From an uncultured virus (IMG/VR IMGVR_UViG_3300028490_000394) (taxonomy: Duplodnaviria > Heunggongvirae > Uroviricota > Caudoviricetes): 64,000 nucleotides of DNA. The notes under the pieces were generated by a model. That model was given only the letters and a program-made list of their open reading frames with translations, ran no database searches and was not told where the DNA came from. How positions within the stretch are numbered: position 1 is the first letter of the stretch; every line of letters begins with the position of its first letter. Shown in pieces: positions 1 through 64,000 of the stretch. The stretch is taken from IMG/VR virus record IMGVR_UViG_3300028490_000394. The stretch is one strand, 5' to 3'. The position numbers were made by a program, and so were the translations under genes.

Positions 1-390
1 TTAGCACTCTCTAAAAATAGCCTTTATTGCCGGTATATCGTCGACCATAGTCAATACCCTATTTCTTTCTATTCCATTTTCATTGATTAAGTATTCATAG
101 AATTTTGTAATTGATTTGTCATTTACTTTTTTCATATCTTTTAAGTATTCATAAACTGAATATGCTATTTCATTATCTGTTTCATGTAGCTCTATACTAA
201 AGTATTTCTCTAGAAAAATATATTGTTTAAACTTTGTGAATACAAATAGTGCTGAGATATGGTTTGGATTTGATTTTCGCCTTACGTATTCTTGTAGCTC
301 TTCAAGTTTTTTTAGAGCGAAGTCTTGATAGTCTTTATCTATACGTTTGTTCTTTGTATGTTTCTTTATAATGTTTTCAAATTTTTTCAA
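1..390 (-). CDS. hypothetical protein
   Basis: 129-aa ORF with stop at 1-3; no recognisable motif. Confidence 0.6.
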   Translation of the reverse strand: MKKFENIIKKHTKNKRIDKDYQDFALKKLEELQEYVRRKSNPNHISALFVFTKFKQYIFLEKYFSIELHETDNEIAYSVYEYLKDMKKVNDKSITKFYEYLINENGIERNRVLTMVDDIPAIKAIFREC

Positions 391-392
391 GT

Positions 393-608
393 TTAATCTT
401 CCTTTCTTAAGTATACCATATGGTGTTCTGTATCATTTGTTTTGTCTCTTTTATTAGATTTGTGTCCGATTACTACTAATGGATCACAAGTTATAGCTCT
501 ATGTAGTATAGGGTTATCTACCTGTGCACCAGCACCTACCATTATAACTTTTGGATTTCTATCTACTCTTGCTTTTAAAGTTTTTAAATGTTCTGTACTT
601 CCTGGCAT
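393..608 (-). CDS. hypothetical protein
   Basis: 71-aa ORF preceded by AAAAGGA and a TATAAT box. Confidence 0.6.
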   Translation of the reverse strand: MPGSTEHLKTLKARVDRNPKVIMVGAGAQVDNPILHRAITCDPLVVIGHKSNKRDKTNDTEHHMVYLRKED

Positions 609-652
609 AAGTATCCTTTTTTCTTTTATTATAGCAGGAGTCTTCTTAAAGT

Positions 653-1093
653 CTATTTAACTACATTGTCGTAGCATACAGCAAGGGTATGATTATCTTT
701 CTGCACTCTATAATTCTAAACTACATTGTCGTAGCATACGATTGGGATAGTTGGAGTCCATTTAATACATGATTCTAAACTACATTGTCGTAGCATACTT
801 GAATTGGCTTTTAAAATTGAATCTCAGCAGATTCTAAACTACATTGTCGTAGCATACCATTACTCTCTTTATGACTAATCTTTATAGCTATTCTAAACTA
901 CATTGTCGTAGCATACCAGTAATCGGATTCTATGCAACTTCTTACTCAATTCTAAACTACATTGTCGTAGCATACTTGTTATTGTCAATAAAGTTATTTT
1001 AGAGGTTATTCTAAACTACATTGTCGTAGCATACCAATATATATAGTTATAGCAGATAGTTATAATATTCTAAACTACATTGTCGTAGCATAC
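653..1093 (-). CRISPR. CRISPR array, type I-F-like: 8 repeats of 27 bp, 7 spacers (one 33 bp, six 32 bp)
   Basis: ATTCTAAACTACATTGTCGTAGCATAC at 713, 772, 831, 890, 949, 1008 and 1067; degenerate trailer copy at 653-679. On the minus strand GTATGCTACGACAATGTAGTTTAGAAT forms a GCTAC/GTAGT hairpin followed by an 8-nt TTTAGAAT handle, like I-F CTTAGAAA. Confidence 0.97.
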
Positions 1094-1163
1094 TATAGAG
1101 AAAATAGTTAAAAGACTGGTACTCTCTTCAATATTAGACATATTAAAGAAAATACCCAAATTT

Positions 1164-1793
1164 TTATTGCTTTCTTTTTCCTTTTTTTACAAAACCATAA
1201 GAATCGACCTTCTCAGCGAGAGAATCGAAGTCTATTATATCAAAATTAGTTCTAGTAAAGAATGTCTTAAAAAAATTTCGGTTTTTATTAGAAGTAAAGG
1301 ATAGATATGGTCCATTATCCTTCATTTTCTTTTGAATGTCTTTAATCACCATATCTATTTCTTTAAATAGTTTATATGACTTAAATATTTGTTTATGTAG
1401 TGGACGTGGATTTGTCCAATTCATTTCTCTCACAAAATCTTGAAAAGAGTTTTCTGATAATTCTTTTTCATTTTTTTGTATAAATTTTAGTAAACTATTT
1501 CTATTTAGAGAAGAACCTTTATTTCTTAATAAACACCCTTCTATTTTTTCTACAGCTTCTTCTTTTATATCTCCCTGGTCTAGCATTAATATATAAACAA
1601 ATGATTCTTTTAATTCTATTAAAAAGTCCTCTTTTACATATATATCTAGTTGTCCACCATGACTTATTCCATTTAGTTTTGGAAGATCTATGAGGTATAA
1701 ATTTTCTTTTGAAGAATTATGTAACTCTTGTACTATTTGATTTATACCTGTATAGCTTTCTTCTAGTATTTTTATTGATATTTTATATATCAT
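1164..1793 (-). CDS. cas6f: divergent Cas6f (Csy4) crRNA endoribonuclease
   Basis: Last gene of the cas operon; N-terminal ELH His, PYLSFTS (compare Csy4 PFVTLRS) and C-terminal DSYGF loop. Confidence 0.7.
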   Translation of the reverse strand: MIYKISIKILEESYTGINQIVQELHNSSKENLYLIDLPKLNGISHGGQLDIYVKEDFLIELKESFVYILMLDQGDIKEEAVEKIEGCLLRNKGSSLNRNSLLKFIQKNEKELSENSFQDFVREMNWTNPRPLHKQIFKSYKLFKEIDMVIKDIQKKMKDNGPYLSFTSNKNRNFFKTFFTRTNFDIIDFDSLAEKVDSYGFVKKGKRKQ

Positions 1794-2881
1794 TATTTAC
1801 CTTTGTTTTGGAAGAGACCGCCTCTTACTAAATTCATATATACATAAAAAAGTTCTTCAGAATTTAATACTGTGCTTATCTCTTTATTTGAGTTTACAGC
1901 TTCTAATAGTTTATCTATCATAGGAAAAACTTTTTGTTCGTCACTTCTAAAGTCCTCAAAAAACTTTGTTGAGGTACCAGTCGGTTCTATTGGAATTACT
2001 AATGGATTTGCGGTATTAACGTTTAAATCGTAGAACGTGTCCACTGTTCTAATCGCATTTGATATTTTTTCTGGAGATAATCCAAAGACTGGTTCTTTAG
2101 TTGATTTTTTAAAAGAAACACATTTATACATTTCTTTTTCTTTATCGTCTTTTTTTGTTGAAAATAATTCTGAAGGATAAATATATGCTCCTCCACCTAT
2201 CATGAAAGTTGTTGTTATATTTAAAGTTAAAGACTCTATAGAATCTTGTTCTTTAACTATATATTTACTAATCAACCCTGATAATCTTTCAAATGATTCA
2301 TTTTCAGAATATAAGTCATTTGCTGCTCCTGTTTCTAAAGATAGTGCAAAAGGTGCTTTTTTATATATACGCGCATTTTCATTAAATTCTAGAGATCCTT
2401 TTTCTATTTCTCCTATTTCATTTACAACTTCAAAATCTATTTTTGTTGTTATTTTTTTAGCAAGATCTCTATTTCTAAACCCTACTGAACCATTAACTAT
2501 ATTATATGCAATTCCCATACCTACTGCACTTGTAACTATTTCATTTTCTTTAAGTTCTGTTATGATTTTGTTGAAGGCTTCTAAACTTGATACTTTTGAT
2601 ACTTTTATTTTATCTGGGATATTATTTACTCCCAGAATTGTTAATTTGTAATTTAACACAAGATCGTCTTGATCATTATTTAAGAAAACTTTTTCTCTAA
2701 TAGGTGTTGGATTTGGACCTTCTGTATCTTTCTTATGTTCTATAGCACCTTTGACCCCTACATTTATTAACTTTTCAGAGGAGATCCCTTTATTTATAAA
2801 TGCACCTTCACTATACTCAATTGCTCTTTTTATACTTAATACTGTTGGTAAATTTTGTAAACCTGTTTTTTCTTTTGCCAT
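1793..2881 (-). CDS. cas7f: Cas7f (Csy3) Cascade backbone
   Basis: LPTVLSIKR, SPEKISNAIRTVDTFY, IPIEPTG and NLVRGGLF match Csy3 motifs; start moved to MAKE after AAGGA. Confidence 0.9.
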   Translation of the reverse strand: MAKEKTGLQNLPTVLSIKRAIEYSEGAFINKGISSEKLINVGVKGAIEHKKDTEGPNPTPIREKVFLNNDQDDLVLNYKLTILGVNNIPDKIKVSKVSSLEAFNKIITELKENEIVTSAVGMGIAYNIVNGSVGFRNRDLAKKITTKIDFEVVNEIGEIEKGSLEFNENARIYKKAPFALSLETGAANDLYSENESFERLSGLISKYIVKEQDSIESLTLNITTTFMIGGGAYIYPSELFSTKKDDKEKEMYKCVSFKKSTKEPVFGLSPEKISNAIRTVDTFYDLNVNTANPLVIPIEPTGTSTKFFEDFRSDEQKVFPMIDKLLEAVNSNKEISTVLNSEELFYVYMNLVRGGLFQNKGK

Positions 2882-2885
2882 TTTT

Positions 2886-3641
2886 TTATCCTTTATGATT
2901 TGTTTCAATAATATATTGATCTTTTATTTTTTTTGTTTTCCATGAGTATTTATCATAGACCTCTTCTGTTAGCTTTTCTTTTAAGAAAGTGAATTTTGTA
3001 AATTTTATAATTGGTTCTACATAGTAATGTTCTTTTTTGTAAATAGAATCTTCTGTATTACCTTTTCCTAGAATTAACTCTCCTACACGAGATAAGGCTT
3101 TTATTCCTTTTGAACCTTTTTTTATTAAACTAGCTTCATAGATCATGTGATCTATTGAATCGAAGTTTGAATCCATTGAATATTGTGTATAACCTATTGG
3201 TCTATATATATTTTTAATGGTCGACTCTATCTGCATTTTATAGTTTATAATATTACCACCTGCAATTCTTAACTTTTTTAATATGTTAAATGCATTTAGT
3301 AAATCTTCAATCTCCAAAAATGTATGGTTCAGTTCAAATATTAGACTTACCTCAATATAACCTCTTGGCATATCTACTAAGCCGTCTGAACGTACTGGAT
3401 CCCTTGATTTCAATGTATGAGTTTTAGATTGTCCCATAAATCCATTTCTTTTATAGGTAATCATAAATCCATTACTTATTGAAAATTCTCCGTCTATTTC
3501 TTTAGAATTATTAATCTTTAATTCAATATTTTTTAATAGTGAGTGATAGACAAATGGACTTGGTAAACCATATAAAAACTCTGTTTGATAGAAATTTACA
3601 TTTACAGCATTTATATCTATTTTTATATAAGTTTTATTCAC
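2886..3641 (-). CDS. cas5f: Cas5f (Csy2)
   Basis: YGLPSP and LRIAGGNI motifs typical of Csy2; operon position. Confidence 0.85.
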   Translation of the reverse strand: MNKTYIKIDINAVNVNFYQTEFLYGLPSPFVYHSLLKNIELKINNSKEIDGEFSISNGFMITYKRNGFMGQSKTHTLKSRDPVRSDGLVDMPRGYIEVSLIFELNHTFLEIEDLLNAFNILKKLRIAGGNIINYKMQIESTIKNIYRPIGYTQYSMDSNFDSIDHMIYEASLIKKGSKGIKALSRVGELILGKGNTEDSIYKKEHYYVEPIIKFTKFTFLKEKLTEEVYDKYSWKTKKIKDQYIIETNHKG

Positions 3642-5292
3642 AACATTCCTCCCTTATTAGTTTATTTAAATCTATATAAAAAAATCTATCCTTTAAGTAA
3701 GATTCTTTAAATTGTATTTCTTCTTTTTCACTATTCACACATTTATTCCAGAATTGATTGGTATATAGAACTTCATTTGTAGAAAATAAATCTTCTAATT
3801 CCTCTTTTTCATATAGTTCAAAAATAATATTTATCTTATTTCTTAATATATTTTTAACTAATTGCTCTAAAGTTTCTGAAACTAAACGCATGTTTTTTTT
3901 GCTATATTGATTTAGTCCACCTATTGATTCATATCTTTTTTGTGCACTACTTAGATTAAAGTGTATACTTTTTAACTCTCTTGTATTCTCCATGCTTGTT
4001 AAAATAATGGATATCAATTCTTTTTCTTTTTGTTCTTTTGTTTCTGAATTATCAAATTTATTTATAAAAATATCAATTTCTTTCCCGTGAGTTAGAGAAG
4101 GTATAAATCCTTTTAATACCTTTCCTTGAGTTGATAGCATGTCTATGTTTTGTTGGTTATTTTTTAATAAATTTGAACCTTCTAAGGTATTTATCCAAAT
4201 ATTTGAAATATTATTCAAATCTTCTTCTGTAAGATACTTTGATAACATATCAAATGCTTTTTTTGAAAATATATATGTTACTTCTTCAACTGCTATTTTT
4301 TTATCTTTGATTAGTTCTAAATCTGTGAATTTATTTTTTTTTGAAAAGTTTTCTATATTTTCTTCAAGATAGTTTTTATTTTTCTTTAATTCATATAAAT
4401 GATAATTTAGTGCACTTAATAAATTCTTATTATAAAAATATATTGCAAGATTAGGAATTGAGGAAAATGTAACAAAACTATTTTCTGAGTCTATAAAGTA
4501 TGTATATTGTTTAAAATCAAAACTATTGTAATTTGGAATTGTGAAATCTTTAGTTTCTTCTTTTGATCTTTCTTTACTAAACTTTTCTAATTCATTTCTT
4601 CTATTTAAAATATCCTCTTTTTTACTTGTATTATAGAAACCTGCCCACATTCTATTTTTTAATATTGAAAAACTCTCTGATAATTTATGTCCAGATAAAA
4701 AGAAATCTTCTGATAGAGAATAACTACCTCTTACCATACTATCTGGCATGCTTTTTAATGGTAGTTTTGAATTACATAATTCTTTACAATCATGGTTATT
4801 ACTTTTTCCAAAAACATGTCTAAAATTTAACAAAGAATTCTCTAGTAAAAGGAAGGACTCACTGTTATGATTGCTATTTTTTGTTGTGAAATTTAATAAA
4901 TCTGGATAATAATTATGTATCACATTTAAGTATTTTTTAAAAAGTAAATCATAAGTTATTTTAAATTTAGTATTTGTTTTAGTTATTTCTACTTTAGCTA
5001 CATTGTCTGGAATGTCTATAAATTCTATATCTTCAATAATTTGATTTAAAATACTTCCTTCATTTGAAGGTATTAACTGACTTTTATTAATAGTTCCTTT
5101 ATATTTATATTGATTATATTCTTCTGAACTTGTTATTGACAGATCTAATATAAATAATTCTATTGAAAAATTTTTGTCTATGTAGACTCTTTTTTTTAAT
5201 AGTTTATATTTGGGATCTTGTAAAAATTTTTCTGCAGCTATAAAGAATACTTCTTCTAAATAATTTATAAAGGGTATCTTTTTTTTACTCAT
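3634..5292 (-). CDS. cas8f: Cas8f (Csy1)-like large subunit, divergent and elongated
   Basis: RHVFGKSNNHD, KQYTYF and NQQNIDML..IPSL align with Csy1 THxxKxxHPD, KQLYF and KPQNISQL..LPSL; operon position. Confidence 0.7.
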   Translation of the reverse strand: MSKKKIPFINYLEEVFFIAAEKFLQDPKYKLLKKRVYIDKNFSIELFILDLSITSSEEYNQYKYKGTINKSQLIPSNEGSILNQIIEDIEFIDIPDNVAKVEITKTNTKFKITYDLLFKKYLNVIHNYYPDLLNFTTKNSNHNSESFLLLENSLLNFRHVFGKSNNHDCKELCNSKLPLKSMPDSMVRGSYSLSEDFFLSGHKLSESFSILKNRMWAGFYNTSKKEDILNRRNELEKFSKERSKEETKDFTIPNYNSFDFKQYTYFIDSENSFVTFSSIPNLAIYFYNKNLLSALNYHLYELKKNKNYLEENIENFSKKNKFTDLELIKDKKIAVEEVTYIFSKKAFDMLSKYLTEEDLNNISNIWINTLEGSNLLKNNQQNIDMLSTQGKVLKGFIPSLTHGKEIDIFINKFDNSETKEQKEKELISIILTSMENTRELKSIHFNLSSAQKRYESIGGLNQYSKKNMRLVSETLEQLVKNILRNKINIIFELYEKEELEDLFSTNEVLYTNQFWNKCVNSEKEEIQFKESYLKDRFFYIDLNKLIREECCE

Positions 5293-7937
5293 TTTTTCTC
5301 CTTTGTTAATTTAAATCCTATATTTGTAAATTCAATTTTTAACATGTATTCTTTTTCCTTATTTATATTTATAGAAAATGTATTAAATCTTTTATATCCA
5401 TTTTCTTTTTTTAGAAATTTATTTTTCCAGGTATTAAAACCTTTAAAAATTTCTCTATTTACATTTTCTATATTCATTCCAATTATTGGACTTTCATTAT
5501 AAACCGTTTCATATTGAAAGGCATGTTCTTTATTTTTTCCTGATTTTATTTTAGGTTCTATATGCATAATATCATTATTATTATCTATATAGAATTGTTG
5601 AGTCCCTTCATTTTGTCTAAAGTCGGTATAAAAACCAAAATTAGATTCTCTTGTATTGTATACTAAAAATCTATTAAAGAAGCTTAACCCTTCAAAATCT
5701 TTTATATATGTGTCTGAAAAATTTAACTTCTTCTCTATTGCTAGGTTTTCATGTACTGCTAATAGATTTTTATTTTCGTCTTGCTCAAATATATGTTTGT
5801 TTGTTGATAAGAATTCTTCTTCTTTTACTAAATCTGATAAATCATGTAAACCTGTGTGACCAACGAATTCATTTCCTTCTTCAAAACCTGGTTGGGAATA
5901 AATTTTAGTTATCCTACCTTGTTGTAAATTAAAGTTTTTATTTAATATTACTATATTTGTATTAGTATTATTTTCTCTATATCTATGTCTATAAACTCTA
6001 CCACTACTTTGTATAATGCTTCTTGTTGACGAAGGTTCTGTTATATGCCAATCAAAATCATGATCTCTACCAACTTCTTCCACTGGGCTTGCTATTACAA
6101 TTACTATGTTATTTTTTTGAATATTATCTTTCATAAATTCTTTTTCATATAATTTATCTTTTTTTCTTTCCAGTAATATATCTAATTGTTTTTCTATATA
6201 AGAACGTTCAAGTAAAGTAAATTGCGCATGATATACTATGATTTTAATATTATGATTATGTAATTCTGGTTCAATGATTTTGATTAATGAAAATATCTCT
6301 TTTACATGTGCAATTCTTATTAACCCTGCTGAAAATTTATTTCCTTTGCTATCTACTTCATTATTGTTTTCATGTAGTTCAAGTGCGCATTGTAATATAT
6401 CTGTTTTTTTAAGATCTTTTATCTTTGTATTATTTTTTGACACCGTGTTCTTAATCACAATACTAGTAGCTTCTTTCCATGAAATTTCAAAATCCATTAT
6501 ATTTAGTCTTTTATTTGTAAAATCTGAAATATATAAGCAATTGATTTCTTTATATGTATTCTTTGCCTTTATACCATTCATAAATGCCTCATAATAGGCT
6601 TTTGCTAGTGCTGGGTATGGTGTCGCAGTACTTAGTATAAGATTGACTCCATAATAGCCTGCTAGAAAGATTAAATTTAAAACTGATTTTTGGTCTTCTA
6701 AACCTAGTTCGTCTACTTCGTCAATTATAAGGTCTGAAGTTATCAACCTTATAGTTGGATTAATATGGTTAGACCTTCTATAATCTGTGGCTTTAATCAT
6801 GTAATCAATTGTTGAAATTAAAATAGGTGTATCTAAAAAGTTCGCGACATTTCTTGAAAAATAGTCCTTATCTTTAAAATTTGACTGCCTGTCTATTGAT
6901 AATTCTGGCTCGTCTACTTTTTCTTCTTTATTATATGTTTGATATATATCTGTAATTGATTTAGAACCAATTAAAACATTTATATCTTCCTCTTTAAATA
7001 TCTTTAAATTTGTGTATGCAGTACCTGTTTGTAAAGTTAAAGTTCTTAAACCTTGTATTACTGTTAATCTATTCTTTTTGTTTATTAAACTACTATATTT
7101 TAATCCAAACCTTGTTTTCCCTGAACCTGTAGAGGACGATAGAAATGTTAATGTGGGGATATCTTTATTTATATTATCTTTTGCAAACTGTATTGACTTT
7201 TCTTGCCATTTAAATTTATCTATTTCAGTGGTTTCATGTATTATAGAGTCTAAATTTGTTTCTGACCATTTACTAAATGGATTTTTATTTTGAAAAAATA
7301 TTTCTTCTGCAAAGTTTATTTTAGAATTTACTGCTGCAATATGTTCTGAATATTTTTGATAATTATTATTTAAATCTTTTGCACTTAAATCTTTTTTATA
7401 ATTTTTATGATTATTATTGAATTTCACAGTTGATCCTATATGATCTGCTAGGATTAAAGAATTTCGGAGATCTATAATCTCATTAATTGGGATTGAAATG
7501 TTTGCTATTTTTTTTAAATCATTTTTTGCCTTATCGAAAATTTCTTTTGATATGATTCTAAAATCTTTTATTTTATCGTCCGTAAGGTTATGTAAATAAA
7601 CAAAACTAGTGTTTACAGGTATCGAACCTATATTTGATATTTCTGGAAGTCTATGGTGTGTTCCCATTATATATAGTAAGTTATATATATTTGGAGTATT
7701 TTTTCTTATTTCTTCAGAAATATATGCTGTCTTTTTTACTCTATTCTTTATAAATAATAAATAAGATTCCTCATTATATTCTTTATTTTTTATGATATAT
7801 TCAAAAATTAAAATTGTTAAATAGGAGTGATTTACTATACTTTTATATTTCTTATCTTTAAGTATTTTCTGAAAATGAAATGTATTTTTACCTAAATCAT
7901 GATACTTAGCTATAAAACTTAATATTTCTTTTCTCAA
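5289..7937 (-). CDS. cas3: type I-F Cas3 HD nuclease-helicase without the N-terminal Cas2 domain
   Basis: HDLGK, THH, LADH..SEH, STGSGKT, GLRTLTLQTG, DEVDE, EVGRDHDFDW and QSSGRVYRHR; likely start is TTG at 7937 after AAGGA, since the ORF-track start at 7994 lies inside a CRISPR spacer. Confidence 0.93.
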   Translation of the reverse strand: MRKEILSFIAKYHDLGKNTFHFQKILKDKKYKSIVNHSYLTILIFEYIIKNKEYNEESYLLFIKNRVKKTAYISEEIRKNTPNIYNLLYIMGTHHRLPEISNIGSIPVNTSFVYLHNLTDDKIKDFRIISKEIFDKAKNDLKKIANISIPINEIIDLRNSLILADHIGSTVKFNNNHKNYKKDLSAKDLNNNYQKYSEHIAAVNSKINFAEEIFFQNKNPFSKWSETNLDSIIHETTEIDKFKWQEKSIQFAKDNINKDIPTLTFLSSSTGSGKTRFGLKYSSLINKKNRLTVIQGLRTLTLQTGTAYTNLKIFKEEDINVLIGSKSITDIYQTYNKEEKVDEPELSIDRQSNFKDKDYFSRNVANFLDTPILISTIDYMIKATDYRRSNHINPTIRLITSDLIIDEVDELGLEDQKSVLNLIFLAGYYGVNLILSTATPYPALAKAYYEAFMNGIKAKNTYKEINCLYISDFTNKRLNIMDFEISWKEATSIVIKNTVSKNNTKIKDLKKTDILQCALELHENNNEVDSKGNKFSAGLIRIAHVKEIFSLIKIIEPELHNHNIKIIVYHAQFTLLERSYIEKQLDILLERKKDKLYEKEFMKDNIQKNNIVIVIASPVEEVGRDHDFDWHITEPSSTRSIIQSSGRVYRHRYRENNTNTNIVILNKNFNLQQGRITKIYSQPGFEEGNEFVGHTGLHDLSDLVKEEEFLSTNKHIFEQDENKNLLAVHENLAIEKKLNFSDTYIKDFEGLSFFNRFLVYNTRESNFGFYTDFRQNEGTQQFYIDNNNDIMHIEPKIKSGKNKEHAFQYETVYNESPIIGMNIENVNREIFKGFNTWKNKFLKKENGYKRFNTFSININKEKEYMLKIEFTNIGFKLTKEKK

Positions 7938-7955
7938 TAAAAATTCCTTTTTGTG

Positions 7956-8041
7956 TTTTTTTACTACATTGTCGTAGTATACCATGTGAAACATATCAAC
8001 TTAGCCATAGCTTAATTCTAAACTACATTGTCGTAGTGTTA
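7956..8041 (-). CRISPR. repeat-spacer-repeat mini-array in the cas3 leader
   Basis: Variant repeats at 7956-7982 (TTTTTTTACTACATTGTCGTAGTATAC) and 8015-8041 (ATTCTAAACTACATTGTCGTAGTGTTA) flank a spacer of exactly 32 bp (7983-8014). Confidence 0.9.
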
Positions 8042-8216
8042 TTTTTAAACAATACTATAATTTTACTTAAAGTATATTTAAAACTAATAGCTAATAATTT
8101 AGTATGTAGTAAAAAACAACATATTATTGCATTAAGTTGAATATTATCTTACCTTGACAAACTGTTAGTACAGAAATCAATAAATATATGATATACTTTA
8201 TTCAAAAAGGATTACC

Positions 8217-9113
8217 ATGATAATGAAGGAATTTATACCTAAACAGGCCAGCTCTACCTCTTTTAAGAAAGGTTATGAAAATGAAAAGGACGCCGCATAT
8301 TATATTGATTTTTCTTTCAAAAATACTAAAAATTCTATTGTCTTGCATGATCTTAATTTAGAGTTTGAAGGACAAAAAGCTCAAATAGACCATTTACTTA
8401 TTTCTAGACTTGGAATTTATGTTCTTGAGAGTAAGTTCTTCAGTGGAGATATTATTATTGATTCCCATGGAGCTTGGACTGTTAAATATGGAGACAAGGA
8501 ATATAGTATCCCTTCTCCTATTGAACAGAATGATCGACATATAATGATTGTTGAAAAAATACTAAAAAAGTCCGGACTGTTTCCTTCCGTCTTAGGTCTA
8601 TCTATGCTTCCTAAAATACATAATTACATTCTACTGTCTACACAAACTAAACTTCCTGTTGAATGTCCAAAAGAAGTTATTAAACAAGATACTTTACTGA
8701 ATACTATTATTTCTCGAGGTGAATCTGATATCTTAGGGGCAATTGTTGCAATATCTAAAATTATTAGTTCTGACACTGCCATTGCAGTTGCTAATAAGCT
8801 ATTATCTTTTAACAGAGAGCCAGTACAAAAAATATCTAAAACTAAGGTAAAAATTAAAGTACCAGAGCCTGACGTATCGATAGTTGAAGAAGTACTTGAA
8901 CCAGTTACTGTTACAAAGCGTACTTTTGAAGAGCTAAAAGCAATTCGTACGGACTTATCTAAGACTTTTAAGGTTAAGGCTTATTATATCTTCTCAGATA
9001 AGACTCTTCAAGAAATATTAGAAAAGGATCCTTTAAATAAAGAAGATATGCTTAAGATACATGGTGTTGGTGAAGTTAAATTTGAAAAATATGGAAAATT
9101 CTTTTTAAGATAA
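8217..9113 (+). CDS. NERD nuclease-related domain plus C-terminal HRDC domain protein
   Basis: AQIDHLLISRLGIYVLESK and SPIEQNDRH (NERD); AYYIFSDKTL..IHGVGEVKFEKYG (HRDC). Confidence 0.85.
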   Translation: MIMKEFIPKQASSTSFKKGYENEKDAAYYIDFSFKNTKNSIVLHDLNLEFEGQKAQIDHLLISRLGIYVLESKFFSGDIIIDSHGAWTVKYGDKEYSIPSPIEQNDRHIMIVEKILKKSGLFPSVLGLSMLPKIHNYILLSTQTKLPVECPKEVIKQDTLLNTIISRGESDILGAIVAISKIISSDTAIAVANKLLSFNREPVQKISKTKVKIKVPEPDVSIVEEVLEPVTVTKRTFEELKAIRTDLSKTFKVKAYYIFSDKTLQEILEKDPLNKEDMLKIHGVGEVKFEKYGKFFLR

Positions 9114-9159
9114 GCTGTCTACAAGTATACTTATTGTATAATGCGTACAAAGGAGTCTC

Positions 9160-9498
9160 ATGTCAAAAATTTTAGGAGATTGTCCTATCTGTGACGGTCA
9201 CATTATTCAACGTGAAAATTCATATGGTTGTACAAATGCTAATTGGCAGCATGACGACCATTTTGACGAACTACAAAATACCGGGTGTCGATATTCTATT
9301 CATAAAGAAAGTTTAAAGCGCTATGGCAAGAGAAAGGTCTCTGCTACTGATATTCAGAAACTTTTCAAAAATGGTTTCTTTACTGCAAAGCTGAGAAGTA
9401 GATTTAAAAAAGAATACTATAAATATGTCATGGTAAATGACGAGTATGGTATTGAAGTTGATTTCAACACAGAAGTTGAAGAAAAGGATATTAAATGA
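9160..9498 (+). CDS. stand-alone topoisomerase C-terminal repeat / zinc-ribbon protein
   Basis: LGDCPICDG..YGCTN..GCRYSI..KLFKNG..LRSRFKKEY pattern. Confidence 0.65.
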   Translation: MSKILGDCPICDGHIIQRENSYGCTNANWQHDDHFDELQNTGCRYSIHKESLKRYGKRKVSATDIQKLFKNGFFTAKLRSRFKKEYYKYVMVNDEYGIEVDFNTEVEEKDIK

Positions 9499-9896
9499 AA
9501 AAAGCATTTATTGCTACACCTATGAGTGCATTCTCCAAAGAAGAGTATGCTGAACTATCAAAAACAATTAAGGAGATTCAACTTGAATCTGATTATGAAA
9601 TCTTTGCTGAGATAACTACTGTTACTCTGGATACGTTCTTACCACCTTCAGAAGCTTTAGATAACGATTTGGCAGCTATTCGCCAGTCAGACGTATTCAT
9701 AGCTATATATCCTAAACAAGTCCTTACAAGTCTATTCTTAGAGCTTGGTTATGCTATGGCAAATAAGAAAGAAATATTTATTTTTGTCAAAGATAAAAAA
9801 GCACTTCCTTTTCTTCTATTAGATCACCCTGGTGTTATTGAGTATAAAGATAATAAGCAGCTTAACGAATTTATTATGGGAGTACTATCTGTATGA
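9495..9896 (+). CDS. nucleoside 2-deoxyribosyltransferase / N-glycosidase family protein
   Basis: FIATPM, DLAAIRQSDVFIA and ELGYAMANKK motifs. Confidence 0.8.
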   Translation: MKKAFIATPMSAFSKEEYAELSKTIKEIQLESDYEIFAEITTVTLDTFLPPSEALDNDLAAIRQSDVFIAIYPKQVLTSLFLELGYAMANKKEIFIFVKDKKALPFLLLDHPGVIEYKDNKQLNEFIMGVLSV

Positions 9897-10234
9897 AAAT
9901 TTTTATAAAAACTCCTATTGCATGTTCAAGTTCTAATGAGTCTACTAAATTATTGAAAAAACTTTTTAAGAGACGAAAGAAAAGTATTTTAGACCTTGAG
10001 ATAAATAAACCTATTCCACTTCACGATAATACGACTGTTATTGTTTTTTTGCCACAAAATGGAAGCCCTCGTAAAGATTACTTAGAATATATAGAGTTTT
10101 TGAATAGTTTTAACTTAAGTCTTATTGTTTTTGCAAAGCATGAGAGAGATATTCCTATTTTCCTTGAAGAACTTCCTACAATCATTTACAAAAATAAAAA
10201 TTTAAAAGAACTTCTTCAAAGAATTATCTATTAG
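9893..10234 (+). CDS. degenerate paralog of the upstream NDT-like protein
   Basis: Shares KIFIKTPI and IPIFL..IIYKN with its neighbour; the ELGYA motif is not conserved. Confidence 0.45.
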   Translation: MKIFIKTPIACSSSNESTKLLKKLFKRRKKSILDLEINKPIPLHDNTTVIVFLPQNGSPRKDYLEYIEFLNSFNLSLIVFAKHERDIPIFLEELPTIIYKNKNLKELLQRIIY

Positions 10235-10413
10235 AGCTTTCTTTTACGTTTAGCTACTTTGCTGGTATCTTTGTGTTTACAGTTTCTGCAGCGTTCTCCT
10301 GGGCCAACTAGACAGGCGTCACATGTACAGCACCAGTACATTCCTTTTCTTGGACGTCGTGCCTTATTTCTATTTGTATACGTATATCCACTATTTTCAT
10401 TGTACTTTTTCAT
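10231..10413 (-). CDS. small basic Cys-rich (zinc-binding) protein
   Basis: CCTC..CRNC; overlaps the upstream gene. Confidence 0.5.
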   Translation of the reverse strand: MKKYNENSGYTYTNRNKARRPRKGMYWCCTCDACLVGPGERCRNCKHKDTSKVAKRKRKL

Positions 10414-10906
10414 ATAGGTCCTTTCTTAGTTTAAAAATAGAGTATATCATAATTATTATTGCAACTATGTCATATATTATCGCTGCAGGTGACAAAAGGT
10501 AGATTCCATATATTAGCCATAGTAATAATCCAATTAAATAGATATATTTCATTTTTAAAATATCTGCTTGAATATCTGCATAAATCAATACAAACAAGGC
10601 TATCACAGGCATAGATCCAAAGAATCCTTCTGTGTTATAAAAGACAAAGTACAATATTGCTATCACAGGTGTGCTATATTTCACTGGTTTTAGTTGTTCT
10701 TGAGTTAGAAACAGTGATAGTATTTTTATACTTACTCCTAATATTGTTACTACGGCCCCAATTATTCCTTGATTTAAATAAACTGATAAACCTATCAGTG
10801 AAGAAGAAAGTATTCCAAACTTCCTCATTTTAGTAGTTGACTCGGCAGAAAAAGATATTACTGCAAAAATAATTGCTACATATCCTATAATTTCTGCATA
10901 AGTCAT
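10397..10906 (-). CDS. YgjV-like inner membrane protein
   Basis: Multiple TM helices; IIGYVA..SF..MRK and LWLIYGIY pattern. Confidence 0.55.
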   Translation of the reverse strand: MTYAEIIGYVAIIFAVISFSAESTTKMRKFGILSSSLIGLSVYLNQGIIGAVVTILGVSIKILSLFLTQEQLKPVKYSTPVIAILYFVFYNTEGFFGSMPVIALFVLIYADIQADILKMKYIYLIGLLLWLIYGIYLLSPAAIIYDIVAIIIMIYSIFKLRKDLYEKVQ

Positions 10907-10991
10907 GTTAAATCCTACCTTTTTTCAAAATTATATCTAACTTTTATATAATCTATGTTATACTTAAGTCATTAAAACAAAAAGGATTCCA

Positions 10992-11444
10992 ATGGAAGTA
11001 ATATATACTAGAGATTATAAAGGTAAAGAGGCAGAATCAATTGATACTGTCGCAGACGGGTTTGCACAAAACTTTCTTATCCCAAGAGGAATTGCAATTG
11101 TTGCTACAGAGGCTAATATCGAAGCCCTAAAGGTTAAGAAAGATAATGAAACCAAAGAATATAGAGCTGCTATGATTGAACGGACTACAAATAAAAAGAT
11201 TCTTGAAGAAAAGACTATTTCTATTGTAAGAAAAGGATCTACGTCTTCTGGGCAAATGATCGGTGCTGTTACTCATGCTAATATTGCCGAAGCTATTGAA
11301 AATGTAGTTGGTATTCCAGCTAATAAAAAGAAGCTACATGCTGAAACGATCAAAAAGTTTGGTCTTTATAATATTGATTATGACCTTGGTGAAGGTATTG
11401 TTGCTGTAGTTAAGCTTCATGTTGCACAAGAGGGAGTTTCTTAA
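10992..11444 (+). CDS. rplI: 50S ribosomal protein bL9
   Basis: VADGFAQNFLIPRGIA and C-terminal GAVT..IAEAI..IKKFGLY; full length. Confidence 0.9.
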   Translation: MEVIYTRDYKGKEAESIDTVADGFAQNFLIPRGIAIVATEANIEALKVKKDNETKEYRAAMIERTTNKKILEEKTISIVRKGSTSSGQMIGAVTHANIAEAIENVVGIPANKKKLHAETIKKFGLYNIDYDLGEGIVAVVKLHVAQEGVS

Positions 11445-12034
11445 TGAGTATTCTAATTAAAAAAGAGATTAAAGCTGCTCGTAAGTCTGGCGCAATTATT
11501 ATTGAACCATACACTAAAAAAAATGTAAGTGTAAATTCTGTTGACGCTACACTTTCTAAGTATTTACTTACTTATGAACCAGTTGACGTTATGTTTTCTG
11601 ACGAGTTTGATAGTTATATTGTTGTACGTAAGAAGCCAACTGCATTTATTGATATGAGAAAGAAGAATCCTGTTTATCAACTTGAGATACCTGAAGACGG
11701 TATAATTCTTATTCCTGGTATTCTTTATCTTGGTTCTACAGTTGAACAAATTGGTTCTACAGTCTTCGTTCCTATGTATGAGGGTCGTAGTTCTATGGCG
11801 CGCCTTGGTATTCAAAGTCATATCTCTGCAGGATTTGGTGATATGGGGTTTGTTTCTAATTGGACTCTTGAAATTACTGTTGTTCACCCAGTTAAATTTT
11901 ATCCTGGTGTACGTATAGGACAAGTATATTTTCATAAGACTGCAGTTTCTGCTAAGGGCAAAGATCTTTATCATGGAAAATACAATAAACAGAGTGGTCC
12001 ACAATCTTCAAAGTCTTACAAAGATTTTGAATAA
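11444..12034 (+). CDS. dcd: dCTP deaminase
   Basis: EGRSSMARLGI, AGFGDMGF..WTLEI, GVRIGQ and YHGKY. Confidence 0.9.
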   Translation: MSILIKKEIKAARKSGAIIIEPYTKKNVSVNSVDATLSKYLLTYEPVDVMFSDEFDSYIVVRKKPTAFIDMRKKNPVYQLEIPEDGIILIPGILYLGSTVEQIGSTVFVPMYEGRSSMARLGIQSHISAGFGDMGFVSNWTLEITVVHPVKFYPGVRIGQVYFHKTAVSAKGKDLYHGKYNKQSGPQSSKSYKDFE

Positions 12035-12093
12035 GGGTTAAAATACACAATTTGTTAACGATTGTGTGTTAAAATATAACATAAAGGATAAGC

Positions 12094-12279
12094 ATGGCTA
12101 CAATTATAGAACCAGAGTTGATTATCACTAAAGATAATTTTTGGAATACTGACCTTGAACAAATAGAAGCTCAAATTTTAAATGGTAAAAAGGTAACTGA
12201 TTTACCTATTACTTTTGATAATAGAGTTCCTCCTTCTGAGCTTATGATTGAGCAGCTTTCTTTTGAATCTAAAAATTAA
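12094..12279 (+). CDS. hypothetical protein
   Basis: AAGGA RBS; 61 aa. Confidence 0.55.
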   Translation: MATIIEPELIITKDNFWNTDLEQIEAQILNGKKVTDLPITFDNRVPPSELMIEQLSFESKN

Positions 12280-12289
12280 GGAATTATAA

Positions 12290-12760
12290 ATGAAAAAAAT
12301 ATTAATATCTGCTATTCTTATGGCAGTTGGTGTAGCAAGTTTGTCTGCTAATACAGCTTCTTGTGTTGGTTGTCATGGATCTAAATTTGAAAAAGTTGCT
12401 ATGGGTAAAAGTAAGGTTGTTAAAGATATGTCCCTTGAAGATATTCAAGTAGCTCTCAAGGGGTATAAAGACGGTACATATGGCGGTTCTATGAAGGGTC
12501 TTATGAAAGGCTTTATTAAGAATGTTTCTGATACTGATACTTTAGCTAAAGAGGTTTATGAAATAAACCATGATAAACCTATCTGTCAAAAAGGTGTTAA
12601 TAGACCTTCAATTAAGCCTGTTAAAACTAAGTGTTTAGCTAAGCTTAAGAGTATTGAAGCGTGTGTTAATTCAGCTGTTAATGAGTCTGATATGCAGACC
12701 TGTAGAAAAAGTGTAGTTGATTTTGCTGAAAAAATTAAAACTATGCATAAAATTAAATAA
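12290..12760 (+). CDS. cytochrome c553-like protein with an extra C-terminal Cys domain
   Basis: Signal peptide, CVGCH heme motif, ALKGYKDGTYGG..LM axial Met region. Confidence 0.88.
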   Translation: MKKILISAILMAVGVASLSANTASCVGCHGSKFEKVAMGKSKVVKDMSLEDIQVALKGYKDGTYGGSMKGLMKGFIKNVSDTDTLAKEVYEINHDKPICQKGVNRPSIKPVKTKCLAKLKSIEACVNSAVNESDMQTCRKSVVDFAEKIKTMHKIK

Positions 12761-12771
12761 AGGAGATTACA

Positions 12772-12822
12772 ATGAGAACAATTTTAAAAGACGATTTTTG
12801 TAAAGAAGGAGGAGACGCATAA
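12772..12822 (+). CDS. micro-ORF MRTILKDDFCKEGGDA
   Basis: AAGGAG RBS; TAATG overlap with the next ORF. Confidence 0.5.
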   Translation: MRTILKDDFCKEGGDA

Positions 12823-12881
12823 TGAAAAAGTTAGTAACAAAAATGCTTATAGCATGTATTAGTGACGGAGGTTCAATATAA
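12822..12881 (+). CDS. micro-ORF MKKLVTKMLIACISDGGSI
   Basis: GGAGG RBS; TAATG overlaps at both ends. Confidence 0.5.
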   Translation: MKKLVTKMLIACISDGGSI

Positions 12882-12919
12882 TGAATAATGAATATTCAGA
12901 AGAAGGTGGACACGTTTAA
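12881..12919 (+). CDS. micro-ORF MNNEYSEEGGHV
   Basis: GGAGG RBS; TAATG overlap; followed by a terminator. Confidence 0.45.
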   Translation: MNNEYSEEGGHV

Positions 12920-12934
12920 AAACGTGTTTTCTTT
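12911..12934 (+). terminator. intrinsic terminator
   Basis: CACGTTT-AA-AAACGTG followed by TTTTCTTT. Confidence 0.55.
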
Positions 12935-12999
12935 CATATAACATGGTATTGACTATTATTTAATTATTTTAGTTCAAAATTATCTACAAGGAGCCACCT

Positions 13000-13494
13000 A
13001 TGGCAACACTTACACCCCCAGAGTTTCAAAAACTCTTCAATGCAAAAAATGACGTTTTAAGTCATTTGATTTATGACCTTAAACAGGTTCTACCCGAATT
13101 TTCTACAAACCCTCCAGCAGAGAGAGGCGGCTTGTTCTTTCAATCTAATCTTATTGCTTCTAAACTCATTGTTCCAACAATTGAAATTATGAGTGACAGC
13201 ACTGAAGAGAACATTGATAGACTTATTCTTAATAGTCTTTGGCTATATGTTTTAGATTTTGGTTTTAAGGATACTATTTCTTTTATTGAATCTAGAACTC
13301 AATGGTTAGACGTTACAACGGAATATACTGTTGAAGATCTTAATCGACTTATCCTTGAGAACTCTGCAGAACGTATCCAGTTAGAGCTTGGTAATACCAC
13401 TTGTATTTCTATGAAAAACATTATGGAACTTATTAACGCTTTTGTTTATGTTATTGCAGTTGTTCTTCAGGAGGACGATAATGTTAAGTCATAG
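13000..13494 (+). CDS. hypothetical protein (paralog pair, copy 1)
   Basis: Shares SRxQWL..YT..DL..LLEN..SMKNIMEL with the next gene. Confidence 0.75.
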   Translation: MATLTPPEFQKLFNAKNDVLSHLIYDLKQVLPEFSTNPPAERGGLFFQSNLIASKLIVPTIEIMSDSTEENIDRLILNSLWLYVLDFGFKDTISFIESRTQWLDVTTEYTVEDLNRLILENSAERIQLELGNTTCISMKNIMELINAFVYVIAVVLQEDDNVKS

Positions 13495-13936
13495 AGATAT
13501 AAAAGAGATTCTTACTGCTAGAGTAAACATGCTTGGTTCTATTCTTCAAATTCTGAAGACAGAGTTTATTTCTGAAGGGCCAAACAATTCTACTCGCAAG
13601 AACGCTACTATTAAATCTATTGGATTTGATTTTTGTAAGCTTTCTACCGAACGAATGAATTTTTCTCTTGTTCGAACAATTATTATTGAAAATTTTTCTT
13701 TATACTTTGATAAATATGGTTATGACAGCGTCATTTCCTTCTCTAACTCTAGAATTCAATGGCTTAATAGTGATAAAGACTATACCTTAGCTGATTTGGA
13801 TACATTGTTACTTGAAAATTTTATTGAAGTTTCTCAATATAAGCTTGGTAAGACTCAAAACGTCTCTATGAAAAATATCATGGAACTTATGAATGCTTAT
13901 TCTTGCTTGGTTTACAAACAATCTCAAGAGTCTTAG
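13481..13936 (+). CDS. hypothetical protein (paralog pair, copy 2)
   Basis: Start reassigned to MLSHR after GGAGG; paralog motifs. Confidence 0.75.
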   Translation: MLSHRDIKEILTARVNMLGSILQILKTEFISEGPNNSTRKNATIKSIGFDFCKLSTERMNFSLVRTIIIENFSLYFDKYGYDSVISFSNSRIQWLNSDKDYTLADLDTLLLENFIEVSQYKLGKTQNVSMKNIMELMNAYSCLVYKQSQES

Positions 13937-13939
13937 TTT

Positions 13940-14230
13940 ATGTATGCACTATATACAGATAGCTTCGGCCCAGAGAATAAATTTTCTAACTTGTTTTTAA
14001 AATATGTTGGACCCGGTCGACGTACGTATAAACATATGTTTGTTTTTGGCCTGGATCCTAAATTTAGGAGACTTCATTCTGAAGAGTTTAACTTTGTTAA
14101 AAAGTTTCCTGTTTCTAAAGAGGCTGTTGTTGAGTTCTTTAAAACTAAACGTTTCTCTCCAGTAAATTCTTCTGAAAGAGATCAAGTTCTTAAAGTTCTT
14201 GACCAATATACTATCCAACCCGTAGAGTAA
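13940..14230 (+). CDS. hypothetical protein
   Basis: 96-aa ORF in operon. Confidence 0.6.
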   Translation: MYALYTDSFGPENKFSNLFLKYVGPGRRTYKHMFVFGLDPKFRRLHSEEFNFVKKFPVSKEAVVEFFKTKRFSPVNSSERDQVLKVLDQYTIQPVE

Positions 14231-14287
14231 GCTTTTGCTTGCTTTACCCATTTACTTTCAGGTATACTTATAAAAAAGGAATTTTCC

Positions 14288-14515
14288 ATGTCATATATAC
14301 AATTAATCCACCTCATTTCATTTATTTTTAGTGATAACGTTTCTGATAGAGAAATTAAAAAGATTGAAGATAATGTTGATAAAAAAGAACTTGATTCTAT
14401 CGCTAAAGAATTTAATCTAGATTATGGTTCTGTAGTTCTAGAAGACGACTTTGCTGAAAAAATTAATCTTATGAGAGGTTCTATTTCAGACTTTTGTAGA
14501 GATTCTTCTAAATAA
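14288..14515 (+). CDS. hypothetical protein
   Basis: AAGGA RBS and TATACT box. Confidence 0.55.
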   Translation: MSYIQLIHLISFIFSDNVSDREIKKIEDNVDKKELDSIAKEFNLDYGSVVLEDDFAEKINLMRGSISDFCRDSSK

Positions 14516-14721
14516 GGTAACTCTAAGTTATACTCTGTTATAATACAGTTATCTTAAGGAGGCGTACGCTTCTTAAGTGTGAATTATAGCTTTGTCCCAG
14601 CCTTTCTTTATTGCAATTTAGAAAGAATAGTATGTCCATTAAATAGATCTTCTTAAGGAAGATAAAATGCTGGTTTTGTCATGTATACTTTCTGAACCTC
14701 AGTTTGTATCCTTGGCTTTTT

Positions 14722-14794
14722 GGTTTAGTAAGTCTCAGCGGTAGAGCGTGTTCCTGTGAGGGAGCGGTCACTGGTTCGAATCCAGTCTAATCCA
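14722..14794 (+). pseudogene. degenerate tRNA-like element, anticodon GTG (His-like)
   Basis: Perfect T-arm ACTGG-TTCGAAT-CCAGT, acceptor GGTTTAG/CTAATCC, D-like CTCAGCGGTAGAG, imperfect anticodon stem around CTGTGAG. Confidence 0.6.
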
Positions 14795-14854
14795 CTACTC
14801 GTTAGGTACGTACACGTTAACCTCTGTACCATGATCGGCGAGTTATTATTTATA

Positions 14855-14941
14855 TCCTAGTAAGCCTAGTGCGGTGTAAAAACTGTATGGAGTGCCTTCG
14901 CCTTTGAAGCGTGAGGGGATCAGTTCAAATCTGATATAGGA
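14855..14941 (+). pseudogene. degenerate tRNA-like element, anticodon TTG (Gln-like), with expanded D region
   Basis: T-arm ATCAG-TTCAAAT-CTGAT, TCCTA/TAGGA acceptor, CGC-CTTTGAA-GCG anticodon arm. Confidence 0.5.
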
Positions 14942-15070
14942 GTAACCTCAGCAAATCTCATTTGAATCCGGATTCACTTGATTTTTGTGTTATCTAATTT
15001 CCCTAAAAATATTAAAATTATCCTTTAAAAGTACTGGACATAATATAGAAATTAATCTATATTATGTGGT

Positions 15071-15241
15071 TTACCTCTTTCTTACAATAGTCTGTTCTGT
15101 AGAAAGTGTTGGCAGATCTATTGTTAGTATTTCTACCTTAACAGGTTCTTTTTTAAGAGATCTGCCTTTAGCTTGCATTTCTCTTTTTCTGTCAGAATTA
15201 ATCTTTTTAAGAGTCTCTGAAGTTTCGTCAAATTCTCTCAT
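15071..15241 (-). CDS. small hypothetical protein
   Basis: Start MREFDE after AAGGAG. Confidence 0.5.
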   Translation of the reverse strand: MREFDETSETLKKINSDRKREMQAKGRSLKKEPVKVEILTIDLPTLSTEQTIVRKR

Positions 15242-15242
15242 G

Positions 15243-15389
15243 TTAGGCTCCTTTTCTTGCTGCAGCAATCATATTTCTATGATCTTGTTGAATCGCTGCT
15301 TCTGTTGAATCCCAAATTAACTCTAGTGCTTCCATTTCTGCCATAGTTGGCTTCGTGTATATTCCGAAGAATCTTAGTATTGCTCTCAT
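15243..15389 (-). CDS. small hypothetical protein (48 aa, absent from ORF track)
   Basis: MRAILRFFGIY..RKGA with AAGGA RBS, abutting the next gene. Confidence 0.5.
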   Translation of the reverse strand: MRAILRFFGIYTKPTMAEMEALELIWDSTEAAIQQDHRNMIAAARKGA

Positions 15390-15508
15390 GTTTGTTTCCT
15401 TTAAAAATAAGTTATCTTCTGTTATAGACCTATTTTAGACCTCTGGTTAATTTTCTCTTAATCTTTTTCTGATATACTCCTATTATTAAAACTAAAGGAA
15501 TTTATTCT

Positions 15509-16747
15509 ATGAAAAATTTAAAAGCTGACTTTGTTATCGGGCTCCAATTCGGAGACGAAGGTAAAGGTAAAGTGATTGACTCTTTATTGAGTTCAAGTGT
15601 TAAGTATGACGGCGTCGTCAGAGGTAATGGTGCTGATAATGCAGGACACCAAATTGTTATTGGAGATAAAAAATTTACTTTACATTCTCTTCCTAGTGGA
15701 GTTCTTCAACCTGTCGTTAATATTATCGGCCCCGGTTGTGTTGTTAACCCTAATTCAATAGAAAAAGAAATTGATAATCTTGGTGAACACTTTATTGGTA
15801 CTCTTGTTATTTCTGAACGTTGCCCTCTTATTATGAAAAGACATGTTACTGAGGATCATGCTTTAGAAGCTCAGAAGGGTGAAAATTCCGTTGGTACTAC
15901 ATTAAAAGGTGTTGGCCCAGCTTATGCCTCTCTTAAGAACAGAACGGCGGTATTCGCCGGTGATTTACATGACATACCTGCTGCTTTAGAACGTTTCTTA
16001 TATCTTGAAGATAATGAGTTTGAAGATCTGAAAAAAGAGCTTACTATTTATGCGTCTAAAATTGGACAATATGTTAAAAGTATTAAACCTGTATTACGTG
16101 AGTTAAAACATATCCTTGTAGAGGGTGCACAAGCTACTATGCTTGATAATCTTTATGGTACTTACCCTTATGTTACGAGTTCTTCAACAACTGTTCCTGG
16201 TTTGCTTATGGGAATTGGTTTAAACCATACTCATGTTGGAAAAGTTTATGGTGTTATGAAACCTTACTCCGTCCGTGTTGGTAATGGACCTTTTGTTACT
16301 GAAATGGAACCTGATATGGCTCATAGAGTTAGAGTTCTTGGTAATGAAGTTGGCTCTACTACCGGTAGAGATAGACGTTGTGGGTGGACAGATTTTGTGC
16401 AATTACAAGAAGCTGTTGTTCTTAATGGTGTTACAGATCTTTGTCTTATGAAATCTGACGTTTTAGATTCTTTTGACGAAGTTCAATTCTGTACTGCATA
16501 TAAACTAGAACCAGGTGTTACTGAACTAGTCGAATACTTATCTCATGTTCCTTTTAGTTATAAAAATATAGAACCTTATTATGACACTTTTATGGTTTGG
16601 GATACTGAACTTTTTGGTAAAACTTTTACTAGAGATACTCTACCTATTCAACTCTCTACTATTATTACTTTTATTGAGCAGAAACTTGACGTTCCTGTTA
16701 CTTTCTTTTCTACAGGTCCAGAAAGAGACCAGACAAGCTTTCTTTAA
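15509..16747 (+). CDS. purA: adenylosuccinate synthetase
   Basis: QFGDEGKGK, NAGH, EGAQATMLD, YPYVTSS and TTGRDRRCGW. Confidence 0.93.
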   Translation: MKNLKADFVIGLQFGDEGKGKVIDSLLSSSVKYDGVVRGNGADNAGHQIVIGDKKFTLHSLPSGVLQPVVNIIGPGCVVNPNSIEKEIDNLGEHFIGTLVISERCPLIMKRHVTEDHALEAQKGENSVGTTLKGVGPAYASLKNRTAVFAGDLHDIPAALERFLYLEDNEFEDLKKELTIYASKIGQYVKSIKPVLRELKHILVEGAQATMLDNLYGTYPYVTSSSTTVPGLLMGIGLNHTHVGKVYGVMKPYSVRVGNGPFVTEMEPDMAHRVRVLGNEVGSTTGRDRRCGWTDFVQLQEAVVLNGVTDLCLMKSDVLDSFDEVQFCTAYKLEPGVTELVEYLSHVPFSYKNIEPYYDTFMVWDTELFGKTFTRDTLPIQLSTIITFIEQKLDVPVTFFSTGPERDQTSFL

Positions 16748-16770
16748 GCTTTTTCTGGTATAATATGTAT

Positions 16771-16980
16771 AGTTTTCGATTTATCCGTAGTATCTTTTTA
16801 CAAAAGAGTAACGGATTAGGTAGAAGTACCGAAAAGAGTTTGGTAGCTCTTCCTAGATATCGCACGTCATGGTGACAAGGGTATTAACTAACTCCTATTG
16901 ACGAATAGGTCCTCCTTGACATACATAAAGGATAAATTTGAATGGAATTGAGAAATCATTTGTATTTTGTTTGTCCTTTG
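16771..16980 (+). ncRNA. candidate structured non-coding RNA
   Basis: Own promoter (TTAAG..TATAAT at 16759), no long ORF, at least five stem-loops. Confidence 0.5.
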
Positions 16981-17037
16981 CTTTTCTAAGAACCCCTTAA
17001 GCTATTTCAGTGTATAATATCCTTACAAAGGATACAC

Positions 17038-17898
17038 ATGTCGTATAAAACTGCAAAACTATGGTTAATTATTGCTGGATTACTTATATTTTCTCCATAC
17101 ATTTTAAAATATGTTTCTTCATTAAATTTTAATATCTCTAAAACTGAAACTAAAGATATCAGCTATTCTGGTACTGATACTCTTAATGCAGCTATGGGTC
17201 TTACTAAGCCTGACTCAAACCCCTCATTTTTTTCTACCATGCTTGAATCTAATGTTAATAAACAATACCAAGAAATTGTTCCTTGCTTGAATGATTCTTC
17301 TTGTACTGCTTTTTGTATGGTGATCGATATAAATTATAAATATAGTAATGATAATTATAGTTCTACATATACTAATTTTTATGAAATCTTGACAAAAAGA
17401 AATCATATATCTTCAGACTCTAGACCTTTTTTGATTTTAAATGGTAGAGATTATACTTTTGATAATTGCTTCAAGACTTATAATCCTGACGTTCGGAGCG
17501 TTGTCCGTAAAATTGCAAAGACAGAACGTCCTAGCTCTAGAACTTCAAAAAAATCTTTTCATTTTGATAAATTGAGATATTTTGAAAATTCTGGAAAGTG
17601 TTTATTTGATATCGGTAATGCTATAAGTGAAGGGGCTCCTGTTTATTGTTATGATACTACCTTTAATGTTGTTCTACAAAAATTTATTCCTACTAATAAG
17701 TCTAAACTTAATGGTTTGGTTGATTTTTTCTCTGCTAGTACAGAATACTTCATTCAAGACCTTGAACATAATCTTACATTCAATGTTGTAAATTGCTCTT
17801 CTGGTTTAGATCCTGAATATGAGTTTCGAAGTAATAAGGTTCTTTCTAATTCAACTATTTTAAATGCTACAAAAAGGTTATCAAATGAAATCAAATAG
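17038..17898 (+). CDS. membrane-anchored Cys-rich exported protein (paralog 1 of 4)
   Basis: N-terminal TM; PCL..C..C, FYE, LNGRDYTFDNC and FNVVNC. Confidence 0.75.
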   Translation: MSYKTAKLWLIIAGLLIFSPYILKYVSSLNFNISKTETKDISYSGTDTLNAAMGLTKPDSNPSFFSTMLESNVNKQYQEIVPCLNDSSCTAFCMVIDINYKYSNDNYSSTYTNFYEILTKRNHISSDSRPFLILNGRDYTFDNCFKTYNPDVRSVVRKIAKTERPSSRTSKKSFHFDKLRYFENSGKCLFDIGNAISEGAPVYCYDTTFNVVLQKFIPTNKSKLNGLVDFFSASTEYFIQDLEHNLTFNVVNCSSGLDPEYEFRSNKVLSNSTILNATKRLSNEIK

Positions 17899-18691
17899 AA
17901 CGTACGACCCAAACAAACAATCTAATACTGAAAAGGTTCTTTTATCTTTATCTGGTATCTTTTTTTCCGCTTTACTTATTGGATTGTTTTTTTCAATATT
18001 TGCAACCATGAGTGGAATTAAATCTAAGAATTTAAATGAAGCTTATGCCTCTATGACACCTTGTCTTGAGGACCCTAATTGTCAAGCACTATGTATGCCT
18101 TATGAAGTTTTTTACTATAGTGTTAATCCTAAAGGTCCTAGTACAATTGTTTTATCATATGCTTATTTCTATGAAGAATTAACTAAAGATAATCATACTT
18201 ACAAAGAAGGCTCTCATATAGTTAATCTTAATGGTCATGATTATTCTTTTGATAATTGTTATGTTACTGGTTCTCAACCTTTACCTTCTGTGGCTACTGA
18301 TATCACTGAAAATGGACGTTCTCCTATTAAAGGCGGTACAAATCCATTCCATGGTCATGTTAAAGAACTAACTATTGCTAGGGAACGTTATTTTGATATA
18401 AAAAAACTGTATACAAAAGAATCTTCTGAAATAGTATGTCGTTACACTAGAGAGAATCATGATCTTTATTATGGAAATGGGTATGTTAATCTAAGTAAAA
18501 ATGTTGACTTCTTTGTTAATGGATATGAACATTTTCTATATGATCGTGATCAAAATCTATACTTTAACGTTATGAACTGTTTTGAAGACAGTACTAGAGA
18601 TTATTCTTCTTTGACGCTTGTGTCTAATGTTCTTGGCCCTGTAAGTACTATTAAACATTCTATTTTAAGTAACGAAACGCCTCATGAATAA
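17885..18691 (+). CDS. membrane-anchored Cys-rich exported protein (paralog 2 of 4)
   Basis: Same motifs, FNVMNC. Confidence 0.75.
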   Translation: MKSNRTYDPNKQSNTEKVLLSLSGIFFSALLIGLFFSIFATMSGIKSKNLNEAYASMTPCLEDPNCQALCMPYEVFYYSVNPKGPSTIVLSYAYFYEELTKDNHTYKEGSHIVNLNGHDYSFDNCYVTGSQPLPSVATDITENGRSPIKGGTNPFHGHVKELTIARERYFDIKKLYTKESSEIVCRYTRENHDLYYGNGYVNLSKNVDFFVNGYEHFLYDRDQNLYFNVMNCFEDSTRDYSSLTLVSNVLGPVSTIKHSILSNETPHE

Positions 18692-19535
18692 GCATTTTAA
18701 AAGATATGGAATGTTTCTATTTGTGATAGTCTATGCTATTTTTGGTTATTTTTGGAATGATTATATAACTGAGGTTCGAGACACTGAATTTAATAAGTCT
18801 TTCTTAAAAGTTGAACCTTGTATTGAAGAGAATAATTGTACTATTCTTTGTCTTCCATATGAAATTTCAGATTATTTATATTCTGCAAGAGGTGGTCCTA
18901 CTCCTATACTTGGTTCGGGGTATTTCTATGATATAGTTAATTCCAGTAATTATACTAGAGAAAATAAGTCTGGATCTATCTTTGTAAATAAACATAAATA
19001 TAGTTTTGGACAATGTCATATTACCTACAGAGAAGATTTTGATAATGTGGTTAAAGAAATATCAGATAATCCAAAGAAAAAGAAAAAGATCTTTTATCTT
19101 GAATCTATTTCTGATAAGTTTCAGTACTTTACCAAAAGTAGGAATCGATTAAACAATATCATAGAATCGTATACTAATAGGAATGCAGATATACTATGTT
19201 ATTCAAAGACTTTTAGAAATGGGATCCCATTTGACCAAGACCTAGGTCTAAGTTATATTAAGCTTGGAAAGGACGTTAAATTCTTCTCTAATAGTGTTGA
19301 ATACCTTCTTACTGATAATGATACAAATGAAACATTTAACGTTATGAACTGTTTCGCTGCTAATCGTTATCACCCGGGGGATTTAGAATTGGTCTTTAAT
19401 GTCCTTGATAAAAATGATAAATCGTCTCTTACTGAACTTAGGACTACTAAAATTTATAGTTCTACGTATGAAAATGCGTTAGTTCCTACTGTTCACGACA
19501 ACTTGAAAGTTCAATACTTTAAGGAGTCTAAGTGA
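18684..19535 (+). CDS. membrane-anchored Cys-rich exported protein (paralog 3 of 4)
   Basis: Same motifs, FNVMNC. Confidence 0.75.
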   Translation: MNKHFKRYGMFLFVIVYAIFGYFWNDYITEVRDTEFNKSFLKVEPCIEENNCTILCLPYEISDYLYSARGGPTPILGSGYFYDIVNSSNYTRENKSGSIFVNKHKYSFGQCHITYREDFDNVVKEISDNPKKKKKIFYLESISDKFQYFTKSRNRLNNIIESYTNRNADILCYSKTFRNGIPFDQDLGLSYIKLGKDVKFFSNSVEYLLTDNDTNETFNVMNCFAANRYHPGDLELVFNVLDKNDKSSLTELRTTKIYSSTYENALVPTVHDNLKVQYFKESK

Positions 19536-20329
19536 AAAAACGTATTGTCTTATTTATAGTTTTAGTTATTAGTATCTTTGGGTTAATACTTCTCAATCAT
19601 TTCACTAAGGTCTATGAAGCTAAGCTATCTAGTTTAAAAGAATGTATTGCTGAGAAGGATTGTAAGGTTGCTTGTGCTCCTATGGAGGTCTCTCAAAATA
19701 TATTATCTAAGAACTTTTATTCTTATGGGTTTTTCTACGAAGAAATGAATGCGTCTAATTATGAAACTACTGGTTCTTTTTATGAAGTACTAGTAAATAA
19801 GCATAGATATGTTCTTGATCAATGTTTTGAGGTCTATAAACCTGAGTCTTTCACTAATGTTATTCTTGATCTATCTTTGATAGGTTTTAATCCAGAGTAT
19901 CGTTACCATATTAACTTGTCTTCACCTTTTTTTGACGCAGCTAAAGAAGAGTTTCAATACTTTACTAAGATTGAAAACCGTGCCTTGCATATTAGACGTA
20001 ATATTAACTCTAAAAAGGATTTTCATGTTCGTTGTTACTCTAGTAAACCTGAAAAAGGCCTTACTTATGATAAAGGTTTAGAATTGTATTATTTAGATCT
20101 CGATAATAACGTTTCTCTTCACTCTAATGCGCTTAATCTATATGCTTATTCTAATGGTATGATTTTGAATGTTATGAACTGTTTCGCAGCTGATAAAAAT
20201 TCTACTATAGATATTGAATTTAGTGATCTCAAGTATCCTTTTGAAGAGTTAAATAATTCTAAACTATATGATACTTTAATTGAGCCCTCTACATTTAAAA
20301 ATGTTCTATTTAAAGGTTTTTCTGAATGA
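19532..20329 (+). CDS. membrane-anchored Cys-rich exported protein (paralog 4 of 4)
   Basis: Same motifs, LNVMNC. Confidence 0.75.
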   Translation: MKKRIVLFIVLVISIFGLILLNHFTKVYEAKLSSLKECIAEKDCKVACAPMEVSQNILSKNFYSYGFFYEEMNASNYETTGSFYEVLVNKHRYVLDQCFEVYKPESFTNVILDLSLIGFNPEYRYHINLSSPFFDAAKEEFQYFTKIENRALHIRRNINSKKDFHVRCYSSKPEKGLTYDKGLELYYLDLDNNVSLHSNALNLYAYSNGMILNVMNCFAADKNSTIDIEFSDLKYPFEELNNSKLYDTLIEPSTFKNVLFKGFSE

Positions 20330-20550
20330 AAATAATTAATACTACAACTACTTACTTTGAATATATTGAAAAGTTAATACATTTACTTATATCTATGTTT
20401 TTTATCTCCACAGGTATTTCCCTTATTATTTTAGTAAGTCTTCTGCCTGTTCTAATTATAAGTAATATATTCAGGATCCCTTCTATACTATTTATATTTT
20501 AAGCACACTCTATGTAAACTCCTGGTATAATATATCAAATATAAAAAGGA

Positions 20551-20955
20551 GTGACTATGTTCGCTGAATTTGAAAAAGAAGACGCTGGTAAGAAACTTAT
20601 TGGAACACTAATTAATAAAGAGGTTACCCATGCTAAACTTATGGGTGATAGTATCTCTTACGCTACTGTAGATAACATGGGAGACCTTCCATTTGGAACT
20701 CTTATGGTCGCTGTTAAGAACTGGGCTCTACTTCACAAGGGTGTTGTTTTGGATTCTAAAAATTTATTGACTCGTGGTGTTGCTACAATGACTCTACTTG
20801 ACTGTAATACTCCTGTAGGTGATATCTTTCAAGCTGCTGAAGGTGAAACTATTAGAGATATACTTACTAACGAAGCAGATATTGTTGCAAACGATAAGTT
20901 TGGTATCTACAATGAAGCTTTAGCTGTTATTCTTGCTGCATTGACGTTGGTCTAA
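20551..20955 (+). CDS. hypothetical protein
   Basis: Promoter and RBS upstream. Confidence 0.65.
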   Translation: MTMFAEFEKEDAGKKLIGTLINKEVTHAKLMGDSISYATVDNMGDLPFGTLMVAVKNWALLHKGVVLDSKNLLTRGVATMTLLDCNTPVGDIFQAAEGETIRDILTNEADIVANDKFGIYNEALAVILAALTLV

Positions 20956-20956
20956 T

Positions 20957-21208
20957 ATGAAACATTTTTTACTTATTTTATCTTTCACTTTCTTTTCATT
21001 GCATGCTACTGATTCAAATCTTACAAAAACGACAAATATCTATATTACTGTTGATTGTCCTGATTGTAATGCTACTGGAGTAAAGACTTATCCTACTGCC
21101 GCTCTATGGCATAAAGGTGGTATGGCTGCACAAGTTATTACTGAAGGTGTTTGCAACCGTTGTTGGGGCACTGGAGACCTTTCTAGAAAGGGAAAACCTT
21201 TAAAGTAA
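20957..21208 (+). CDS. small exported protein with DnaJ-type zinc-finger repeats
   Basis: Signal peptide; CPDCNATG and CNRCWGTG. Confidence 0.6.
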   Translation: MKHFLLILSFTFFSLHATDSNLTKTTNIYITVDCPDCNATGVKTYPTAALWHKGGMAAQVITEGVCNRCWGTGDLSRKGKPLK

Positions 21209-21271
21209 TCTTACTATAACAATATATTGCATTTTATTATAAAGTGTTAATTAATTTTGAAAGGATTCAAT

Positions 21272-22904
21272 ATGTTCGAATATGATATTATTGAAGGTGG
21301 TAAAGTTATCACCAACAGACTGCTCGCTACTTCTATGGAAGAAGCTAACACACTTAGAAAACTCATTTACCCTAACTCTCGAGGAGTTATGGTTTCTGAA
21401 AAACAAATGTATGAATTTGAATATGTTCCACCTGCTGCAGGAAAGATTGGTATCTTACCTTCTGAGCCTCCATTAGGTGACACTGTTTTGAATTTAGAAT
21501 CTCCACTACTTGGTAGATATGTTACTTTTGAACATAGAGGTAGAACTCTTGAAGGTACTATTATTCAAGTTTCCAAAAGAGAACATTCTTGGCGTCATTT
21601 AACAGATTGCTCTCTTAGTTGTTATGTTATTAATAATAAAATTGGTTCTTCTGTTAAAGGTATTCGAATGGCTGCTACTGATTTATTTGGAAAGGGCCCT
21701 TATGCCTAAACAATATAAAATCAAAGATTTAGTATCTGGTAAGTTTCTTAACAATACTGGTCTAGCTGTTTTCTCTCCTAAAGGTGGTGTCTTCTCTAAG
21801 AAGGTTACTGTTCTTGGTAGAATGAGAATGGCTGAAGAATACTTCACTTTACATGGCAATTCAGAATCAATTGACTTAATTGTTGTTGAGGTGGAACTTG
21901 TTGAAATTGGTCAAGTTGATCATACAGCTTGGGTTGTTTAATATGGCTAAACAAGAATTTATACCTATTGTTGGTTCTAGCTACAACTTTTTTGTTGAAG
22001 GCATGGAATGGGCAGGTACTGTTACAAAAGTAATTGGTGATCAATTTGAATTTGAACTTTCAAGTGATCTTGTACGAGATTGGGAACTTTGTCTTGAAGA
22101 CGAACCCAAAATTGCAGATATTTCTGCTATACAATAAAAGGAGCATTTATATGCAACTATATTACGTTTATTTACAAAACAACGATCATAGATTGTTAGC
22201 TTATTTAGCTGATCCAGAGGATATCAAAGAAATTCTTAAGCAAAAGCCTCATATTGGTGACTTAGATTATATTGAAGTCATTGAAATTAGTGATATGCTT
22301 ACATTACAAACTGATATCGAATTGATTGAGAAGAAGATTCTTTTTCTTGAGACTGAAATTGCTGCTCTTGAGTTTTCTCTTATTGGACTTAGTTCTGTTA
22401 ATGAACTTTACTTCTCACCTAATCGTGAAGATAGTGAAGCTATTGTTAGAGTTCTTATCCAGGAAAAACTTACTGAGCTTATGATACTTAGAGGAAATCT
22501 TTCTTCTATTGTTTCTAAAAATGCTGTACATACAGCTAATCTTATTACAAAAAATAAAGGAGGCGATAATGCCTAGAAAATACTATTTAGTATATAATCA
22601 AAGTGGAACTAGAACGTTAGTTCGTTCTACAGGTTCTTCAGCTGCAGCTGACAAAGTAAACACTGCTCTTCAATACACTGTGGACCGTTATGGTATTAAC
22701 TCTTCTATTGTTGAGGAAATTAATAAATCTACTGCTAAAAAAGAAATCAAAAAACTTAAAAAGCTTAAGGCTTTAGTTAAATTTGAACTTTATATGCTTG
22801 GTGTAGCTCCTATTAGTATCATGGATATAGAAACTGGTAAAAAGATTGTTAAACTCCGTAAGAAAGAGTTTGAGATTCTAAAGACCAAATTGAAACTAGT
22901 TTAA
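21272..22904 (+). CDS. operon of five small hypothetical proteins (21272-21709, 21702-21941, 21943-22137, 22151-22576, 22569-22904)
   Basis: Abutting ORFs, each with an RBS; starts reassigned from the ORF track. Confidence 0.6.
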
Positions 22905-22907
22905 CTA

Positions 22908-23597
22908 CTATCTCCCTTCGGGGAGCACTTCTTTAGCTAATTCATTTAGCTTCTCTTGATCTAAAACACCAAATTCTTTTTCTATACTAGAAGATACAAT
23001 AAAGTATGTTGCAAATGCTTTATAATCATTGATATTATCTATTGAGATCCCACTTGCTATTGCTAGGTCACTACTTCCTAATACTCTTTTCATTGTTATG
23101 ATTTTTTCTACACTTGGCTTATTACCTGTAGAAACTCCACTGGTTGTTACAACACTCATTCTATGTTTTGCTAGTTCTGTAGCTGCTTCTAATGAGATTG
23201 GTTGTTCACAACCCTTAAAGGCTACTCCACCAAAATATAAACCTTTGAAATCATTCTCTATCCATGATTTAAAGAGTATTTCTGCTTCTTGTTCTCTATC
23301 GTATAGGCCTATGTAAGAGTTGTCTAACCAAATCATGTCTAAGTGAGATATATCACTTTTTAGTTCATTAAATACTACTAGTGAGCTTAAGTCTAGGAAG
23401 TTACAACCTACTTTTAACTCTGGGTATTTTTCTTTTACTTCTTTACTAATCTCTAATAATTCTCTATGCTGATATTTTGTATGAGATATTAGAAATACAT
23501 GGTCCAAACCTGCATTCACTACTTTTTCTATATTTTGAAAGATTAGTTCTTTTGAACCCTCTGCATGTACTACTGGTATTAATATGTTTTTCTTCAA
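22908..23597 (-). CDS. BtpA/SgcQ-like TIM-barrel protein
   Basis: IPVVH, GCNFL, FGGVAFK, TSGVSTG and IASGISIDN phosphate-binding barrel motifs. Confidence 0.7.
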   Translation of the reverse strand: MKKNILIPVVHAEGSKELIFQNIEKVVNAGLDHVFLISHTKYQHRELLEISKEVKEKYPELKVGCNFLDLSSLVVFNELKSDISHLDMIWLDNSYIGLYDREQEAEILFKSWIENDFKGLYFGGVAFKGCEQPISLEAATELAKHRMSVVTTSGVSTGNKPSVEKIITMKRVLGSSDLAIASGISIDNINDYKAFATYFIVSSSIEKEFGVLDQEKLNELAKEVLPEGR

Positions 23598-23701
23598 AAA
23601 TGATCCTTTGTTTTTATATGGTGTATTATAGCATAATAGTTTTCACCTGGCCTTAAGTAAGTTTATGTCATAATACAGAATCTTAAAAAAAAAGGACTTT
23701 T

Positions 23702-25225
23702 ATGCCTCTTATCTATAAAATTATGGCTGCATTATTTATTGTTGTCTTCTCTATTCTCTTGTTTCATGTTTCTCTTAACGGATTTTATTCCGGTTGGTTT
23801 TGGCTTATTTTAGCTATTGGTATTACGTTTGGACTTCTTACTCTTCCTCGCTCTGATAGTTCTGCATTCTTACATATATTAGCTTCTATATTGTTTTTCT
23901 TATTCATTGGTATTCTTCCTGGTTCTGCCATGTTTGGTCATAATGCTGATATCTATAAAAATAGTATTACAGTAAAAGAAGTGTCTTCTAAAGATATCGT
24001 TTTTGATTCTCAAAGAGTTATCACTCGAGAAATGGCTGGTATTATTGCTAGTAAAGTTCTTAGTGACGGAAATAGTTCTGATCAAATTAGTTCACAACTT
24101 CAACTTGATTTATCTCATGCTTCAGTACAAATGGTAAATAATGAACCTCTATGGGTTATTCCATTAGATTATTCTGGTTTCTCTAAGTGGACGTCGAGAG
24201 ACTCTATACCTGGTTATGTTACCGTGTCTTCTATCGATCCTGACCAAGAAGCTATTCTTCATACTGGGTATAATATTGACTTGAGTGCTAATGGTTATTT
24301 CCATGATAATATTTCTAACTTTACTTATTACTCTACTGGACTTAAAAAAGTAACTAACCACTTTGAGATTAACGATAAAGGTGAACCTTTCTACATTGGA
24401 TTGGTTTCTAAACCTCTTGTATGGACTGAACTCTTAACTACTTATGAAGTTATGGTTATCAATGCTCAAACTAAAGAAGTCGATACTTTACCTGTATCAG
24501 AAGTGCATGCTAAATATCCTTGGATTGATAGAATTGTACATAGTGGCTTCGTTAAAGAGAAAATTCATGCTTATGGAATCTATCAGAGTGGTTGGTTAAA
24601 TACTGTATGGGGTGAGAATGGTCTTAATAAGCCAACTGAATATCATGGTCAAGAGTTATGGTTTGTTAGAATGAATGGACGTAATGTTTTCTTTACTGGT
24701 ATGAGTTCTTTAAATAAGAAAAACCAGAGTTTAGTTAAAGGTTTGGCTGTTGATACTATTACTGGTGAGGGTATTTCATTTAATCTATCAGGTATTATGG
24801 ACGAAGCCGGGGCTATGACTATTCTTAACTCTGCACTTGGTGCAAGTTCTGTTGCTTGGTCTCCTATTTTACCTCAACCGGTTATGGTTAATGGTAACTT
24901 CTATTGGGGTGCAGCAATTGTTTCAAATGCTGGTATCTTTGAGAAGATTGGTGTCGTTAAAGGTAATAAGGCTTCAGAGACATTCTTTGGACATTCTTAT
25001 GAACAAGCTGTTAAAATGGTTAATCGTGGTGTAAACGGTCTTCACGGATCTGACTCGGGGGTTGTTATTGACTCCGTCTTAGGAAATTCTACTCAATATC
25101 CTGATATGAACAGAACTGGACAAATCACTATGAGTGTAGAAGAATTTGTTGCTCTTCAAAATCATTTGAATGGTTTGATTAAAATAGTTAATACTCTTGA
25201 GTCTAGACTTTATATCAAAAAGTAA
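23702..25225 (+). CDS. membrane-anchored exported protein of unknown function
   Basis: Three N-terminal TM helices followed by a large soluble domain. Confidence 0.7.
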   Translation: MPLIYKIMAALFIVVFSILLFHVSLNGFYSGWFWLILAIGITFGLLTLPRSDSSAFLHILASILFFLFIGILPGSAMFGHNADIYKNSITVKEVSSKDIVFDSQRVITREMAGIIASKVLSDGNSSDQISSQLQLDLSHASVQMVNNEPLWVIPLDYSGFSKWTSRDSIPGYVTVSSIDPDQEAILHTGYNIDLSANGYFHDNISNFTYYSTGLKKVTNHFEINDKGEPFYIGLVSKPLVWTELLTTYEVMVINAQTKEVDTLPVSEVHAKYPWIDRIVHSGFVKEKIHAYGIYQSGWLNTVWGENGLNKPTEYHGQELWFVRMNGRNVFFTGMSSLNKKNQSLVKGLAVDTITGEGISFNLSGIMDEAGAMTILNSALGASSVAWSPILPQPVMVNGNFYWGAAIVSNAGIFEKIGVVKGNKASETFFGHSYEQAVKMVNRGVNGLHGSDSGVVIDSVLGNSTQYPDMNRTGQITMSVEEFVALQNHLNGLIKIVNTLESRLYIKK

Positions 25226-25301
25226 AAAGGGCTTTCTTTTTGATAAGCGAGACTAAAGCTATTCAATGATATAATACTTTATATAAACAAAGGAATCTTT
25301 T

Positions 25302-25619
25302 ATGAATAATTATACAACTAGCTTTTGTGCTTATGGGCATGACCAACGTAGTTCTTGCTCTCTTCCTGTAGTAACTTTAACTTCTCATGGTACTGATACT
25401 ACTCTTAAAAGTCATTTTGAATTTATAAAAAAAGAAGTTTATAAAAAAGCTTTAGACCTTTATAATAAAAATGTTCCTACTAGTACTACTTTTACTATTA
25501 GTACGACTAAATTCAATGGAATTACTCATGAAGTTTCTTTCTTTAGATTTGAAAGAAGTCTTCTTCATGTCATTCAAAACTACAAGCCAGAAGACAAGGA
25601 CTCTAACCATGTTAAGTAA
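25302..25619 (+). CDS. hypothetical protein (paralog pair, copy 1)
   Basis: TS..AYG..LP..TS.G.DT.LK.H..VY.KAL..QNYKP shared with the next gene. Confidence 0.7.
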   Translation: MNNYTTSFCAYGHDQRSSCSLPVVTLTSHGTDTTLKSHFEFIKKEVYKKALDLYNKNVPTSTTFTISTTKFNGITHEVSFFRFERSLLHVIQNYKPEDKDSNHVK

Positions 25620-25920
25620 ATTTTATGCAACTAGTGTTTCAGCTTTTGGATATAATTCAAGAGTAACAACTAATATTCCTGCACTTTTGGTAACTAGCTC
25701 TGGTGGTGACACTTCTCTTAAAAAACATTTAAAAGTGGTTCGAGAACTAGTATATAGAAAAGCTCTGGAAGTTTTTGAAGGGAACGGCTCTAGTAACACT
25801 TCATTTGACATTATCATGACAATTTACAATCCTGTTACTGAAACAAATTCAACATTTTTCTTTGTTAAGAATCTTCAATATGTATTACAAAATTTTAAAC
25901 CACAAAAGGACACGAAATAA
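25609..25920 (+). CDS. hypothetical protein (paralog pair, copy 2)
   Basis: Start MLSKFY after AAGGA; paralog motifs. Confidence 0.7.
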   Translation: MLSKFYATSVSAFGYNSRVTTNIPALLVTSSGGDTSLKKHLKVVRELVYRKALEVFEGNGSSNTSFDIIMTIYNPVTETNSTFFFVKNLQYVLQNFKPQKDTK

Positions 25921-26552
25921 TGAGCAGCTTTAATAAACTTTTTTCTAGAAACAAACCTATCCCTACTATGGACTTATCTGTCTATCAATCAGACTCTTCT
26001 GCTGAAATAGTAAATCTATCTCGTAAAGTCAACCTTTCTTGGGATAATACAACTATTTATAAATTCACAGTGCATACTTTTAATCCAGAGTCTAGAACTG
26101 TTACTCTAATTGACACTATTACTTACCCTAAAGGTGAATTTAACGAATTATCGAATCAAAATAAAGAGACTATACTTAAGTATTACCAGAGAGAAGAAAT
26201 TGATAGTCTTATTTCTGAAGAAGACGGGATTCAACATGCCAACATGGTAATTGAATTGTCAAAATTGATTAGAGACTTCTATCAAGACGCTAAGATCAGG
26301 TTTTTAACTGATTTCTCTAAGTTTTATGGTGTAAGTGAGGAAGAAACAATTATTCTTACTGACGTTGTCTTTAATACTATGCATTCTCAATGTCTTTTTC
26401 AAGAGTCTTTGAATGGCACTAGTGAAAATAATTCTTCATGGGATCTTAGCACTCGTGACATATTCTTTTCTGAATATAATCAAATACCATTCACTCTTTA
26501 TTCTCAACTTGAATCCCTCATGGTAATACAACTACAAATAAATAGGATATAA
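25920..26552 (+). CDS. hypothetical protein (paralog pair, copy 1)
   Basis: RFL..FS..Y and RD.F..LESLM.IQL shared with the next gene. Confidence 0.7.
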   Translation: MSSFNKLFSRNKPIPTMDLSVYQSDSSAEIVNLSRKVNLSWDNTTIYKFTVHTFNPESRTVTLIDTITYPKGEFNELSNQNKETILKYYQREEIDSLISEEDGIQHANMVIELSKLIRDFYQDAKIRFLTDFSKFYGVSEEETIILTDVVFNTMHSQCLFQESLNGTSENNSSWDLSTRDIFFSEYNQIPFTLYSQLESLMVIQLQINRI

Positions 26553-26554
26553 AT

Positions 26555-27133
26555 ATGGAATTTTTAGAACACAAACCTAATTTTAAAGGAATGAATTTAA
26601 AATCATTTTTAACAAACCAAGCACTTGAACCTTTGCAAAAAAAGTTGAATACTTTTATTGAACAATACACTGAATTAACTCTTACTAACTCAAACTTTAA
26701 TCCACTTCTTAGTGACGAAGTTACTATTATTGATAGAAAGGTTTTTACTAAATCTGATTTTATTCGTCTACCAGAAGAAATTCAAGCTCAGTACAGAAAA
26801 TTTTATACTTTAAGTAGTGCCCTTCTACCTAGACCTAAAGGTGAACAAAAACAACTTAATCTTGATTTGGAAAAAGCTGCTTTTGATTTTAATATGAATG
26901 TTAAAGGTAGATTTCTTAGAGGCTTTTCCGTTCATTATTCTATTACATATAGACAGACTTGCGAATTAGCTTTTCTCGTGATTGATAAGTATCATGTAGA
27001 AAATCAATCTAATCCATTTTATAGTTCTCACTTTAGAGATAGTTTTTATGATAATACTCCAGATCATGATTTTACTGATTTTGAAAAGCTTGAGTCTTTA
27101 ATGGCAATTCAACTTCGTTTAGCCAAATTCTAA
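26555..27133 (+). CDS. hypothetical protein (paralog pair, copy 2)
   Basis: Paralog motifs. Confidence 0.7.
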   Translation: MEFLEHKPNFKGMNLKSFLTNQALEPLQKKLNTFIEQYTELTLTNSNFNPLLSDEVTIIDRKVFTKSDFIRLPEEIQAQYRKFYTLSSALLPRPKGEQKQLNLDLEKAAFDFNMNVKGRFLRGFSVHYSITYRQTCELAFLVIDKYHVENQSNPFYSSHFRDSFYDNTPDHDFTDFEKLESLMAIQLRLAKF

Positions 27134-27195
27134 CTCACCTTCCTCTAAGTTCTTTTTTGTTATACTACATGTATATAAATTAAAGGACTTATCCT

Positions 27196-28020
27196 ATGCG
27201 TAAAATCACATTTTTTAATACTGCTCAAAACGAAGAATTTTCTTTTCTTAAAATTGAGAATGAAGACGATCTCAAAGCTTATATTGAATTCGCAATTGAA
27301 GATTCAAATAAAGAACAAACTAAATTATGTTCTCAATATAGACCTAGCCATTACTACTCTAAAAGCGGTATTTCAAATCTTGCTAAAACTATTCTTCAAT
27401 TTAATTTTGGTTGTGTTGACAATCTTAAAAATAAAAATGAAGATATCTTTAAAGGTCTTACTGATCTTGCCTTTAAAAAATCACTTGCACTTTTCTATGA
27501 TACATTAAAAAGTACTTTTGATAGCCAGGGTTTTGCCTATATTAATACTGTTGGTGGTATTTTTTGTGGAGAACCTACTGAAGACATGTTTACCTCTATT
27601 CTTTTAGAAGAAAAGAATCTTACTATGCAAGATCTTCTTAAGAGACCATACCTTACTGTTAATGAGGGCTCAGTTGCCCTTGCTCTTGAGAACGACCCTA
27701 TTCTTGACCCTTGGTATGCTGAAAACTTTAAAGAGCCTATTTCAAGCGTTACGTTTCTAAAAGAAGCTATGGAAGAAGGTCTACTTGGAGATATTATTAA
27801 GGAGTATATCTATGACTATGAGAATCCGCGTGATATCTTTGTTTATACTACTGCGAACGACGTGCAGCAAATGGACGATTATCTAGCTATTATCAAAAAA
27901 CTTGATATTATGTATCTTTCTGTTGAAATTGTTATTTCTAGCAGAGAACAAGAAGCTGAAAAGATTGCTGTTATTGAAAAATATAACTTTGTTACTTATC
28001 GTTTTACTGAGGGAGCTTAA
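27196..28020 (+). CDS. hypothetical protein
   Basis: 274-aa ORF with RBS and promoter. Confidence 0.7.
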   Translation: MRKITFFNTAQNEEFSFLKIENEDDLKAYIEFAIEDSNKEQTKLCSQYRPSHYYSKSGISNLAKTILQFNFGCVDNLKNKNEDIFKGLTDLAFKKSLALFYDTLKSTFDSQGFAYINTVGGIFCGEPTEDMFTSILLEEKNLTMQDLLKRPYLTVNEGSVALALENDPILDPWYAENFKEPISSVTFLKEAMEEGLLGDIIKEYIYDYENPRDIFVYTTANDVQQMDDYLAIIKKLDIMYLSVEIVISSREQEAEKIAVIEKYNFVTYRFTEGA

Positions 28021-28022
28021 TT

Positions 28023-28397
28023 ATGGAAATTTTTGACGGACGTATTATTGCTACTATTTTCTTTTCTTTTGCTCTAATTCTATTTATTGCACGTTTTGCC
28101 TTAAAAAGTTTTCTTATGACCTACCCTGATATTGTTATGGACGGTTTAACTATAGGACGTATCATTACTAACCTATTTAAAAAGGATCTTGTAGATAGTC
28201 ACTTCTATAAAGTAGAGGAAGTCTATGATATCCTTGAAGTCAAGATTGACACTTTCTTTCAAACTAATATCAGCAAGGTCATGCTTGTGTTTTTCATTGC
28301 AGGTATTATTTCTACATTATTTTCTTTTGTTACATACTCTGTATGGTTAGACTTGTTAAGTCTATTCATGGCAATTATTATTCCTAAGAAAAAGTAA
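28023..28397 (+). CDS. hypothetical membrane protein
   Basis: Hydrophobic segments. Confidence 0.6.
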   Translation: MEIFDGRIIATIFFSFALILFIARFALKSFLMTYPDIVMDGLTIGRIITNLFKKDLVDSHFYKVEEVYDILEVKIDTFFQTNISKVMLVFFIAGIISTLFSFVTYSVWLDLLSLFMAIIIPKKK

Positions 28398-28567
28398 ATC
28401 TTCTCACATTCATAAGTTATATTTATCATTATTCTAACTTTAGATTATAAAAAATGTAACTTTTCTAAATAATTAAAACAAATATTAAAATATTATCTCC
28501 CTTTAAGTATTCTCTTATGTTTAAAAGAGTATACTCCGCTTCTAAAAAAAATTACTAGGAGTTTATT

Positions 28568-29020
28568 ATGAATAAATTTATTGTTATCTTGTTTTTAATG
28601 ACTTCTTTTGTGTTCGCAACAGATTTCATTGACGGTAAAGATTTAAGGGAAGTAGGAAAGGATTCTATTTCTATAGGGACTGGAGAAAATATTGAGTATA
28701 TTTTCATTGATCCAGATTGTAAATACTCACAAAGATTTCTTACTAAGATTGTAAATAACAAAGAAGCTCTTGCCTATACTACATATAAGTTTGTATTAGC
28801 TAAGTTGGATAAGTTTAATTCGAATGCTAAAATTAATTACATTCGTTCAGCAAAAGATCCTAAAGAAGCTCTTATCAGTTTTATGGTAAAGAAAGAGTAT
28901 CCAAGTGACTTTAATTGTTTTGCTTCTAGAACTAGTATTGAATCTGCAAAGATTAATACTTTTTGTGATACTAATAAAATTAAGTCTCGTCCTTTCGCAA
29001 TGTTGGCTGACGACTTTTAA
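28568..29020 (+). CDS. exported DsbC/DsbG-like thioredoxin-fold protein (CxxS)
   Basis: Signal peptide, YIFIDPDCKYS, C-terminal SRP at the cis-Pro position. Confidence 0.65.
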   Translation: MNKFIVILFLMTSFVFATDFIDGKDLREVGKDSISIGTGENIEYIFIDPDCKYSQRFLTKIVNNKEALAYTTYKFVLAKLDKFNSNAKINYIRSAKDPKEALISFMVKKEYPSDFNCFASRTSIESAKINTFCDTNKIKSRPFAMLADDF

Positions 29021-29045
29021 TTGTATTCCTGCTCTTGCAGGAACA

Positions 29046-29864
29046 TTAAGCTTTTAAAAGTATTTTACTCTTTTTTTCTTTTTCTTTTTTCGTCCACATT
29101 TTCTCTTCTATCATTATTTTTTCTTCTTTTAATTCTTGATACATTTCTTTGTTATTGCGTTTTAATAGTAAATCATATAGAGTATTATATTCTTCACTTG
29201 ACATTAACTCTCCATTCTTTTGATAATCTTTTCTTTTTTCTATTGAGTCTTTTATTGTCTTCTTTGTAATAATAGATTCTATTTCTTTGTTTGTATATTT
29301 TCTTTTATTCACTTTTATTGAAGGACTTTTCTCACAGACTTTATCTACCATATTATCATAGAGGTTTATTAGGTCTATAATTGTCGATATTACAAAGATC
29401 AAAATATATATCACTATTAAGCTTTTTGATAATAACGGAATGCTTTCCCAGGTATTCATTGAGCTTGTTACATTTGCTAGCGCTAAGAATAGAACAAACC
29501 ATTTTATAATAAAAAACCTTGCTTTATTTAGACTGTATGTTTTATAGACTCCATAATTTATACCTATATCTTTAAACATTAGTAACTCTATTACATAAGA
29601 CAATCTATAGAACGTCTCTTCTAGATATATTTCAAAAACTTGAGTTTTAAAAGGAATTTCTTTTCTCTTTAACATTTGTCTACTGTATATTAGGACTATT
29701 ATCAGTGGATATATAAAAAGTACCACTACTGGAAATATGTATATGAGATCTTTATATACATTTGATATTGTTTTTAAAGTATATATTAGAAATTCTGAAG
29801 TAGTTCCTATTGTTGTTGTCAGGTAAACTACTATTACTGTTAATAATTCTATTATATATTTCAT
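29046..29864 (-). CDS. hypothetical membrane protein
   Basis: TM helices plus charged C-terminus. Confidence 0.65.
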   Translation of the reverse strand: MKYIIELLTVIVVYLTTTIGTTSEFLIYTLKTISNVYKDLIYIFPVVVLFIYPLIIVLIYSRQMLKRKEIPFKTQVFEIYLEETFYRLSYVIELLMFKDIGINYGVYKTYSLNKARFFIIKWFVLFLALANVTSSMNTWESIPLLSKSLIVIYILIFVISTIIDLINLYDNMVDKVCEKSPSIKVNKRKYTNKEIESIITKKTIKDSIEKRKDYQKNGELMSSEEYNTLYDLLLKRNNKEMYQELKEEKIMIEEKMWTKKEKEKKSKILLKA

Positions 29865-30358
29865 TTTCTAGCACTCTTGATAATCATATCTATGTCAATG
29901 ATTTCTTCTTTTTTTAATTTTATGATTTTTTCTTTATGTTTTTTAAACTTTACGACTTTGTCCTTTTTCTTTATAATAATTATTATTAGATACACTACGT
30001 ATATTCCAATGGCTAATAATGTTGAGTCACTTATCTCTGAAAAAGACTGTACCTTTGGATCCATAGTTCTCACTATATAATTCAATAGTGCTATGATAAT
30101 ACCAATTCTAAACAATCCCATAAATGTAATTGCTGAGGAACCTGCAAATATGAACAATATTTTTGCTGTTTGACTATTTTTTAAATCTGCTACTGCAGCA
30201 CCTGTTACTAAAGAAGTAAATATAAACAATATTGATAACACACCTGCTACGATATATAGTAATATCAGGATCATTTCAAAGCCATTTATCATTTGTGCAC
30301 CTAAATTGTTTGTATCTTCAAGTAAAAAACCTAAGACCCATAGTATTAAATATAACAT
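29861..30358 (-). CDS. hypothetical membrane protein
   Basis: About four TM helices. Confidence 0.65.
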   Translation of the reverse strand: MLYLILWVLGFLLEDTNNLGAQMINGFEMILILLYIVAGVLSILFIFTSLVTGAAVADLKNSQTAKILFIFAGSSAITFMGLFRIGIIIALLNYIVRTMDPKVQSFSEISDSTLLAIGIYVVYLIIIIIKKKDKVVKFKKHKEKIIKLKKEEIIDIDMIIKSARK

Positions 30359-30359
30359 A

Positions 30360-30644
30360 TTATCTCCCGTACTTTTCAGCAAATTCTTTTAATTCGCTAT
30401 CTGAATAATTCTTTACTTCATGCTGCATTACTTCACCTAGGCTATATTGACTTAACGTCCCTTCTCTATATCCTTTTAACTTATGAAATATTTCTTCCTT
30501 ATCCATGTCTTTTAGTATTGCTGTTTTTGCAAAGGCTTTCTTTTCATAGTTTTTTCCATGACAACCCTTGCATATTTGTTCTATTACCTCTGCATTTACC
30601 ATTGTCACTGCTAGTAGTAAACTTAATCCTAATATCTTTTTCAT
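30360..30644 (-). CDS. cytochrome c553-like protein
   Basis: Signal peptide, CKGCH, LKGYREG..VM. Confidence 0.85.
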   Translation of the reverse strand: MKKILGLSLLLAVTMVNAEVIEQICKGCHGKNYEKKAFAKTAILKDMDKEEIFHKLKGYREGTLSQYSLGEVMQHEVKNYSDSELKEFAEKYGR

Positions 30645-30645
30645 T

Positions 30646-30858
30646 TTAATCCTTTTTCCACATTATTACATACGTCCAATCCATGTTCTGGAAACTATTA
30701 TCTTTTACTGAAAACCTTGATTCACTAATCTTTTTCTTTTTAACCATTGAACCTGTTTGACATATTACTTTGTAATGACCGTCTTCCGTTGGTAATTCTG
30801 TTTCAATTGAAATAAACTCTTTTGATAGCTCATTGAAGTCTTCTTCTGATAATTCCAT
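30646..30858 (-). CDS. small hypothetical protein
   Basis: ISIETELP..GHYKV..VIMW pattern common in phage proteins. Confidence 0.55.
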   Translation of the reverse strand: MELSEEDFNELSKEFISIETELPTEDGHYKVICQTGSMVKKKKISESRFSVKDNSFQNMDWTYVIMWKKD

Positions 30859-30956
30859 TTTTTGACCTTTTTTATAATTTAAAATATTATACCATTTAAT
30901 CGATATAAAAGCAAATTACTGATATACTTCATAATATAAATTTAAAGGAAAATATT

Positions 30957-31376
30957 ATGTTTAGATTAATTGAAAAAAAGAGTTCTGGTGGTATTAAAGT
31001 TATTAATGCTTCTTCTGATAAGAATGATATGATTGATAATTTACTTACTAAAGTTAGTAATAATTTTTTAAAAAGAGGTAAATATTGTTCTACTGTTCTT
31101 GGAGAGAGTATTGAATCTTTTGAAACTAGAGTATCCGCTCTTATGTATTACCTTGATAGTGTTGATCAAGTTGTTTTTATGGTCGAGGAATTTAAAGAAT
31201 TGACTGATCGAGATATTGTTGCTGCAGGTGGCGGTGTTTGTAAATGTTGTGGTTCAGATAATACTGAAGCGTCTATGCCTAAAATGAATGAAGGTTTTAT
31301 AACACGGAATATCACATGTAATGTTTGTTTTAATGATACTGACGAATACTACCCTTTGGCTGGTATAAACACTTAA
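30957..31376 (+). CDS. zinc-ribbon protein (paralog pair, copy 1)
   Basis: TD..IVAAGGGVCKCC..CNVC. Confidence 0.7.
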   Translation: MFRLIEKKSSGGIKVINASSDKNDMIDNLLTKVSNNFLKRGKYCSTVLGESIESFETRVSALMYYLDSVDQVVFMVEEFKELTDRDIVAAGGGVCKCCGSDNTEASMPKMNEGFITRNITCNVCFNDTDEYYPLAGINT

Positions 31377-31436
31377 TTTTAAACTCCTTTCAAGTTAATT
31401 TTTAGTATACTATACTATAAATAAAAAGGATACAAA

Positions 31437-31841
31437 ATGTATAGATTATTAAAAACAACAAGAGGACTTCCTGACGGAGTACTTCAAACTAGAGAGACTG
31501 AAGACGAAATTGTTGAGGTTGCTATTACTACTGTCTTGGAGCATGCTTCTAATGGAGACGAGTTTAGTGGTTGTGACATTCAGGTCTTAAGAGAGCAACT
31601 TAGAGAAGAACAGGAGACTCGAGTTGGGCCGACTGTATATTCTATAGACAATGTTGATCCTATGACTGACGAACAAGTTGTAGCTGCTGGTGGTGGTGTT
31701 TGTAAACATTGTCATACTTCTGACGACGTTGAACCTGGTGAACTGGAAATGGGAGACGGATTTGTTTCTAGACTTCTAGAGTGTTCTTTTTGTGGTGGAG
31801 AAACTACTGAACAATATTCTCTATCTGGTTCAGAGGAATAA
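31437..31841 (+). CDS. zinc-ribbon protein (paralog pair, copy 2)
   Basis: TD..VVAAGGGVCKHC..CSFC. Confidence 0.7.
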   Translation: MYRLLKTTRGLPDGVLQTRETEDEIVEVAITTVLEHASNGDEFSGCDIQVLREQLREEQETRVGPTVYSIDNVDPMTDEQVVAAGGGVCKHCHTSDDVEPGELEMGDGFVSRLLECSFCGGETTEQYSLSGSEE

Positions 31842-31843
31842 TT

Positions 31844-33473
31844 ATGAGTGGAACATTTTTTCAAAATTCAACTAATGCTGATCATTCTGAACATACTGAA
31901 CCTGTTATGCAACAATTGTTTAGTGCAGACAATTCTACTTCAATAGAACTTTTTCAGGCATTGTCAGCTGGAGCCTCTTTTGCTAAATTCTTACGAAGTA
32001 TCTCTTTTTCTTGTGACCTGTTTGTCAATAGTCTTGGGCAGTCTAATTTGTTAATGACACATAACAAGCTTAATCCTATTGAGACAAAAGAGTTTGAACT
32101 TTTTATTGAGACCATGTCTACGTTTGTTTCTTTTGATCTTATTTACATGAATGAAAGCTCTCCTTATTACAATGCTGACCAGCTTATTGAAAATGGTATC
32201 CTGGTAGAAGGTTATTGTTTAAACGACGGAGGATTATAATATGCAGCGGTTATTTATTTTTCACGGTGATAATGGAATACATAGGAATGTTAGGGGAAAG
32301 AGAACTAATTCTCCACACCTTGATAGAATGAGTCTTACTTGGTCAATTTGGAATAATAAAAATGATCAAACTACTATTCTTCTTATAAACAAAGAACCTG
32401 AAAGTCCTGCAGAAGAACGATCTCTTGAAAGATATCTTAAAAAAATCACCTCTGCAGGTACTTCTGAGCTAATCTATACAAACAATGACTCAATGAAGCC
32501 TCATTCTGACTCATTAAAAGGTATTGTCGATACACAATATTTGCCAAAGTGGTGTTTATAACATATAAGCATTATCATTATTGATATGACTTTTTACAAG
32601 GAGATATTATGAAATTTAATATCCTAGGATTAAATATCCTAAAATACTACGACGCACAGGAAGAAATGAACTCTCCAAAGCATATTCTTTATATTCAAGA
32701 TATTAATAGTACTCGCAAGTTTGCTATTACACTTGATACTATTAGTACTATGTGTGGCTCTGGGTATACTACTGCTACTGAGGGTGAATTTGAATTTGAA
32801 CAAATTTCTTCCTTCCCTGGAATGCAATTCCGCTACTCTAACACTAAAGAAGTTTTTGATAAAGAACTTAATCATGATATTTTTAATATTATGTTAAAAA
32901 GTCCTGAAAATTCTACTATTTTTAATGTTCAGTTTGACGGTGGAGATAGTTGTTACCCTCATGGTTCACATTATGTCAATATGAAGCATTTCTTATCTAA
33001 TGGACGTGACGTCACTGACGAAGATTCTATTAAACGTAAAGTTTGGATCTTTAAAGGTGACTCTATTCTTGGTAAGACTTTCATTTCTGATCATTGTTCT
33101 CTTGAGAGCTATGAGACTGATTCTGACGAAAAACTACCTCGAATTCTTTGGCAAGATATTATTGTAATTGGAAACAAGTATGATTTTTCTATTGAAGAAG
33201 TTAAAAAGCACATTCCTTGTCATGACGATACGGAAATAATCACAGTCAATTTTACTATCTAAGGAGTATTTTATGGCACAAAAATTAAGCAAATTAGTTA
33301 TTCGATTTTATACAAAAGGTGGGCACCCACTAGCAGCTGTTGAGACACAACTTACTTTATCAAAAGGGACTACGGTTTTTTATGGTGAAGAAGAATTTAC
33401 AATTACTAATATTGTTGTTTCTATTCTTCAAAATGAAGAGGTTCAGTCTTTTACAGCTACTGCTGTAAATTAA
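31844..33473 (+). CDS. four hypothetical proteins (31844-32239, 32241-32561, 32609-33262, 33273-33473)
   Basis: ORF track plus RBSs; no recognisable motifs. Confidence 0.6.
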
Positions 33474-33512
33474 AACTACTTACACCCTATTGGGTGTAGG
33501 CATTAAAGCTAT

Positions 33513-34046
33513 TTATTTAGCTTTTTTTTGTTTTTTAATACCAAGATCTCTCAGTATTCTTTTTACACTTTTTTTCGAACTATCACAATATTCAAAATCT
33601 ATATCATTATCTGTCATTAACTCTTTCATTTCAATAGAAATTTGTTTTGCTTGTTCTTCTGTCTGATATCTTCCCACTGGATCATAATCATGTTTTCTAT
33701 TTAGAAAATAGTATGTATTGTCGTATGTACTTATTACGTCTTTAATAAATGGGGCAAACGAAGGTGGTGTTTGTGAATTTTTCAAATACCATAAAGACAA
33801 TAGAAGTGGACTATCTGTAATTACGTAATCTACTTTACCTTTTAAACGGTATAGTTTTCTACTTTGTTTTGCAAAAATATATTCTTGCTGCTCAAATACA
33901 TGAGTTCTTTCTTCCCATACAATATCTTTTGCATATTCAGTTACTAGCTCTACGTTTAAGCCTCTTTTTTTCATTGCATAAGCAAGTCCTAGGGCTAATG
34001 TACTTTTACCTGCTGACGGCTCACCTAATAGGTTTATTACTTTCAT
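33513..34046 (-). CDS. P-loop nucleotide kinase / NadR-like AAA protein
   Basis: GEPSAGKST, EYAK, ITDSPLL and GRYQ. Confidence 0.8.
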   Translation of the reverse strand: MKVINLLGEPSAGKSTLALGLAYAMKKRGLNVELVTEYAKDIVWEERTHVFEQQEYIFAKQSRKLYRLKGKVDYVITDSPLLLSLWYLKNSQTPPSFAPFIKDVISTYDNTYYFLNRKHDYDPVGRYQTEEQAKQISIEMKELMTDNDIDFEYCDSSKKSVKRILRDLGIKKQKKAK

Positions 34047-34061
34047 TCTATTTTTCCTTTT

Positions 34062-34304
34062 TTAATTTATTTCTACTTCTTCTTTAGTTCCACTAAATGG
34101 AACAACTATGACAAAGGCGGCACCTTTCATATATATGGCACCTTCTCTAAGATTATACCGCTTTATAATATTTTTAATCCCTTTTTTTGAACTTTTTACA
34201 ATTAGTTCTTCATTTGAGAAAGATACTTTCACTGGTTCTTGAGCTAATTCTCTCATTTCTTTCACTGATTTATCAAAAAAGATATCACTGATCAATAATT
34301 CCAT
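34062..34304 (-). CDS. hypothetical protein
   Basis: AAGGAG RBS. Confidence 0.55.
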   Translation of the reverse strand: MELLISDIFFDKSVKEMRELAQEPVKVSFSNEELIVKSSKKGIKNIIKRYNLREGAIYMKGAAFVIVVPFSGTKEEVEIN

Positions 34305-34429
34305 ATATACTCCTTCTTTTTATATGTATATTATAGTCAATAATTACTATCATTCTCCTTAAAAATACTATTTAAAAATCTCTCTTTTTTTTAAGTTTAA
34401 AATGCTATAATATATCAAAGGATTTAAAT

Positions 34430-35197
34430 ATGAAAATTACTGTTATTGGCTCTGGTGGAGCCTTCGACTTACAAACTAACTCTAGCTTCTTGATTAGTCA
34501 AGACGATACTATGGAAGATAGTCTTCTATTTGATTGTGGTATTAATGTATTCGCAAAACTAAAAAAACTAGGTGACAAAGTTATTGGAAGTATTTCTAAT
34601 ATCTATATCTCACATTTGGACGACGATCATGTCGGTTCTTTACGTACACTTGTTTATTACAGACATTATGTTCTTGGATTACATACTAATGTTTATTATC
34701 CAGATAATATTGCTTTACAAGATTTTATTTGGAGTAATGGAGGTTCTTTAAATAAAAAGTTCTCTGGTGGTAAACTTGTTAAAGCTGACATGATTAGACT
34801 TTTTAAAATACCTACTCAAATGAGTCATTTACAGGGAGCTGAAATTGGCGATTTCACTGTCTTACCTGTAATTGGGTATCACCATGTACCTGTTTGTGGC
34901 TTATACGTTGAATGTGGGGATTCTGTTTGCTATATCTCTGGTGATACTAAAGCTTATGCACCTATTGAACATTTGGTTAGAGAATTAACTTATACTAAAT
35001 ATAAATTGGACGTCTTCAAAACTAGAGATCCTCGAGTTATGATTTTTCATGATTGGTCTACTTATAATGACGCCTCTGTTAATGGTCATGCATGTTTAGA
35101 AGATATCGAAGAACATTATTCTTTTGATTTTATTAGAGCTATGAATGGTTATCACAATGACATTAATGAACTTGAAGATAAAGTTTTTCAGTTTTAG
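34430..35197 (+). CDS. metallo-beta-lactamase-fold hydrolase (RNase Z / Apyc1-like)
   Basis: GSGGAF, FDCG, SHLDDDH, H, SGDT, FHD..HA..YH. Confidence 0.8.
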   Translation: MKITVIGSGGAFDLQTNSSFLISQDDTMEDSLLFDCGINVFAKLKKLGDKVIGSISNIYISHLDDDHVGSLRTLVYYRHYVLGLHTNVYYPDNIALQDFIWSNGGSLNKKFSGGKLVKADMIRLFKIPTQMSHLQGAEIGDFTVLPVIGYHHVPVCGLYVECGDSVCYISGDTKAYAPIEHLVRELTYTKYKLDVFKTRDPRVMIFHDWSTYNDASVNGHACLEDIEEHYSFDFIRAMNGYHNDINELEDKVFQF

Positions 35198-35239
35198 CTC
35201 ATAAGTAAGCCGGGTAAGAGTACATTATGTACTCCTACA

Positions 35240-35527
35240 TTATGGAAATTGTTCTGCTGCAACTAGTGGAATTGTTCTTCCATTAATCTTATCATTGTTA
35301 TCCCAAGAGATTGATTTTAAGAACTTGTTAAACGGTTCTATTGCTTCTCCACTTACCAAATTGATAAATTGAGGACAATCTTTTATGAATTTTCTCCATA
35401 CAACTTTGTTTTTTGTTGTTGGAGGTCTTAGCTTATGTGAATGGCCAATAATATTGACTGTTGTACCACATGAGCACGCGTTTGTCTTTCTACATTTTAA
35501 ACAAAATGTTTTAGTATGTACTGACAT
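35240..35527 (-). CDS. Cys-containing hypothetical protein
   Basis: CLKC..CSC, LRPP. Confidence 0.55.
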   Translation of the reverse strand: MSVHTKTFCLKCRKTNACSCGTTVNIIGHSHKLRPPTTKNKVVWRKFIKDCPQFINLVSGEAIEPFNKFLKSISWDNNDKINGRTIPLVAAEQFP

Positions 35528-35629
35528 AAAGTATCCTTTAAAATATTAATTTACTTTTTGTTATAAGCAGCAAGCTCTAAGTTATCTTATGTTATTATAC
35601 AAAATATAAATAACAAAAAAGGAAGACAC

Positions 35630-36355
35630 ATGTCTCTATCTAAACAATCACCAAAATTTACTCCTGAAGAAAAGAGGATTTTCTCTTCTATGAAAGGTCT
35701 CCGTAGAAACCTATTCCAACGTATTGAACTTACACCAGCTCAAATTATTCTACGTAATCTTTTTATTAGTTCTTATTTCTCTGAAAAAGTACTTAATGGA
35801 TTTGCCAAATTTAAAGCGCCTAAAGACTGCTGGGATCTAGTTAAGTATTCTAGACTTAAATGGTTCTCAAATTACCTATTTGATATTGGTACTGATCTTG
35901 ATAAAAATTATCTAGCAAGAGAACTTTTCTCCTTTGAATCTAATGTTTCTGACACTGATTTTAGTTGGTTGAAAGAAGAAGTTCGTAATTACATTAAAGA
36001 CGCTATCCTTTATGCACCTGCTGCTGAAAAAGAGGCTGCTTTGAATAAAAGATATGAATTTCTTCAAGATAAGTATACTAAATCTGTTAAAGACGACAAA
36101 GTTAAATTTAATGATAACGAAATCAAAGAACTTGATAAACTTTGTAATACTATTAAAACTAAAACTTTTCAAGATAAAACTGCAGATAAAGTTATTTTTG
36201 AAAGTAAGAAAGTTAAAATCACTGTATCATTCAATAACCTTGAAGTGGGATTACTTGATAAAGAGGTTGAAGGTGACGCCGTCTATTACTCTAAAGATAT
36301 TGACATTGATTCTCTTGATTTGTTCCCTGCAATTACTGCTCTTAAAAAACAGTAA
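35630..36355 (+). CDS. hypothetical protein
   Basis: 241-aa ORF with RBS. Confidence 0.7.
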   Translation: MSLSKQSPKFTPEEKRIFSSMKGLRRNLFQRIELTPAQIILRNLFISSYFSEKVLNGFAKFKAPKDCWDLVKYSRLKWFSNYLFDIGTDLDKNYLARELFSFESNVSDTDFSWLKEEVRNYIKDAILYAPAAEKEAALNKRYEFLQDKYTKSVKDDKVKFNDNEIKELDKLCNTIKTKTFQDKTADKVIFESKKVKITVSFNNLEVGLLDKEVEGDAVYYSKDIDIDSLDLFPAITALKKQ

Positions 36356-36401
36356 CTTCAGCTTATAACATAGTATCAAATTTTATTTTTAAAGGATCTA
36401 T

Positions 36402-36770
36402 ATGTTAATTAACTATCAAATCTGGATTGACAGACGTGGTAAAATTATGGAAGTTAAAGACCTTGCAACTAATACTTATGGTATTGTTGGGTCTATTGCT
36501 TTTGATATTTCTGATACTACTACTGAAGCTTTTCTTTTTGACTTAAATGTCAATGAAGATTTTCAGGGTGAAGGTTACGCTACTACTTTAAGAAATTTTG
36601 CCATTGGTAAGATTCTTTCTGAAGGTGCTACTCAGATCAAAACTACTGCACATTCTTATAATGAAGAATTTCCACAAGAAGATTTAGAAAAATTCTATGT
36701 GAAAAACTTTGAAGAAAATGGTGCTCATACTGTTGCAAAGATAGGTCCTAGGATCTTAGCTTCCTTTTAG
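36402..36770 (+). CDS. GNAT N-acetyltransferase
   Basis: LNVNEDFQGEGYATTL acetyl-CoA motif; KFY. Confidence 0.75.
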   Translation: MLINYQIWIDRRGKIMEVKDLATNTYGIVGSIAFDISDTTTEAFLFDLNVNEDFQGEGYATTLRNFAIGKILSEGATQIKTTAHSYNEEFPQEDLEKFYVKNFEENGAHTVAKIGPRILASF

Positions 36771-36790
36771 CCTTTCTTAGGCTAGAGGAT

Positions 36791-37057
36791 TCACCCTACA
36801 TAAAACATTATTCCTATTGCAGTTAATGATAATAAATAATTACTTGTTATCATTTTTCCTTTTACTCTTGATATTATAGATAATGCTGATACAAATAGTG
36901 ACAATGATACTGATATCATTAAAGTGTATGTCTCTATCGTTCTATCTATATTCGAAGTATCAGTTTTCAGTACTGCACCAGTACTTATTATATGAATCAA
37001 TAATAGGAACCAGGTAATTGTTATTAATGCTTTTATAATTTCTTCAATTTTATTCAT
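36791..37057 (-). CDS. small membrane protein
   Basis: Three hydrophobic segments. Confidence 0.55.
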   Translation of the reverse strand: MNKIEEIIKALITITWFLLLIHIISTGAVLKTDTSNIDRTIETYTLMISVSLSLFVSALSIISRVKGKMITSNYLLSLTAIGIMFYVG

Positions 37058-37178
37058 TTTATTCCTTTGTGTTTTTGCATTATATCTTATTTTTTTTAAA
37101 GATTAAGTTTTAAATAAGGTTTCTCCAAGTTAAACTAGTGTATACTTCCTTATATCAAAAACATAAGGATTTTAAAAC

Positions 37179-37901
37179 ATGAATAAACAAATACTAATGG
37201 CTTTCAACTCAGAATTCCAAAATATCTTCGCACTTATCTCTTCTACTAAAAGTGGAACTCATAAAAATGCACTTCTCAATGCTCTTATCGAAATTACTTT
37301 CAAATTTTCTCTTAACTTTGAACCAGGTACAATTGAAAGACGCGAACTTGATACAATGCTTTCTCGTAAGAAGATTAGTCAATCTCAAATTCTTAAAATG
37401 TGTGCTGGGGAACCTATTACTCTTCAAGCTTGCCCTCTCTGTGAAGCTATGGACGATTCTATTAATCCACTAATGGAGTTAATGAAAGATCTTAAGGATC
37501 AAGGTATTAGTTCAGCTTTCTTGCCACAAGACCTTTCTACATTCACTCAAGGTGCTTATGCTGATACATTTAATGAGGCACCTGCTGAAATTAGACCTGA
37601 TTTTACTATTATGATTCCTAAAGAATTAATTGAAACTGAAAACGGTATTGATATTCCTTTTGTTCAAAGAATCATTGCTGAGGTTATGGATTCAGTTGCT
37701 AAAAAAGATTCTGTTCCTACATATGAAGAAGATCATGCTGAAATTAAGAAAGCTTATGCTCAAGAACTTGATTTTATTGCTGACAAGAGAAAGAAGCTTA
37801 TGTCTGAATTAGATATGCTTACTGAAGCTGAAGATAATGCAGGTGTTTATTACCAAGAATTATATTTTGAAAATAAGATAGCTCACGGTAAAGTATCATG
37901 A
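37179..37901 (+). CDS. hypothetical protein
   Basis: CPLC motif and coiled C-terminus. Confidence 0.7.
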   Translation: MNKQILMAFNSEFQNIFALISSTKSGTHKNALLNALIEITFKFSLNFEPGTIERRELDTMLSRKKISQSQILKMCAGEPITLQACPLCEAMDDSINPLMELMKDLKDQGISSAFLPQDLSTFTQGAYADTFNEAPAEIRPDFTIMIPKELIETENGIDIPFVQRIIAEVMDSVAKKDSVPTYEEDHAEIKKAYAQELDFIADKRKKLMSELDMLTEAEDNAGVYYQELYFENKIAHGKVS

Positions 37902-39611
37902 GTCAACCTATTATAGGACAAGAAGAAATTGAAAAATATTTCGATATACATAGACAAACATTATTTATGGCTGACCTTATTAAGGCTGACAACACACCTA
38001 TCTTAGTTATTAATATTTTTGATAAGAAGCTCTCGAAGCATTATAATTCCGAAGAATGTGAGCAAATTATTCTTAATATGAATATTAAAGTTGAACCTTT
38101 TGGTGTTAATTTTACTGGGGAACCTTTTTCTGATTTTGATAGTATTCGTAATAGTCAAGAATATATTGAAGAAAAACTTGTTCTTATCGATCCAATTCTT
38201 GATAATTTTGTTAACATGGTTGTCAGTACACATAATATTTTTAAAACAAATAAGTATAAAAATCATTTTGAGTTTTTACTTAAAAATGTCTCTATTTGGG
38301 ACTACACTATATAAGGAGACAATATGTCTGTATCTTCACTTTTTAATCGTAGAAATTATTTTTCTATTCAACAACGTCTTCATGATTTTGATAAAGCTTT
38401 GTCTACTGATAATACTTATATTAAAGGTCTTGATCTTTTTAAAAATGCATTAGAAGCAGTTGGTTTTGATCCTAATGAAAGTGAACAACTGCTTGTTGTT
38501 GCTGATCTTAGAATTTTGTTATTTGGTGAATCACTTGATCATAGTGAGACTGAAATTCAAGAAATCTTGAAAGAGATAGAACCTATTGCTAAATCTTTTG
38601 CGTCAATTTTGCGTAAAACTTTTAATGATTTAAATGCTTCTGGGTATAACTTTAGTTTTGAATTTACACTTAAGTCTGCCTCTCGAATAGATATTCAACT
38701 ATAAGGAATAAAAATGTCAAATTTACTATTAACCTCTGAAACAGGGAAAACACGAAATTACTTTGAAAAGAGAGAAAAGTATCGTAGAGTTAATGCTATT
38801 ATATCTAATGATAAAAGTTATACTATGGCTTTTATTATGCTTATTTCTAAATTAGAAAAAGCTGGGTTTGATAATGACGAAGCTATTGATATTACTGCTG
38901 CTTTGAATATTAACATGAATCCTCTTGGAGCAGAAGTGCAAAAGAATAAAGAAGAGCTTCATGCTTTTACGAAGGACCTCAATCTATTGCTTGACGATCT
39001 TGTCTCTATTATTGTAACCCTAAGTAATGACATTCCTTTTAAGATTCTTCTTTTAGCTGTTCCTACGTTACCTTCTAAATTCTAAGTCTATAACAGTCTG
39101 TTACATATTTTCATATGTTTATCTTAAAAGGAGTTATTATGAGTTTTCATAATCCTAACGAAACAGACGGATAGATTGCAGTTTACTGCTTTATTATTAT
39201 TTAAAAAAGGATTCCACTATGGGCAAAAGAGCTGGATATATTTCCACAAACGAACGCATAGAGCGTTTTTCAGATAGAGCGTATAACGCTAAACAACTTA
39301 GACAACTTGATAAGAGTAAGTCTATTGTTATTGCTATGTTCAGAGAAAAATTAGGTAAAACTTACTCTACAGAAGAAATTATCAAAATTTTAATGTGTTT
39401 AAACATAAACGTTAAACCATTTCAAACTGTTGACGGCGAAAGACGTGATCAGAAAAAGATTAATAAATCTCTGGATCTTATTTCTAATGCTATTGACGAT
39501 ATTGTCGACACTATCAATTATGAAATGGACCAAATTACTAACGATCCTCATGAACCCAATGCTATTGATTGGTTGATTATTACTATTAAAGGTATGACTT
39601 ATGACATTTAA
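37898..39611 (+). CDS. four divergent paralogous helical proteins (37898-38314, 38324-38704, 38714-39085, 39219-39611)
   Basis: Shared F..KL...Y/F..EE..I...(M/L)NI.V.PF(G) pattern. Confidence 0.6.
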
Positions 39612-40149
39612 TCGTGTTCTTACTTCTGGTCCTATTCTATCTCTATTACCTGGTTCTGATTCTTTTAGTCAGCAGCTAGTAGAGATAGACCAACCCTCTC
39701 TACAAACAATCGAAGAAGCTATTACTCATTGTGAACCAAAAAAACTTTTTACTACTATTAAGTTTTTTCACCATGTGAATGGTAAAGAACCTGTTCTTAC
39801 AGGTACTGTTACAATGTTTGCACCAGGTGTTGATATTGATAGAGAAGACTTTCTTGATTTGGCCATGGCCTATGACGGAGACCTTTTTCTTGCTTCTGAT
39901 TACTATATCGACTTTTCTATTCCATTCCGAAGTTTTTCTGCTTATTTAGAATCTATACAAATTACCCCAGAATATAGAGGTAAGAATATTGGTACTGATA
40001 TGATCAGATTTCTTCAAGATTACTTTCACATAAGTGATATTGGTTTACTTACTACTCTCGGTAAAGAAGACGAACTTACTGAGTTCTACAAAAAAGCTTT
40101 TAAAAGCGGTTGTAAACACTCTTTAAAGAACTTTCTTTACTTTGGTTAG
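39601..40149 (+). CDS. GNAT N-acetyltransferase
   Basis: IQITPEYRGKNIG..EFYKK. Confidence 0.7.
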   Translation: MTFNRVLTSGPILSLLPGSDSFSQQLVEIDQPSLQTIEEAITHCEPKKLFTTIKFFHHVNGKEPVLTGTVTMFAPGVDIDREDFLDLAMAYDGDLFLASDYYIDFSIPFRSFSAYLESIQITPEYRGKNIGTDMIRFLQDYFHISDIGLLTTLGKEDELTEFYKKAFKSGCKHSLKNFLYFG

Positions 40150-40214
40150 GCCTACATAGGCCTGCCACCATTTTCTTACAGAATACACCCTTTATTTCAA
40201 CATAAAGGACTATA

Positions 40215-40667
40215 ATGAAATCAACTATACTAATTGGTGCAGAGTGCACTGGAAAAACTAGAACTATTGTCGAGGAACTTATTCCTCAATTGAAAGATAA
40301 CATGGTGTACGTATTATCTAATAAGCCACAATATAGAGAATGCCAAAATATTACTATTGTTAACGAACAAGACGAATTCTTAAAGATAATGAATGAGACT
40401 CATATGTATACTAATGTATGGTATATTGTCGATAATCAGGAAGTTATACACCCGGATCTTTCTGCTAAGTTAGCTGCATATAAAAATGTTATCTTTTCTC
40501 GAGAGACTCTCTCTCCAGAATATGACTCTTTATTCGAGCGTATTTTTCTTTTTAAAATTGACAAGGTCGACTTTAATTCTGAGATTTTAACACTCGACTT
40601 AAAGGCTTTTGTTCTTAATCAAGGTTTTAGAGAGTTCATTACTTTCTACACTCAACCACAAGTTTAA
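40215..40667 (+). CDS. small, possibly degenerate P-loop protein
   Basis: IGAECTGKT and YIVD. Confidence 0.55.
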   Translation: MKSTILIGAECTGKTRTIVEELIPQLKDNMVYVLSNKPQYRECQNITIVNEQDEFLKIMNETHMYTNVWYIVDNQEVIHPDLSAKLAAYKNVIFSRETLSPEYDSLFERIFLFKIDKVDFNSEILTLDLKAFVLNQGFREFITFYTQPQV

Positions 40668-40710
40668 AACTTTGTTTTTTGATATACTTTATTAAAAATA
40701 AAGGATATTT

Positions 40711-40920
40711 ATGAAAAATTATGATTTAATTGCAGCATTACTGCAGGAAGACCTTAATGCTTGTGTTAAGTTTAATGGTCTTGACGTAAAAGGTGTTGAA
40801 TTTGTGGGGAAGGCTTTGTATTTGACTAGCGATAAAATTGACACACCTTATGTTGAGCATGAAGATACTCACGAACGTATAGAAAAAATTAAACAGATCG
40901 CTGCTATTCTAAAATCTTAA
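40711..40920 (+). CDS. hypothetical protein
   Basis: RBS and promoter. Confidence 0.55.
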   Translation: MKNYDLIAALLQEDLNACVKFNGLDVKGVEFVGKALYLTSDKIDTPYVEHEDTHERIEKIKQIAAILKS

Positions 40921-40976
40921 TCCTGGAGCTGAATTCCTCGCACCCTTGGGTCTGGTTGTTCATTCCTGGAATTTGT

Positions 40977-42278
40977 TTAGTATATGTACGCTCTAGTTGA
41001 GAGAAAGAATAATGCTGCTACGATTATAATCGTTAATCCAGTTGCAATATATAGTAGTTTATCTATTTTTTCAGTCATTAGAATTCCTATTAATATAAAA
41101 CCTGAACCAGACATTAACCATGAATTCATGTTTCCATAACCAAATATAAACTCTGCAGATAAACCTAGTAAAAAGAAATATAATAATCTATATCTAGCTT
41201 CTTTTACTATTATCTGAACGATATTCTTCACAGTATAAATCCTCTTGTTACTTGAAAGTATACTGCAGCACCAATCATAATTCCAAATCCAAACATGAAA
41301 TCTAATACTTTATCAAACTTCTCTTTTGAAACAAACACTCCTAACACTATGAATGCCATGCCTACTATTACATATGAGAATATGTTTTCATATCCAAACA
41401 TTTTTTGTGTAATGAATCCTAATATGAAGAATCCTATCAATCTTATGATTTGATTGTTCATTATGTTGTCTTTTTCTACTGTTTTATTTTGTACCATTTT
41501 ATTTCCTTTTTTTATTTTTTGGTTCAAACTTCTTTAGATCTAATTAAAGTTCTAAGAAACAACTCTTTTCCATTTTCTAATTTATTATATCTTTCAAATT
41601 TTTTATCAACTGATAAGGCTTCTATATTATTTATATATTCATAATTTAAATAAGGAACTAAATAACATGCCTCGACTTTGAATTCGTCGTCATATATATG
41701 TAGCGCCTCTCCTCTTTTCTTTAGATATATTGTTTGTGGTGGTTTATTGTCTTCACCCTTAAATATTACTCTAAAATTTATGCTATTCATTTTTAGCAGC
41801 TCTGTATGTTTTGCTACCAACTGCATAAGTAATTGTAGAAGCGTGTCACTGTGTTTTATACCATGTATTGATACATTCAATTTATCACTCATTATTTATG
41901 TGCCTCTATTCCAAATTTTTTTGTTCTTACTATCTCTTCTTTATCTAATGATTCTAGTCCATAGTACAATGGGTTTTTTCTAGCTGACATTTCAACTTCT
42001 GCTGGAATATCTGATATTTCTATACTTTTTTCAAAAGATCTCTCTTCTGTTGATATTGTTAACTCATTTCCATATCTAGTAAGGTACATTTCAATGAAGT
42101 AATCTTTTAGACCAGGCATTGGGGTTTTTATTTTTATTGTTATATTGTCTATCACTTCATATGAATAAACTATATGCATTACCAGTGTTGCCAGTCTATA
42201 AATAGAAAAGTTGTTTTTTGATAATTCTTTTTTATCATAATTCACTGTTAAGCTTGTATTATTGTATTTAAATTTCAT
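40977..42278 (-). CDS. operon: two paralogous small membrane proteins (40977-41231, 41228-41497) and two related hypothetical proteins (41524-41892, 41892-42278)
   Basis: FGY.N..S..EK.DK..TR shared by the membrane pair; overlapping ORFs. Confidence 0.6.
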
Positions 42279-42373
42279 TTAACCACCTTTCTTTTTTATA
42301 TTATACACATTTAAGCTTATATTTAGGTAAAATTTCTTTTTTTTGGTATAATTTGTTAAAAAAGGATTGAATT

Positions 42374-42910
42374 ATGAACGAATTTGACGAATTTGAATTG
42401 GAAGATAACTATGCAGAGGTTGAAAAAGAGAAGAAAGAAGCAAAAGCTTTCGAAGAATATAAGCATGATATGTTAGAAGCATACATTGGTACTCCTGAAA
42501 AACCTGAAAAAGTTGATTGGTATGAAGAAGCTTTTAGAGATCTCGAATATGGAAAATGGAAATGGAGTTGGTGGGCATTCCTTAGTGGATACCTTTTCTT
42601 ACTTTACCGTAAACAATATCTATTATCTTTAATGTTACTTCTTCTTTCTATCATTACTGCTATTATACCTGGAGCTGGTTTGGTTCTTGTTATTATGGCC
42701 GGTGGTTTTAGTGTGCACTTTATCCGAGCTGACTTTATTGAAAAAGGGAAACTCATTGAAGAGAAGTATTCTACCTCTGAAGAACGTATTGACAAAATGA
42801 GAGAGATTGGTGGTAAAAACAATTGGGTTATATGGCTTAGTGCTTTTCTTGCTGTTTCTTTTATTTCTTTATTTGGTATAGTTTTCTTCTTACATGGACA
42901 AGCTGTTTAA
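42374..42910 (+). CDS. DUF2628-like membrane protein
   Basis: WSWWAFL..LYRK.Y and GG.N.W. Confidence 0.7.
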   Translation: MNEFDEFELEDNYAEVEKEKKEAKAFEEYKHDMLEAYIGTPEKPEKVDWYEEAFRDLEYGKWKWSWWAFLSGYLFLLYRKQYLLSLMLLLLSIITAIIPGAGLVLVIMAGGFSVHFIRADFIEKGKLIEEKYSTSEERIDKMREIGGKNNWVIWLSAFLAVSFISLFGIVFFLHGQAV

Positions 42911-43468
42911 ATGAAACTTCTTGGTCTCGTGGCTTTATTCGTTTTCCTATGGCTATCTTTTAAGAGTTTAGTCTTTGACGCTGAAGTGAAGTTTGAAAAA
43001 ATACACACAACAGAGCAAACTTCATTGACGGCTCTTGTTAATGAAGCTAAGCCAGACATTGTTAAAAGTATAAAAAAGACTATTTCTGATAGTAGACGTC
43101 GAACTAAACAGAAGGAATTCTTTTTAGCTAAGAAAAAATACTTCCCAGGACATGCGTTTTCTCATATGGACGATATCTATTTCTTTGATATGTATATTCA
43201 ATCTGAAGAATCTTTTATTGTTCTTATGAATGTTGCTGTTATTTTAAAATTAGATCTTGGGGAAATAGTTTATATTGGCTTGAACAAACACCCTACTACA
43301 AATAATATTGGTTCCATTACGTATCCTGCACTTCAAAAAAGGTTACCTTTACTCAAAACTCTTTATTCTAAAGATAATAAGTCTAGTTATCATACGTTGC
43401 TTAAGTCTATGAAACTTACTTCGTATGAAGACTTTTATCTTAAGTACTTAGAACTTCAAGATTCTTAA
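42911..43468 (+). CDS. hypothetical membrane-anchored protein
   Basis: N-terminal TM. Confidence 0.6.
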   Translation: MKLLGLVALFVFLWLSFKSLVFDAEVKFEKIHTTEQTSLTALVNEAKPDIVKSIKKTISDSRRRTKQKEFFLAKKKYFPGHAFSHMDDIYFFDMYIQSEESFIVLMNVAVILKLDLGEIVYIGLNKHPTTNNIGSITYPALQKRLPLLKTLYSKDNKSSYHTLLKSMKLTSYEDFYLKYLELQDS

Positions 43469-43842
43469 TATTCGTAAAAGCCGAGTATCCATTTAGCGTC
43501 CGGTACGTTTACTTGGTTATTCGTAACTATATCTAGAAGTTCCATAATTTCTGTATAAAACTCTTCGTAATAATCATTTGTCCATTCCATGTGCTCTTCT
43601 AGGTCAATCTCTTCTTTTGTCGTTTCTGAATTATCTCCAGCCTCATACTCATTTTTAAATCCAATTAAGGTTGAATGCCCTTCTTTGTGATATTCAGTAC
43701 CTACTGATATACTTGATACATATTGTAATGTTTCTTTTCTATCTCTTATCAATGATAATAGAAATAGTTCTTCTGATTCTGTTATTTTCAAATATTTTAT
43801 ATCAAAACCTCTAATAAGTTTAGATTCTCTATATGCAGACAT
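43465..43842 (-). CDS. hypothetical acidic protein
   Basis: ORF with RBS. Confidence 0.6.
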   Translation of the reverse strand: MSAYRESKLIRGFDIKYLKITESEELFLLSLIRDRKETLQYVSSISVGTEYHKEGHSTLIGFKNEYEAGDNSETTKEEIDLEEHMEWTNDYYEEFYTEIMELLDIVTNNQVNVPDAKWILGFYEY

Positions 43843-44131
43843 AGTAACACCTTTTTGTTTATTCTAACACCTATTATGTTAGATACAGCTTATTTATGTT
43901 AGAATACATTAAAAAGGGGCTTATACTATGTTTGACTTTACTCATTTAGATCCATTCAATATCAATGTTCGAGAATTTGTTCTTATGTCTGGTGCAGAAG
44001 AACGAGACGCTTATTTAACCTATCTTACTAAAAACAGGAATAAAGCAGCTCGGGTTTCCTAAAATATTCTTATAACAAATGACAAGCATTTGATTTATTT
44101 CATTTGTATCTTATTATTTAAAGGAGTTTTT

Positions 44132-44808
44132 ATGAGAACTATTCAAAAACAACTCATTATCAATTCAAATTTCAATGCCAGAGCAATTATTGCAATGGCC
44201 AGAGTTAAGTCTTTTTTTGGATTTAACGTATTTTATAATGAAACACTTTACAATGTATCATTTATCGACGTGATACCACCTATTGTAGACGTTTCTCAGG
44301 AACTGGCTACTGTTACCCTTAATAAGGTTGCAAACGGTGAGAGAGGTCAGATTAAGATTCCTTTACGTGAACTTTTTCGTAATGGTAAACTTGCTACCGA
44401 TTTTGAAGCTGCTTATTTAAAGCTTAATCTATTTGAAAGAATAACTTTTTCAATTAAATTTAATCTTAAAAGGATTTTCTAATGATAGTTGATCCTAAAG
44501 ATTTCAATTTGGAGAGTTTACAAGCTGTAGATAAAGCTGGTAAATTTACACTTGGTTGGTATGTTACTTATCAATGTGTACTTTATATGGCAACGTTCTT
44601 TTTTATTGGAAAAGAAGACTCTGTTCTTCTTAATAAGGTTAAAGGTCGACACTCTTCTGAAACATTAACTGTTGAAGAATTCTTGACTAAAGCTAAACCA
44701 GCTGAAGAAAGACGTGTTCTTCAAGCTACGTCTACTATGCTTGGTTCAAAAAAATGTTACCAAACAATGACATACTTTTCTCTGGAGAATCCAAATGGCT
44801 ACTCCTGA
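44132..44808 (+). CDS. two hypothetical proteins (44132-44482, 44482-44808)
   Basis: AAGGAG RBS and TAATG coupling. Confidence 0.6.
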
Positions 44809-44880
44809 ATACATGGTGCTTTTCTTATTTCTAGCTATATCAGTAATGACTATAGTTGAAGTACGTAGAGGTTAATCTCC

Positions 44881-44905
44881 AGGGCTTCGGCCCTCTTTTT
44901 CTTTT
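44881..44905 (+). terminator. intrinsic terminator
   Basis: AGGGC-TTCG-GCCCT plus T-rich tail. Confidence 0.65.
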
Positions 44906-45008
44906 CAAGTTATTACTTTTCAGCTTACTCTTATCCATTTTTGTATATAATACATTCATAAGCAGCCAAAAGGCTTCTTAAATATAAACATTTACATAAA
45001 GGATACAC

Positions 45009-45512
45009 ATGTTACTTAAAGCATTTTTACTTATACTTCTCATTGGCGGAGTTGTTCTTTGGTTCACTTCTCGTAAAGAGGTTGCTGAGATTCAAGATAT
45101 TGCAGATTCTATTGAAAACGAAGGTCCAGAAGATATTGGTCTTAAAGATACAAAGCGTACAGGACGTCAAGTTAGTGGAACTAGCTCTGGCTCTAGAAAC
45201 TCTGGTCGAAAAGGTACCAATTATGACGACGATTATGACGACGATTGGGACGACGATAATACTATGTTAGCTGTTGCTGCAGCAGTTGTCCTATCTGAAG
45301 ATTCTGAAAACGACAGCATTGCTCCTAATGAAGACCCTTATGTTCCAGATCCTGTCGAGACTGAGCCTACTCAAGCTGAGATTGATTCTATTACAAGTAC
45401 TTCTTCATATGAAGATAACTCTACAACTCCTGATACTAGTTATAGTTCAGACTCTAGTTCAGACTCTAGTTCAGATTCTAGTTCAGACTCTAGTGGTGGC
45501 TCTGACGACTAA
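45009..45512 (+). CDS. membrane-anchored low-complexity acidic/Ser-rich protein
   Basis: N-terminal TM, DDDY repeats and SSDS repeats. Confidence 0.7.
   Translation: MLLKAFLLILLIGGVVLWFTSRKEVAEIQDIADSIENEGPEDIGLKDTKRTGRQVSGTSSGSRNSGRKGTNYDDDYDDDWDDDNTMLAVAAAVVLSEDSENDSIAPNEDPYVPDPVETEPTQAEIDSITSTSSYEDNSTTPDTSYSSDSSSDSSSDSSSDSSGGSDD
45443..45494 (+). repeat. 12-bp tandem repeat (TAGTTCAGACTC x4, in frame)
   Basis: Read directly; one copy has a C>T change. Confidence 0.85.
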
Positions 45513-45817
45513 TACTCGTCTTTTTATATAGGTTTGTCGCATATAGTTCTTAATATAAGGTATTATATGTGCATGAACCTTTTCTATTTCTCTTAATTCT
45601 CACTCAATAAATATCTCAATCTATGTTTTCTTATAATATCTTAATTAAAAACCCTATAACAACCCATAAGCAATTGATTTATTTCTTTTGTTAAATTTAT
45701 ATAAGGAGTCATTATGACTATTTTAAAAAGTTTTTTGGTATTTGCTCTTGCTATTACAGCATTTTTGGGTATGATTGTTTTTGGCATGACTATCCCTTCA
45801 GTTTAAAAGGAACGATT

Positions 45818-46459
45818 ATGCGACATAAAAATTTCAGCATTATTACTGATTTCGGTTGTCCGTTTAAGTGTTCTTTCTGTATTACAGATAGTCAGAATAC
45901 AAAAAAAGACTTTGAGTTCTCTCAAAGAACTATACAAGACATTAAGTCTGTACTTTTAGACGGACGTTATACTCGTTTATCTATTTCTGGTGGAGGAGAA
46001 CCTTTGTTCTTCCATAACCCAGATATTAGATTATTTTTTGAATCTATTATTTCTTTCTGTAAGGCAAGAGGTATTGAAATTCATGTTCATACAAATATTG
46101 ACAAACCTATATCTCAAGAATTTTTATCTTCTTTTGATAAAGTTGTTGTCTCTATTAATCATGATAACTATCAGGATAAAATGGCCGCTTGGTCTGTCCT
46201 TCCTTCTGTTAGATACGTTCATGTTTCTAATGGTTGTGATATTATTATGGTGTCTAGAATGGCTTCTAATTTACCTACTGGGCACCAACTTACTGTTAAA
46301 CAGTTAGACGGTACACCAGATAGTGATATGGAGCACTTGAAATTAGCCATGGTTCCTCTTAAAGGCGCATTGTTTTTACCTTCTGGTGATTATAATACGT
46401 ATTATTCTTTAAGAGATAATCGTGTCTATGACAGATTCAAGGATATCAAATTTGCTTAA
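45818..46459 (+). CDS. radical SAM protein (compact)
   Basis: CPFKCSFC, SISGGGEPL and HTN. Confidence 0.85.
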   Translation: MRHKNFSIITDFGCPFKCSFCITDSQNTKKDFEFSQRTIQDIKSVLLDGRYTRLSISGGGEPLFFHNPDIRLFFESIISFCKARGIEIHVHTNIDKPISQEFLSSFDKVVVSINHDNYQDKMAAWSVLPSVRYVHVSNGCDIIMVSRMASNLPTGHQLTVKQLDGTPDSDMEHLKLAMVPLKGALFLPSGDYNTYYSLRDNRVYDRFKDIKFA

Positions 46460-46519
46460 CGGCCTAAGTCCCTCTTCCGGGGCTTGAAATAGAGGTTCCC
46501 AAAACGGGAACTTTTCTTA

Positions 46520-46975
46520 TTGGAGAATCTTATGAAAAAATTATTACCTTTACTTTTGTTATTTACCTCATTTTCTTTTGGCTGCATAGGTGGTCCAGGG
46601 ATTATTATTATATTGATTGTAATCCCTATCATTCTTTCTATATTGTATATTTTATCAAGCTATTTTTTACTAAAATCAACTAAAATGGAACTTGTTAAAA
46701 ATAAAGATAAACTTTTTTTGAAAAATATTGGTGAATTCTTTTTTATGGTTGTACTGTTGAATATTTTCTCTGGATCTATAATTTTATTTTTTGTTGATAC
46801 TGCTGAGTTTAATTTTTTATTCACTATTGTATCTATCTTAACCTATATATCTGGAGTCTATTTATATTGGGGTGTTTTCTTTAAGGAAGCTAAAGTTTTT
46901 AAAATTGTTTTTTTTAAATTTGCTTTATTACTTTTACAGATTTTATCATTATTCTTGCTATCTTTAACTCTATAA
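46520..46975 (+). CDS. hypothetical membrane protein
   Basis: Multiple TM helices. Confidence 0.6.
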   Translation: MENLMKKLLPLLLLFTSFSFGCIGGPGIIIILIVIPIILSILYILSSYFLLKSTKMELVKNKDKLFLKNIGEFFFMVVLLNIFSGSIILFFVDTAEFNFLFTIVSILTYISGVYLYWGVFFKEAKVFKIVFFKFALLLLQILSLFLLSLTL

Positions 46976-46998
46976 GAGTCTGGTAAGGGGAACACCCC

Positions 46999-47517
46999 TT
47001 AACCTGTTGGAAAACCATGTGCTCCACATGAACCGTAGCTTCCGCCACCACATGAGTCATATGTTTTCTCTTCTTTTTTCTGAGGTTCTTCACTTGCACC
47101 ACATGAACCATAATTTACATTAGACCCATTACCACAAGAATTATAATCTTCACTTTCATTTGGATTACCCCCTGCTAGTGTTCTTCCATTCTCCATATCA
47201 TTTTTCAACTTTATTTTAAGTCTTTCAACTTTATTTTGACATTCAATCATTAGACTTCTTTTTGAAGGAAAATCTTTCATATTTTCAATATCTTTTTCAT
47301 ATGCAATAATTTTTGCTGTCAATGGTAACTTTTTCTTGCTTTTCTTGTTCTTTTTTGCTTCTAATTTAAGTTTTAATCTTCTTATTTCTGAAGATTTTCC
47401 TCTCATATCTGCTCGCTGAGGTATTGGATACATTTTGTTTCTTTTGATAATCTTTTCTAGTTTTTTGATTCTAGTTTTGATTTCTTTTTTTGTTTTGTAT
47501 TTTTTTTTACGTGCCAT
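46999..47517 (-). CDS. Lys-rich protein with a C-terminal YxSCG repeat tail
   Basis: Start MARKK after AAGGAG; YNSCG, YGSCG, YDSCG, YGSCG. Confidence 0.7.
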   Translation of the reverse strand: MARKKKYKTKKEIKTRIKKLEKIIKRNKMYPIPQRADMRGKSSEIRRLKLKLEAKKNKKSKKKLPLTAKIIAYEKDIENMKDFPSKRSLMIECQNKVERLKIKLKNDMENGRTLAGGNPNESEDYNSCGNGSNVNYGSCGASEEPQKKEEKTYDSCGGGSYGSCGAHGFPTG

Positions 47518-47518
47518 A

Positions 47519-47662
47519 CTACTCTCCTTGAGTTTTTTCTTCAGGATAATCAAGTAACTCTTGAAAACCTGTTTTTGTGAATGCTGCTTCAAGGTAAACT
47601 ACCATGAACCATACAACTGCTACTAACAATATAAAAATGAGTACATATCCAATTAATGGCAT
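47519..47662 (-). CDS. 47-aa single-TM protein (absent from ORF track)
   Basis: MPLIGYVLIFILLVAVVWF..; fills the gap between flanking genes. Confidence 0.5.
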   Translation of the reverse strand: MPLIGYVLIFILLVAVVWFMVVYLEAAFTKTGFQELLDYPEEKTQGE

Positions 47663-47663
47663 G

Positions 47664-48485
47664 CTAATCCTTTCTTGCTAATATAATTTTTTTCGCTTCC
47701 CAGTCTCTAGCAAGATCACCTGTTGGGTGTAATACTAGTTCATAAACTTCTCTTTCGTCAAATGCTTTTGACTCTGTAGGTTCATAATCTGAGGAATGAA
47801 ATTTCAAGTTTACACCAAAATACGTATACTCTGTTGTTAAACACACTGGACATTGACTTCTTCCTGTAGGTTTATATCCTAAGAATTTTAGTCTATCTTC
47901 CTGTGGTGAACTTTCATAGTTACCATATTGGTTTCTAAATGTGATAGATTGAACGTTGCAAAATCTTGCAAAATCAACCCACTCACTAAGTGTATCTGTA
48001 TGTGCTTCCGTTCTAACAGCATTAAAATTAACGTCGATACCAAACTTGTTTACATAATTTACAATTCCTTGCATATGTTTTGCATGTGGAACATTTTTTG
48101 TTTTAAAGATCTCTCTATTTACAGAGTCTCTTACCGCGTGTCTTGAGATATTAATATGATCAATACCTGTTAAGTCTTTGTACTTAAGTTTTACTCCATT
48201 TGTAGTTAGAACTACTTTATGAAATTTTCCTTTAGCCTTGTACTTATTAATTAGTTCCATTGTCTGTTCGAAAACAGGCGATAGAGTAGGTTCTCCTCCA
48301 GATATAGATATCTGTGTGAAGTTGGAAGGAAGACGCTTTAAAACTCTTTTCAGACTCTTTAAAAAAGCACCTTCACTATCTTCTCTTTTCCAGAAACAAA
48401 AATCGCAGTTCGCTTGACATGGGCCAGGCAATACTATCGTAAAGTTCGGGTTTGTGTTGTTTGTATATATTTCTAATGTTTTCAT
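47664..48485 (-). CDS. radical SAM protein
   Basis: CQANCDFC, SISGGEPTL, LTTNG, NISRH and an extra CPVC. Confidence 0.88.
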   Translation of the reverse strand: MKTLEIYTNNTNPNFTIVLPGPCQANCDFCFWKREDSEGAFLKSLKRVLKRLPSNFTQISISGGEPTLSPVFEQTMELINKYKAKGKFHKVVLTTNGVKLKYKDLTGIDHINISRHAVRDSVNREIFKTKNVPHAKHMQGIVNYVNKFGIDVNFNAVRTEAHTDTLSEWVDFARFCNVQSITFRNQYGNYESSPQEDRLKFLGYKPTGRSQCPVCLTTEYTYFGVNLKFHSSDYEPTESKAFDEREVYELVLHPTGDLARDWEAKKIILARKD

Positions 48486-48595
48486 AGAAATCCTTGTTAT
48501 AAATTTACAAATGATAAATCAAATGCATATCCATTGTTATAAGCCTCTTCTAAGTGATTATACTGTATACTTACTTAAAATATGAAAGGTCTATA

Positions 48596-50005
48596 ATGAA
48601 TAACACCCCTGTTCGCTCTTTTTCTTTGAGCCCTACTCTTTATCTTACTTCGGGAATACTTATCTTTGTTATGCTATTTCTTAGTGTTCTTTCCGTTCAA
48701 TATCAATTGGGTATTGTAGGTATTGTTGTCTTTATTAGATTCATTATTGTTACTGTCTCTGCCTATCAATATTCTAAAGGTTTCATTTTTCGTGAATATC
48801 CTAACCGGTTTGTATATACTAGTGGTGGAAAAGATCCACAAAAGTTTATCATTTTCAAAAAAGATATACTTAGTATCAGTCTTGAAGAATTTGGTTTATT
48901 TAATTTACCTAAAATTGTATTCTATTTAAAGAATGGTGGTCGACAATCTATATCTCATATTAAAAATGCTAAAAATATATATTTCATGGACCTTCCATGT
49001 AATGTAATTTCAATGAAAAAATAAAGGTCTCTAAATGAATACACATAAACAACCAGAACTTAAACAATTTTTAATTAGTACGTCTTATTGGATCGCGCCT
49101 ATAGTCTTAATAGTATTATTTATACCTCTTAGTATCGTTGTTAATTTTTTTCCTGCTTCTAGTAATATCTTTATTGATATTTCAGTTTTTATACTTGGTA
49201 TTATATTATTAGTACTTCTATTTTTAAAATTTTTAAATTTGTATTTCTATAGATTTTATGAAACAGAAGATACATATGTATTATCGGTACGTTTTGTTTC
49301 TTTTCGAAGTGAGACTATTATCCCTAAAACTAAAATTGATAGCATGTACGTTAAATATACTTCGATATTGTTGTTTCCTATCCCTATTCTTGTATTTAAA
49401 ATGAAAGACGGTACTAATATTGAAGTTAAGAATATTAAAGGTCCTGAGATATCTCTTTATTATATTGACCTTACTAAAAATATTTCAACAACAAAGGACT
49501 CTAAATGAGTATGTATCAAGAAACAAAAATCGAACCGTCTATTAAAGAATTTAGAGTAAGTCTTACTTATTGGGCTTCTACTCTTGCACTTTATTTACTA
49601 ACTGTTATTCCCGCAGGTAGCGTATATTACTTTTTAGAGCATGCAAACAAATCTGTCGTTTATAGTCCTGCTATATTTATAGTAACGTATGTTATTACCC
49701 TTTTATCTGCTATTTCATTTTTTATTTTACTTATTATTAAAATTAGATATATTGTTAACTATAGGTTCTATGAAACAGAGCATACATATGTTATATCTTA
49801 TGGTAGGATTAGAGGAATGGGTAGTTCTAACTCTATTATTGTTCTGAGAAAACAAGATATCAGTGGCCTAGCTATGGAATATTATGGTATGTTTAGACAA
49901 CCTATGCTTGTTTTCTATATGCGAGACGGTAGTCGTGTGCCAATTAAACACATTAAGGGGATTCGAAATATCTCTTTTTTACATTTGTTTGAGGAGGTTG
50001 CATAG
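48596..50005 (+). CDS. three paralogous two-TM plus PH-like domain proteins (48596-49024, 49035-49508, 49505-50005)
   Basis: Shared YRFYET..YV..K..I..P.LVF.MKDG..I..IK. Confidence 0.65.
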
Positions 50006-50532
50006 TGTCTAGTGAAATACTTCCTTCTACAGGACAATTACTTATTATTGGTGACTTTACAGAAGAACTTCTTGAACAAGTCTCTGGACAATTATTACTT
50101 ATGCAATATGACTACACTCATTTAAATATCTTTATTCATTCTGCTGGTGGATCTCTAACTGTAGGGTTTGCCCTTTATGATTTGATCCGGGAGCTTACGT
50201 GCACAACTTCTTGTATCGCCATGGGTGAACTTATGTCTGCTGCGACTCTTCCTTTTTTAGCTGGGGATCATAGATATGTATTTTCTAATACTCGTGTTAT
50301 GTTGCATGCTGGTTATTTTGAAGAACTTTCTGGAGGACTATCTGTCATGAAAGCTAACATGAAAGAACTTAAGAAGGATAACCAAACTCTTATTAATATC
50401 TATCACCATGAGATTGGTCACTCAAAAAAGAAGCTTCGTAGAGATTTGAAAAAGGATTTATTTATGAATGCCAGTCAGGCTATTGCTTATGGACTTGCTT
50501 CTGATACCTTTACTAAACAGAACACACTTTAA
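50005..50532 (+). CDS. clpP: ClpP-family serine protease
   Basis: IHSAGG, MSAAT (Ser), MLH (His), KDLFM..AIAYGL (Asp). Confidence 0.8.
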   Translation: MSSEILPSTGQLLIIGDFTEELLEQVSGQLLLMQYDYTHLNIFIHSAGGSLTVGFALYDLIRELTCTTSCIAMGELMSAATLPFLAGDHRYVFSNTRVMLHAGYFEELSGGLSVMKANMKELKKDNQTLINIYHHEIGHSKKKLRRDLKKDLFMNASQAIAYGLASDTFTKQNTL

Positions 50533-50591
50533 CTTCCTTTACACACTCTGTGCACACACCTGTGCTAGAATGTAATAAAAAAGGAGTTACT

Positions 50592-50861
50592 ATGACAAAA
50601 ATCATACTACTATCAATTATTACTACTGCAGCATTACTTGCTTCTTCCCCTACACCTCAATCATTTCAAGCTAAACAAGCTAAATGTCTTGGTTTCTTAA
50701 CTGAGGTTTCTATTTGTGTTGAGAAGTCAACAAATAAAAATGAACTTAAGGTTTGTAAGAAAATGATTCATGATAAAATGAAAGCTAATGAAATGAACCG
50801 AGAAAGAGCTGGTAGAAAGTGTAATGGTGGTAAGTGTGGACAAGGTAAGTGTGGGAGTTAA
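50592..50861 (+). CDS. exported Cys-rich protein with a GKCG-repeat tail
   Basis: Signal peptide; ends RKCNGGKCGQGKCGS. Confidence 0.7.
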   Translation: MTKIILLSIITTAALLASSPTPQSFQAKQAKCLGFLTEVSICVEKSTNKNELKVCKKMIHDKMKANEMNRERAGRKCNGGKCGQGKCGS

Positions 50862-50955
50862 ACACTTAACTCCCATATAGTAGATAACTTTTCTTATTTG
50901 GTGTATACTCGTTTTACATATATTGCATTATATGAATCTAATTTAAGGCTTCATT

Positions 50956-51255
50956 ATGACTAAAACTATCATATCTACACTACTTCTTTCAACAGTTGTC
51001 TTCTCTGCAAACAATAGCGTTGACACAAATAAAACTCATTCACCATTTATTATTATTGGGAAACAAACCGCTTGTTCTCAAACAGGTAAAACTCCTGCTG
51101 AAATAGATAAATGTAGAAATGTTGTTCAAAAACAAAAGTCTACTAAAGCGGCTTGTCACACATGTCCTTCATGTAATACTTCTAAATGTAAAACATGTAA
51201 CAAGTGTCACAAATGTAATTCGAACTCATGTAATTCATGTCCTGGTAAAAAATAA
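50956..51255 (+). CDS. exported protein with a metallothionein-like Cys-rich tail
   Basis: Signal peptide; CHTCPSCNTSKCKTCNKCHKCNSNSCNSC. Confidence 0.65.
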   Translation: MTKTIISTLLLSTVVFSANNSVDTNKTHSPFIIIGKQTACSQTGKTPAEIDKCRNVVQKQKSTKAACHTCPSCNTSKCKTCNKCHKCNSNSCNSCPGKK

Positions 51256-51276
51256 TTTACCCTGGACTTAATTGTT

Positions 51277-53415
51277 CTATGACTTTTCAAATGGGTATTC
51301 TATTTTTTTATTTATTAACATAGATACCTTCTCATACAAACTCATTAAAACGCCTATTTTACTCTCAGACACCTCTGCTCTATAACTTAGCCATAAATAC
51401 AAAGATAAATCCTTATTTAGCCCTTCTAGCTCATTTAAATCATATCCATTCAACTGTCTAATAGAATAATATTCTGAAAAATCTTTTATTTCGTCTAAAG
51501 TGTCACTTCTAAAGAAATTTATAAACATATTGAATATTTCTGTTGCTTCTTTTGATTTCTGATTTCTTGGTGCAAATGCTAGTAATTGTTTTGTTTCAAG
51601 ATCCAGTGCAAAAGATTCACCGGTTTGACAATCATTACTGTCTATAATCAATGCATTGCTGTGAAAGTCATAGATATCATTCATTTTGAATAATCCACTT
51701 TTATCTATAAAAAATTTATCATAATCTTCTATTAGTCTAGCTAATGAGTTGTTGTACTCTTTCGCATGTGAAAATTCTATAATATGACTTGATTCAGGGA
51801 AAAATATCCCGTGCTCTATACTTTTTAATGGTTGGTTCAATCTGTCACAATATGCTAAGAAGTCTAAGTATTCTTCTTCATACCCTTCTCTACCGAAGTG
51901 TTCTTGTAAGAAACATACTTTTCCAAAATCAGTTTTATTATATCTTCCAGCTCTACCAGCTATCTGTTTAAACAATGCGTCCGGTAGTTGAATTTCTTCT
52001 ACTCCATTATATTTTGTTACTGCACTGAAAACTATTCTTTCTATATTTAAGTTTATTCCGTACCCTATTGCGTCTGTTGCAATTAAGATATCCTTTTCAC
52101 CTTTATTGAATTGTTCTGCCTGTATTAATCTTGTACTTGGTGGTAGTGCCCCATACACTACAGCAACTGTTTTACCAAAGTTTTCTACCTGTTCTTTTAA
52201 ACGGTATATTTCTCTTCTTGAAAAACAAACAATTGCGTCACCCTTTCTTAATTCTGATAACCTTACAGGTTTATCTTCTATGTATAGTGGTGATAATCTC
52301 TTATGAGGTACTATCTCTAATGTATCTCCACACTTCTCTGCTATCTTTTCTACAATTTCTTTTGAGTTTTCTGAACCTATTACTATCACTATGTCTGCAT
52401 TTACTCCCATTAGTGCTCTAGACCAGGCAGCTCCTCTTTGATCGTCTTCTATCATTTGTATCTCGTCAATTATAGCAATACTATATTCTCTTGATAGATC
52501 AGCCATTTCTACTGTTGAAGATACATGAGTGTTATCTGCTTTTTCTATTACCTCTTCTCCAGTTACTAAAGATATAGGCAGCTCGTCTTTACAATCGTCA
52601 TAAATCTCTCGAGCTAGTAATCTTAAGGGGGCCAGGTATATTCCTGTCTTTGAATTCTTAAACTTTTGAATAGCTTGGTATGTCTTACCTGAGTTTGTTG
52701 GGCCAAAGTGTGCAATTATATGTCTCTTTTGTGCACGCGCTTTATAATAGTAATTTTCTATATTTTCAATAGAAGCCTTTGCTCTTAATACTCTATTCTC
52801 TATTTGGATCTCTTTTTCTCTTTCTTCAGAATAGTATTTGAATTCTTTATATATATCACTTAATTCTAATTCTATCTCTAACTTTCCTGTTTCTAGAGCT
52901 GCTTTTAATACTTCTTTAGCTCTACTATCCATGGTTCGCTTGTCTATATACTTAGGGTATTCATACCATACATATTTTTCTATTAATAACTCTTGATACA
53001 TTTTTCTTTTATATTCTTGCATAAAGTATTCTTCGTTATTTAGAATACTTGACATAACAGTGCTTGCTTCAGATAAAATTAGTTGAAAGTTCTCTTCAAA
53101 TAATGGTTCTAACACTCTATGATTCTTCATGTCTTTTAAATACACCTCGTCAAATAGTGTGTGTGTACGTACACATTGATAGAAGTCTTTTTTACATGCT
53201 CTTTTTGAATCTAACTTTTCTATAGCTTTTTTTATCTCTTCACTATTGTCTTTTATATATGCGAAGCATGCTAAACAATCATTTTTCATTTCTTTTTCGT
53301 CTGGAGAATCTGTTAGATACTCAGGATATGATAATAAATTTAAAAACTTTTCTCTATTTATATTTGTCTCTTTAAATAGTTTTACTAATGCTTTTTTACA
53401 TACTCTTTTTGTCAT
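51277..53415 (-). CDS. SUV3-like SF2 helicase
   Basis: GPTNSGKT, APLRLLA, DEIQM, RGAAW, ATDAIGYGIN and QIAGRAGR. Confidence 0.9.
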   Translation of the reverse strand: MTKRVCKKALVKLFKETNINREKFLNLLSYPEYLTDSPDEKEMKNDCLACFAYIKDNSEEIKKAIEKLDSKRACKKDFYQCVRTHTLFDEVYLKDMKNHRVLEPLFEENFQLILSEASTVMSSILNNEEYFMQEYKRKMYQELLIEKYVWYEYPKYIDKRTMDSRAKEVLKAALETGKLEIELELSDIYKEFKYYSEEREKEIQIENRVLRAKASIENIENYYYKARAQKRHIIAHFGPTNSGKTYQAIQKFKNSKTGIYLAPLRLLAREIYDDCKDELPISLVTGEEVIEKADNTHVSSTVEMADLSREYSIAIIDEIQMIEDDQRGAAWSRALMGVNADIVIVIGSENSKEIVEKIAEKCGDTLEIVPHKRLSPLYIEDKPVRLSELRKGDAIVCFSRREIYRLKEQVENFGKTVAVVYGALPPSTRLIQAEQFNKGEKDILIATDAIGYGINLNIERIVFSAVTKYNGVEEIQLPDALFKQIAGRAGRYNKTDFGKVCFLQEHFGREGYEEEYLDFLAYCDRLNQPLKSIEHGIFFPESSHIIEFSHAKEYNNSLARLIEDYDKFFIDKSGLFKMNDIYDFHSNALIIDSNDCQTGESFALDLETKQLLAFAPRNQKSKEATEIFNMFINFFRSDTLDEIKDFSEYYSIRQLNGYDLNELEGLNKDLSLYLWLSYRAEVSESKIGVLMSLYEKVSMLINKKIEYPFEKS

Positions 53416-53538
53416 GTAGTGTCCTTTTGGATTATATTACTGTAACTGTAGCATAACATTACTTAGAAAGTAAAGAGTTAAACAAGGGTTAAAGTTAATT
53501 ATGTTATAATAGAGCAATTATAAAAAAAGGATTTTATC

Positions 53539-53799
53539 ATGTTAGACGCTACAGGAAGACCAATTGAAATTGGTGCAATTTATGGATACTCAAATAGAAG
53601 CAATGGTGTTGTTACTGTTACGGTTGGTAAAGCTACAAAAATCAATGAGAAAAGTGTATCACTTGAAATTATTCATTATGGACGTGCTTACTACAATAGT
53701 ACTATTAAACACATTGAAAATAAAAGAGCTGTTACTTCTGTTGCTGCTAACTCTATCTTCAGATTAGAAAATGATTTCGTCGATTGGGATAATGACTAA
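53539..53799 (+). CDS. hypothetical protein
   Basis: DATGRPIEIG N-terminus common in phage proteins. Confidence 0.6.
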   Translation: MLDATGRPIEIGAIYGYSNRSNGVVTVTVGKATKINEKSVSLEIIHYGRAYYNSTIKHIENKRAVTSVAANSIFRLENDFVDWDND

Positions 53800-54632
53800 T
53801 GTTTACTGCTGACTATATTAGTGATATACATTCTAATGTTTATTTGAATAGAACTTTTTCTATTGTAGAAGAACTTATTGAACATATCTGGGCTGATCAT
53901 ACTGACGCCGACGTGCTTTTCTTGAACGGTGATATCGCTGAAACTTCTGAAGATATTATTGAATTCCTTGAATGTGTTTCTCGTATGCGTAAATACAAAA
54001 AGATATATTATGTTCCCGGGAATCATGATCTCTATTCTGAGGGTTATAGAACTGATCGTTTAGAAGATAAGTATGCTATTTTAAAAGAGCTTGTAAATAA
54101 GATCGATAATGTTATTTTTCTTGACGGTCAAATAGTTGAGTACGAGGGTGTTAAAATATCTGGTCTTTCTATGTGGTACTCTACAGCATATTTAGCTAGC
54201 CGTTATCCTCATATGTCAGAAGTACAAATAAAAAGTGGTTTTATGAAATTGTGGAGAGAATACATGCTTGATTCTAGAAGAACTATTTCTGATCCTTTAG
54301 AATTCTTTGAGTCACAAAGAGTCAAATTTTCTAAAGTATATTTGGAAGCTGAGGTTTTTATTAGTCATATCAACCCTGTCCCTATGGATAGTTATTTTTG
54401 TGAAAAGTTTAGGTTTCAAGATTCTAACACATTCTTTTCTTGGAATGGTCTTCCTTATCTTGAGAACACTAGTATTAGACATTATTTCTTTGGACATACA
54501 CATGAACCACTAGAGGATCAGATTTTTGATACTCTTTTACATTGTAATCCACTTGCATATCCGGGTGAACTTCCTTTTGATAGAAAGCTCATTCAGACTG
54601 TCTCTATTGAAAGTTCTTGTTCTAAAGAATAG
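53799..54632 (+). CDS. calcineurin-like metallophosphoesterase
   Basis: SDIH, GD, PGNHD, SH, FGHTH and NPLAY. Confidence 0.88.
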   Translation: MFTADYISDIHSNVYLNRTFSIVEELIEHIWADHTDADVLFLNGDIAETSEDIIEFLECVSRMRKYKKIYYVPGNHDLYSEGYRTDRLEDKYAILKELVNKIDNVIFLDGQIVEYEGVKISGLSMWYSTAYLASRYPHMSEVQIKSGFMKLWREYMLDSRRTISDPLEFFESQRVKFSKVYLEAEVFISHINPVPMDSYFCEKFRFQDSNTFFSWNGLPYLENTSIRHYFFGHTHEPLEDQIFDTLLHCNPLAYPGELPFDRKLIQTVSIESSCSKE

Positions 54633-54655
54633 GTTCTTTTAACAGAACAACCTTT

Positions 54656-55483
54656 TTACGCTAGTTGTTCTGAATACACTTCTTCTAGTGCAGTATAAAG
54701 ATCTTCTGATTCTATTAATGCTGCCATTGCTACATTATCTTCTACTTTCTTACCTTCATAGTTCCACTCTTTAATGTACGTACCTTCTTTATATCCATGG
54801 TCTTGTCTAAATTGATTTAATACGCTTTTACCGTTGTATAGTTTTACTATATCTAATGAAACTATTTCTGTAGTTATGTGTCTAAACAAAGCAATCACAT
54901 TAAAGACTAGAGCGTCGTATTCTTCTGGGAAGAACGCATTTGTTTTATTTGATCTTAATCTTGATAACATTACTGATAAAACAGTTAACTCTTCAAACGC
55001 TCTGAGTTCTTTATTTATGTTATCTGCATTTGGGTGCATTTTAGCTACTGATTCTTTTGCAAAATTATTATCGTCTTCTGCTTGAAATATATTCAATATG
55101 TGATTGGCTGTTGATTCTCTTAATCCTGCATTCCACATTTCTGACGGTGTCATTACTTTTTCCGGGCTATTTACGTCTAGTTCTTTGCTTTCTATTTCTT
55201 TATATGCAAGATCAAACATGTTTTCTATTACTAGAGACATAATGAAGTGCCAAATGTCTACTGTCTCAATGTGAACATTTGCCATATCTACTTTTTGATC
55301 AATACCTTTCCAGTGCTTCCAAGGATAACTATCCATTAATTCGATAGTTTCCATGTATATTGTTCTTGGCCAATTGATTTGTTTCCCGGACTCTGTCATA
55401 CCTAGGATCCAATCCTCTCCTGCTATACCTGCATTTAATTTAAATTGTTTATCTAGCATTTCTATTAATATATCTTTTTTCAT
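54656..55483 (-). CDS. dut: dimeric (all-alpha) dUTPase
   Basis: ELMDSYPWKHWK, IETVDIWHF, KSVLNQFRQDHGYKEGTY and EDN; Campylobacter-type. Confidence 0.88.
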   Translation of the reverse strand: MKKDILIEMLDKQFKLNAGIAGEDWILGMTESGKQINWPRTIYMETIELMDSYPWKHWKGIDQKVDMANVHIETVDIWHFIMSLVIENMFDLAYKEIESKELDVNSPEKVMTPSEMWNAGLRESTANHILNIFQAEDDNNFAKESVAKMHPNADNINKELRAFEELTVLSVMLSRLRSNKTNAFFPEEYDALVFNVIALFRHITTEIVSLDIVKLYNGKSVLNQFRQDHGYKEGTYIKEWNYEGKKVEDNVAMAALIESEDLYTALEEVYSEQLA

Positions 55484-55545
55484 TTTTATTTCCTATTGTT
55501 TTTTTTATGACAATAGTTTACCTTAATTATTATATTTTAGATAGT

Positions 55546-55992
55546 TTAGTTAAAAAGACTGGTTTCTTCAATTGAATGTGATTCTACCACTTTAATATTT
55601 TGATATCCTTCAAAGTCTGCGTCTCTAAGACCTGCTATAGCTAATCTTATTAAATCTTTTTCTTGTATACCTTTCTTTATTTGTATTACACTTCCTATAA
55701 AGTGATACTTATCTCCTGGGGAATACTTTTCAAAAATTCTGTACATGCCTTTTTCTGCATTTATAACTTCTGTATATCTGAATAATATACATATAGTCTT
55801 TTCATTTATCATTGCTACATGGTCTGTTCTTTTTAAGTTTCTTTTTATCTCTTCGTAAAAGTTTTTTTCATTGGCTTCTTTGTAATGAATTAGACCTAGA
55901 GAAAAATTTATATCAAATGTTTTCTTTTTGTATATTTCTAGAGATACTTTCTCATGTGTTATCTCTTCTATCTCTTTGTTTTTTGGGAACAT
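55546..55992 (-). CDS. degenerate GGDEF-like domain protein
   Basis: LKRTD..ICILF..T..A..RI fold pattern without the GGDEF signature. Confidence 0.45.
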   Translation of the reverse strand: MFPKNKEIEEITHEKVSLEIYKKKTFDINFSLGLIHYKEANEKNFYEEIKRNLKRTDHVAMINEKTICILFRYTEVINAEKGMYRIFEKYSPGDKYHFIGSVIQIKKGIQEKDLIRLAIAGLRDADFEGYQNIKVVESHSIEETSLFN

Positions 55993-56091
55993 TATTCTTC
56001 CTTTGTTTATTTCGTTTATATATATTTTTTTGTAATTTTTCGGAGTATTTTTATTTTTTTAGCTAGAGTTGGGGCCTAAGCGACCCCTTTG

Positions 56092-56538
56092 TTAGTTTCC
56101 TGGTACTGCTGGTGCTGCTGCATTTATAACTAGAGAACCGTCTAGACAGCTATCAAATTCTACTTTTTCACTTGTATATGTTGCATTAGCTAGTGCAACT
56201 GTATAACCAGCTGAACCGTCAGTACATGTTTTAGTCGCTACTGTAATTGTATTCCCTTTAGAGAATGCTGTTCTTACATTTCCAGTTGTACATAGACCAT
56301 TGTTTTTTGTGTCTGAACCTGTTTCTCCACAAGAAATTGCTGTATATGCTTGTGCATTTGCAAATTCAGTTTGTTGTGCAATGATTGCACCTCTTGCGTC
56401 ACTCTTCATTGAGTTTGCTACCGCTACTTTTGTTGAGTCATTAAGATTTGCGATTGCAAAGCCTGCTAAGATTGAGATAATTGCCATTACGAATAGTAAT
56501 TCTACTAGGGTAAACCCTTTTTTCATTGTTGATTTCAT
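56092..56538 (-). CDS. type IV pilin / pseudopilin-like protein
   Basis: KKG|FTLVELL class III signal peptide; four Cys. Confidence 0.85.
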   Translation of the reverse strand: MKSTMKKGFTLVELLFVMAIISILAGFAIANLNDSTKVAVANSMKSDARGAIIAQQTEFANAQAYTAISCGETGSDTKNNGLCTTGNVRTAFSKGNTITVATKTCTDGSAGYTVALANATYTSEKVEFDSCLDGSLVINAAAPAVPGN

Positions 56539-56654
56539 TTTATTTCCTTGTTTTTTTATTGTGTTCTTCTATATATATAAGTTGCTTCAATAAATCGGAG
56601 GATTATCTTAAATTAATAATTTTTTTGATATAATTAATCTATAAAGGAACAATT

Positions 56655-57020
56655 ATGAAAATAAAAGATAGTCGAACACTTAAGGGTCTACAAACACAAC
56701 TTTCTAAAATAGAGGGTGAAATATCAGCTCTTGAAACTCAAAGACGTAATTTAGATAAAGAAGTTAACCAAAAAAAATCAATCAAGCAATCTTTACAAGC
56801 TCAAATTAAAAATCTTGAAAGTTCAGATAAACTAATTGTTTCTGAACATGCAACTCTTAGATATATTGAGAGAGTTATGGGTATTGATATTGAAAAATTA
56901 AACAATAAGATTCTTACTGATTCTGTTTCTACTGCTTACTCTTCTATGGGAAATGGAAGTTATCCCATTGAAGGTGGACATGTTGTTGTTAAAAATGGAA
57001 AGATCGTCACTATAAAATAA
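56655..57020 (+). CDS. coiled-coil protein with a VSEHA.LRY.ER domain
   Basis: Motif common in phage proteins; function unknown. Confidence 0.6.
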   Translation: MKIKDSRTLKGLQTQLSKIEGEISALETQRRNLDKEVNQKKSIKQSLQAQIKNLESSDKLIVSEHATLRYIERVMGIDIEKLNNKILTDSVSTAYSSMGNGSYPIEGGHVVVKNGKIVTIK

Positions 57021-57193
57021 AATTTATGGTCCTATTTATAATGAATACTCTTGCTCTGAAAATAGAATGCCTTATTTAAAAATGAGTGGGACCACCATAA
57101 ATAAATATCTACTGTTTTACTACATATCTTGAATTAAGCATGCTCTATGCTTATGTCTGATATAATAGTCTTAATAAACAAAAGGAATATTTA

Positions 57194-57622
57194 ATGAAAA
57201 AAGTTGAAATGTTTGGTGACGGTAGTGCACTTGGAAATCCTGGACCTGGTGGTTATGGAACTGTTATTAAGTTTGGTAAACACGTAAAGGAGCTATCTGG
57301 CGGCTTCCCTGACACCACAAACAATAGAATGGAACTCCTAGCCTTAATTGAAGGTTTAAAAGCCTTAAAGCAGCCTTGTGAGGTTCATTTTACTAGTGAC
57401 TCTCAATATGTTGTTAAAGCTGTTAACACTTGGCTTGCTAATTGGATCAAGAAAAACTTTGCTAAAGTTAAAAATGTTGATCTTTGGAAAGAATATGTTG
57501 AGGTCTCTGCTATTCATACGGTCACCTGTTCTTGGGTGAAAGGTCATGCTGGTCATGTTGAGAATGAACGTTGTGATATCCTTGCTCGTACCGCTGCTGA
57601 AGTTGTTCGCGACTCTATGTAA
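57194..57622 (+). CDS. rnhA: ribonuclease HI
   Basis: [26 protein letters not shown] and [15 protein letters not shown]. Confidence 0.95.
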
Positions 57623-57647
57623 GTCTTGGGCCCCGAGGGGCCATGGT

Positions 57648-58628
57648 TTAAGACATACGCTCAATTAACTCATACAAACTTCCGTGCATTTGTTTATCTT
57701 TACATACTCTCATTACTTTTTGAAGTCTATCTACTGAGATAAGACCTGTGCCTTGGACACCACCACTATGGTTAGCGTCTCTTTTATAATCTGACATTGA
57801 TTCTACTTTCATGGTTCCTTCTTTTGAAATAAAGAAATCGTGATCGTTTTGTAAGAATCTTGTTAGAGCTGTTTTTACTTTTGAAAAAGCACTCATGTTC
57901 TCCATATCACTTTTTAAAGTCGTACTTCTGTATCTACCATTCTTTTCTTCAATCAATGCTTGAATATCTTCTCTAAGCTTTGCATATGCATTTTGATCAA
58001 ATTCACTGTTTGCTGTTAAGATATATTCATATTCATTTCCCATTACACTTAAAGATAGCTTAAACGCTTCCTCTCCTGTATATTCATTCTCTAGTACATA
58101 CGTATATTGCATGATTGGTTCTTGTAGATCCTGAATTTGTTGATATTTATAGAATAGACGTGGTAGTACTTTTGCTACTGCAGCTTTAGCTTCTACAGTT
58201 AGAGTTTCTAAATCTGCATGATCTATACCTCTTACGAAAAATCTAAATTCTCCTGCATTTGTCATAGTAAAGTTGTGTGCTTGCTGATATCCATAATATA
58301 GCGTTTTGTCTACTTCTGAGACATTTCCTAGATTACGAAGTTCCGTTCTTATTTCTTCAGTTAACCAAAGAAGTAGACTCGAATAGTCTTCTTTTACAAT
58401 GTGAACAATTGGTGCAGCGTATACTAGTCCTTTTAGTAGGGACATGTATTCACTCGCGTATTGATACGTTAGCATTGTTTGAAACTTTTGTAGTTTCCCG
58501 GGAAACATTTCTTTAAAATTGATCTCAACAGTAATTATTCCTGTTGAACTCGTTTTTACAGAAACCTTATCTGCAAACTCGTCCGCTTTTATTAAGTACC
58601 CTGGTACATTTAGTATTGGTAATTCCAT
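57648..58628 (-). CDS. hypothetical protein (tandem paralog 3 of 3)
   Basis: MELPIL..PGYL, MFPGKL, PIVH, LQEPI and GVQGTG; start reassigned. Confidence 0.8.
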   Translation of the reverse strand: MELPILNVPGYLIKADEFADKVSVKTSSTGIITVEINFKEMFPGKLQKFQTMLTYQYASEYMSLLKGLVYAAPIVHIVKEDYSSLLLWLTEEIRTELRNLGNVSEVDKTLYYGYQQAHNFTMTNAGEFRFFVRGIDHADLETLTVEAKAAVAKVLPRLFYKYQQIQDLQEPIMQYTYVLENEYTGEEAFKLSLSVMGNEYEYILTANSEFDQNAYAKLREDIQALIEEKNGRYRSTTLKSDMENMSAFSKVKTALTRFLQNDHDFFISKEGTMKVESMSDYKRDANHSGGVQGTGLISVDRLQKVMRVCKDKQMHGSLYELIERMS

Positions 58629-58712
58629 AGGAACCCCTTGTAAAAATTTACTATACTTGAAAAGTAATAGCATGCCATGTTATAAGATTGTTTGGGCCCC
58701 GAGGGGCCATGG
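58629..58712 (-). repeat. repeated intergenic cassette (hairpin plus upstream region); copies at 59729-59815, partial at 60816-60877 and 57626-57646
   Basis: TTGAAAAGTAATAGCATGCCATGTTATAAGATTGTTTGGGCCCCGA(G/A)GGGCCATGG is near-identical in two copies. Confidence 0.85.
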
Positions 58713-58726
58713 TACTATACGTATAC

Positions 58727-59728
58727 TTACGATAGTCTTAAAACTAACTCTTTATATTCTTCGAGCATATCTTTTTCTTTACATTTTTCTTCAACTTCTT
58801 TAAGTCTCTCTTCTGTAATCATGCCTGTGCCTGGGACACCATGTAATGGTAATTCTTGACCATGTACCACTGTATTCATAATACTTACATGAGTATCTCC
58901 TTCTCTTGAAAAAAAGAATTTATGATCTACTTTTAAGAACTGACTAATTGTACTTTTAAAGATATCAATACCTGTATAATAAATATCTCTATTCATATCA
59001 CTTCTGTTTTTTGCTTTCTCATAGTTTTCATTTCTTTTTTCTGTAAGATTTTTTACTTCTTCGTAGAATTTTGAAATTGCTTCGCTATCAAATTGACCAT
59101 TTGCAATATTTTCAATTGTCTCGTATTTATCTGCAAATACAGAAAGTTGAAAATTAAAGCCTGTTTGGCCATTATACTCATTTTCAATTTCACATGCATA
59201 ATACATAATTGGTTCTTGTAAACATTGAATTGCTTCATACTTCATTAGTAAGTGCACTAGTACTCTAGATACAGCTGCTTTAATATCTTCAGTATGTTGT
59301 TCTATTTTACTGAGATCCACTTCATTTAGTATGATTTCCATTTCACCACCATTTTGAGTTGTGTAATCATGTGTCATTGTTGATAATACATATGTATTTA
59401 CATGTCTTCTAATGGGACCTATGTTTAATTTTTCGATCTCTTTGTCTAACTCTGTTTTTAACCATTCAAAGATAGAATAGTTTTTTTCTTTGATCGCATG
59501 TACTATTGGTACTGAGTGTACAGATCTTAATAATAAGCCTCTACATTCTACTCCAAACAAATAAGTTAACATTGTTTGAAATTTCTTCAGTTTTCCGGGA
59601 AACATTTTTCCAAAGTGCAATTTGATTATTAGTTGATTTTCTGCGCCGGTTGGTCCAATCATTGCTTTATCAGCAAAATCGTCTGTTTTATCCAGATATC
59701 CTGGTATATGTAGTATTGGTAATTCCAT
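58727..59728 (-). CDS. hypothetical protein (tandem paralog 2 of 3)
   Basis: Same motifs; start reassigned to MELPIL. Confidence 0.8.
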   Translation of the reverse strand: MELPILHIPGYLDKTDDFADKAMIGPTGAENQLIIKLHFGKMFPGKLKKFQTMLTYLFGVECRGLLLRSVHSVPIVHAIKEKNYSIFEWLKTELDKEIEKLNIGPIRRHVNTYVLSTMTHDYTTQNGGEMEIILNEVDLSKIEQHTEDIKAAVSRVLVHLLMKYEAIQCLQEPIMYYACEIENEYNGQTGFNFQLSVFADKYETIENIANGQFDSEAISKFYEEVKNLTEKRNENYEKAKNRSDMNRDIYYTGIDIFKSTISQFLKVDHKFFFSREGDTHVSIMNTVVHGQELPLHGVPGTGMITEERLKEVEEKCKEKDMLEEYKELVLRLS

Positions 59729-59819
59729 AGAATAACCCTTTGTATAAAATTTACTATCCTTGAAAAGTAATAGCATGCCATGTTATAAGATTGTTTGGGC
59801 CCCGAAGGGCCATGGAGAG

Positions 59820-60815
59820 TTAAACCGTTCTAGACGATAAACGCATAATAAGATTTTGATATTCAGGTAGCATGTTTTTCTTTTTACATTTTTCTGAAAC
59901 TTCTTTTAATCTTTCTATAGATATAAAACCTGTACCTGGTACACTGTGTATACCTTCTGACATTAAGCTGTAATTATTTACAACTGTGTTCATAATATTT
60001 ACAGACAGCTCTCCTTCTTTTGAATAAAAGAATTCGTGATCTGCTTTTAAAAACTTACTGATCAATACTTTAAACATGTTAATACCTGAGTGGTAAAAAC
60101 CTGTACTTAAGTCTGACTTTGTCTTTGCATTCAAAAAATCAACGTTTCTATTATCTGCAAGTTTAGTTACTTTTTGATAATGTTCTGAAAAGGCTGGAAT
60201 GTCAAATCTTTTTTCATTTACTGAAATAATGGTCTCATACTTATCTGCCATAATTGACAATTGAAATTTGTAACCTACTTCTTTTGTGTACTCGTCTTCT
60301 AACTCATATGAATAAGTTATGATTGGACTAGTTAGGTTTTGAATATATTCATATCTTAATAATAGTGCAACTAAAACATGTGTTACAGCTCCTTTTATTT
60401 GAAGTGTAATGTTATCTATATTCTCTAGGTCGACTTTGGAAAGAATAACTTTCAGTGTTCCACCATTTGTCGTATCATAAACAGTTTTTAATGGTTCAAC
60501 TTTTCCAATGTTTAAACCAGTAAGACCACTTTCTACCTCTTCTTGTAACCAGTCAAATATTGTCCACTTCGTTTCCTTAACATTGTGAACAATAGGGACT
60601 GAACATACGAATGAATGATCTAGATTTCTTTTTTCTAAAGCATACAAGTATGATAAAATAGTGTGAAATTGTTTTAATTTACCTGGGAACATATCTCCAA
60701 AGTGTAGTTTGACAACTACGAATGGTGAGAGTGTGTTAGTTTCTATCAAGATTTTATCTGCATAGTCTGCAACTTTGTCTAAATATCCTGGTATGTGTAG
60801 TATTGGTAATTCCAT
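59820..60815 (-). CDS. hypothetical protein (tandem paralog 1 of 3)
   Basis: Same motifs. Confidence 0.8.
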   Translation of the reverse strand: MELPILHIPGYLDKVADYADKILIETNTLSPFVVVKLHFGDMFPGKLKQFHTILSYLYALEKRNLDHSFVCSVPIVHNVKETKWTIFDWLQEEVESGLTGLNIGKVEPLKTVYDTTNGGTLKVILSKVDLENIDNITLQIKGAVTHVLVALLLRYEYIQNLTSPIITYSYELEDEYTKEVGYKFQLSIMADKYETIISVNEKRFDIPAFSEHYQKVTKLADNRNVDFLNAKTKSDLSTGFYHSGINMFKVLISKFLKADHEFFYSKEGELSVNIMNTVVNNYSLMSEGIHSVPGTGFISIERLKEVSEKCKKKNMLPEYQNLIMRLSSRTV

Positions 60816-60879
60816 AGAATAACCCTTTGTATAAAATTTACTTTACTTTTTACAGTGAAAGCATGCCTTGTTATAAGGC

Positions 60880-61593
60880 TTACTTTTCTTGGCTCTTCAA
60901 ATGTAGAATGTCAAAGATAAATTTGTCTTCTATTTTTAATTGTTTTGTTAAACCATGGTATTCTCTAGAGTTTTTCTTTCCAAATACTTTTTTTAACTCT
61001 CCGGCGTCTAGTTTGTCTTTTAGATATCTCTTAAGTTGTTTTTTACCTGGTTTACCTAGTAGGTAGTACAATAGACTTAATAGAACAGTTCTATTTTCTC
61101 TTGTTACTTTATACTCTTTTGTTTTGTATAGAGAAAACACGTCTATTTCTTTTTGTGTTGCAACATACTTAGACAGTATTTCGAATATAATCTTATCTCG
61201 ACTTGCTTCAGGGATATCTAGTATCGCTGTAAGTCTTGGATCCTGTTCAAATTTTGTTACTCTATCTATATCTGCAATATGACGTCTCTTTAACCATAGG
61301 AACTGCATTGTCTTAAAGTTCTTTTCATATCTCTTTTTAAACTTATCAGTATTAATAGCTAAGCAGTCATATATAAATATTACATGACGATATTCTTGCT
61401 CAATTGCAATTTGGATTGCATATCTTAGAGCCAGCTCTTCTGCTATCAGAGAACTTTGAATCTTAGTTCTTACTATTTTTTGTTTTGTTCTACCAGTTTT
61501 CATATCTTTTACTGCTAATATTGCAGAACGATCTTCTTTAAAACTTGCGTCACTTACAAAAAAAACATTATCTCTGTGGTTTGGGTTTGCCAT
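60880..61593 (-). CDS. RNase H-like domain protein
   Basis: VSDASF..SLIAEELAL..IYDC (D-E-D) plus helical C-terminus. Confidence 0.65.
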   Translation of the reverse strand: MANPNHRDNVFFVSDASFKEDRSAILAVKDMKTGRTKQKIVRTKIQSSLIAEELALRYAIQIAIEQEYRHVIFIYDCLAINTDKFKKRYEKNFKTMQFLWLKRRHIADIDRVTKFEQDPRLTAILDIPEASRDKIIFEILSKYVATQKEIDVFSLYKTKEYKVTRENRTVLLSLLYYLLGKPGKKQLKRYLKDKLDAGELKKVFGKKNSREYHGLTKQLKIEDKFIFDILHLKSQEK

Positions 61594-61663
61594 AATATTT
61601 ATCCTTCATAACTAATATAATAGCTATATTGTCCTTTATTTGAACTTATAGCTAATATTTTAG

Positions 61664-62182
61664 CTATAAATCTTTTAATTCATTTTCGTAAATAGGTTCC
61701 TTATCTTGATCAACCCTATACTCTATCTCTAAATCGTCTGACTCTGTTTTCTGTCTTTCAATAAACTCTGCTTCAGCTAAAAATTTATCTAATCTAATCG
61801 ATATTTCTTTTTCTCTTTGTGCTTTTCGTCTATCTTCAGCTCTTTTCATTTTTCTAAATTCTTTTTCTTGAGCTATTCTAATCTTTTTATCTATTGCCGC
61901 TTGTCTTTTCTTCTCTGCCACTATTTTAGCTTTTGCTTCTCTTTCTTTTAGCTGTTTATCCAGAAGATCTTGATCTATGAAAACCACTTCTTTTGGTTTC
62001 ACAATCTCTACTTTTTCTATTTTATAGTTCTTTTTATTGTATCCGTATGGATATGGATCAATTTTAACTACTGGGCTTAAGTTATCGCCTTTTATTTGAT
62101 CTACATTCATTACATTGTGATTTAAATTCTGGGCCATTACTATTGTACTTAACATTGCGACTGTTGTGATTATCTTTTTCAT
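61664..62182 (-). CDS. exported coiled-coil protein
   Basis: Signal peptide and charged helix. Confidence 0.65.
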   Translation of the reverse strand: MKKIITTVAMLSTIVMAQNLNHNVMNVDQIKGDNLSPVVKIDPYPYGYNKKNYKIEKVEIVKPKEVVFIDQDLLDKQLKEREAKAKIVAEKKRQAAIDKKIRIAQEKEFRKMKRAEDRRKAQREKEISIRLDKFLAEAEFIERQKTESDDLEIEYRVDQDKEPIYENELKDL

Positions 62183-62297
62183 TTTTATTCCTTATTTTTG
62201 ATATGTTATCATGTTTTATTTTGATATCTTATCATATTTTAGCTGGAAGTAAAAGGTTTTTGAGGTATTCATATTCCTTTATGGAATATAAACGTTG

Positions 62298-62420
62298 TTA
62301 AGCAGTTAGTTCGAATTGATCTTTGCCATAAATTGCTGACATTCTTTTATATGCTTCTTTTTTTGATTCTGCTGTTAAGATTGCTCTACCACCAGAAAAT
62401 AATTTAAATATAAAATTCAT
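62298..62420 (-). CDS. 40-aa hypothetical protein (absent from ORF track)
   Basis: MNFIFKLFSGG..; AAGGAG RBS and TTAAG..TGGTATAAT promoter. Confidence 0.5.
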   Translation of the reverse strand: MNFIFKLFSGGRAILTAESKKEAYKRMSAIYGKDQFELTA

Positions 62421-62531
62421 ATTTTTCTCCTTTTGTTTTATTTAATATTGGTATTATACCATTTTTTTACTTAAAAATCAAGGTTCTTCTCTTTGTATCG
62501 TCGCTATATAGGGGAGTCTTTTGTTTTTGAG

Positions 62532-62610
62532 TGGGGGCAGATACTGGATTTGAACCAGTGGAATTTCTTGGGAATGAACCAAGCGAGCGACCTGACTGCT
62601 CTAATCTGCT
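62532..62610 (-). tRNA. tRNA-Met(CAT), initiator-like, atypical
   Basis: Cloverleaf, A1.C72 mismatch, loop TT-CAT-TC, encoded CCA. Confidence 0.8.
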
Positions 62611-62619
62611 ACATTTTTT

Positions 62620-62696
62620 TGGGTGCGGAGGTTGGACTCGAACCAACGACCTCTGGGCCATGAACCCAACAAGCTAACCAACTGCTCTACTCCGCG
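62620..62696 (-). tRNA. tRNA-fMet(CAT)
   Basis: C1.A72 mismatch, GGG/CCC anticodon stem, loop TT-CAT-GG, CCA. Confidence 0.9.
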
Positions 62697-62706
62697 TTAT
62701 ATTTTT

Positions 62707-62784
62707 TGGTTGCAGGTGTTGGATTTGAACCAACGACCTCTGGGTTATGAACCCAACGAGCTGACCGGACTGCTCTAACCTGCG
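62707..62784 (-). tRNA. tRNA-fMet(CAT)
   Basis: C1.A72 mismatch, GGG/CCC stem, loop TT-CAT-AA, CCA. Confidence 0.92.
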
Positions 62785-62801
62785 TTAAATTTACTCTTTT
62801 A

Positions 62802-62878
62802 TGGTTGCGGATATTGGATTCGAACCAATGACCTCTAGGGTATGAGCCTAGCAAGCTACCAAACTGCTCTAATCCGCG
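62802..62878 (-). tRNA. tRNA-fMet(CAT)
   Basis: C1.A72 mismatch, stem CTAGG/CCTAG, loop CT-CAT-AC, CCA. Confidence 0.9.
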
Positions 62879-62891
62879 TTATATGTTTTTG

Positions 62892-62968
62892 TGGTCGGAG
62901 AGAAGGGATTCGAACCCTCGTGTTCTTCTTTGTAAGAGAAGTGAATAACCATTCTTCGTCACTCGCCG
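62892..62968 (-). tRNA. tRNA-Val(TAC), atypical
   Basis: CTTCT-CTTACAA-AGAAG arm, GAGGG-TTCGAAT-CCCTT, CCA; weak D stem. Confidence 0.8.
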
Positions 62969-63041
62969 ATCGTTTGTTCATTACTACTGTAATCAACTTT
63001 AAACAGCTCACTATTTTATGAACTGTTTAAAACTGACATAT

Positions 63042-63119
63042 TGGCAGGCGCCCAGGGACTCGAACCCTGATCCTTGGGATTTGGAATCCCCTGCTCTATC
63101 CAATTGGAGCTAGACACCT
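63042..63119 (-). tRNA. tRNA-Trp(CCA)
   Basis: AGGTGTC/GGCGCCT acceptor, G73, loop TT-CCA-AA, CCA. Confidence 0.92.
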
Positions 63120-63132
63120 AAAAATTTGACAT

Positions 63133-63176
63133 AAAAAAAGGGGGAACCGGGTACTTAAGACCCGATCCCCCCTTTT
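63133..63176 (-). terminator. strong intrinsic terminator just upstream of the tRNA cluster
   Basis: GGGGGGATCGGGT-CTTAAGT-ACCCGGTTCCCCC followed by T7. Confidence 0.7.
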
Positions 63177-63192
63177 GTACATATATTACCTT

Positions 63193-63276
63193 TTAGATAA
63201 TTTGTACTCCAGAAAAAGAGCCATAAGAATTAGTTACCACAAATGTCTGCCAAGAATTTACTTTTTTCAAAACCAT
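63193..63276 (-). CDS. 27-aa leader-like peptide MVLKKVNSWQTFVVTNSYGSFSGVQII
   Basis: AAGGAG RBS; TTAAG..TATACT promoter upstream. Confidence 0.5.
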   Translation of the reverse strand: MVLKKVNSWQTFVVTNSYGSFSGVQII

Positions 63277-63387
63277 GTCTCCTTTATTTTCTGTATTTTA
63301 GAAAGTATATACCAACTAACCTTAAAGTAAGCTTAAATATACTTCCAATGTCTATTTTTTTGTTAAAATATATGAATATATCATATT

Positions 63388-63831
63388 TTATGAGGTTATA
63401 AACGAAACCTCTTCAATTCTACCACCTGTACATTTTTTGTATTCGACACCTCTTTCAACGTTCTTGTATTTCGGATTACTAACACCTATACGATATCCTT
63501 TTCCTCCACCCTGAAGTGGTGTACAGTTAAAAGTATTTATTGAAAGATTGTTTCCTTTTGATATTGCTGTTTTAAATCCTGTTTTTTCACATATCCCATT
63601 TGTATCGTCGACACCTTCTTTACAGTTTATCTTTACATAATTCCCTGTCTTAGATATAAATTGTTGTTGTGCTAGAATTGCATTTCTTGCGTCACTTTTC
63701 ATTGAAGTTAAAATTGCTACTTCTGTTGAATCATTTAGATTTGCAATTGCAAATCCTGCTAATATTGAGATTATTGCCATTACGAATAATAGCTCTACTA
63801 GGGTAAAACCCTTTTTGATTGTTTGTTTCAT
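63388..63831 (-). CDS. type IV pilin / pseudopilin-like protein (paralog of 56092-56538)
   Basis: KKG|FTLVELL; N-terminal half nearly identical to the other pilin. Confidence 0.85.
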   Translation of the reverse strand: MKQTIKKGFTLVELLFVMAIISILAGFAIANLNDSTEVAILTSMKSDARNAILAQQQFISKTGNYVKINCKEGVDDTNGICEKTGFKTAISKGNNLSINTFNCTPLQGGGKGYRIGVSNPKYKNVERGVEYKKCTGGRIEEVSFITS

Positions 63832-63946
63832 TGAAAACTCCTGTTATTTATTTATCTATATATACTATAAAATAAAAATTTCGGAGGTTAACCTAGCTCT
63901 AAGTACAGTTTTGGTATAATATATTATATAAATTAAAGGAGACTTC

Positions 63947-64000
63947 GTGTCTAAAAAACTTATTCTACAAGCATTCAAATTAGGTAATGCTACGTCACAC
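63947..64000 (+). CDS. partial ORF (runs off the window)
   Basis: GTG after AAGGAG and a TAAG..TGGTATAAT promoter. Confidence 0.5.
   Translation, partial: MSKKLILQAFKLGNATSH

What the first reader, a model, noticed from the sequence alone, without database searches (positions are those of the whole stretch)
1..64000. Apparent elimination of GATG/CATC, enforced through codon choice
Seen: Asp is GAT except before a G, where it becomes GAC. For example 45224-45260 reads GAC GAC GAT TAT GAC GAC GAT TGG GAC GAC GAT AAT, and cas3 DEVDE is GAC GAA GTA GAC GAA on the other strand. I found no GATG or CATC in the stretches read closely (about 1-2.9, 5.3-9.1, 15.5-16.7, 23.7-25.2, 51.3-53.4 and 57.6-58.6 kb), while GATA, GATT, GATC and CATG are common. 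Known: GATG is the core of FokI (GGATG), SfaNI (GCATC) and BccI (CCATC) sites. Inference: strong selection against an asymmetric 4-mer, from a host restriction-type system or from an element-encoded nuclease that spares its own DNA. The cas locus follows the rule, so it is a long-term resident.
Basis: partly seen in the sequence, partly recalled or inferred. Interest (0 to 1): 0.75.

Follow-up and report, generated by a model that had tools for sequence, protein, structure and literature searches.

The report
Giant element that has purged GATG
A giant phage-like DNA element has removed every copy of the four-letter word GATG from both strands, even giving up two amino-acid pairs to do so, which most likely lets it escape a DNA-cutting enzyme that recognises that word.

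Summary
The 64,000-base window holds 0 GATG/CATC against about 297 expected; the next most depleted 4-mer has O/E 0.63. The word is missing from all three reading frames on both strands and from intergenic DNA. Avoidance runs through synonymous codons. It also reaches the proteins: Met-Met and Trp-Met, which cannot be written without GATG, do not occur.

It is not a base-calling or assembly artefact. Four distantly related metagenome loci also have 0 sites, while three equally related loci have normal or raised counts.

The window's best named gene matches are Campylobacterota. All 28 chromosomal loci tested from that candidate host phylum have O/E above 1.

Total loss of a 4-mer is common in viral DNA, but in 165 control loci it only ever hit palindromes.

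A restriction system that cuts exactly GATG/CATC was first shown in 2026 (MhoVII of Mycoplasma hominis, PMC12898733).

Best reading: restriction-site avoidance of an unusual asymmetric 4-bp site. Who encodes the nuclease, host or element, remains open. This is a new variant of a known kind.

The parts
1..64000 (.). Whole window: GATG/CATC-free DNA of a giant extrachromosomal element, probably a huge phage. The contig is 431,381 bp according to the protein database.
   Evidence: 0 sites against 297.1 expected. GC is 24-33% in 4-kb windows.
641..1100 (-). CRISPR array: 8 repeats of about 28 nt spaced 59-60 nt apart, downstream of the last cas gene.
   Evidence: GATG/CATC 0 against 1.9 expected.
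1164..7994 (-). Type I-F effector operon without adaptation genes: cas3f (5289-7994), a 552-aa gene at the Cas8f position with no family hit (3634-5292), cas5f (2886-3641), cas7f (1793-2908), and a 209-aa gene at the Cas6f position with no family hit (1164-1793).
   Evidence: Pfam, NCBIfam and PADLOC hits. GATG/CATC 0 against 26.5 expected; GC 25.1%.
6708..6722 (-). cas3 DEVDE motif written GAC GAA GTA GAC GAA.
8217..9113 (+). NERD (nuclease-related) plus HRDC domain protein, divergent from cas3. Besides Cas3 it is the only nuclease-like candidate of unknown specificity in the window.
   Evidence: Pfam NERD 1.4e-21 and HRDC 1.3e-17. No relative was found in the other GATG-free loci.
15509..16747 (+). 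Adenylosuccinate synthetase (PurA). It served as a host clue and as an artefact control; its conserved RRCGW motif is intact.
   Evidence: Pfam 6.5e-118. Best named cellular relatives are Caminibacter/Nautiliaceae at 41-42% identity. Motif check.
23702..25225 (+). Conserved 507-aa membrane-anchored beta-propeller-like protein, used as the marker to find related elements.
45224..45260 (+).
54656..55483 (-). Dimeric dUTPase of the type NCBI names 'dUTPaseEpsil' (host clue).
   Evidence: NF049964 at 7.3e-44, below that family's curated cut-off (149.9 against 300 bits).
57194..57622 (+). RNase HI (host clue).
   Evidence: Pfam 5.3e-40. All 8 named proteins among the best 120 hits are Sulfurimonas sp., at 62-67% identity.
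62532..63119 (-). tRNA cluster: four tandem tRNA-Met(CAT), then tRNA-Val and tRNA-Trp.
   Evidence: One tRNA-Met (window about 62,700-62,789) is 81-86% identical in DNA to Nautiliaceae tRNA genes.

Best explanation
The window is part of a giant extrachromosomal element, most likely a huge phage of Campylobacterota, that has been under long and strong purifying selection against the double-stranded word GATG/CATC.

The most likely agent is a restriction endonuclease with a 4-bp asymmetric site like that of MhoVII. It would be carried by the host population or by resident mobile elements in it, and would cut any unmethylated GATG/CATC in entering DNA.

Each site lost raises the chance of surviving entry, so sites were removed one at a time:
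- GAT-G became GAC-G.
- CAT-C became CAC-C.
- C-ATC became C-ATT or C-ATA.
- NNG-ATG became NNA, NNT or NNC before ATG.
- xGA-TGx and xCA-TCx were recoded.
- Met-Met and Trp-Met were replaced at the protein level.

What is shown: complete, frame-independent and strand-independent absence; its recurrence in relatives; and its absence from the tested chromosomal loci of the candidate host phylum. What is inferred: that a nuclease is the agent, and that the host side encodes it.
For: 1. The window has 0 sites against 297.1 expected, and no other 4-mer falls below O/E 0.63.

2. Avoidance occurs in all frames of both strands, each through its own synonymous route, and in intergenic DNA (0 against 29.9). 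This points to recognition of duplex DNA rather than a translation effect.

3. There is a protein-level cost. In 31,614 residues of the five GATG-free stretches, Met-Met is 0 (17.4 expected) and Trp-Met is 0 (5.3 expected), while the reverse pair Met-Trp occurs 9 times. Relatives that contain GATG, and Campylobacterota chromosomal loci, have both pairs at expected levels.

4. Four loci that share only a 36-46% identical marker protein and almost no other genes also have 0 sites (59.5, 37.0, 11.5 and 57.5 expected). Three equally distant loci have O/E above 1, and one of these bears the same dataset prefix as a GATG-free one.

5. The candidate host phylum is not depleted: 16 of 16 loci next to purA (14 titled Nautiliaceae or Nautiliales, 2 other Campylobacterota) have O/E 1.08-1.80, and 12 of 12 twenty-kb stretches of Campylobacterota genomes have O/E 1.09-1.47.

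6. Total loss of a 4-mer is a familiar signature of restriction avoidance:
   - 13 of 80 IMG/VR loci have a 4-mer at O/E below 0.05.
   - Campylobacter phage CP220 has CATG 4 against 79.1 expected in its first 50 kb.
   - Rusinov et al. 2018 (PMC6286503, abstract and passages) report complete or near-complete elimination in about a tenth of viral genomes, mostly for orthodox Type II sites.

7. An orthodox-style Type II system that methylates GATG and CATC and cuts the unmethylated site has been shown by experiment (PMC12898733; abstract, sections 2.1 and 3 and passages).
Against: - No host has been identified. No spacer-like match to window positions 8,001-64,000 was found in 30 Nautiliaceae genomes, and the CRISPR repeat was not found in the genome collection.
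- The host clues are gene similarities only: PurA 41-42%, RNase HI 62-67%, a dUTPase family hit below its cut-off, and tRNA-Met 81-86%.
- No GATG-specific system was found on the host side. In 401 sampled Campylobacterota genomes, among the 150 best of about 457 D12 methyltransferase matches listed, only one lies in a long fused open frame. It sits next to an AlwI-family endonuclease, which is not the MhoVII type. In 30 Nautiliaceae genomes every D12 match over the family cut-off lies in an open frame of at most 357 aa.
- Restriction systems are usually patchy among strains. Here the state is all-or-nothing and is kept in very divergent elements, which calls for an unusually constant pressure.
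- Only 64 kb of a 431-kb contig was seen.
Confidence: 0.6

Rival explanations
1. The element itself encodes a nuclease that cuts GATG. It uses the nuclease to shred the host chromosome or competing phages, both rich in GATG, and is spared because it has no site. This would be self/non-self discrimination by absence of a motif rather than by base modification.
For: - Host-phylum chromosomal loci and GATG-containing relatives are enriched in GATG (O/E 1.1-1.8), so such a nuclease would be devastating to them.
- The all-or-nothing state and its stability across divergent elements fit an intrinsic cause.
- No DNA methyltransferase is seen in the window.
- The window encodes a NERD+HRDC nuclease-like protein, and GATG-free locus L003 encodes an Mrr_cat nuclease-like protein.
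Against: - No nuclease is shared among the GATG-free loci.
- The evolutionary route is hard. The element would have to be nearly site-free, or methylated, before acquiring the nuclease, and methylation would remove the pressure to purge sites.
- I recall no precedent for this. No literature search was aimed at it.
- Only about 15% of the contig was examined.
Confidence: 0.12
2. Another sequence-directed process on duplex DNA selects against GATG. Examples: an uncharacterised defence of the phosphorothioate, BREX or Dpd kind with a 4-bp motif, or a replication, packaging or transcription signal of the element that must be unique.
For: The data show only that duplex GATG/CATC is intolerable. They do not show what reads it. 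Most genes in the window have no known family.
Against: - I know of no such system with this motif.
- A signal of the element's own would not be expected to be strand-symmetric.
- It would not be expected to be lost cleanly in some relatives, which reach O/E above 1.
Confidence: 0.15
3. Mutational bias: a motif-directed deaminase or repair process destroys GATG without any selection on the word.
For: GACG/CGTC (O/E 1.98) and GGTG/CACC (1.44) are enriched.
Against: - A mutation bias would change proteins wherever the change is non-synonymous and would leave sites where every change is harmful. Instead each frame uses its own synonymous escape, and the count is exactly 0 in 116,867 bases of five stretches (462.6 expected).
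- 136 of the GACG occurrences are in-frame Asp codons.
Confidence: 0.03
4. Artefact: a modified base at GATG is misread, or assembly or trimming removes the word.
For: None found.
Against: - A T-to-C misreading predicts excess ACG after G-ending codons (observed 9 of 108 Thr codons, against 63 of 1,037 overall) and excess GTC after C-ending codons (10 of 82, against 108 of 1,049). Neither is seen.
- xGA-CGx is enriched (20 observed, 6.9 expected), but these are genuine Arg-Arg and Gly-Arg pairs, including the conserved PurA RRCGW motif.
- At the column where 14 of 120 PurA homologues have Met-Met, the window has the common Leu-Met.
- Four contigs from other records show the same absence, while a contig with the same dataset prefix as one of them does not.
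Confidence: 0.01

Closest known systems
Restriction-site avoidance in virulent phages (complete elimination of short Type II sites)
   Same: The site is lost completely from a large genome through synonymous change and is not depleted in the host. In my own controls, 13 of 80 IMG/VR loci have a 4-mer at O/E below 0.05, and Campylobacter phage CP220 has CATG 4 against 79.1 expected. Rusinov et al. 2018 (PMC6286503, abstract and passages) report complete or near-complete elimination in about a tenth of viral genomes. The absence of GATC from Staphylococcus phage K is recalled and was not checked here.
   Different: The word here is non-palindromic. In 165 control loci, every near-total 4-mer loss (16 in 80 viral loci, 24 in 85 other loci) was a palindrome, and none was asymmetric. 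The purge also forbids two dipeptides, and it occurs in an element with a 431-kb contig, where roughly 2,000 sites would be expected by extrapolation.
MhoVII restriction-modification system of Mycoplasma hominis (PMC12898733)
   Same: Its specificity matches the missing word exactly. Fused M1/M2 m6A methyltransferases modify GATG and CATC, and the endonuclease cuts only unmethylated sites (abstract, sections 2.1 and 3, passages).
   Different: It is known only in mollicutes, whereas the element's gene similarities point to Campylobacterota. No MhoVII-type gene was recognised in the window or in the Campylobacterota genomes sampled. I could not search with the MhoVII sequences themselves.
Type IIS enzymes with a GATG core
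   Same: They have asymmetric sites that contain GATG/CATC. FokI GGATG is stated in PMC12898733. SfaNI and BccI are recalled.
   Different: Avoiding these 5-mers would leave GATG in other flanking contexts. Here all contexts are gone, so the unit recognised is the 4-mer.
Self-sparing host-DNA degradation by T-even phages (modified cytosine protects phage DNA from its own nucleases); recalled knowledge
   Same: This is the logic of the rival reading: the element's own nuclease attacks DNA that differs from its own.
   Different: In T-even phages the distinction is a modified base. Here it would be the absence of a sequence word. No such nuclease was identified.

Membership tests
Restriction-site avoidance by a phage or mobile element | The word is strongly under-represented against a composition-aware expectation. 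| tested here: met
   0 against 297.1 expected; the next lowest 4-mer has O/E 0.63.
Restriction-site avoidance by a phage or mobile element | Avoidance acts on duplex DNA: both strands, all frames and non-coding DNA. | tested here: met
Restriction-site avoidance by a phage or mobile element | The word is the recognition site of a restriction system present in the host. | tested here: inconclusive
   A system with this site exists (PMC12898733), but the host is unidentified and no such system was found in the sampled Campylobacterota.
Restriction-site avoidance by a phage or mobile element | The host chromosome is not depleted in the same way. | tested here: met
   28 of 28 loci of the candidate host phylum have O/E of at least 1.08. 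The host assignment itself is tentative.
MhoVII-type R-M system (as the agent) | A fused YhdJ-type plus D12-type adenine methyltransferase with an MhoVII-family endonuclease, in the host or on the element. | tested here: inconclusive
   The window has no methyltransferase or restriction-gene hit. In 30 Nautiliaceae genomes every D12 match over the family cut-off lies in an open frame of at most 357 aa. In 401 Campylobacterota genomes, one long frame was seen among the 150 of about 457 matches listed; it has two D12 stretches and sits beside an AlwI-family endonuclease. The MhoVII sequences themselves were not available to search with.
Huge phage (genome over 200 kb) | Genome or contig longer than 200 kb. 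| tested here: met
   The database lists a longest contig of 431,381 bp for the window's own proteins.
Huge phage (genome over 200 kb) | Phage hallmark genes: major capsid, portal, terminase, tail. | tested here: not met
   None was recognised in the window with Pfam on 93 ORFs or PHROGs on 45. The only hit is a ClpP-type protease that also matches head-maturation protease families. The other 85% of the contig was not seen, so 'phage' remains probable but unproven.
Huge phage (genome over 200 kb) | Accessory traits typical of huge phages: tRNA arrays, CRISPR-Cas without adaptation genes, translation and nucleotide-metabolism genes, mostly orphan genes. | tested here: met
Type I-F CRISPR-Cas | cas3f, cas5f and cas7f with a roughly 28-nt repeat array, plus cas1 and the cas2-cas3 fusion. 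| tested here: inconclusive
   Cas3f 2.6e-112, Cas7f 6.3e-29 and Cas5f 9.7e-10, with 8 repeats. No cas1 or cas2 was found in the window, and the genes at the Cas8f and Cas6f positions hit no family.

The most novel reading that the evidence does not exclude
A clade-spanning set of giant elements of Campylobacterota-like hosts keep their genomes free of GATG because they themselves deploy a 4-bp GATG-cutting nuclease against host and rival DNA. This would be self-recognition by absence of a word: a new mode of host takeover or inter-element warfare that also constrains the proteome (no Met-Met, no Trp-Met).
Probability: 0.12. Interest if true: 0.85.

Novelty: new variant of a known kind. Interest (0 to 1): 0.62.

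Why it matters
Complete avoidance of an asymmetric 4-bp word has, as far as my searches show, not been described for phages. In some searches the only paper on GATG/CATC as a restriction target was the 2026 MhoVII study.

The finding matters in four ways:
- It predicts that a GATG/CATC-specific nuclease is widespread and persistent in an uncultivated host lineage far from mollicutes. This can be tested by methylome sequencing and by cloning.
- It shows that avoidance can reach into protein sequence by forbidding two dipeptides.
- It is extreme in scale: about 2,000 expected sites on a 431-kb contig, by extrapolation from the window.
- It suggests a general method: word-absence profiles of viral contigs can reveal the specificities of unknown defence systems.

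Tried and rejected
- **Whole genome.** None is held for the window, so the other 367 kb could not be counted.
- **Counting GATG in whole related records.** The pattern was too short for the genome search. The metagenome records are not held there and could not be fetched further.
- **Phage collections.**
  - No nucleotide match for window 15,000-27,000.
  - The helicase finds only Salicola phage SCTP-2, at 41% over 40% of its length.
  - The dUTPase finds 9 unrelated phages at 26-28%.
  - IMG/VR holds no relative of the helicase or the 507-aa protein.
- **Earlier findings of this scan.** None.
- **Host search.**
  - The CRISPR repeat pattern has 0 hits in genome contigs.
  - Window positions 8,001-64,000 against 30 Nautiliaceae genomes give only PurA, RNase H, tRNA and short AT-rich matches, with no spacer-like hit. 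Positions 1-8,000 were not searched.
  - Cas7f has no match in 5 of those genomes.
  - The 507-aa family was not found in 401 sampled Campylobacterota genomes.
- **Sequencing runs.** None was listed, so no read-level check was made.
- **Family tree of the 507-aa protein** (20 rows, P0003 left out). The backbone is unresolved, so one origin or several of the GATG-free state cannot be told apart.
- **Fold of the 507-aa protein** (pLDDT 76). It has N-terminal helices and a beta-propeller-like body. PDB matches have TM-scores of at most 0.25, so it is no phage hallmark.
- **A nuclease shared among GATG-free loci.** None found.
- **MhoVII-like methyltransferase fusion in Campylobacterota.** Only an AlwI-type system was found.
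- **Artefact and mutation-bias readings.** Rejected.

Full report
**1.

The window (64,000 bases, 31% G+C) contains no GATG and no CATC. A second-order Markov model expects 297.1 occurrences on the two strands and base composition expects 358.7. The Poisson probability of zero is about 10^-129.

Nothing else is comparable. The next most depleted of the 136 strand-merged 4-mers is CCGA/TCGG at O/E 0.63. The most enriched are one-letter neighbours of the missing word:
- GACG/CGTC: 1.98
- GGTG/CACC: 1.44
- CATG: 1.43
- GATA/TATC: 1.32

**2. How the word is avoided**

I called 93 genes crudely (54,705 coding bases) and counted each context that could produce the word.

| Context | With the word | Without it |
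|---|---|---|
| Asp before a G | GAT 0 | GAC 136 (elsewhere GAT 635, GAC 194) |
| His before a C | CAT 0 | CAC 15 |
| Ile after a C-ending codon | ATC 0 | ATT 78, ATA 51 |
| Codon before ATG (374 cases) | G-ending 0 (about 46 expected) | all 374 |
| Gly/Arg before Cys/Trp (24 pairs) | xGA 0 | all 24 |
| Ser/Pro/Thr/Ala before Ser (252 pairs) | xCA with TCx 0 | all 252 |

- Intergenic DNA (9,441 nt) has 0 sites against 29.9 expected.
- The type I-F cas operon has 0 against 26.5.
- Two dipeptides cannot be written without GATG: Met-Met (ATG ATG) and Trp-Met (TGG ATG). In the window they occur 0 times against 7.7 and 2.3 expected.
- Over all five GATG-free stretches (31,614 residues) they occur 0 times against 17.4 and 5.3 expected, while Met-Trp occurs 9 times.
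- Related loci that contain GATG have 5 and 1 in 6,491 residues. Campylobacterota chromosomal loci have 53 and 14 in 71,427 residues.

So the constraint acts on duplex DNA, in every frame and outside genes, and it is strong enough to change proteins.

**3. It is not an artefact or a mutation bias**

- A systematic misreading of the T as C would turn G|ATG into G|ACG and C|ATC into C|GTC. Neither is enriched: ACG is 9 of 108 Thr codons after G, against 63 of 1,037 overall; GTC is 10 of 82 after C, against 108 of 1,049 overall.
- xGA|CGx is enriched (20 against 6.9), but these are true Arg-Arg and Gly-Arg pairs, including the conserved RRCGW motif of PurA.
- At the PurA column where 14 of 120 homologues have Met-Met, the window has Leu-Met, the second commonest state.
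- 136 of the in-gene GACG occurrences are in-frame Asp codons. Each frame therefore escapes by its own synonymous route, which a single misreading or a motif-directed mutation would not produce.

**4. What the replicon is**

The window's own proteins lie on a contig of 431,381 bp. The window carries:
- a type I-F effector operon (cas3f, cas5f, cas7f, and two genes at the Cas8f and Cas6f positions that hit no family) with an 8-repeat array and no cas1 or cas2;
- a cluster of four tRNA-Met, one tRNA-Val and one tRNA-Trp, plus a marginal seventh tRNA at 14722-14794;
- ribosomal protein L9, dCTP deaminase, PurA, a ClpP-type protease, RNase HI, a dimeric dUTPase, a Suv3-like helicase, two viperin-like radical SAM proteins and two pilin-like proteins;
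- a large majority of genes with no known family.

This profile is typical of huge phages. However, no capsid, portal, terminase or tail gene was recognised in the window, so 'huge phage' is probable rather than shown. No DNA methyltransferase or restriction gene was recognised.

**5. Relatives**

The conserved 507-aa protein (23702-25225) has no relative in IMG/VR. It has 14 strong relatives in the protein database and 16 loci in metagenome contigs.

| Locus | Marker identity | GATG/CATC |
|---|---|---|
| L001 | 36-46% range | 0 (59.5 expected) |
| L003 | 36-46% range | 0 (37.0 expected) |
| L004 | 36-46% range | 0 (11.5 expected) |
| L005 | 36-46% range | 0 (57.5 expected) |
| L002 | 35-38% range | 16 (11.9 expected) |
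| L006 | 35-38% range | 8 (5.3 expected) |
| L007 | 35-38% range | 214 (134.4 expected) |

- The nine more distant loci (L008-L016) have O/E between about 0.8 and 1.5.
- L007 bears the same dataset prefix as the GATG-free L003.
- Together the five GATG-free stretches span 116,867 bases with 0 sites against 462.6 expected.
- They share almost no other gene with the window, and their G+C ranges from 21% to 31%.
- The family tree has an unresolved backbone, with GATG-free and GATG-containing rows interleaved, so one origin or several cannot be told apart (P0003 left out).
- Among 24 phage-like PurA relatives, 9 contain Met-Met or Trp-Met and therefore GATG. The trait is not universal in the wider group.
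- No intermediate state was seen.

**6.

Host clues from gene similarity:
- After 24 unnamed metagenome proteins (the window's own plus 23 at 48-60% identity), the best named PurA relatives are all Caminibacter, Nautiliaceae or 'Epsilonproteobacteria', at 41-42%.
- All 8 named proteins among the best 120 RNase HI hits are Sulfurimonas sp., at 62-67%.
- The dUTPase hits the NCBIfam family 'dUTPaseEpsil' at 7.3e-44, below its curated cut-off.
- One tRNA-Met is 81-86% identical in DNA to Nautiliaceae tRNA genes.

These point to Campylobacterota, weakly at family level.

Chromosomal DNA of that phylum is not depleted:
- 16 of 16 loci around purA have O/E 1.08-1.80 (14 are titled Nautiliaceae or Nautiliales, 2 other Campylobacterota). 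None of the 80 loci from that call is below 0.5.
- 12 of 12 twenty-kb stretches from the genomes with the best RNase H matches have O/E 1.09-1.47.

No spacer-like match to window positions 8,001-64,000 was found in 30 Nautiliaceae genomes, and the CRISPR repeat was not found in the genome collection.

**7. How unusual it is**

I used 80 IMG/VR loci that carry purA as a control.
- Their GATG/CATC O/E ranges from 0.90 to 1.60, with a median of 1.18.
- 13 of the 80 have some 4-mer (at least 15 expected) at O/E below 0.05.
- All 16 near-total losses in these loci, and all 24 in 85 other loci of at least 8 kb, are palindromes: GGCC, ACGT, GATC, TCGA, GTAC, CCGG, CATG, CTAG and GCGC. None is asymmetric.
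- Campylobacter phage CP220 (first 50 kb) has CATG 4 against 79.1 expected and GATG at O/E 1.14.

Rusinov et al. 2018 (PMC6286503, abstract and passages) report complete or near-complete elimination of sites in about a tenth of viral genomes, almost always for orthodox Type II systems.

So total loss of a 4-mer is a familiar signature of restriction avoidance. An asymmetric word is what is new.

**8. A matching enzyme exists**

PMC12898733 (Int J Mol Sci 2026; abstract, sections 2.1 and 3, passages) reports the following for the MhoVII system of Mycoplasma hominis:
- It has a fused YhdJ-type plus D12-type m6A methyltransferase that modifies GATG and CATC.
- It has a separate endonuclease that cuts only the unmethylated sites.
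- The authors call this the first experimental proof of a system acting on this motif.
- They state that only 2 of 530 Type IIS motifs in REBASE are 4 bp long, and that only five methyltransferases are assigned to GATG/CATC.

Three literature searches found no report of GATG avoidance in phages.

I could not search with the MhoVII sequences. By domain architecture:
- 13 of 30 Nautiliaceae genomes have D12 methyltransferase matches over the family cut-off, all in open frames of at most 357 aa.
- Among 401 Campylobacterota genomes, the 150 best of about 457 matches listed include one long frame. It is a double-D12 fusion next to an AlwI-family endonuclease, which is not the MhoVII type.

**9. 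Reading**

The best explanation (0.6) is restriction-site avoidance driven by a nuclease of MhoVII-like specificity in the host population.

The rival (0.12) is that the element carries the nuclease and is spared by lacking the word.
- For it: the all-or-nothing, long-kept state.
- Against it: no shared nuclease was found, and the evolutionary route is difficult.

Another duplex-reading process remains possible (0.15). Mutation bias (0.03) and artefact (0.01) are disfavoured.

**10. Verdict**

The mechanism is of a known kind with an unusual target: a new variant of restriction avoidance. It makes a sharp and testable prediction about an undiscovered GATG-specific nuclease in or around uncultivated Campylobacterota.

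Noticed in passing
window 641-7994 (minus strand): Type I-F CRISPR-Cas effector set with an 8-repeat array but no cas1 or cas2. Its Cas3 (901 aa) lacks the Cas2 fusion usual in I-F. G+C is 25%, against 31% for the window.
   Followed up: partly
L133 (Campylobacter phage CP220, FN667788.1, bases 1-50000): CATG is almost eliminated (4 observed, 79.1 expected), while GATG is normal (O/E 1.14). This is a palindromic counterpart in a cultured Campylobacterota phage.
   Followed up: no
L134-L213 (80 IMG/VR loci carrying purA): 13 of 80 loci have a palindromic 4-mer (GGCC, ACGT, GATC, TCGA) at O/E below 0.05 with at least 15 expected.
   Followed up: partly
window 62532-62878 (minus strand): Four different tRNA-Met(CAT) genes in tandem, followed by tRNA-Val and tRNA-Trp. 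There is a marginal extra tRNA match at 14722-14794 (30.4 bits, threshold 29).
   Followed up: no
window, all called genes: The codon pair xGA|CGx is enriched (20 observed, 6.9 expected). Arg-Arg and Gly-Arg are written AGA-CGT and GGA-CGT rather than with a second AGA (12 against 17.1). The cause is unknown; it might be avoidance of another word such as GAAGA.
   Followed up: no
window 23702-25225: The 507-aa protein, conserved across these elements, has N-terminal helices, a beta-propeller-like body and a C-terminal helix (pLDDT 76). It has no convincing PDB match. Its nearest Atlas structures are bacterial clusters auto-named 'CvpA family protein'.
   Followed up: partly
window 8217-9113: A NERD nuclease-related domain fused to an HRDC domain, divergent from cas3. 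Its HRDC part resembles the C-terminus of RecQ and DpdF.
   Followed up: partly
window 34430-35197, 45818-46459, 47664-48485: A metallo-beta-lactamase fold protein with a sub-threshold match to anti-Pycsar Apyc1, and two radical SAM proteins with viperin-like matches. These may be defence or counter-defence genes.
   Followed up: no
window 56092-56538 and 63388-63831 (minus strand): Two type IV pilin-like proteins with the prepilin N-terminal methylation motif on the element.
   Followed up: no
L003 1740-2402, 8626-9336, 11554-12693: This GATG-free relative encodes an Mrr_cat nuclease-like protein, a SIR2 protein and an IS605-type TnpB. The insertion sequence is GATG-free as well.
   Followed up: no
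L001 and L005: GATG-free relatives carry many cell-like genes: GyrB, the ribonucleotide reductase small chain, NAD kinase, a Na+/H+ exchanger, cytochrome b561, a glycine transporter and a GGDEF cyclase. The elements may therefore not all be phages.
   Followed up: no
L226 (G341:C1:3004001-3018000) 6731-10367: A Campylobacterota genome carries a double-D12 fused methyltransferase (635 aa) next to an AlwI-family endonuclease (575 aa), beside an IS1595 transposase.
   Followed up: partly

Follow-up and report, generated by a model that had tools for sequence, protein, structure and literature searches.

The locus described here is probably an interference-only CRISPR-Cas module that is derived from type I-F and carried by what appears to be a huge phage, on a contig of about 431 kb. 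We analyzed a 64-kb stretch of this contig (here called the window), and as the window makes up about 15% of the contig, the absence of adaptation genes reported below applies to the window. Positions 653 to 8041 form one tight minus-strand unit consisting of a mini-array, cas3, a 552-amino-acid (aa) open reading frame (ORF), cas5f, cas7f, a cas6f-like gene, and the main array (Table 1). Adjacent ORFs in this unit overlap by 1 to 23 nt, and all five are intact. The minus-strand elements from cas3 to the array that had been predicted are all present where they had been placed, and the family matches of Cas3f, Cas7f, and Cas5f uphold the assignment to a type I-F-derived interference module.

Table 1. 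Features of the CRISPR-Cas unit and its flanks (window coordinates)
Feature	Coordinates	Strand	Description
Main CRISPR array	653..1093	-	8 repeats of 27 nt, 7 spacers of 32-33 nt
Leader/intergenic stretch	1094..1163	-	From the cas6f-like stop to the first main-array repeat
cas6f-like	1164..1793	-	209 aa; predicted pre-crRNA endoribonuclease; adjoins array
cas7f (csy3)	1793..2908	-	371 aa; backbone subunit; Pfam Csy3, 2e-28
cas5f (csy2)	2886..3641	-	251 aa; short form; PADLOC Cas5f, 9.7e-10
552-aa orphan ORF	3634..5292	-	cas8f (large subunit) position; assigned from position and size only
cas3f without Cas2 domain	5289..7937	-	882 aa from TTG 7937; HD nuclease, SF2 helicase, C-terminal domain
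Mini-array in cas3 leader	7956..8041	-	Two repeats, one spacer; directly upstream of cas3
AT-rich intergenic region	8042..8216	-	Mini-array to divergent NERD-HRDC gene; presumed promoter region of the unit

Cas3 matches the type I-F families TIGR02562 (6.2e-103) and PADLOC Cas3f (3.5e-112), and the motifs quoted for it in the original prediction (GLRTLTLQTG, EVGRDHDFDW, and HD / HH / LADH / EH) are all found in the translation. It had also been claimed that the protein, read from its TTG start, reaches the HD motif after about 12 residues and so has no Cas2 domain, and profile and structure alignments bear this out. The PADLOC profile aligns Cas3 residues 9 to 783 to its positions 114 to 908, with positions 1 to 113 unmatched, and the Cas2/3 chains in the PDB, in which the HD motif lies at about residue 121, match at 7.6e-58. 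As both the profiles and the solved Cas2/3 structures align only from about position 114 to 121 onward, this Cas3 lacks the Cas2 domain. The HD motif is at residue 13, compared to a median of 123 among the 120 best homologues. A custom Cas2-domain HMM found no match in six frames of the 64-kb window (best E value, 0.57), whereas the control loci gave 64 matches; none of the profiles, PDB chains, or this HMM detected a Cas2 fold at the N terminus. TTG 7937, with AAAGGA upstream, is the credible cas3 start. Two in-frame ATG codons, at 7994 and 7985 (the 898-aa database record), were rejected, since both fall inside the mini-array. Whichever of the three starts is used, the HD motif is no more than 32 residues from the N terminus. 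Across 13 aligned Cas3f proteins, H13, D14, H37, H94, H95, D165, and H199 are invariant, as are the Walker A residues G271, G273, K274, and T275 and the DExD residues D406, E407, and D409.

Pfam searches of ORFs of at least 70 aa and custom HMMs run in six frames detected neither cas1 nor cas2 in the 64-kb window of the contig. The I-F Cas1 HMM gave a best E value of 0.68 in the window, compared to 51 matches in the controls. The absence of cas1 (or cas2) near the unit, as originally predicted, thus holds within these 64 kb. The five nearest Cas3 relatives are 36 to 41% identical to the window protein, and all of them have an N-terminal Cas2-like domain (PF21384 is recorded for two). In the Cas3 tree, the window protein, P0005 to P0008, and L010 form a clade of six rows with 100% support. 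Locus L010 has cas1 (1.5e-9) beside cas2/3, and a 10-repeat array with a near-identical repeat abuts cas2/3. This array has the same orientation and placement as the mini-array, and its degenerate last repeat lies 35 nt before the cas2/3 start. Because the five nearest relatives keep the Cas2 domain, one of them together with cas1 and almost the same repeat, the loss of the domain is derived. This derived loss and the lack of cas1 and cas2 in the window agree with the earlier claim that the variant lost its adaptation parts and kept the nuclease. Loss of the Cas2 domain goes with loss of cas1: in the public I-F loci that we examined, cas1 is present in 50 of the 56 with a Cas2 domain and in 0 of the 6 with a Cas2-less Cas3. 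The latter six (of 62 other loci), which include one on an IMG/VR viral contig, share both traits with the window. The novelty of the locus had been overstated, since such Cas2-less Cas3f proteins are already public and almost all huge-phage CRISPR systems have been reported to lack Cas1, Cas2, and Cas4 (Al-Shayeb et al. 2020, PMC7162821).

The effector proteins differ in how well they can be assigned. Cas7f matches TIGR02566 (2.4e-28; 99.6 bits, not reaching the cutoff of 157.55) and PADLOC Cas7f (6.3e-29), and its best solved relative is Csy3 of HNH-Cascade (8z0k; 1.3e-10). Cas5f matches Pfam Csy2 (7.9e-5; 22.5 bits, under the gathering cutoff of 25) and the 255-aa Cas5f chain 8w1p_H in the PDB (3.6e-5). 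The scores of Cas7f, Cas5f, and Cas3 are all under the NCBIfam equivalog cutoffs, which upholds the claim that the subunits are highly divergent. The cas6f-like protein had no match in Pfam, NCBIfam, PADLOC, or the PDB. When it was compared by hhalign with 40 ORFs from the Csy4 position, residues 3 to 204 aligned (Prob, 60%; E value, 8.5e-5), including the invariant His and the C-terminal YG[LF]S motif, and it is 25% identical to the cas6f-position ORF of locus L011 (E value, 0.002). Its predicted identity is thus supported by one profile-profile match and not by a direct family match. The 552-aa ORF had been called cas8f. Its 5' end overlaps the stop of cas3 and its 3' end the start of cas5f, and the label rests on this position and on size, as no method found homology. 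There was no match in Pfam, NCBIfam, PADLOC, or the PDB and no detectable similarity to Cas8f/Csy1, and hhalign against 27 Csy1-position ORFs gave a Prob of 0.2. Among 1.84 billion representatives there is one distant relative (P0124; E value, 3.8e-8, over the N-terminal 80 aa only), and both structure predictions are of low confidence (pLDDT of 32, an unusable AF2 model, and 39).

The repeat of the main array, GTATGCTACGACAATGTAGTTTAGAAT, recurs with a period of 59 to 60 nt, and the array is read from 1093 to 653. Seven of the eight repeats are identical; the terminal one (653-679) is degenerate in its final 8 nt, at the 3' end. The repeat folds into a hairpin with a stem of 4 to 5 bp and a loop of 6 nt, followed by an 8-nt tail, UUUAGAAU. 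The hairpin is preserved in all four repeat variants, and its core in all 10 repeats of the two arrays. Of the eight spacers that had been counted, the main array holds seven; the eighth sits in the separate two-repeat mini-array, read from 8041 to 7956. There, the leader-proximal repeat (8041-8015) is degenerate in its 5' part, with the hairpin and the 8-nt handle intact, the spacer (8014-7983) is 32 nt, and the second repeat (7982-7956) has an intact hairpin and a degenerate 3' handle. The cas3 start codon follows 18 nt past the end. The mini-array thus retains only the parts needed for one crRNA, which fits a frozen, selected guide. A promoter-like site lies at 8082-8054, and an AT-rich terminator-like hairpin lies at 1156-1118. 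Promoter-like sites are not enriched (55, versus a shuffle mean of 57), and terminator-like ones show little excess (3, versus 1.1). The GC content of the cas region is 22 to 28%, compared to 30 to 35% across most of the remaining window, and is close to that of the contigs holding the nearest relatives (25 to 26%). This suggests that the region was acquired as an island.

The carrier had been described as a large phage or plasmid, and it looks like a huge phage. The contig on record is 431,381 bp, about three quarters of the ORFs in the window have no Pfam match, and families of tandem ORFan paralogues occur. Matches to PHROG in the window include phage nucleotide-metabolism genes and a ClpP-type head protease. 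The window contains a cluster of six tRNAs, four of which are tRNA-Met in tandem. It also encodes ribosomal protein L9, PurA, ClpP, and RNase H. Since none of the ORFs in the 64-kb window was recognized as a capsid, portal, terminase, or tail gene, the identification as a probable huge phage is circumstantial.

The original prediction had named Campylobacterota, phages, and plasmids as places to look for spacer targets. No protospacers were found in the window, 50,697 phage records, 72,556 plasmids, or 401 Campylobacterota genomes; the best matches in the latter were 26 to 27 of 32, which is chance level. An exact search of IMG/VR with the mini-array spacer also gave no match. Without a protospacer, neither a PAM nor activity can be deduced.

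Other explanations have to be weighed against an interference-only module. The window covers just 64 kb of a contig of about 431 kb, so a cas1 gene, along with a cas2 that stands alone or is fused in another way, might lie elsewhere on the replicon, or in a second CRISPR-Cas system there, and the system would then be fully adaptive. The seven different spacers of the main array, which must have been acquired at some time, fit this idea. We nevertheless consider it quite unlikely. In I-F loci, cas1 adjoins cas2/3 and is confined to loci with a Cas2 domain in the counts given above, and this domain, which is the link of Cas3f to Cas1, is gone here. The leader-proximal repeat of the mini-array is degenerate in its 5' part, and surveys find acquisition genes to be absent from nearly all huge-phage systems (PMC7162821). 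It is just as doubtful that the locus is a decaying, nonfunctional I-F remnant captured by the element. Decay would agree with the extreme divergence, with all matches under the NCBIfam cutoffs, with an orphan ORF in the cas8f position, and with short arrays that have degenerate terminal repeats and no target found. Five intact ORFs with overlapping starts and stops argue against it, as do the invariant catalytic residues of Cas3, the aligned catalytic His of Cas6f, the near-uniform main-array repeats with their conserved hairpin core, and a mini-array that keeps exactly what one crRNA needs.

The mini-array might instead produce a CreR-like or other regulatory crRNA-like RNA, with which the complex represses its own promoter, and not an interference guide. 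Mini-arrays of that kind are common beside cas3 in I-F1 systems (bioRxiv 10.1101/2023.03.03.530964), and here the outer repeat halves are degenerate and the mini-array is flanked by the presumed promoter and cas3. This is very unlikely, however, as the spacer is of full length (32 nt), L010 has a normal 10-repeat array at the same place, and searches for a partial seed-weighted match in 7900-8300, 1090-1200, and 5200-5400 gave nothing besides the spacer's own site and a self-overlap that results from its near-palindromic 5' end. Elsewhere in the window, exact matches reach at most 12 nt, in a helicase gene; by our estimate, a match of this length is close to what chance would give in 128 kb of AT-rich sequence. 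With regard to the carrier, a megaplasmid or small cellular genome, with an ordinary host-side defense locus minus its adaptation genes, would explain why no structural genes were recognized and why L9, PurA, ClpP, and RNase H are encoded. This also seems unlikely, because these "cellular" genes are isolated, without surrounding housekeeping operons, and the closest relatives of PurA are metagenome proteins (48 to 60% identity), with cellular PurA only about 42% identical. The many ORFs without a family match, the tandem ORFan paralogues, and the four tandem tRNA-Met genes point the same way.

If the locus is an interference-only module, as we propose, transcription of the unit would start in the region upstream of the mini-array, and the Cas6f-like protein would cleave every repeat at the 3' base of the hairpin. 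The resulting crRNAs would be about 59 nt, with the 8-nt handle UUUAGAAU, a 32-nt guide, and a 19-nt hairpin. Together with Cas5f, about six Cas7f subunits, and the 552-aa protein as putative large subunit, each could form a Csy-like complex that binds PAM-flanked DNA, makes an R-loop, and recruits free Cas3, which would shred the target. By itself the module should be unable to acquire spacers. The 7 + 1 spacers may be fixed, or a related Cas1-Cas2/3 may supply them in trans, for example that of L010, whose repeat is nearly the same; in-trans adaptation has been proposed for CRISPR systems of mobile elements (PMC9071438). The guides would probably be used against a host defense element or a competing mobile element, a role close to the one originally proposed (against competing elements or host defense islands).

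The locus shares with canonical I-F1 systems (Pseudomonas aeruginosa PA14 and Pectobacterium atrosepticum) the order cas3-cas8f-cas5f-cas7f-cas6f, an I-F-type Cas3 helicase-nuclease, a hairpin repeat with an 8-nt handle, 32-nt spacers, and arrays flanking the cas genes on both sides. It differs in lacking cas1 and the Cas2 domain on Cas3, in having a repeat of 27 instead of 28 nt, in its 552-aa ORF at the large-subunit position with undetectable Csy1 homology, and in proteins that score under the NCBIfam equivalog cutoffs. The handle of P. aeruginosa I-F1 is CUAAGAAA, compared to UUUAGAAU in the window. The Tn7-linked I-F3 CAST systems are similar in that a type I-F system resides on a mobile element, has lost cas1 and cas2, and has atypical or degenerate repeats around a fixed guide. 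I-F3 systems have no Cas3 and are linked to tnsABC-tniQ, whereas Cas3 is intact in the window, and no transposase families were recognizable in Pfam scans of the window ORFs. Three of the public loci, L007 (an IMG/VR viral contig), L085, and L050, resemble the window in having I-F effectors, a Cas3f with the HD motif at its N terminus, and no cas1 on the visible contig; L050 and L085 also have arrays. They are not close relatives, as they fall elsewhere in the Cas3 tree. Their GC content is higher (46 to 56%), and, unlike the window, L007 and L085 have a WYL regulator and a divergent gene layout. Their csy1-4 genes are divergent, with Csy3 and Csy2 recognizable in all three and Csy4 in L050 and L085, and their Csy1-position ORFs, as in the window, have no Pfam match.

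HNH-Cascade, an I-F1 variant with a Cas8-HNH fusion (PDB 8W1P and 8Z0K), provides the closest solved Cas7f and Cas5f, the latter similarly short (about 255 aa). It is described as having no Cas3 and cutting via the HNH domain in Cas8 (PMC11459484; PMC11480323), whereas the window has Cas3, and Pfam detected no HNH domain in the 552-aa ORF. The I-F system of Vibrio phage ICP1 (PDB 8K22 and related entries) is likewise phage borne, has small Cas proteins, and keeps Cas3 for DNA destruction. ICP1 retains cas1 and the Cas2 domain (residues 1 to 78), and as its short Cas8f has no helical bundle, Cas1 must bridge Cas2/3 to the complex (bioRxiv 10.1101/2024.03.09.584257). The window has neither Cas1 nor the Cas2 domain, and its putative large subunit is exceptionally long; Cas3 would thus have to be recruited independently of Cas1. 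The published huge-phage systems are alike in residing on contigs of more than 200 kb and in having compact arrays with no Cas1, Cas2, or Cas4 nearby, and their use against competitors or host functions has been proposed (PMC7162821; review, PMC11656645). The main text of PMC7162821 does not use the term "I-F", and in an example given there another helicase replaces Cas3. The window, in contrast, retains a true Cas3f, from which only the Cas2 domain has been lost. The locus can be seen as a further example of huge phages carrying CRISPR systems that are unable to gain spacers.

The cas genes occupy a single compact block on the minus strand within the first 8 kb of the window. Adjacent genes overlap by 1 to 23 nt, and their order is as the original prediction had read it when it described one tight cas-array unit. 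The repeat is 27 nt long (GTATGCTACGACAATGTAGTTTAGAAT) and folds into a hairpin that has a stem of 4 to 5 bp and a loop of 6 nt and runs on into an 8-nt tail (UUUAGAAU); the spacers measure 32 to 33 nt. Stem-loop and tail have the layout of a Cas6f substrate, and the dimensions are those of type I-F1, in which repeats of about 28 nt carry a Cas6f hairpin and an 8-nt handle and spacers are 32 nt long. All eight of the predicted spacers are present, but only seven of them belong to the main array, the eighth being held by the mini-array. The main array closes with a repeat whose tail is degenerate. In the mini-array, repeat 1 is degenerate only upstream of its stem and repeat 2 only downstream of it, and because the degeneracy is confined to these outer parts, the pieces for exactly one mature crRNA are retained. 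A comparison of the leaders of the two arrays showed no clear similarity, and a promoter and terminator scan of the window gave nothing above shuffled sequences. The repeat pattern had 0 matches in the genome-contig and viral-contig collections, and megablast of window positions 1-12000 against the phage and plasmid collections returned no match.

Features of the cas unit and its borders in the window
Feature	Coordinates	Strand	Remarks
Mini-array	8041-7956	-	Two repeats, one 32-nt spacer at 8014-7983
cas3	7937-5289	-	Between mini-array and 552-aa ORF
552-aa ORF	5292-3634	-	cas8f position, between cas3 and cas5f
cas5f	3641-2886	-	Between 552-aa ORF and cas7f
cas7f	2908-1793	-	Between cas5f and 209-aa ORF
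209-aa ORF (cas6f-like)	1793-1164	-	Last gene before leader
Leader, about 70 nt		-	Between 209-aa ORF and main array
Main array	1093-653	-	8 repeats, 7 spacers
NERD-HRDC gene	8217-9113	+	Divergent from cas3; one border of cas unit
Two small ORFs	393-608 and 1-390		No family match; other border of cas unit

Cas3 belongs to the I-F lineage, as had been claimed. The protein matches the PADLOC Cas3f model (3.5e-112), TIGR02562 (6.2e-103; 345 bits versus a cut-off of 566) and solved Cas2/3 chains (7.6e-58 to 4e-55), and it falls inside the tree of I-F Cas3 proteins. Two of the three candidate starts, ATG 7994 from the ORF list and ATG 7985 implied by an 898-aa database gene call, lie within the mini-array, and the TTG at 7937, with AAAGGA upstream, is the credible start. 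With any of the three, the HD motif is at most 32 residues from the N-terminus, and from the TTG it is at residue 13. The aligned motif of solved Cas2/3 is at about residue 121; the median among the 120 best homologues is 123, with just 4 others placing it at residue 60 or earlier. The PADLOC Cas3f profile aligns from position 114 onward, leaving positions 1-113 unmatched. A Cas2-domain HMM built from 10 relatives had no match in any of the six reading frames of the window (best E, 0.57) and 64 matches in control loci, and an I-F Cas1 HMM built from 45 sequences likewise found nothing (best E, 0.68; 51 matches in control loci). Pfam scans of all window ORFs of at least 70 aa returned neither Cas1 nor Cas2, and no Cas4-type family was returned for the ORFs of the 64-kb window. 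Of the features of I-F1, the window Cas3 is therefore without the fused N-terminal Cas2 domain, and cas1 is absent from the locus within 64 kb of a contig of about 431 kb. The original prediction of a TTG-initiated, Cas2-less Cas3 and of a unit with no cas1 is thus borne out in the window. When the protein was aligned with 12 homologues, its HD, Walker A and DExD residues proved invariant, which suggests that the nuclease-helicase is active.

The closest relatives indicate the direction of change. The nearest Cas3 proteins in the databases (P0005-P0008) are 36-41% identical, and all begin with an additional stretch of about 85 residues, alignable to the Cas2 domain of ordinary Cas2/3; the I-F Cas2 domain (PF21384) is recorded for two of them. 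The Cas3 phylogeny that had been proposed as a check (FastTree, 80 Cas3f proteins, each trimmed to begin at the HD motif) places the window protein within I-F Cas3, in a six-row clade with 100% support that also holds P0005-P0008 and the metagenome locus L010, and these other five all have the Cas2 domain. L010 is a 6.4-kb contig of 25% GC with an equally oriented array of 10 repeats that stops 35 nt short of cas2/3; downstream of cas2/3 it has cas1 (Pfam, 1.5e-9) and a flagellin gene. Its repeat is nearly identical to that of the window, with one extra loop base and a different last base. At the start of the L010 array (positions 1-300) the initial three to four spacer units are identical copies, which may stem from faulty assembly at the contig end or from duplication of a spacer. 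In both clade members with visible upstream DNA the array abuts the cas3 start, with a gap of 18-35 nt. As the Cas2 domain is present in all five clade partners and cas1 is present in L010, the double absence in the window is a derived state. The GC content of the cas region is 22-28%, that of most of the remaining window is 30-35% and that of the contigs of the closest relatives is 25-26%. The low value, near that of the relatives' contigs, suggests that the cas region was captured as an island.

A survey of public I-F loci shows how often the Cas2 domain and cas1 go together. It covered 62 loci with a complete Cas3 N-terminus out of 89 fetched (L001-L089), after exclusion of loci cut at contig ends or without the motif. 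The Cas2 domain was found in 56 of the 62, and cas1 was present in the visible locus for 50 of these 56. The other six loci (L007, L018, L049, L050, L085 and L088) have a Cas2-less Cas3 and none has cas1 (0/6), with at least 1.2 kb being visible on both sides in only one of them. Evolutionary loss of cas1 thus goes with loss of the Cas2 domain of Cas3f, and this paired loss fits a Cas2 domain that serves adaptation and not cutting. The Cas2-less label is scattered over the Cas3 tree (11 changes for 12 rows), which indicates independent losses. A few of the Cas2-less calls may be wrongly called starts, since two of these rows nearly copy domain-bearing proteins. L007, a viral contig from IMG/VR that also carries DarA, PAAR and baseplate-type genes, and L085 share one layout: at 5719-9599 in the former and 8380-12057 in the latter, a WYL-domain regulator lies directly upstream of the Cas2-less Cas3f, divergent from csy1-4. 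The combination of WYL and Cas2-less Cas3f is a recurring I-F layout, seen on two unrelated public contigs without cas1 in the visible contig. In the literature outside subscription journals, we found no account of a Cas2-less Cas3f or of an interference-only I-F system.

Two of the effector proteins can be assigned to type I-F directly. Cas7f (Csy3) matches Pfam PF09615 (2e-28; 100 bits versus a cut-off of 25) and PADLOC Cas7f (6.3e-29), and its 99.6 bits against TIGR02566 are under the equivalog cut-off of 157.55. Cas5f (Csy2) matches PADLOC Cas5f (9.7e-10) and the PDB Cas5f chain 8w1p_H (3.6e-5 over residues 3-237), and its 22.5 bits against Pfam Csy2 are under the cut-off of 25. Used as a single query in IMG/VR, Cas7f found no relatives. 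Since Cas3, Cas7f and Cas5f all score below their NCBIfam equivalog cut-offs, the system is very divergent, as the original prediction had stated. The 209-aa ORF had no match in Pfam, NCBIfam, PADLOC or PDB, and its AlphaFold (AF2) model was unusable (pLDDT 39). When it was aligned by hhalign with a profile of 40 Csy4-position ORFs, the match covered its full length (Prob 60%, E 8.5e-5). The invariant catalytic His lined up, as did the C-terminal YG[LF]S motif. We consider it, with moderate confidence, a putative Cas6f.

The 552-aa ORF had been called cas8f. It is in the right position, but it shows none of the similarity to Cas8f (Csy1) that would be expected in I-F1: there was no match in Pfam, NCBIfam, PADLOC or PDB, 0 BLAST matches among the ORFs of the 89 I-F loci, and no profile-profile signal in hhalign against 27 Csy1-position ORFs, 19 of which are Pfam Csy1 (Prob 0.2). 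A search of 1.84 billion representatives gave one distant relative (P0124), matching over the first 80 residues only (E 3.8e-8). The AF2 model was unusable (pLDDT 32), and the ESM Atlas held no usable match for either the cas8f or the cas6f candidate. Because the homology and structure routes gave nothing, it is only position and size that point to the 552-aa ORF as the putative large subunit. If so, this orphan could represent a large subunit of a novel type.

The mini-array is located within the cas3 leader and ends 18 nt before the start codon, and because of this position Cas6f processing at its last hairpin may affect Cas3 expression. According to a preprint (bioRxiv 10.1101/2023.03.03.530964), the spacers of I-F1 regulatory mini-arrays beside cas3 are shortened and match the Cascade promoter in part. 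A regulatory spacer of this sort would show partial complementarity to a cas promoter beside a PAM. Self-regulation of the CreR or cr-like type can be rejected here: the spacer has its full length of 32 nt, and k-mer and seed-weighted scans found no partial target for it in the promoter or leader regions. These two properties suggest that the mini-array is a fixed interference guide. The spacers matched the window at 20-22 of 32 positions at best, which is no more than chance. No protospacer was found in the fetched loci, the spacers of L010 did not match the window, and blastn with the low-complexity filter on gave no hits in the phage and plasmid collections. For the mini-array spacer the best E value against phages was 0.9, and the exact spacer is absent from IMG/VR. 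The closest matches in 401 Campylobacterota genomes, 26/32 and 27/32, are at the estimated chance level for AT-rich DNA. The spacer search suggested with the original prediction has thus given no protospacer in the Campylobacterota genomes, phages or plasmids searched.

The carrier had been described as a large phage or plasmid, and a huge phage is likely. Two database records give the contig a length of 431,381 bp, above the 200-kb mark for huge phages. Of the roughly 96 window ORFs, about three quarters have no Pfam match; the window encodes L9, PurA, dCTP deaminase, a dUTPase-like protein, a ClpP-type protease, a Suv3-like helicase and RNase H, several of which match PHROGs. Size and phage-like genes speak for the phage, but no capsid, portal, terminase or tail gene is found in the 64-kb window. 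Ribosomal protein L9, dCTP deaminase and a full-length adenylosuccinate synthetase (PurA) are encoded at 10992-12034 and 15509-16747 (+). PurA (Pfam, 6.5e-118), which may instead be a PurZ-like enzyme, matches PHROG 1211, described by PHROGs as '2-aminooxy adenylosuccinate synthetase', and its nearest relatives are metagenome proteins (48-60%), then Caminibacter/Nautiliaceae (about 42% identity). In IMG/VR its relatives are at most 42% identical, so no sister phage was found. The relatives of PurA in Caminibacter/Nautiliaceae and the nearest named relatives of Cas3, in Poseidonibacter and Sulfurimonas, weakly support a Campylobacterota host.

Several other genes of the window deserve mention. 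The gene divergent from cas3 encodes a NERD nuclease-related domain (1.4e-21) fused to HRDC (1.3e-17); PADLOC DpdF models matched it through the HRDC part only, and the protein may be a nuclease in defence or counter-defence. A metallo-beta-lactamase fold protein (34430-35197, +) has a weak match to anti-Pycsar Apyc1 (PF23023, 4.7e-8; 33 bits versus a cut-off of 50) and is a possible cyclic-nucleotide-degrading counter-defence gene product. Radical SAM proteins are encoded at 45818-46459 (+) and 47664-48485 (-), and one of the two matches a QueE-like PHROG. A 712-aa Suv3-type DExQ-box helicase (PF22527, 2.9e-56) is encoded at 51277-53415 (-); helicases of this type are best known from mitochondrial RNA degradation. 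Paralogues with 53% identity and a type IV pilin-like N-terminal methylation motif (PF07963) lie at 56092-56538 and 63388-63831 (-). There are also two tandem ORFan families, with no Pfam or PHROG match for either: four ORFs of about 265-286 aa with 25-34% mutual identity (17038-20329, +) and three of about 331-349 aa with 36-50% identity (57648-60815, -). Six tRNA genes are clustered at 62532-63119 (-), namely four tandem tRNA-Met (CAT), tRNA-Val (TAC) and tRNA-Trp (CCA).

The locus fits none of three type I-F variants with which it was compared. I-F2 systems have no large subunit gene and possess cas1 and cas2-3; here a 552-aa ORF lies between cas3 and cas5f, and the 64-kb window has neither cas1 nor the Cas2 domain. 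The Tn7 CAST systems of I-F3 have tniQ and tnsABC adjacent and no Cas3, and are ruled out by the intact Cas3f; Pfam scans of the window ORFs returned no recognisable transposase family. HNH-Cascade, an I-F1 variant with HNH in Cas8 and no Cas3, provides the nearest solved Cas7f and Cas5f; here Cas3 is present and Pfam detects no HNH in the 552-aa ORF. The locus is best filed as a very divergent mobile-element CRISPR-Cas system that shed its adaptation module, which is a known sort, and its distinctive points are the Cas2-domain deletion and the orphan large-subunit candidate. As a Cas2-less I-F unit with a derived loss, it was largely interpreted correctly at the outset, in anatomy as well as in evolutionary direction. 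A more far-reaching idea, which we think improbable, is that a distinct offshoot of I-F is found in huge phages whose hosts are AT-rich and probably Campylobacterota, and that in this offshoot Csy1 was replaced by, or diverged into, an unrelated-looking 552-aa protein that recruits the Cas2-free Cas3 via a new Cas1-independent interface. In such an offshoot cas3 would lie inside the pre-crRNA transcript, and Cas6f, by cutting or binding the last hairpin, would tune Cas3 output to crRNA processing.

Al-Shayeb et al. (2020; PMC7162821) state that Cas1, Cas2 and Cas4 are missing from nearly all CRISPR systems of huge phages, and a 2024 review (PMC11656645) makes the same statement for jumbo phages. 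The usual proposal (PMC9071438) is that host adaptation machinery is used in trans. Our locus shares the absence of Cas1, Cas2 and Cas4, here within 64 kb, and, its carrier being a probable huge phage, it extends to type I-F the known pattern of huge-phage CRISPR systems in which the weapon is retained and the genes for writing memory are lost. In practical terms this would yield a small five-gene module built on Cas3, with an array reduced to one guide. In the I-F system of phage ICP1, Cas2/3 reaches the complex only with the help of Cas1, whereas the window locus has neither Cas1 nor a Cas2 domain. This contrast makes it a natural test case for whether an I-F Cas3 can be recruited without Cas1 and Cas2.

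Follow-up and report, generated by a model that had tools for sequence, protein, structure and literature searches.

A two-repeat, one-spacer CRISPR array in the cas3 leader of a type I-F-like locus from a huge-phage-like genome

A CRISPR array of two repeats and one spacer lies directly before cas3 in a type I-F-like cas operon, in a window (the whole stretch of DNA analysed, 64,000 nt in length) that holds no spacer-acquisition genes. This mini-array is a real array. It has kept all the positions required for producing and loading a single crRNA, apart from one change (G5A) common to both repeats. With slightly better than even confidence, it is regarded here as what is left of an ordinary second array after shrinkage, co-transcribed with cas3 and still providing one crRNA for interference. 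The window, which belongs to a contig of 431,381 bp, looks like part of a huge phage: it contains a tRNA cluster, ribosomal protein L9 and nucleotide-metabolism genes, its content being mostly ORFans. Neither a capsid nor a terminase gene is seen in the 64-kb window, and according to Pfam no transposase family is present among its 80 ORFs (11 + 69). The features of the locus are collected in Table 1.

Table 1. Features of the type I-F-like locus and of the mini-array before cas3, by position in the window
Feature	Position	Strand	Description
Main CRISPR array	653..1093	minus	8 repeats of 27 nt, 7 spacers; handle of terminal repeat degenerate
Divergent Cas6f (Csy4)-like endoribonuclease	1164..1793	minus	Predicted from distant homology; 209 aa
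Cas7f (Csy3)	1793..2908	minus	Pfam Cas_Csy3 100 bits; PADLOC Cas7f E 6e-29
Cas5f (Csy2)	2886..3641	minus	PADLOC Cas5f E 1e-9; Pfam Csy2 22.5 bits, below the 25-bit cut-off
552-aa protein in large-subunit (Cas8f/Csy1) position	3634..5292	minus	No family match
cas3	5289..7937	minus	Type I-F, HD nuclease and helicase, without N-terminal Cas2 domain; PADLOC Cas3f E 3e-112
Shine-Dalgarno and cas3 start	7935..7949	minus	AAGGA 7945-7949, 7-nt gap, TTG 7937-7935
Downstream (terminal) variant repeat	7956..7982	minus	GTATACTACGACAATGTAGT, then an A-run replacing the handle
Predicted mature crRNA	7964..8022	minus	59 nt: 8-nt handle, 32-nt spacer, 19-nt hairpin tail; predicted from type I-F processing rules
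Single spacer	7983..8014	minus	32 nt, canonical length
Upstream variant repeat	8015..8041	minus	Hairpin and 8-nt handle TTTAGAAT intact; first 5 nt TAACA versus GTATG
Candidate sigma-70-like promoter	8054..8082	minus	TTTAAA, 17 nt, TATAGT; 9/12 consensus matches

The hairpin core of the repeat, CTACGACAATGTAGT, occurs 10 times in the window, always on the minus strand, against a chance expectation of 0.11, and none of 100 shuffled sequences reached 10 copies. Eight copies lie within the main array (660-1088) and two far from it, at 7963-7977 and 8022-8036. The latter belong to two variant repeats whose starts are 59 nt apart, the same distance as in the main array, and which bracket a spacer matching in length those of the main array (32 nt in six cases and 33 nt in one). 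Such a bracketed spacer had been proposed in a first-pass annotation of this DNA, and its sequence reads exactly as given there. Each mini repeat is identical to the 27-nt main consensus at 22 of 27 positions, and the hairpin core is identical in both. In the upstream repeat, positions 6-27 match the consensus, so that the handle is retained as had been claimed, and four of the first five positions differ. In the downstream repeat, positions 1-20 match apart from G5A and four of the last seven differ; here too the earlier description was accurate: the hairpin is preserved and an A-run stands where the handle would be. The predicted hairpins have folding energies of -4.0 kcal/mol (upstream) and -5.5 kcal/mol (downstream, z -2.24).

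Position 5 is A in both mini repeats and G in the main array and in locus L064, the closest relative discussed below; this shared derived base agrees with the pair having come from a separate array that had a repeat variant of its own. It had also been argued that the change turns a G-U pair into A-U and thereby preserves the structure: the common A is indeed there, but the change is one-sided and not compensatory, and the pair it affects flanks the CUAC/GUAG stem without belonging to it; Cas6f is expected to cut at the base of that stem. When positions are sorted by their relevance to a single crRNA, only one of the 41 needed ones has changed (again the shared G5A) versus 8 of the 13 that are not needed (Fisher p = 1e-5). 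The same substitution pattern has a neutral explanation as well, namely terminal 3′ degeneracy together with a deletion end-point inside the first repeat. Degeneracy at the 3′ end is common in terminal repeats, and both the main array and L064 show it; a deletion or rearrangement ending inside a repeat would leave the first repeat truncated at its 5′ side. The mini-array ends 18 nt upstream of the cas3 Shine-Dalgarno/TTG start and 6.9 kb from the main array; it does sit, as first noticed, in the 5′ leader of cas3, where canonical I-F loci have cas1 and the cas2 domain.

The operon that follows is type I-F-like and devoid of spacer-acquisition genes in the window. Its Cas3 lacks the Cas2 domain of about 90 aa found in its four nearest relatives. 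For the 552-aa protein, no match was obtained in Pfam, NCBIfam or PADLOC, and a homologue search returned only the protein itself. The assignment of the Cas6f-like protein relies on distant homology: five distant homologues were found, one of which exceeds the Pfam cut-off for Cas_Csy4; a profile-profile comparison against 15 Cas6f ORFs of I-F loci gives a probability of 96% (E 4.5e-9 over 156 columns), and a custom-built Cas6f HMM matches the protein at E 7e-4. Direct searches of Pfam, NCBIfam, PADLOC and PDB sequences gave no match, two candidate Cas6f proteins gave no significant pairwise BLASTP alignment, an Atlas search gave no usable match, and the single-sequence AlphaFold model (pLDDT 39) is unusable. 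As to adaptation, neither Pfam nor tblastn with the Cas1 and Cas2 domain of L064 reveals cas1 or cas2 in the 64-kb window; the window is likewise taken to lack cas4 and its arrays are short, the search covering 64 kb of a 431-kb contig. It might be imagined that the A-run after the downstream repeat is a remnant of Cas2-HD linker coding, hence a deletion junction, given that the tblastn alignment with L064 extends up to 7967, inside this repeat, with peptides that look alike. At DNA level, however, shuffled sequences scored at least as well in 292/500 and 425/1000 cases, and the Cas2-domain match has an E value of 0.19; the idea is kept as a weak one.

A route from this layout to a working guide can be proposed. 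A promoter upstream of 8041 would transcribe the mini-array and cas3, and probably the csy genes too. The candidate listed in Table 1 would place the transcription start a few bases ahead of the mini-array, in an AT-rich region where promoter-like sites are not enriched (6 found versus 6.6 ± 2.1 expected). The Cas6f-like protein would then bind both hairpins and cut at the 3′ base of each stem, releasing one canonical crRNA made of the UUUAGAAU handle, the 32-nt spacer and the 19-nt hairpin. In the terminal repeat, the cut would fall between 7964 and 7963 if placed as in Csy4 of Pseudomonas aeruginosa, which we take to apply here. Since a Cas6f-family gene is present, a crRNA of about 59 nt and a cut 26 nt before the TTG are a reasonable prediction. 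The crRNA would be loaded into the Csy complex of the phage and direct interference by Cas3, for instance against the host, a rival phage or some other mobile element. The by-product of the cut would be a cas3 mRNA whose leader, 26 nt long, still contains the ribosome-binding site.

The start signal AAGGA-N7-TTG reported before cas3 is confirmed, and homology of cas3 to its relatives begins here. The frame nevertheless remains open beyond the TTG, reaching two ATG codons (7985 and 7994) that lie within the downstream repeat and the spacer, and it is at these codons that public cas3 gene calls begin (898 and 901 aa). The AAGGA motif is also seen ahead of the neighbouring gene at 8217 and of a small ORF past the main array. 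When the 121-nt leader is folded in its unprocessed form, the predicted structure is no stabler than those of shuffled sequences (z -1.02) and has the Shine-Dalgarno and start region unpaired.

Only one of 89 surveyed loci, L064, has the same repeat family, and it also contains the best Cas3 match (38% identity). It carries at least 10 repeats, co-oriented with cas2/3 and ending 35 nt before its ATG, with a degenerate terminal handle; it is the sole informative relative, and the region upstream of its array lies beyond the contig end. L064 also includes a flagellin of Campylobacterota type. From the sequences compared, homology of position between this array and the mini-array is plausible. 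As regards conservation, the one locus sharing the repeat family thus has a long array at that place. More generally, an array is found within 300 nt of cas3 in 5 of the 60 I-F loci with enough upstream sequence. Ordinary long arrays co-oriented with cas3 occur in L064 and in two phage loci, L059 and L061, the last repeat of L061 ending 24 nt before the cas2/3 ATG. Placing an array and then cas3 is not special. The first-pass annotation had called for checking homologous loci for the same layout: an array before cas3 does recur, but as long arrays in these three loci and not as a one-spacer unit. Because it recurs with long arrays, Cas6f cutting ahead of cas3 would follow whether or not it is regulatory. 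The Cas3 of a second public contig is the same throughout, even in the N-terminal residues for which the downstream repeat codes, and this identity leaves no divergence from which selection could be judged. Other searches for relatives were negative: the 15-nt repeat core has 54 single-copy chance matches and no array in IMG/VR, a 20-nt repeat pattern has 0 matches in metagenome contigs, single-protein searches with Cas3 and Cas7f yielded no close relatives in IMG/VR, and megablast of positions 1-9200 found none among phages and plasmids. A gapped repeat pattern gave 0 matches in IMG/VR and 1 in genome contigs, the latter at the end of a coding region of an Acidobacteriota MAG and hence due to chance.

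What the spacer recognizes was sought in the window and in wider collections. No convincing target in the window had been reported at first, and full-length, seed-only and PAM-flanked searches agree. The best seed matches are two sites with 11/12 identities, both mismatched at seed position 3 and with PAMs CA and GT, where about 2 would arise by chance according to a rough hand estimate and not a computed control. Among 3062 CC-flanked sites of the window, the best seed match is 9/12; exact 10-mers of the spacer number 6, against 6.8 ± 5.0 expected, and none occurs in the cas3 upstream region. The mini-array retrieved 8 records from a phage collection (lowest E value 0.7, with less than 80% of the query covered in every case) and no match from a plasmid collection, a spacer pattern with N at every sixth base had 0 matches in IMG/VR, and the main array had no match in the phage collection. 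Spacers of the window and of L064, compared with the window and 144 loci, gave self matches and chance fragments of at most 22 nt only. Altogether, the searches of the window, loci and virus and plasmid collections yielded no protospacer, be it for the spacer of the mini-array or for the 7 spacers of the main array. The possibility that the spacer is aimed at an I-F cas gene was discarded, there being no match in any of 89 I-F loci.

These searches bear directly on a regulatory role, for which the known mini-arrays provide the model. Mini-arrays beside cas3 in I-F1 loci have already been described by Shmakov et al. 2023 (PMC10120712; here and below as far as the available part of the article goes), with 25-29% of the untranslated regions beside cas3 containing repeat-like sequences, mini-arrays and long arrays at the same place in different genomes of one Acinetobacter I-F1 cluster, and one I-F1 regulatory mini-array validated experimentally; a preprint (bioRxiv 10.1101/2023.03.10.532045), likewise available in part, is cited alongside for regulatory mini-arrays. 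A guide of this CreR or crlRNA type would pair, by partial seed and PAM, with a promoter, be it that of the cas operon or that of some other gene of the phage or host, and the Csy complex would repress transcription from it without cleavage. The present array resembles the described ones in having two repeats and one spacer in a cas3-adjacent untranslated region, with the upstream repeat intact and the downstream one partly degraded, a format known from I-F1, I-E and I-B (PMC10120712). However, those of I-F1 lie between cas3 and cas8f and are read away from cas3, whereas this one is upstream and co-oriented; their spacers partly match the cas8 promoter by a CC PAM, and the validated one is shorter than regular spacers, whereas here the spacer has its full canonical length and no self-target in the window (PMC10120712). 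No seed-anchored, PAM-flanked or at least 10-bp match exceeds chance in the window, although the scan covered 64 of 431 kb of the genome and left room for a target elsewhere in it or in the host genome. Furthermore, cas3 and the next gene overlap, so that an internal promoter region for Cascade, such as is targeted in I-F1, is lacking, and the only related locus, L064, carries a long ordinary array instead. The reading as a regulatory guide is unsupported because no target was found, and we hold it to be distinctly unlikely. The CreA/CreR-type guide of the first-pass annotation fares accordingly, with a full-length spacer and no above-chance partial match in the window. Its other suggestion, a privileged guide as in CASTs, does not suit the locus either: Tn7-like (I-F3) elements of this sort are marked by tnsA/B/C and tniQ and by the absence of Cas3, whereas here Cas3 is present and the window ORFs include no transposition genes.

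Another possibility, unlikely but deserving somewhat more credit, is that the unit is non-functional debris of array shrinkage or of the deletion of the Cas2 domain and appears intact because it is recent. The lack of a known target is in keeping with this, as are the 5′ truncation of the first repeat and the 3′ replacement of the last, which are what the end-points of a deletion would be expected to leave; moreover, arrays that acquire no spacers can only shrink, and mini-arrays adjacent to type III loci are judged degraded and non-functional by Shmakov et al. (PMC10120712, available part). Yet the crRNA-relevant positions are intact apart from G5A, the spacer length is exact, and the shared derived base indicates a pair of repeats old enough to have diverged from the main array; even a relic would give a crRNA if the region is transcribed with cas3 and Cas6f works. 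Control in cis has also been put forward, in the form of a speculative Cas6f feedback loop: cleavage or binding at the terminal hairpin would alter the stability or translation of cas3 mRNA and couple the Cas3 level to that of Cas6f/Csy, an effect that could coexist with any other reading. The geometry is real (hairpin end at 7964, AAGGA at 7949-7945, TTG at 7937), and equally close coupling in L061 (24 nt) and L064 (35 nt) is compatible with a tolerated or useful arrangement. But the ribosome site is already unpaired in the predicted fold, so that cleavage would not free a sequestered site, and recurrence with long arrays suggests plain read-through architecture and not a dedicated switch; we consider such control improbable. 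Of similarly low probability is a combined scheme in which Cas6f, acting on one transcript, would both free a hard-wired privileged guide and set the fate of the cas3 mRNA, under selection in a phage without spacer acquisition. If true, the supply of the nuclease would be tied to free Cas6f/Csy, a protein-level autoregulation unlike that by promoter-targeting CreR.

Seen as a remnant array that still makes one interference guide, the locus has several points of comparison. Canonical type I-F1 loci are said to be flanked by two arrays in some hosts, and here too an array stands on each side of the cas operon, in the manner of the arrays of L064, L059 and L061 that abut cas2/3; unlike in the canonical case, there is neither cas1 nor the Cas2 domain, and the array upstream has come down to the minimum of one crRNA. 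Virus-borne mini-CRISPR arrays generally depend on host Cas proteins, whereas this phage has effector genes of its own and the array is attached to cas3. Viral arrays of one or two spacers, and solitary repeat units, have been proposed to act in virus-virus competition (PMC7099407) or as RNA anti-CRISPRs (PMC10651486), according to the available parts of both articles. Huge phages with CRISPR systems without Cas1, Cas2 and Cas4, and with compact arrays (median six repeats), were described by Al-Shayeb et al. 2020 (PMC7162821, likewise available in part), where the guides are presumed to act on competing phages or host genes. The present locus resembles that picture: the genome looks like that of a huge phage, Cas1 and Cas2 are absent from the locus, and the arrays have 8 and 2 repeats; in the main text of PMC7162821, as far as it is available, 'I-F' has 0 occurrences and a single-spacer array in a cas3 leader is not mentioned.

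As far as the evidence goes, the mechanism is ordinary, which makes the value of the mini-array descriptive and not conceptual, and it is not a new kind of regulator. What the locus shows is the way in which an I-F system of a phage becomes smaller once adaptation has been lost, with the Cas2 domain gone and the upstream array at the smallest unit that encodes a crRNA. If the guide is functional, it marks a single target kept physically coupled to the nuclease gene of a giant phage, and identifying that target would reveal whom the phage fights.

The mini-array, a two-repeat, one-spacer unit proposed in a first-pass annotation, belongs to a compact type I-F-like CRISPR-Cas locus on the minus strand and is real: the repeat's hairpin core is found at 10 places across the 64 kb (0.11 expected), a count reached in 0 of 100 shuffles, with eight copies in the main array and two at 7963–7977 and 8022–8036, ahead of cas3. 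The two repeats are spaced by 59 nt, the same interval as in the main array, and enclose a 32-nt spacer at 7983–8014. Compared with the 27-nt consensus, differences in the upstream repeat are confined to the first five bases, so that its hairpin and handle (the repeat 3′ end) are intact, as originally read, while those of the downstream repeat lie at position 5 and within the last seven bases. The change shared by both, A for the consensus G at position 5, also stands, but it is one-sided and concerns a pair immediately flanking the CUAC/GUAG stem, not a stem pair as had been thought.

Features of the window, with the CRISPR-Cas locus in transcription order
Feature	Coordinates	Strand	Remarks
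Mini-array	8041-7956	-	first in transcription order
cas3	7937-5289	-	after mini-array
552-aa ORF, Cas8f position	5292-3634	-	after cas3; no assignable family
cas5f/csy2	3641-2886	-	after 552-aa ORF
cas7f/csy3	2908-1793	-	after cas5f
209-aa ORF, treated as divergent Cas6f	1793-1164	-	after cas7f
Main array	1093-653	-	last in transcription order; 8 repeats, 7 spacers
NERD nuclease-related + HRDC domain protein	8217-9113	+	divergent from mini-array and cas3; C-terminus resembles DpdF (PADLOC)
Nucleoside 2-deoxyribosyltransferase-like gene	9495-9896
Ribosomal protein L9 homologue	10992-11444	+	full length, both Pfam domains, on phage-like contig
dCTP-deaminase-like gene	11444-12034
Adenylosuccinate-synthetase-like (PurZ-like) gene	15509-16747	+	phrog_1211, E 9e-90
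Four successive ORFs	17038-20329	+	286, 275, 283, 265 aa; no family match
Metallo-beta-lactamase-fold protein	34430-35197	+	anti-Pycsar Apyc1 match sub-threshold (33 bits, cut-off 50)
dUTPase_2 gene	54656-55483
Type IV pilin-like small protein	56092-56538	-	prokaryotic N-terminal methylation motif
tRNA cluster	62532-63119	-	six genes: four tRNA-Met (CAT), one tRNA-Val (TAC), one tRNA-Trp (CCA)
Type IV pilin-like small protein	63388-63831	-	prokaryotic N-terminal methylation motif

The start of cas3 described earlier was recovered as well, with an AAGGA Shine–Dalgarno motif, a 7-nt gap and TTG, 18 nt past the hairpin. The frame is open further upstream, to ATG 7985 and ATG 7994, the starts chosen in public gene calls (898 and 901 aa); homology with other Cas3 proteins begins at the TTG, the only candidate start with a ribosome-binding site, and AAGGA also precedes two neighbouring genes. 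At the distal end of the operon, the 209-aa protein has no direct match in any library searched and is treated as a divergent Cas6f because of its distant homologues and a profile–profile match. An exhaustive HMMER search yielded five such homologues; against Pfam Cas_Csy4 one of them scores 30.4 bits, above the cut-off of 25, and two more score below it; a profile of the six sequences aligns with one built from 15 Cas6f ORFs of other I-F loci over 156 columns (96% probability, E 4.5e-9), including the conserved N-terminal histidine. Family searches with the 552-aa protein were negative, and a word-index search of 5.8 billion proteins returned only itself.

In the passages cited from Shmakov et al. 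2023 (PMC10120712), two-repeat mini-arrays are frequent in I-F1, I-E and I-B loci, and 25–29% of the untranslated regions flanking cas3 contain repeat-like sequences. As a rule, according to the same authors, degradation affects the downstream repeat and leaves the upstream one intact; the mini-arrays target the cas8 promoter, at sites with a CC PAM, and experimental validation exists for one I-F1 regulatory case. Further points of comparison are CreR (bioRxiv 10.1101/2023.03.10.532045), viral crlRNAs (10.1101/2024.10.29.618823), Racr RNAs (PMC10651486) and viral mini-arrays (PMC7099407). A promoter-targeting regulatory guide, as first suggested, is nevertheless quite unlikely in this locus: the overlap of cas3 with the next gene leaves no internal promoter of the kind targeted by known I-F1 regulatory mini-arrays, and full-length and seed searches on both strands found no target in the window beyond chance, in agreement with the first-pass annotation. 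Full or near-full matches to the spacer are absent from the window; none was found in 144 fetched loci (89 of them I-F), nor in IMG/VR with any base allowed at each sixth position, and none was significant in phage and plasmid collections. The seven main-array spacers likewise matched nothing in the phage collection. The best seed-anchored sites in the window are two with 11/12 seed positions (about two by chance, on a rough hand estimate), with a mismatch at seed position 3 in each and CA or GT alongside; among 3062 CC-flanked sites the best reaches 9/12. Exact 10-mers of the spacer number 6 in the window versus 6.8 ± 5.0 expected, with none upstream of cas3. A Cas6f-dependent effect in cis on cas3, which could coexist with any other reading, is very unlikely, since in the predicted structure of the unprocessed leader the ribosome-binding site is already unpaired, the fold is no more stable than that of shuffled sequence, and no structural switch is seen in it.

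A recent non-functional relic is a rather doubtful reading, on which the distribution of substitutions bears. To make a single crRNA, the upstream repeat must contribute its hairpin and handle and the downstream repeat its first 19 nt, on either side of the spacer; only 1 of 41 required repeat positions is changed (the common G5A), versus 8 of 13 non-required ones (Fisher p = 1e-5). Selection for one functional crRNA would have this result, but the pattern carries only moderate weight because history alone could also produce it: decay of the handle is normal in terminal repeats, the last repeats of the main array and of L064, the locus of the nearest relative, being examples, and a deletion or rearrangement ending within a repeat would trim the 5′ end of the first one. 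The best reading, with moderate confidence, is that an ordinary array upstream of cas3 has shrunk to this minimal remnant, which is still fit for one crRNA and is probably transcribed with cas3. Mini-arrays are present at about 71% of the loci of an Acinetobacter cluster, and the remainder have long arrays in the same place, according to the cited text of Shmakov et al. 2023 (PMC10120712).

The setting fits part of a huge phage. Records place the window proteins on a contig of 431,381 bp, G+C is 31% (about 25% in the cas locus), 45 of 69 ORFs scanned have no Pfam match, and genes for dCTP deaminase, dUTPase, ClpP, RNase H and a Suv3-like helicase are present, with no structural gene within the window. 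Huge-phage CRISPR systems, in the portions cited of Al-Shayeb et al. 2020 (PMC7162821), nearly all lack Cas1, Cas2 and Cas4, and have compact arrays (median six repeats) with spacers aimed at other phages or host genes. The PurZ-like gene, whose family is annotated as phage '2-aminooxy adenylosuccinate synthetase', and the three nucleotide genes near it (dCTP-deaminase-like, deoxyribosyltransferase-like and dUTPase_2) hint that this phage may have modified DNA bases. At least the first two of the four successive ORFs have a repeated segment in common, and the four may be tandem paralogues.

Loss of the adaptation part appears to be derived in this lineage, because the four nearest Cas3 proteins (37–38% identity) all carry an N-terminal Cas2 domain, about 90 aa long, which is missing here, and a tblastn search of the window with Cas1 and the Cas2 domain of a relative gave no significant match. 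The exact repeat has no further occurrence in IMG/VR or metagenome contigs. Its family recurs in one of 89 surveyed I-F cas3 loci (the best 80 of 251 from a profile scan of a metagenome collection, plus 9 from IMG/VR), namely L064, whose repeat differs in the loop and final base alone. There, at least 10 repeats run to the contig end and lead straight into cas2/3 in the same orientation; the terminal repeat has a degenerate handle, and the array stops 35 nt short of the ATG. Next come cas1 and, after it, a flagellin gene, so that L064 is probably chromosomal. Its first four spacers (1-240) are identical, the first being cut by the contig end, through either tandem duplication of a repeat–spacer unit or an assembly artefact.

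Some of the homologous loci, which the first-pass annotation had proposed to compare, have a similar layout. A recognisable cas3 frame occurs in 73 of these 89 loci, 60 with at least 400 nt upstream; among those listed, 5 of the 60 have an array ending within 300 nt of the frame, four of them on viral contigs. Arrays are co-oriented with cas3 in L064, in L059 (six repeats, partly decayed) and in L061 (17 repeats, ending 24 nt ahead of the cas2/3 ATG), and divergent in L060 and L062. Between the csy genes and the array of L061, a 150-aa ORF at 8196-8648 (+), whose match to Cas1f is confined to the C-terminal half, resembles a truncated adaptation gene within a viral I-F locus. Given the adjacency seen in the survey loci, an array adjoining cas3 and read towards it is a recurring I-F architecture, of which the window holds the smallest version.

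Follow-up and report, generated by a model that had tools for sequence, protein, structure and literature searches.

Four tandem initiator-type tRNA genes with divergent anticodon loops on a phage-like element: a candidate counter-defence set at tRNA-fMet

All translation passes through one choke point, the initiator tRNA, and the cellular genes sampled show no variation in its anticodon loop; what, then, are four initiator-type genes for that stand in tandem on one viral element, each with a loop of its own? The genes lie in the window, i.e., the whole stretch of DNA analysed, whose 64 kb open a virus record of 151,558 bp (GC 31.5%) classed as provirus and 42% complete, with its proteins on a 431,381-bp contig. 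A Pfam scan of 121 ORFs (47, and 74 picked among the longer ones with few of the pilin paralogues) gave no virion family (capsid, terminase, portal); the families found were type I-F Cas, pilin-like, NADAR, Macro, Apyc1-like hydrolase, HisRS, L9 and PTH2-like. The element is likely a huge phage; the alternative is a megaplasmid.

Four initiator-type tRNA(CAU) genes were called by ARAGORN and by Rfam (RF00005), all on the minus strand and numbered in order of transcription: M1, 62802–62878 (61.1 bits); M2, 62707–62784 (61.7 bits); M3, 62620–62696 (53.4 bits); M4, 62532–62610 (41.1 bits). The Rfam E-values are all ≤4e-7; M4 escaped the whole-window gathering scan, but its score passes the 29-bit cut-off. 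The reversed control pattern gave 0 matches across the record, so the initiator-pattern matches are not due to chance. The spacers of M1–M4 are A-rich (9–17 nt), and the genes close a minus-strand row of six: Trp(CCA), Val(UAC), M1, M2, M3, M4. The row is headed by tRNA-Trp(CCA) (63042–63119, minus; 48.3 bits, ARAGORN and Rfam; G27·A43 mismatch). The tRNA-Val(UAC) (62892–62968, minus; 45.6 bits, ARAGORN and Rfam alignment) is remodelled (C4·U69 mismatch, two additional bases 5' of the D stem), sits 13 nt upstream of M1 and is likely co-transcribed with it. A 14-pair hairpin with a -10-like TAAAAT hexamer separates the Trp and Val genes (62998–63031, minus), and a 17-pair, intrinsic-terminator-like hairpin stands 16 nt upstream of tRNA-Trp (63136–63176, minus). 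The promoter scan gave 9 sites against 9.4 expected, none of them convincing for the tRNA cluster. By eye, two possible small ORFs of ~27 and ~40 codons with AAGGAG-type sites flank the cluster on either side (window ~63197–63280 and ~62298–62420, minus); the limits of both are approximate, and the latter lies downstream of a TTGATT-17-TATAAT promoter-like site. A fifth initiator-type gene, M5 (loop UU-CAU-AA, G31·U39), was found at 89568–89645 of the same record, 27 kb from the cluster; the elongator-type CAU gene of the record (88986–89062) is distinct from M1–M5.

Identity elements were scored position by position with Sprinzl numbering. All four genes have a 1:72 mismatch (C·A in M1, M2 and M3; A·C in M4), the G10-A11-G12-C13 D stem with A11-U24, the pairs G2-C71 and C3-G70 (formylase elements together with A11-U24), G30-C40 and G31-C39, a 7-nt anticodon loop with U33 and CAU, and an encoded CCA. 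Elongator tRNA-Met and tRNA-Ile2(CAU) have a paired 1-72 and a GCUC-type D stem, as do the elongator-type genes on metagenome contigs; both identities were ruled out by the mismatch and the GAGC stem in 4/4. Histidine identity, considered on account of C73 and of the HisRS encoded by the record, was rejected because neither M3 nor M4 bears G at -1.

The canonical C32/A37/A38 loop is present in 0/4; the loops are CU-CAU-AC (M1), UU-CAU-AA (M2), UU-CAU-GG (M3) and UU-CAU-UC (M4). Pair 29-41 is A-U in M1, G-C in M2 and M3 and U-A in M4, and so the full set of three G-C pairs in the anticodon stem (29-31:39-41) stands in M2 and M3. The discriminator is A73 in M1 and M2 and C73 in M3 and M4, and the acceptor run G4G5G6 is broken in all five copies, M1–M5. 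M1–M4 are initiator-type variants and not typical members of the class, the canonical loop failing in four of them and A73 in two. An earlier note on this DNA had read the same from the window, viz. four tandem initiator-type genes, the 1:72 mismatch and GAGC stem in each, three G-C stem pairs in two copies and two in the others, and C73 for A73 in two; each point was reproduced, the loops to the letter. To these the analysis adds the C21 and long variable loop of M4, the broken G4G5G6 and the fifth gene. At the conserved sites M1 differs from the cellular consensus in U25 and C38 only. M2, with A4-U69, is the nearest of the set to a host-type gene (88% identity to the best Campylobacterota matches), and it retains the A38/C39 junction. 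The most remodelled is M4 (A1·C72, C73, U29-A41, UU-CAU-UC, C21, 7-nt variable loop); the A21 that it has lost is present in 110/110 cellular sequences. Minimum-energy folding did not discriminate, giving a cloverleaf for M2 and M4 and none for M1, M3 or the host control alike. For a link of C73 with tail cleavage by Cas12a3 no support was found; the literature, in its accessible parts, gives N at the discriminator.

The pairing pattern bears on whether such genes are maintained. In M1–M4 not one of the 20 stem pairs below 1:72 is broken in any copy (G·U counted as paired). With M5 as reference 19 pairs differ, 19/19 still pair, and 11 do so through two-sided changes; with an equal number of substitutions placed at random, the probability that all pairs are kept is 0.0045, 0.0003, 0.0099 and 0.0006 for the four copies. 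Conserved sites were taken as the 42 positions ≥95% conserved among 110 unique cellular initiators; in M1–M4 changes fall on 8/12 of the sites 32/37/38 and on 9/156 of the other 39 conserved sites, a clustering that p = 7e-7 makes look too strong, because the search itself fixed some of the positions and U32 may go back to a single ancestral change. By their pairing the four genes are judged to be intact and diverged, not decaying. The copies are alike at 45–51/63 positions. The T-stem is common to 4/5 copies and occurs elsewhere in 7/188 viral and 4/97 cellular sequences, which suggests an old duplication inside the lineage; some cellular genes match M2 and M3 as closely as the sister copies do, so that separate captures are possible, and nearest-neighbour distances between sequences of 75 nt are ambiguous on monophyly.

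The loops were compared with those of other initiators by running one pattern, with positions 32, 37 and 38 free, on viral and cellular collections; 120 loci were listed for each, from 1 or 2 of 64 parts, as convenience samples, and the statistics treat phages as independent regardless of relatedness. Among the matches listed, a non-canonical loop was found in 32/120 viral and 0/130 cellular initiators (unique sequences: 32/118 vs 0/118; Fisher 4e-11), all 130 cellular matches having CTCATAA. This contrast (27% vs 0%) is of broader interest than the present locus. Drift in GC as the cause was rejected, the flanks of variant and canonical viral loci being alike (median GC 0.51 and 0.52, p = 0.65). 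Also among the matches listed, A:C at 1:72 occurs in 9/120 viral and 0/130 cellular initiators, C73 in 2/130 cellular ones, and pair 29-41 is A-U in 28/130 and U-A in 4/130 cellular ones. In the same listing, G29-C41 is absent from 80/118 unique viral and 27/118 unique cellular sequences. G4G5G6 is absent from 62/117 unique viral and 13/110 unique cellular initiators listed (97/110 have the run); its loss is thus a common viral feature and not peculiar to this locus. U32 accompanies non-A38 among the viral matches listed (18/23 vs 7/95). Elongator-type host tRNA(CAU) genes with U32/C38 exist in clusters on metagenome contigs, a sign that such loops are tolerated.

A scan for non-A38 initiators gave an estimated ~1200 viral stretches; the 120 loci listed hold 102 unique genes, with acceptor stems mostly intact, and fall into 64 flank-similarity groups, an overcount in that 40 loci have short flanks. 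Among these 120 variant loci the M4 loop, UU-CAU-UC, was found at least 27 times (4 flank groups) and the M1 loop, CU-CAU-AC, at least 8 times (7 flank groups). The M3 loop, UU-CAU-GG, is on 3 contigs (GC 0.47–0.67) in the whole viral collection, and the M2 loop, UU-CAU-AA, has at least 5 occurrences among the 120 viral matches listed. All four loops thus turn up again in unrelated viral contigs, which is read as convergence, and each represents a recurring viral state and not a private lesion.

The array itself had no full counterpart in the collections searched. All 120 viral loci listed have a single initiator copy within 300 bases. On 21 viral contigs, which look like a single group of gut phages (GC ~56%), two initiators stand in tandem with a variant as the last; both copies have UU-CAU-UC and A29-U41, and 20/21 contigs match the pattern twice. 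This group of twin UU-CAU-UC initiators (L505–L525; also L040, L041 and others) is a tractable second case of U37 initiators. A triple-initiator pattern run on viral contigs gave 33 stretches and no triple initiator array, and a triple-CAU pattern with a variant first copy run on metagenome contigs gave 27 stretches, in none of which three or more variant initiators stand together; both patterns are exact motifs, which divergent arrays may escape. Host-type clusters (Met/Ile2/fMet trios or one elongator-type gene repeated) account for 26/27 of the metagenome stretches. One metagenome contig of GC 35% (L456, 4969–5217) has three tRNA(CAU) genes in tandem that differ from one another: two are initiator-like and one, with CU-CAU-AC, is elongator-like. 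This trio is unrelated to the present set. When the cluster was compared by blastn with 50,697 phage records, none covered 80% of it (best 45%), and the neighbouring proteins gave no relative of the locus among viral contigs or plasmids.

The host is likely a member of the Campylobacterota: among 120 matches listed for cytochrome c, the named homologues (4/4) are from Arcobacter or Campylobacterota, which suggests this host clade. The comparison with host tRNA-fMet, put forward in the earlier note as a check, was run on 31 Campylobacterota initiators (the best 30 from a search of 201 genomes, and one more). All 31 have the canonical loop, three G-C pairs and A73, and G4G5G6 is present in 16/17 unique sequences. 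Against this set position 38 is changed in M1, M3 and M4, position 32 in M2–M4 and pair 29-41 in M1 and M4, and G4G5G6 is broken in all. VapC-like genes, as putative attackers of tRNA-fMet, were found in 17/201 Campylobacterota genomes, 1 of them above the family cut-off. The family profile (shown as PRK13725) is one that we take to be the fMet-specific VapC.

The rest of the record was surveyed for context. Type I-F cas genes (Csy2, Csy3, Cas3; Pfam) occupy window 1164–7994; the translation cargo comprises HisRS (record 96931–98148), a PTH2-like protein (record 91767–92063), a short protein matching the EF-Tu GTP domain (record 122767–123264) and L9 (window 10992–11444); NADAR, Macro and Apyc1-like genes lie elsewhere on the record. 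About a dozen type IV pilin-like paralogues share an almost identical N-methylation leader and differ in their C-terminal parts (window 56092–56538 and 63388–63831; record 64372, 64883, 67802, 76889, 83311, 83857, 85987, 119164, 137557 and 139952); they possibly serve receptor masking or pilus hijacking. Three tandem paralogous ORFs of 330–350 aa at window 57648–60815 have no Pfam match, and for one of them (59820–60815) there were 0 PHROG matches and no viral-contig relative. Two units of the record (~80545–80690 and ~80835–80965) are each built of two tRNA elbows whose anticodon arms are stunted; in these units the CCA-ending 3' strand of body two pairs with the 5' acceptor strand of body one. 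Further tRNA-like genes have loops of ambiguous or abnormal length (window 14722–14795; record 81394–81464, 82318–82390, 89982–90054, 90262–90335, 140780–140849, 140940–141016 and 141776–141845); anticodon calls in these odd genes include CUA (twice) and UUA (once), though TAG and TAA serve as normal stops. A recoded genetic code was rejected, as the long ORFs end in TAA/TAG/TGA in 124/36/12 cases.

Several enzymes are known to attack tRNA-fMet; the published sources cited here and below were accessible in part, and statements drawn from them refer to those parts. Enteric VapC cleaves tRNA-fMet at the 38/39 junction (PMC10264068), as the earlier note had stated and the supplement of that paper bears out. 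The P2 OLD nuclease depletes fMet, Val(UAC), Gly(UCC), Thr and Pro tRNAs, with cuts after nt 27–29 (10.64898/2026.07.10.737580); its targets fMet, Val(UAC) and Gly(UCC) all have tRNA genes on this record, and the Val(UAC) gene beside M1 fits this target list but could be there by chance. AtaT requires G4G5G6:C67C68C69 and is slowed by A1-C72 (PMC7595197). The earlier note had counted AtaT among the fMet-targeting toxins; what it reads, however, is the acceptor stem rather than the loop, and it is not fMet-specific, Gly, Trp, Tyr and Phe tRNAs being modified as well (PMC7595197). Free tRNA-fMet is described as having a special loop fold (A37·G29-C41 triple, C32·A38 pair) that is gone on the formylase and on the ribosome. 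Of the anticodon-stem G-C pairs the middle one is reported as essential and the first one as variable in nature; E. coli stays viable when the first pair of its initiator is A-U or U-A, U-A causing some cold defect (PMC5389676). A73, C32 and A37 are listed as determinants for E. coli MetRS (PMC9976931, Table 1); minor as these are, M3 and M4 each have none of the three, so they are probably charged less well, and M4 bears the further core changes C21 and the long variable loop.

Taken with these data, the genes keep CAU, the 1:72 mismatch, G2-C71, C3-G70, A11-U24 and G30-C40 and vary at 29-41, 32, 37, 38, 4-6 and 73. Since the variable sites are those on which the free fold or the attacking enzymes depend, while what formylation and P-site entry require is intact, we infer that the copies would initiate and yet be poor substrates, each in a different way. 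With moderate confidence M1–M4 are regarded as a diversified counter-defence set that would keep initiation going under host attack on tRNA-fMet; as the loops are viral and are found in 0 sampled cellular copies, the set likely sustains phage initiation when defences cut or block the start tRNA. An ancestral initiator gene would have been amplified in tandem, with a higher dose, and the copies would have diverged afterwards. The changes at 29-41, 32, 37 and 38 are predicted to abolish the free-tRNA loop fold, of which the ribosome makes no use, and to change the regions cut by VapC (38/39) and OLD (27–29); the broken G4G5G6 and A1·C72 would weaken AtaT-type acetylation. Separate copies may survive separate enzymes encountered across hosts, M1 and M2 likely being efficient initiators and M3 and M4 weaker but more resistant back-ups. 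In M2, where the A38/C39 junction and the three G-C pairs are intact, U32 and the acceptor changes alone could be protective. Of the evasion panel proposed in the earlier note, the part that stands is that the loop changes are virus-specific and recurrent, sit on fully paired bodies and fall at known attack sites; that it is directed against several defences is a conjecture from the diversity of the copies.

Other readings have to be set against the counter-defence set. Amplification may have come for the sake of dosage, i.e., tandem copies provide more of a single initiator that is resistant or independent of the host, and later drift from one tolerated state to another without taking on separate tasks. 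Amplification of a tRNA gene does defeat Septu in phage T6 (PMC13096335), the 21 contigs of the gut phage group have two tandem copies with one same loop, and the rare T-stem in 4/5 copies points to duplication within the lineage; but the present copies differ from one another at 12–18/63 positions, compared with 0–2 nt for cellular tandem copies (8 loci), and change concentrates on loop sites that are invariant in cells, so that we regard this reading as unlikely, if a serious one. Decay of one or two functional genes into pseudogenes after duplication is scarcely probable: it would account for M4, the lowest-scoring and most deviant copy, and for the want of a conserved relative in the viral contigs, phage records and plasmids searched, but no stem pair is broken in any copy, changes are compensatory, CCA is retained and the loops recur in other viruses. 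The many odd tRNA-like genes make a lineage-wide relaxation of constraint possible, which speaks against a counter-defence set.

The same mimics, namely the anticodon-less two-bodied units and the tRNAs with loops of abnormal length, would suit a mixed set in which M1 and M2 initiate, whereas M3 and M4 are poorly charged and serve as decoys, binding or saturating the nucleases or sensors directed at fMet, as would the loss of A73, C32 and A37 in M3 and M4. This seems a rather remote prospect, given that CAU and every formylation and P-site element are retained, that the same loops are often found in single-copy viral initiators, and that in the OLD case phage tRNAs replace rather than inhibit (10.64898/2026.07.10.737580). 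Tuning of initiation in place of evasion (preference for start codons or mRNAs, or fit of host range to MetRS, formylase and IF3) is held to be very unlikely: 29-41 and 37 are reported to influence P-site selection, and the record has other translation cargo (HisRS, L9, PTH2-like), but by rough calls the longer ORFs have ordinary starts (ATG in 153/172, a 4–5-nt Shine-Dalgarno match in 155/172), and the one canonical loop shared by 31/31 Campylobacterota initiators leaves no host diversity to fit.

If the counter-defence set is real, it would show that phages hedge across several defences at tRNA-fMet rather than carry one resistant copy. As a natural series they separate features read by toxins (32, 37, 38, 29-41, 4-6, 73) from those needed by MetRS, formylase and the ribosome, and M1–M5 could yield toxin-resistant initiator tRNAs for research. 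A bolder form of the idea is put forward tentatively and seems to us rather doubtful, viz. that each of the five initiators is tuned past another class of fMet-attacker (loop nuclease, stem nuclease, acceptor-stem acetyltransferase, 3'-end attacker), and that the viral U32/non-A38 alleles (about a quarter of viral initiators, no sampled cell) mark widespread unnamed anti-phage systems that recognise the free tRNA-fMet fold, in which case the four genes would offer an allelic series with which to find them.

Evasion by phage tRNAs is already known; a multi-allele initiator panel was not found in the literature searched (few subscription journals), nor was a census of viral initiator loops. Bacterial arrays of the metZWV type are similar in having tandem initiators with short spacers, but cellular tandem initiators are identical or ≤2 nt apart with loops that are all canonical, and M1–M4 are neither. 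The huge phage 1-SewaA (PMC10747093) also has more than one initiator gene, with two fMet copies as compared with five here. In the SegB-driven amplification of tRNA-Tyr against Septu (PMC13096335) extra tandem tRNA copies likewise act as counter-defence; those are recent repeats of a genome segment, whereas the copies here are compact and diverged, with unrelated spacers. The T5 tRNA-Lys that answers PARIS (PMC11464382) and the phage tRNA-Thr that answers OLD (10.64898/2026.07.10.737580) are variants that replace the cleaved host tRNA (for OLD, replacement and not inhibition was demonstrated), with determinants in the anticodon stem-loop, as proposed here; M1–M4 would work like them. The PARIS and OLD cases are experimentally proven single-copy elongator tRNAs, whereas M1–M4 are candidates. 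Closest are the phage tRNAs of van den Berg 2023 (PMC10264068), likewise changed at or near the nuclease cut site with evasion predicted, including single tRNA-fMet genes of coliphages and mycobacteriophages; the fMet examples in the accessible part of that paper retain CTCATAA, whereas the present element has four tandem genes and a fifth, which differ in their combinations of loop, stem and acceptor.
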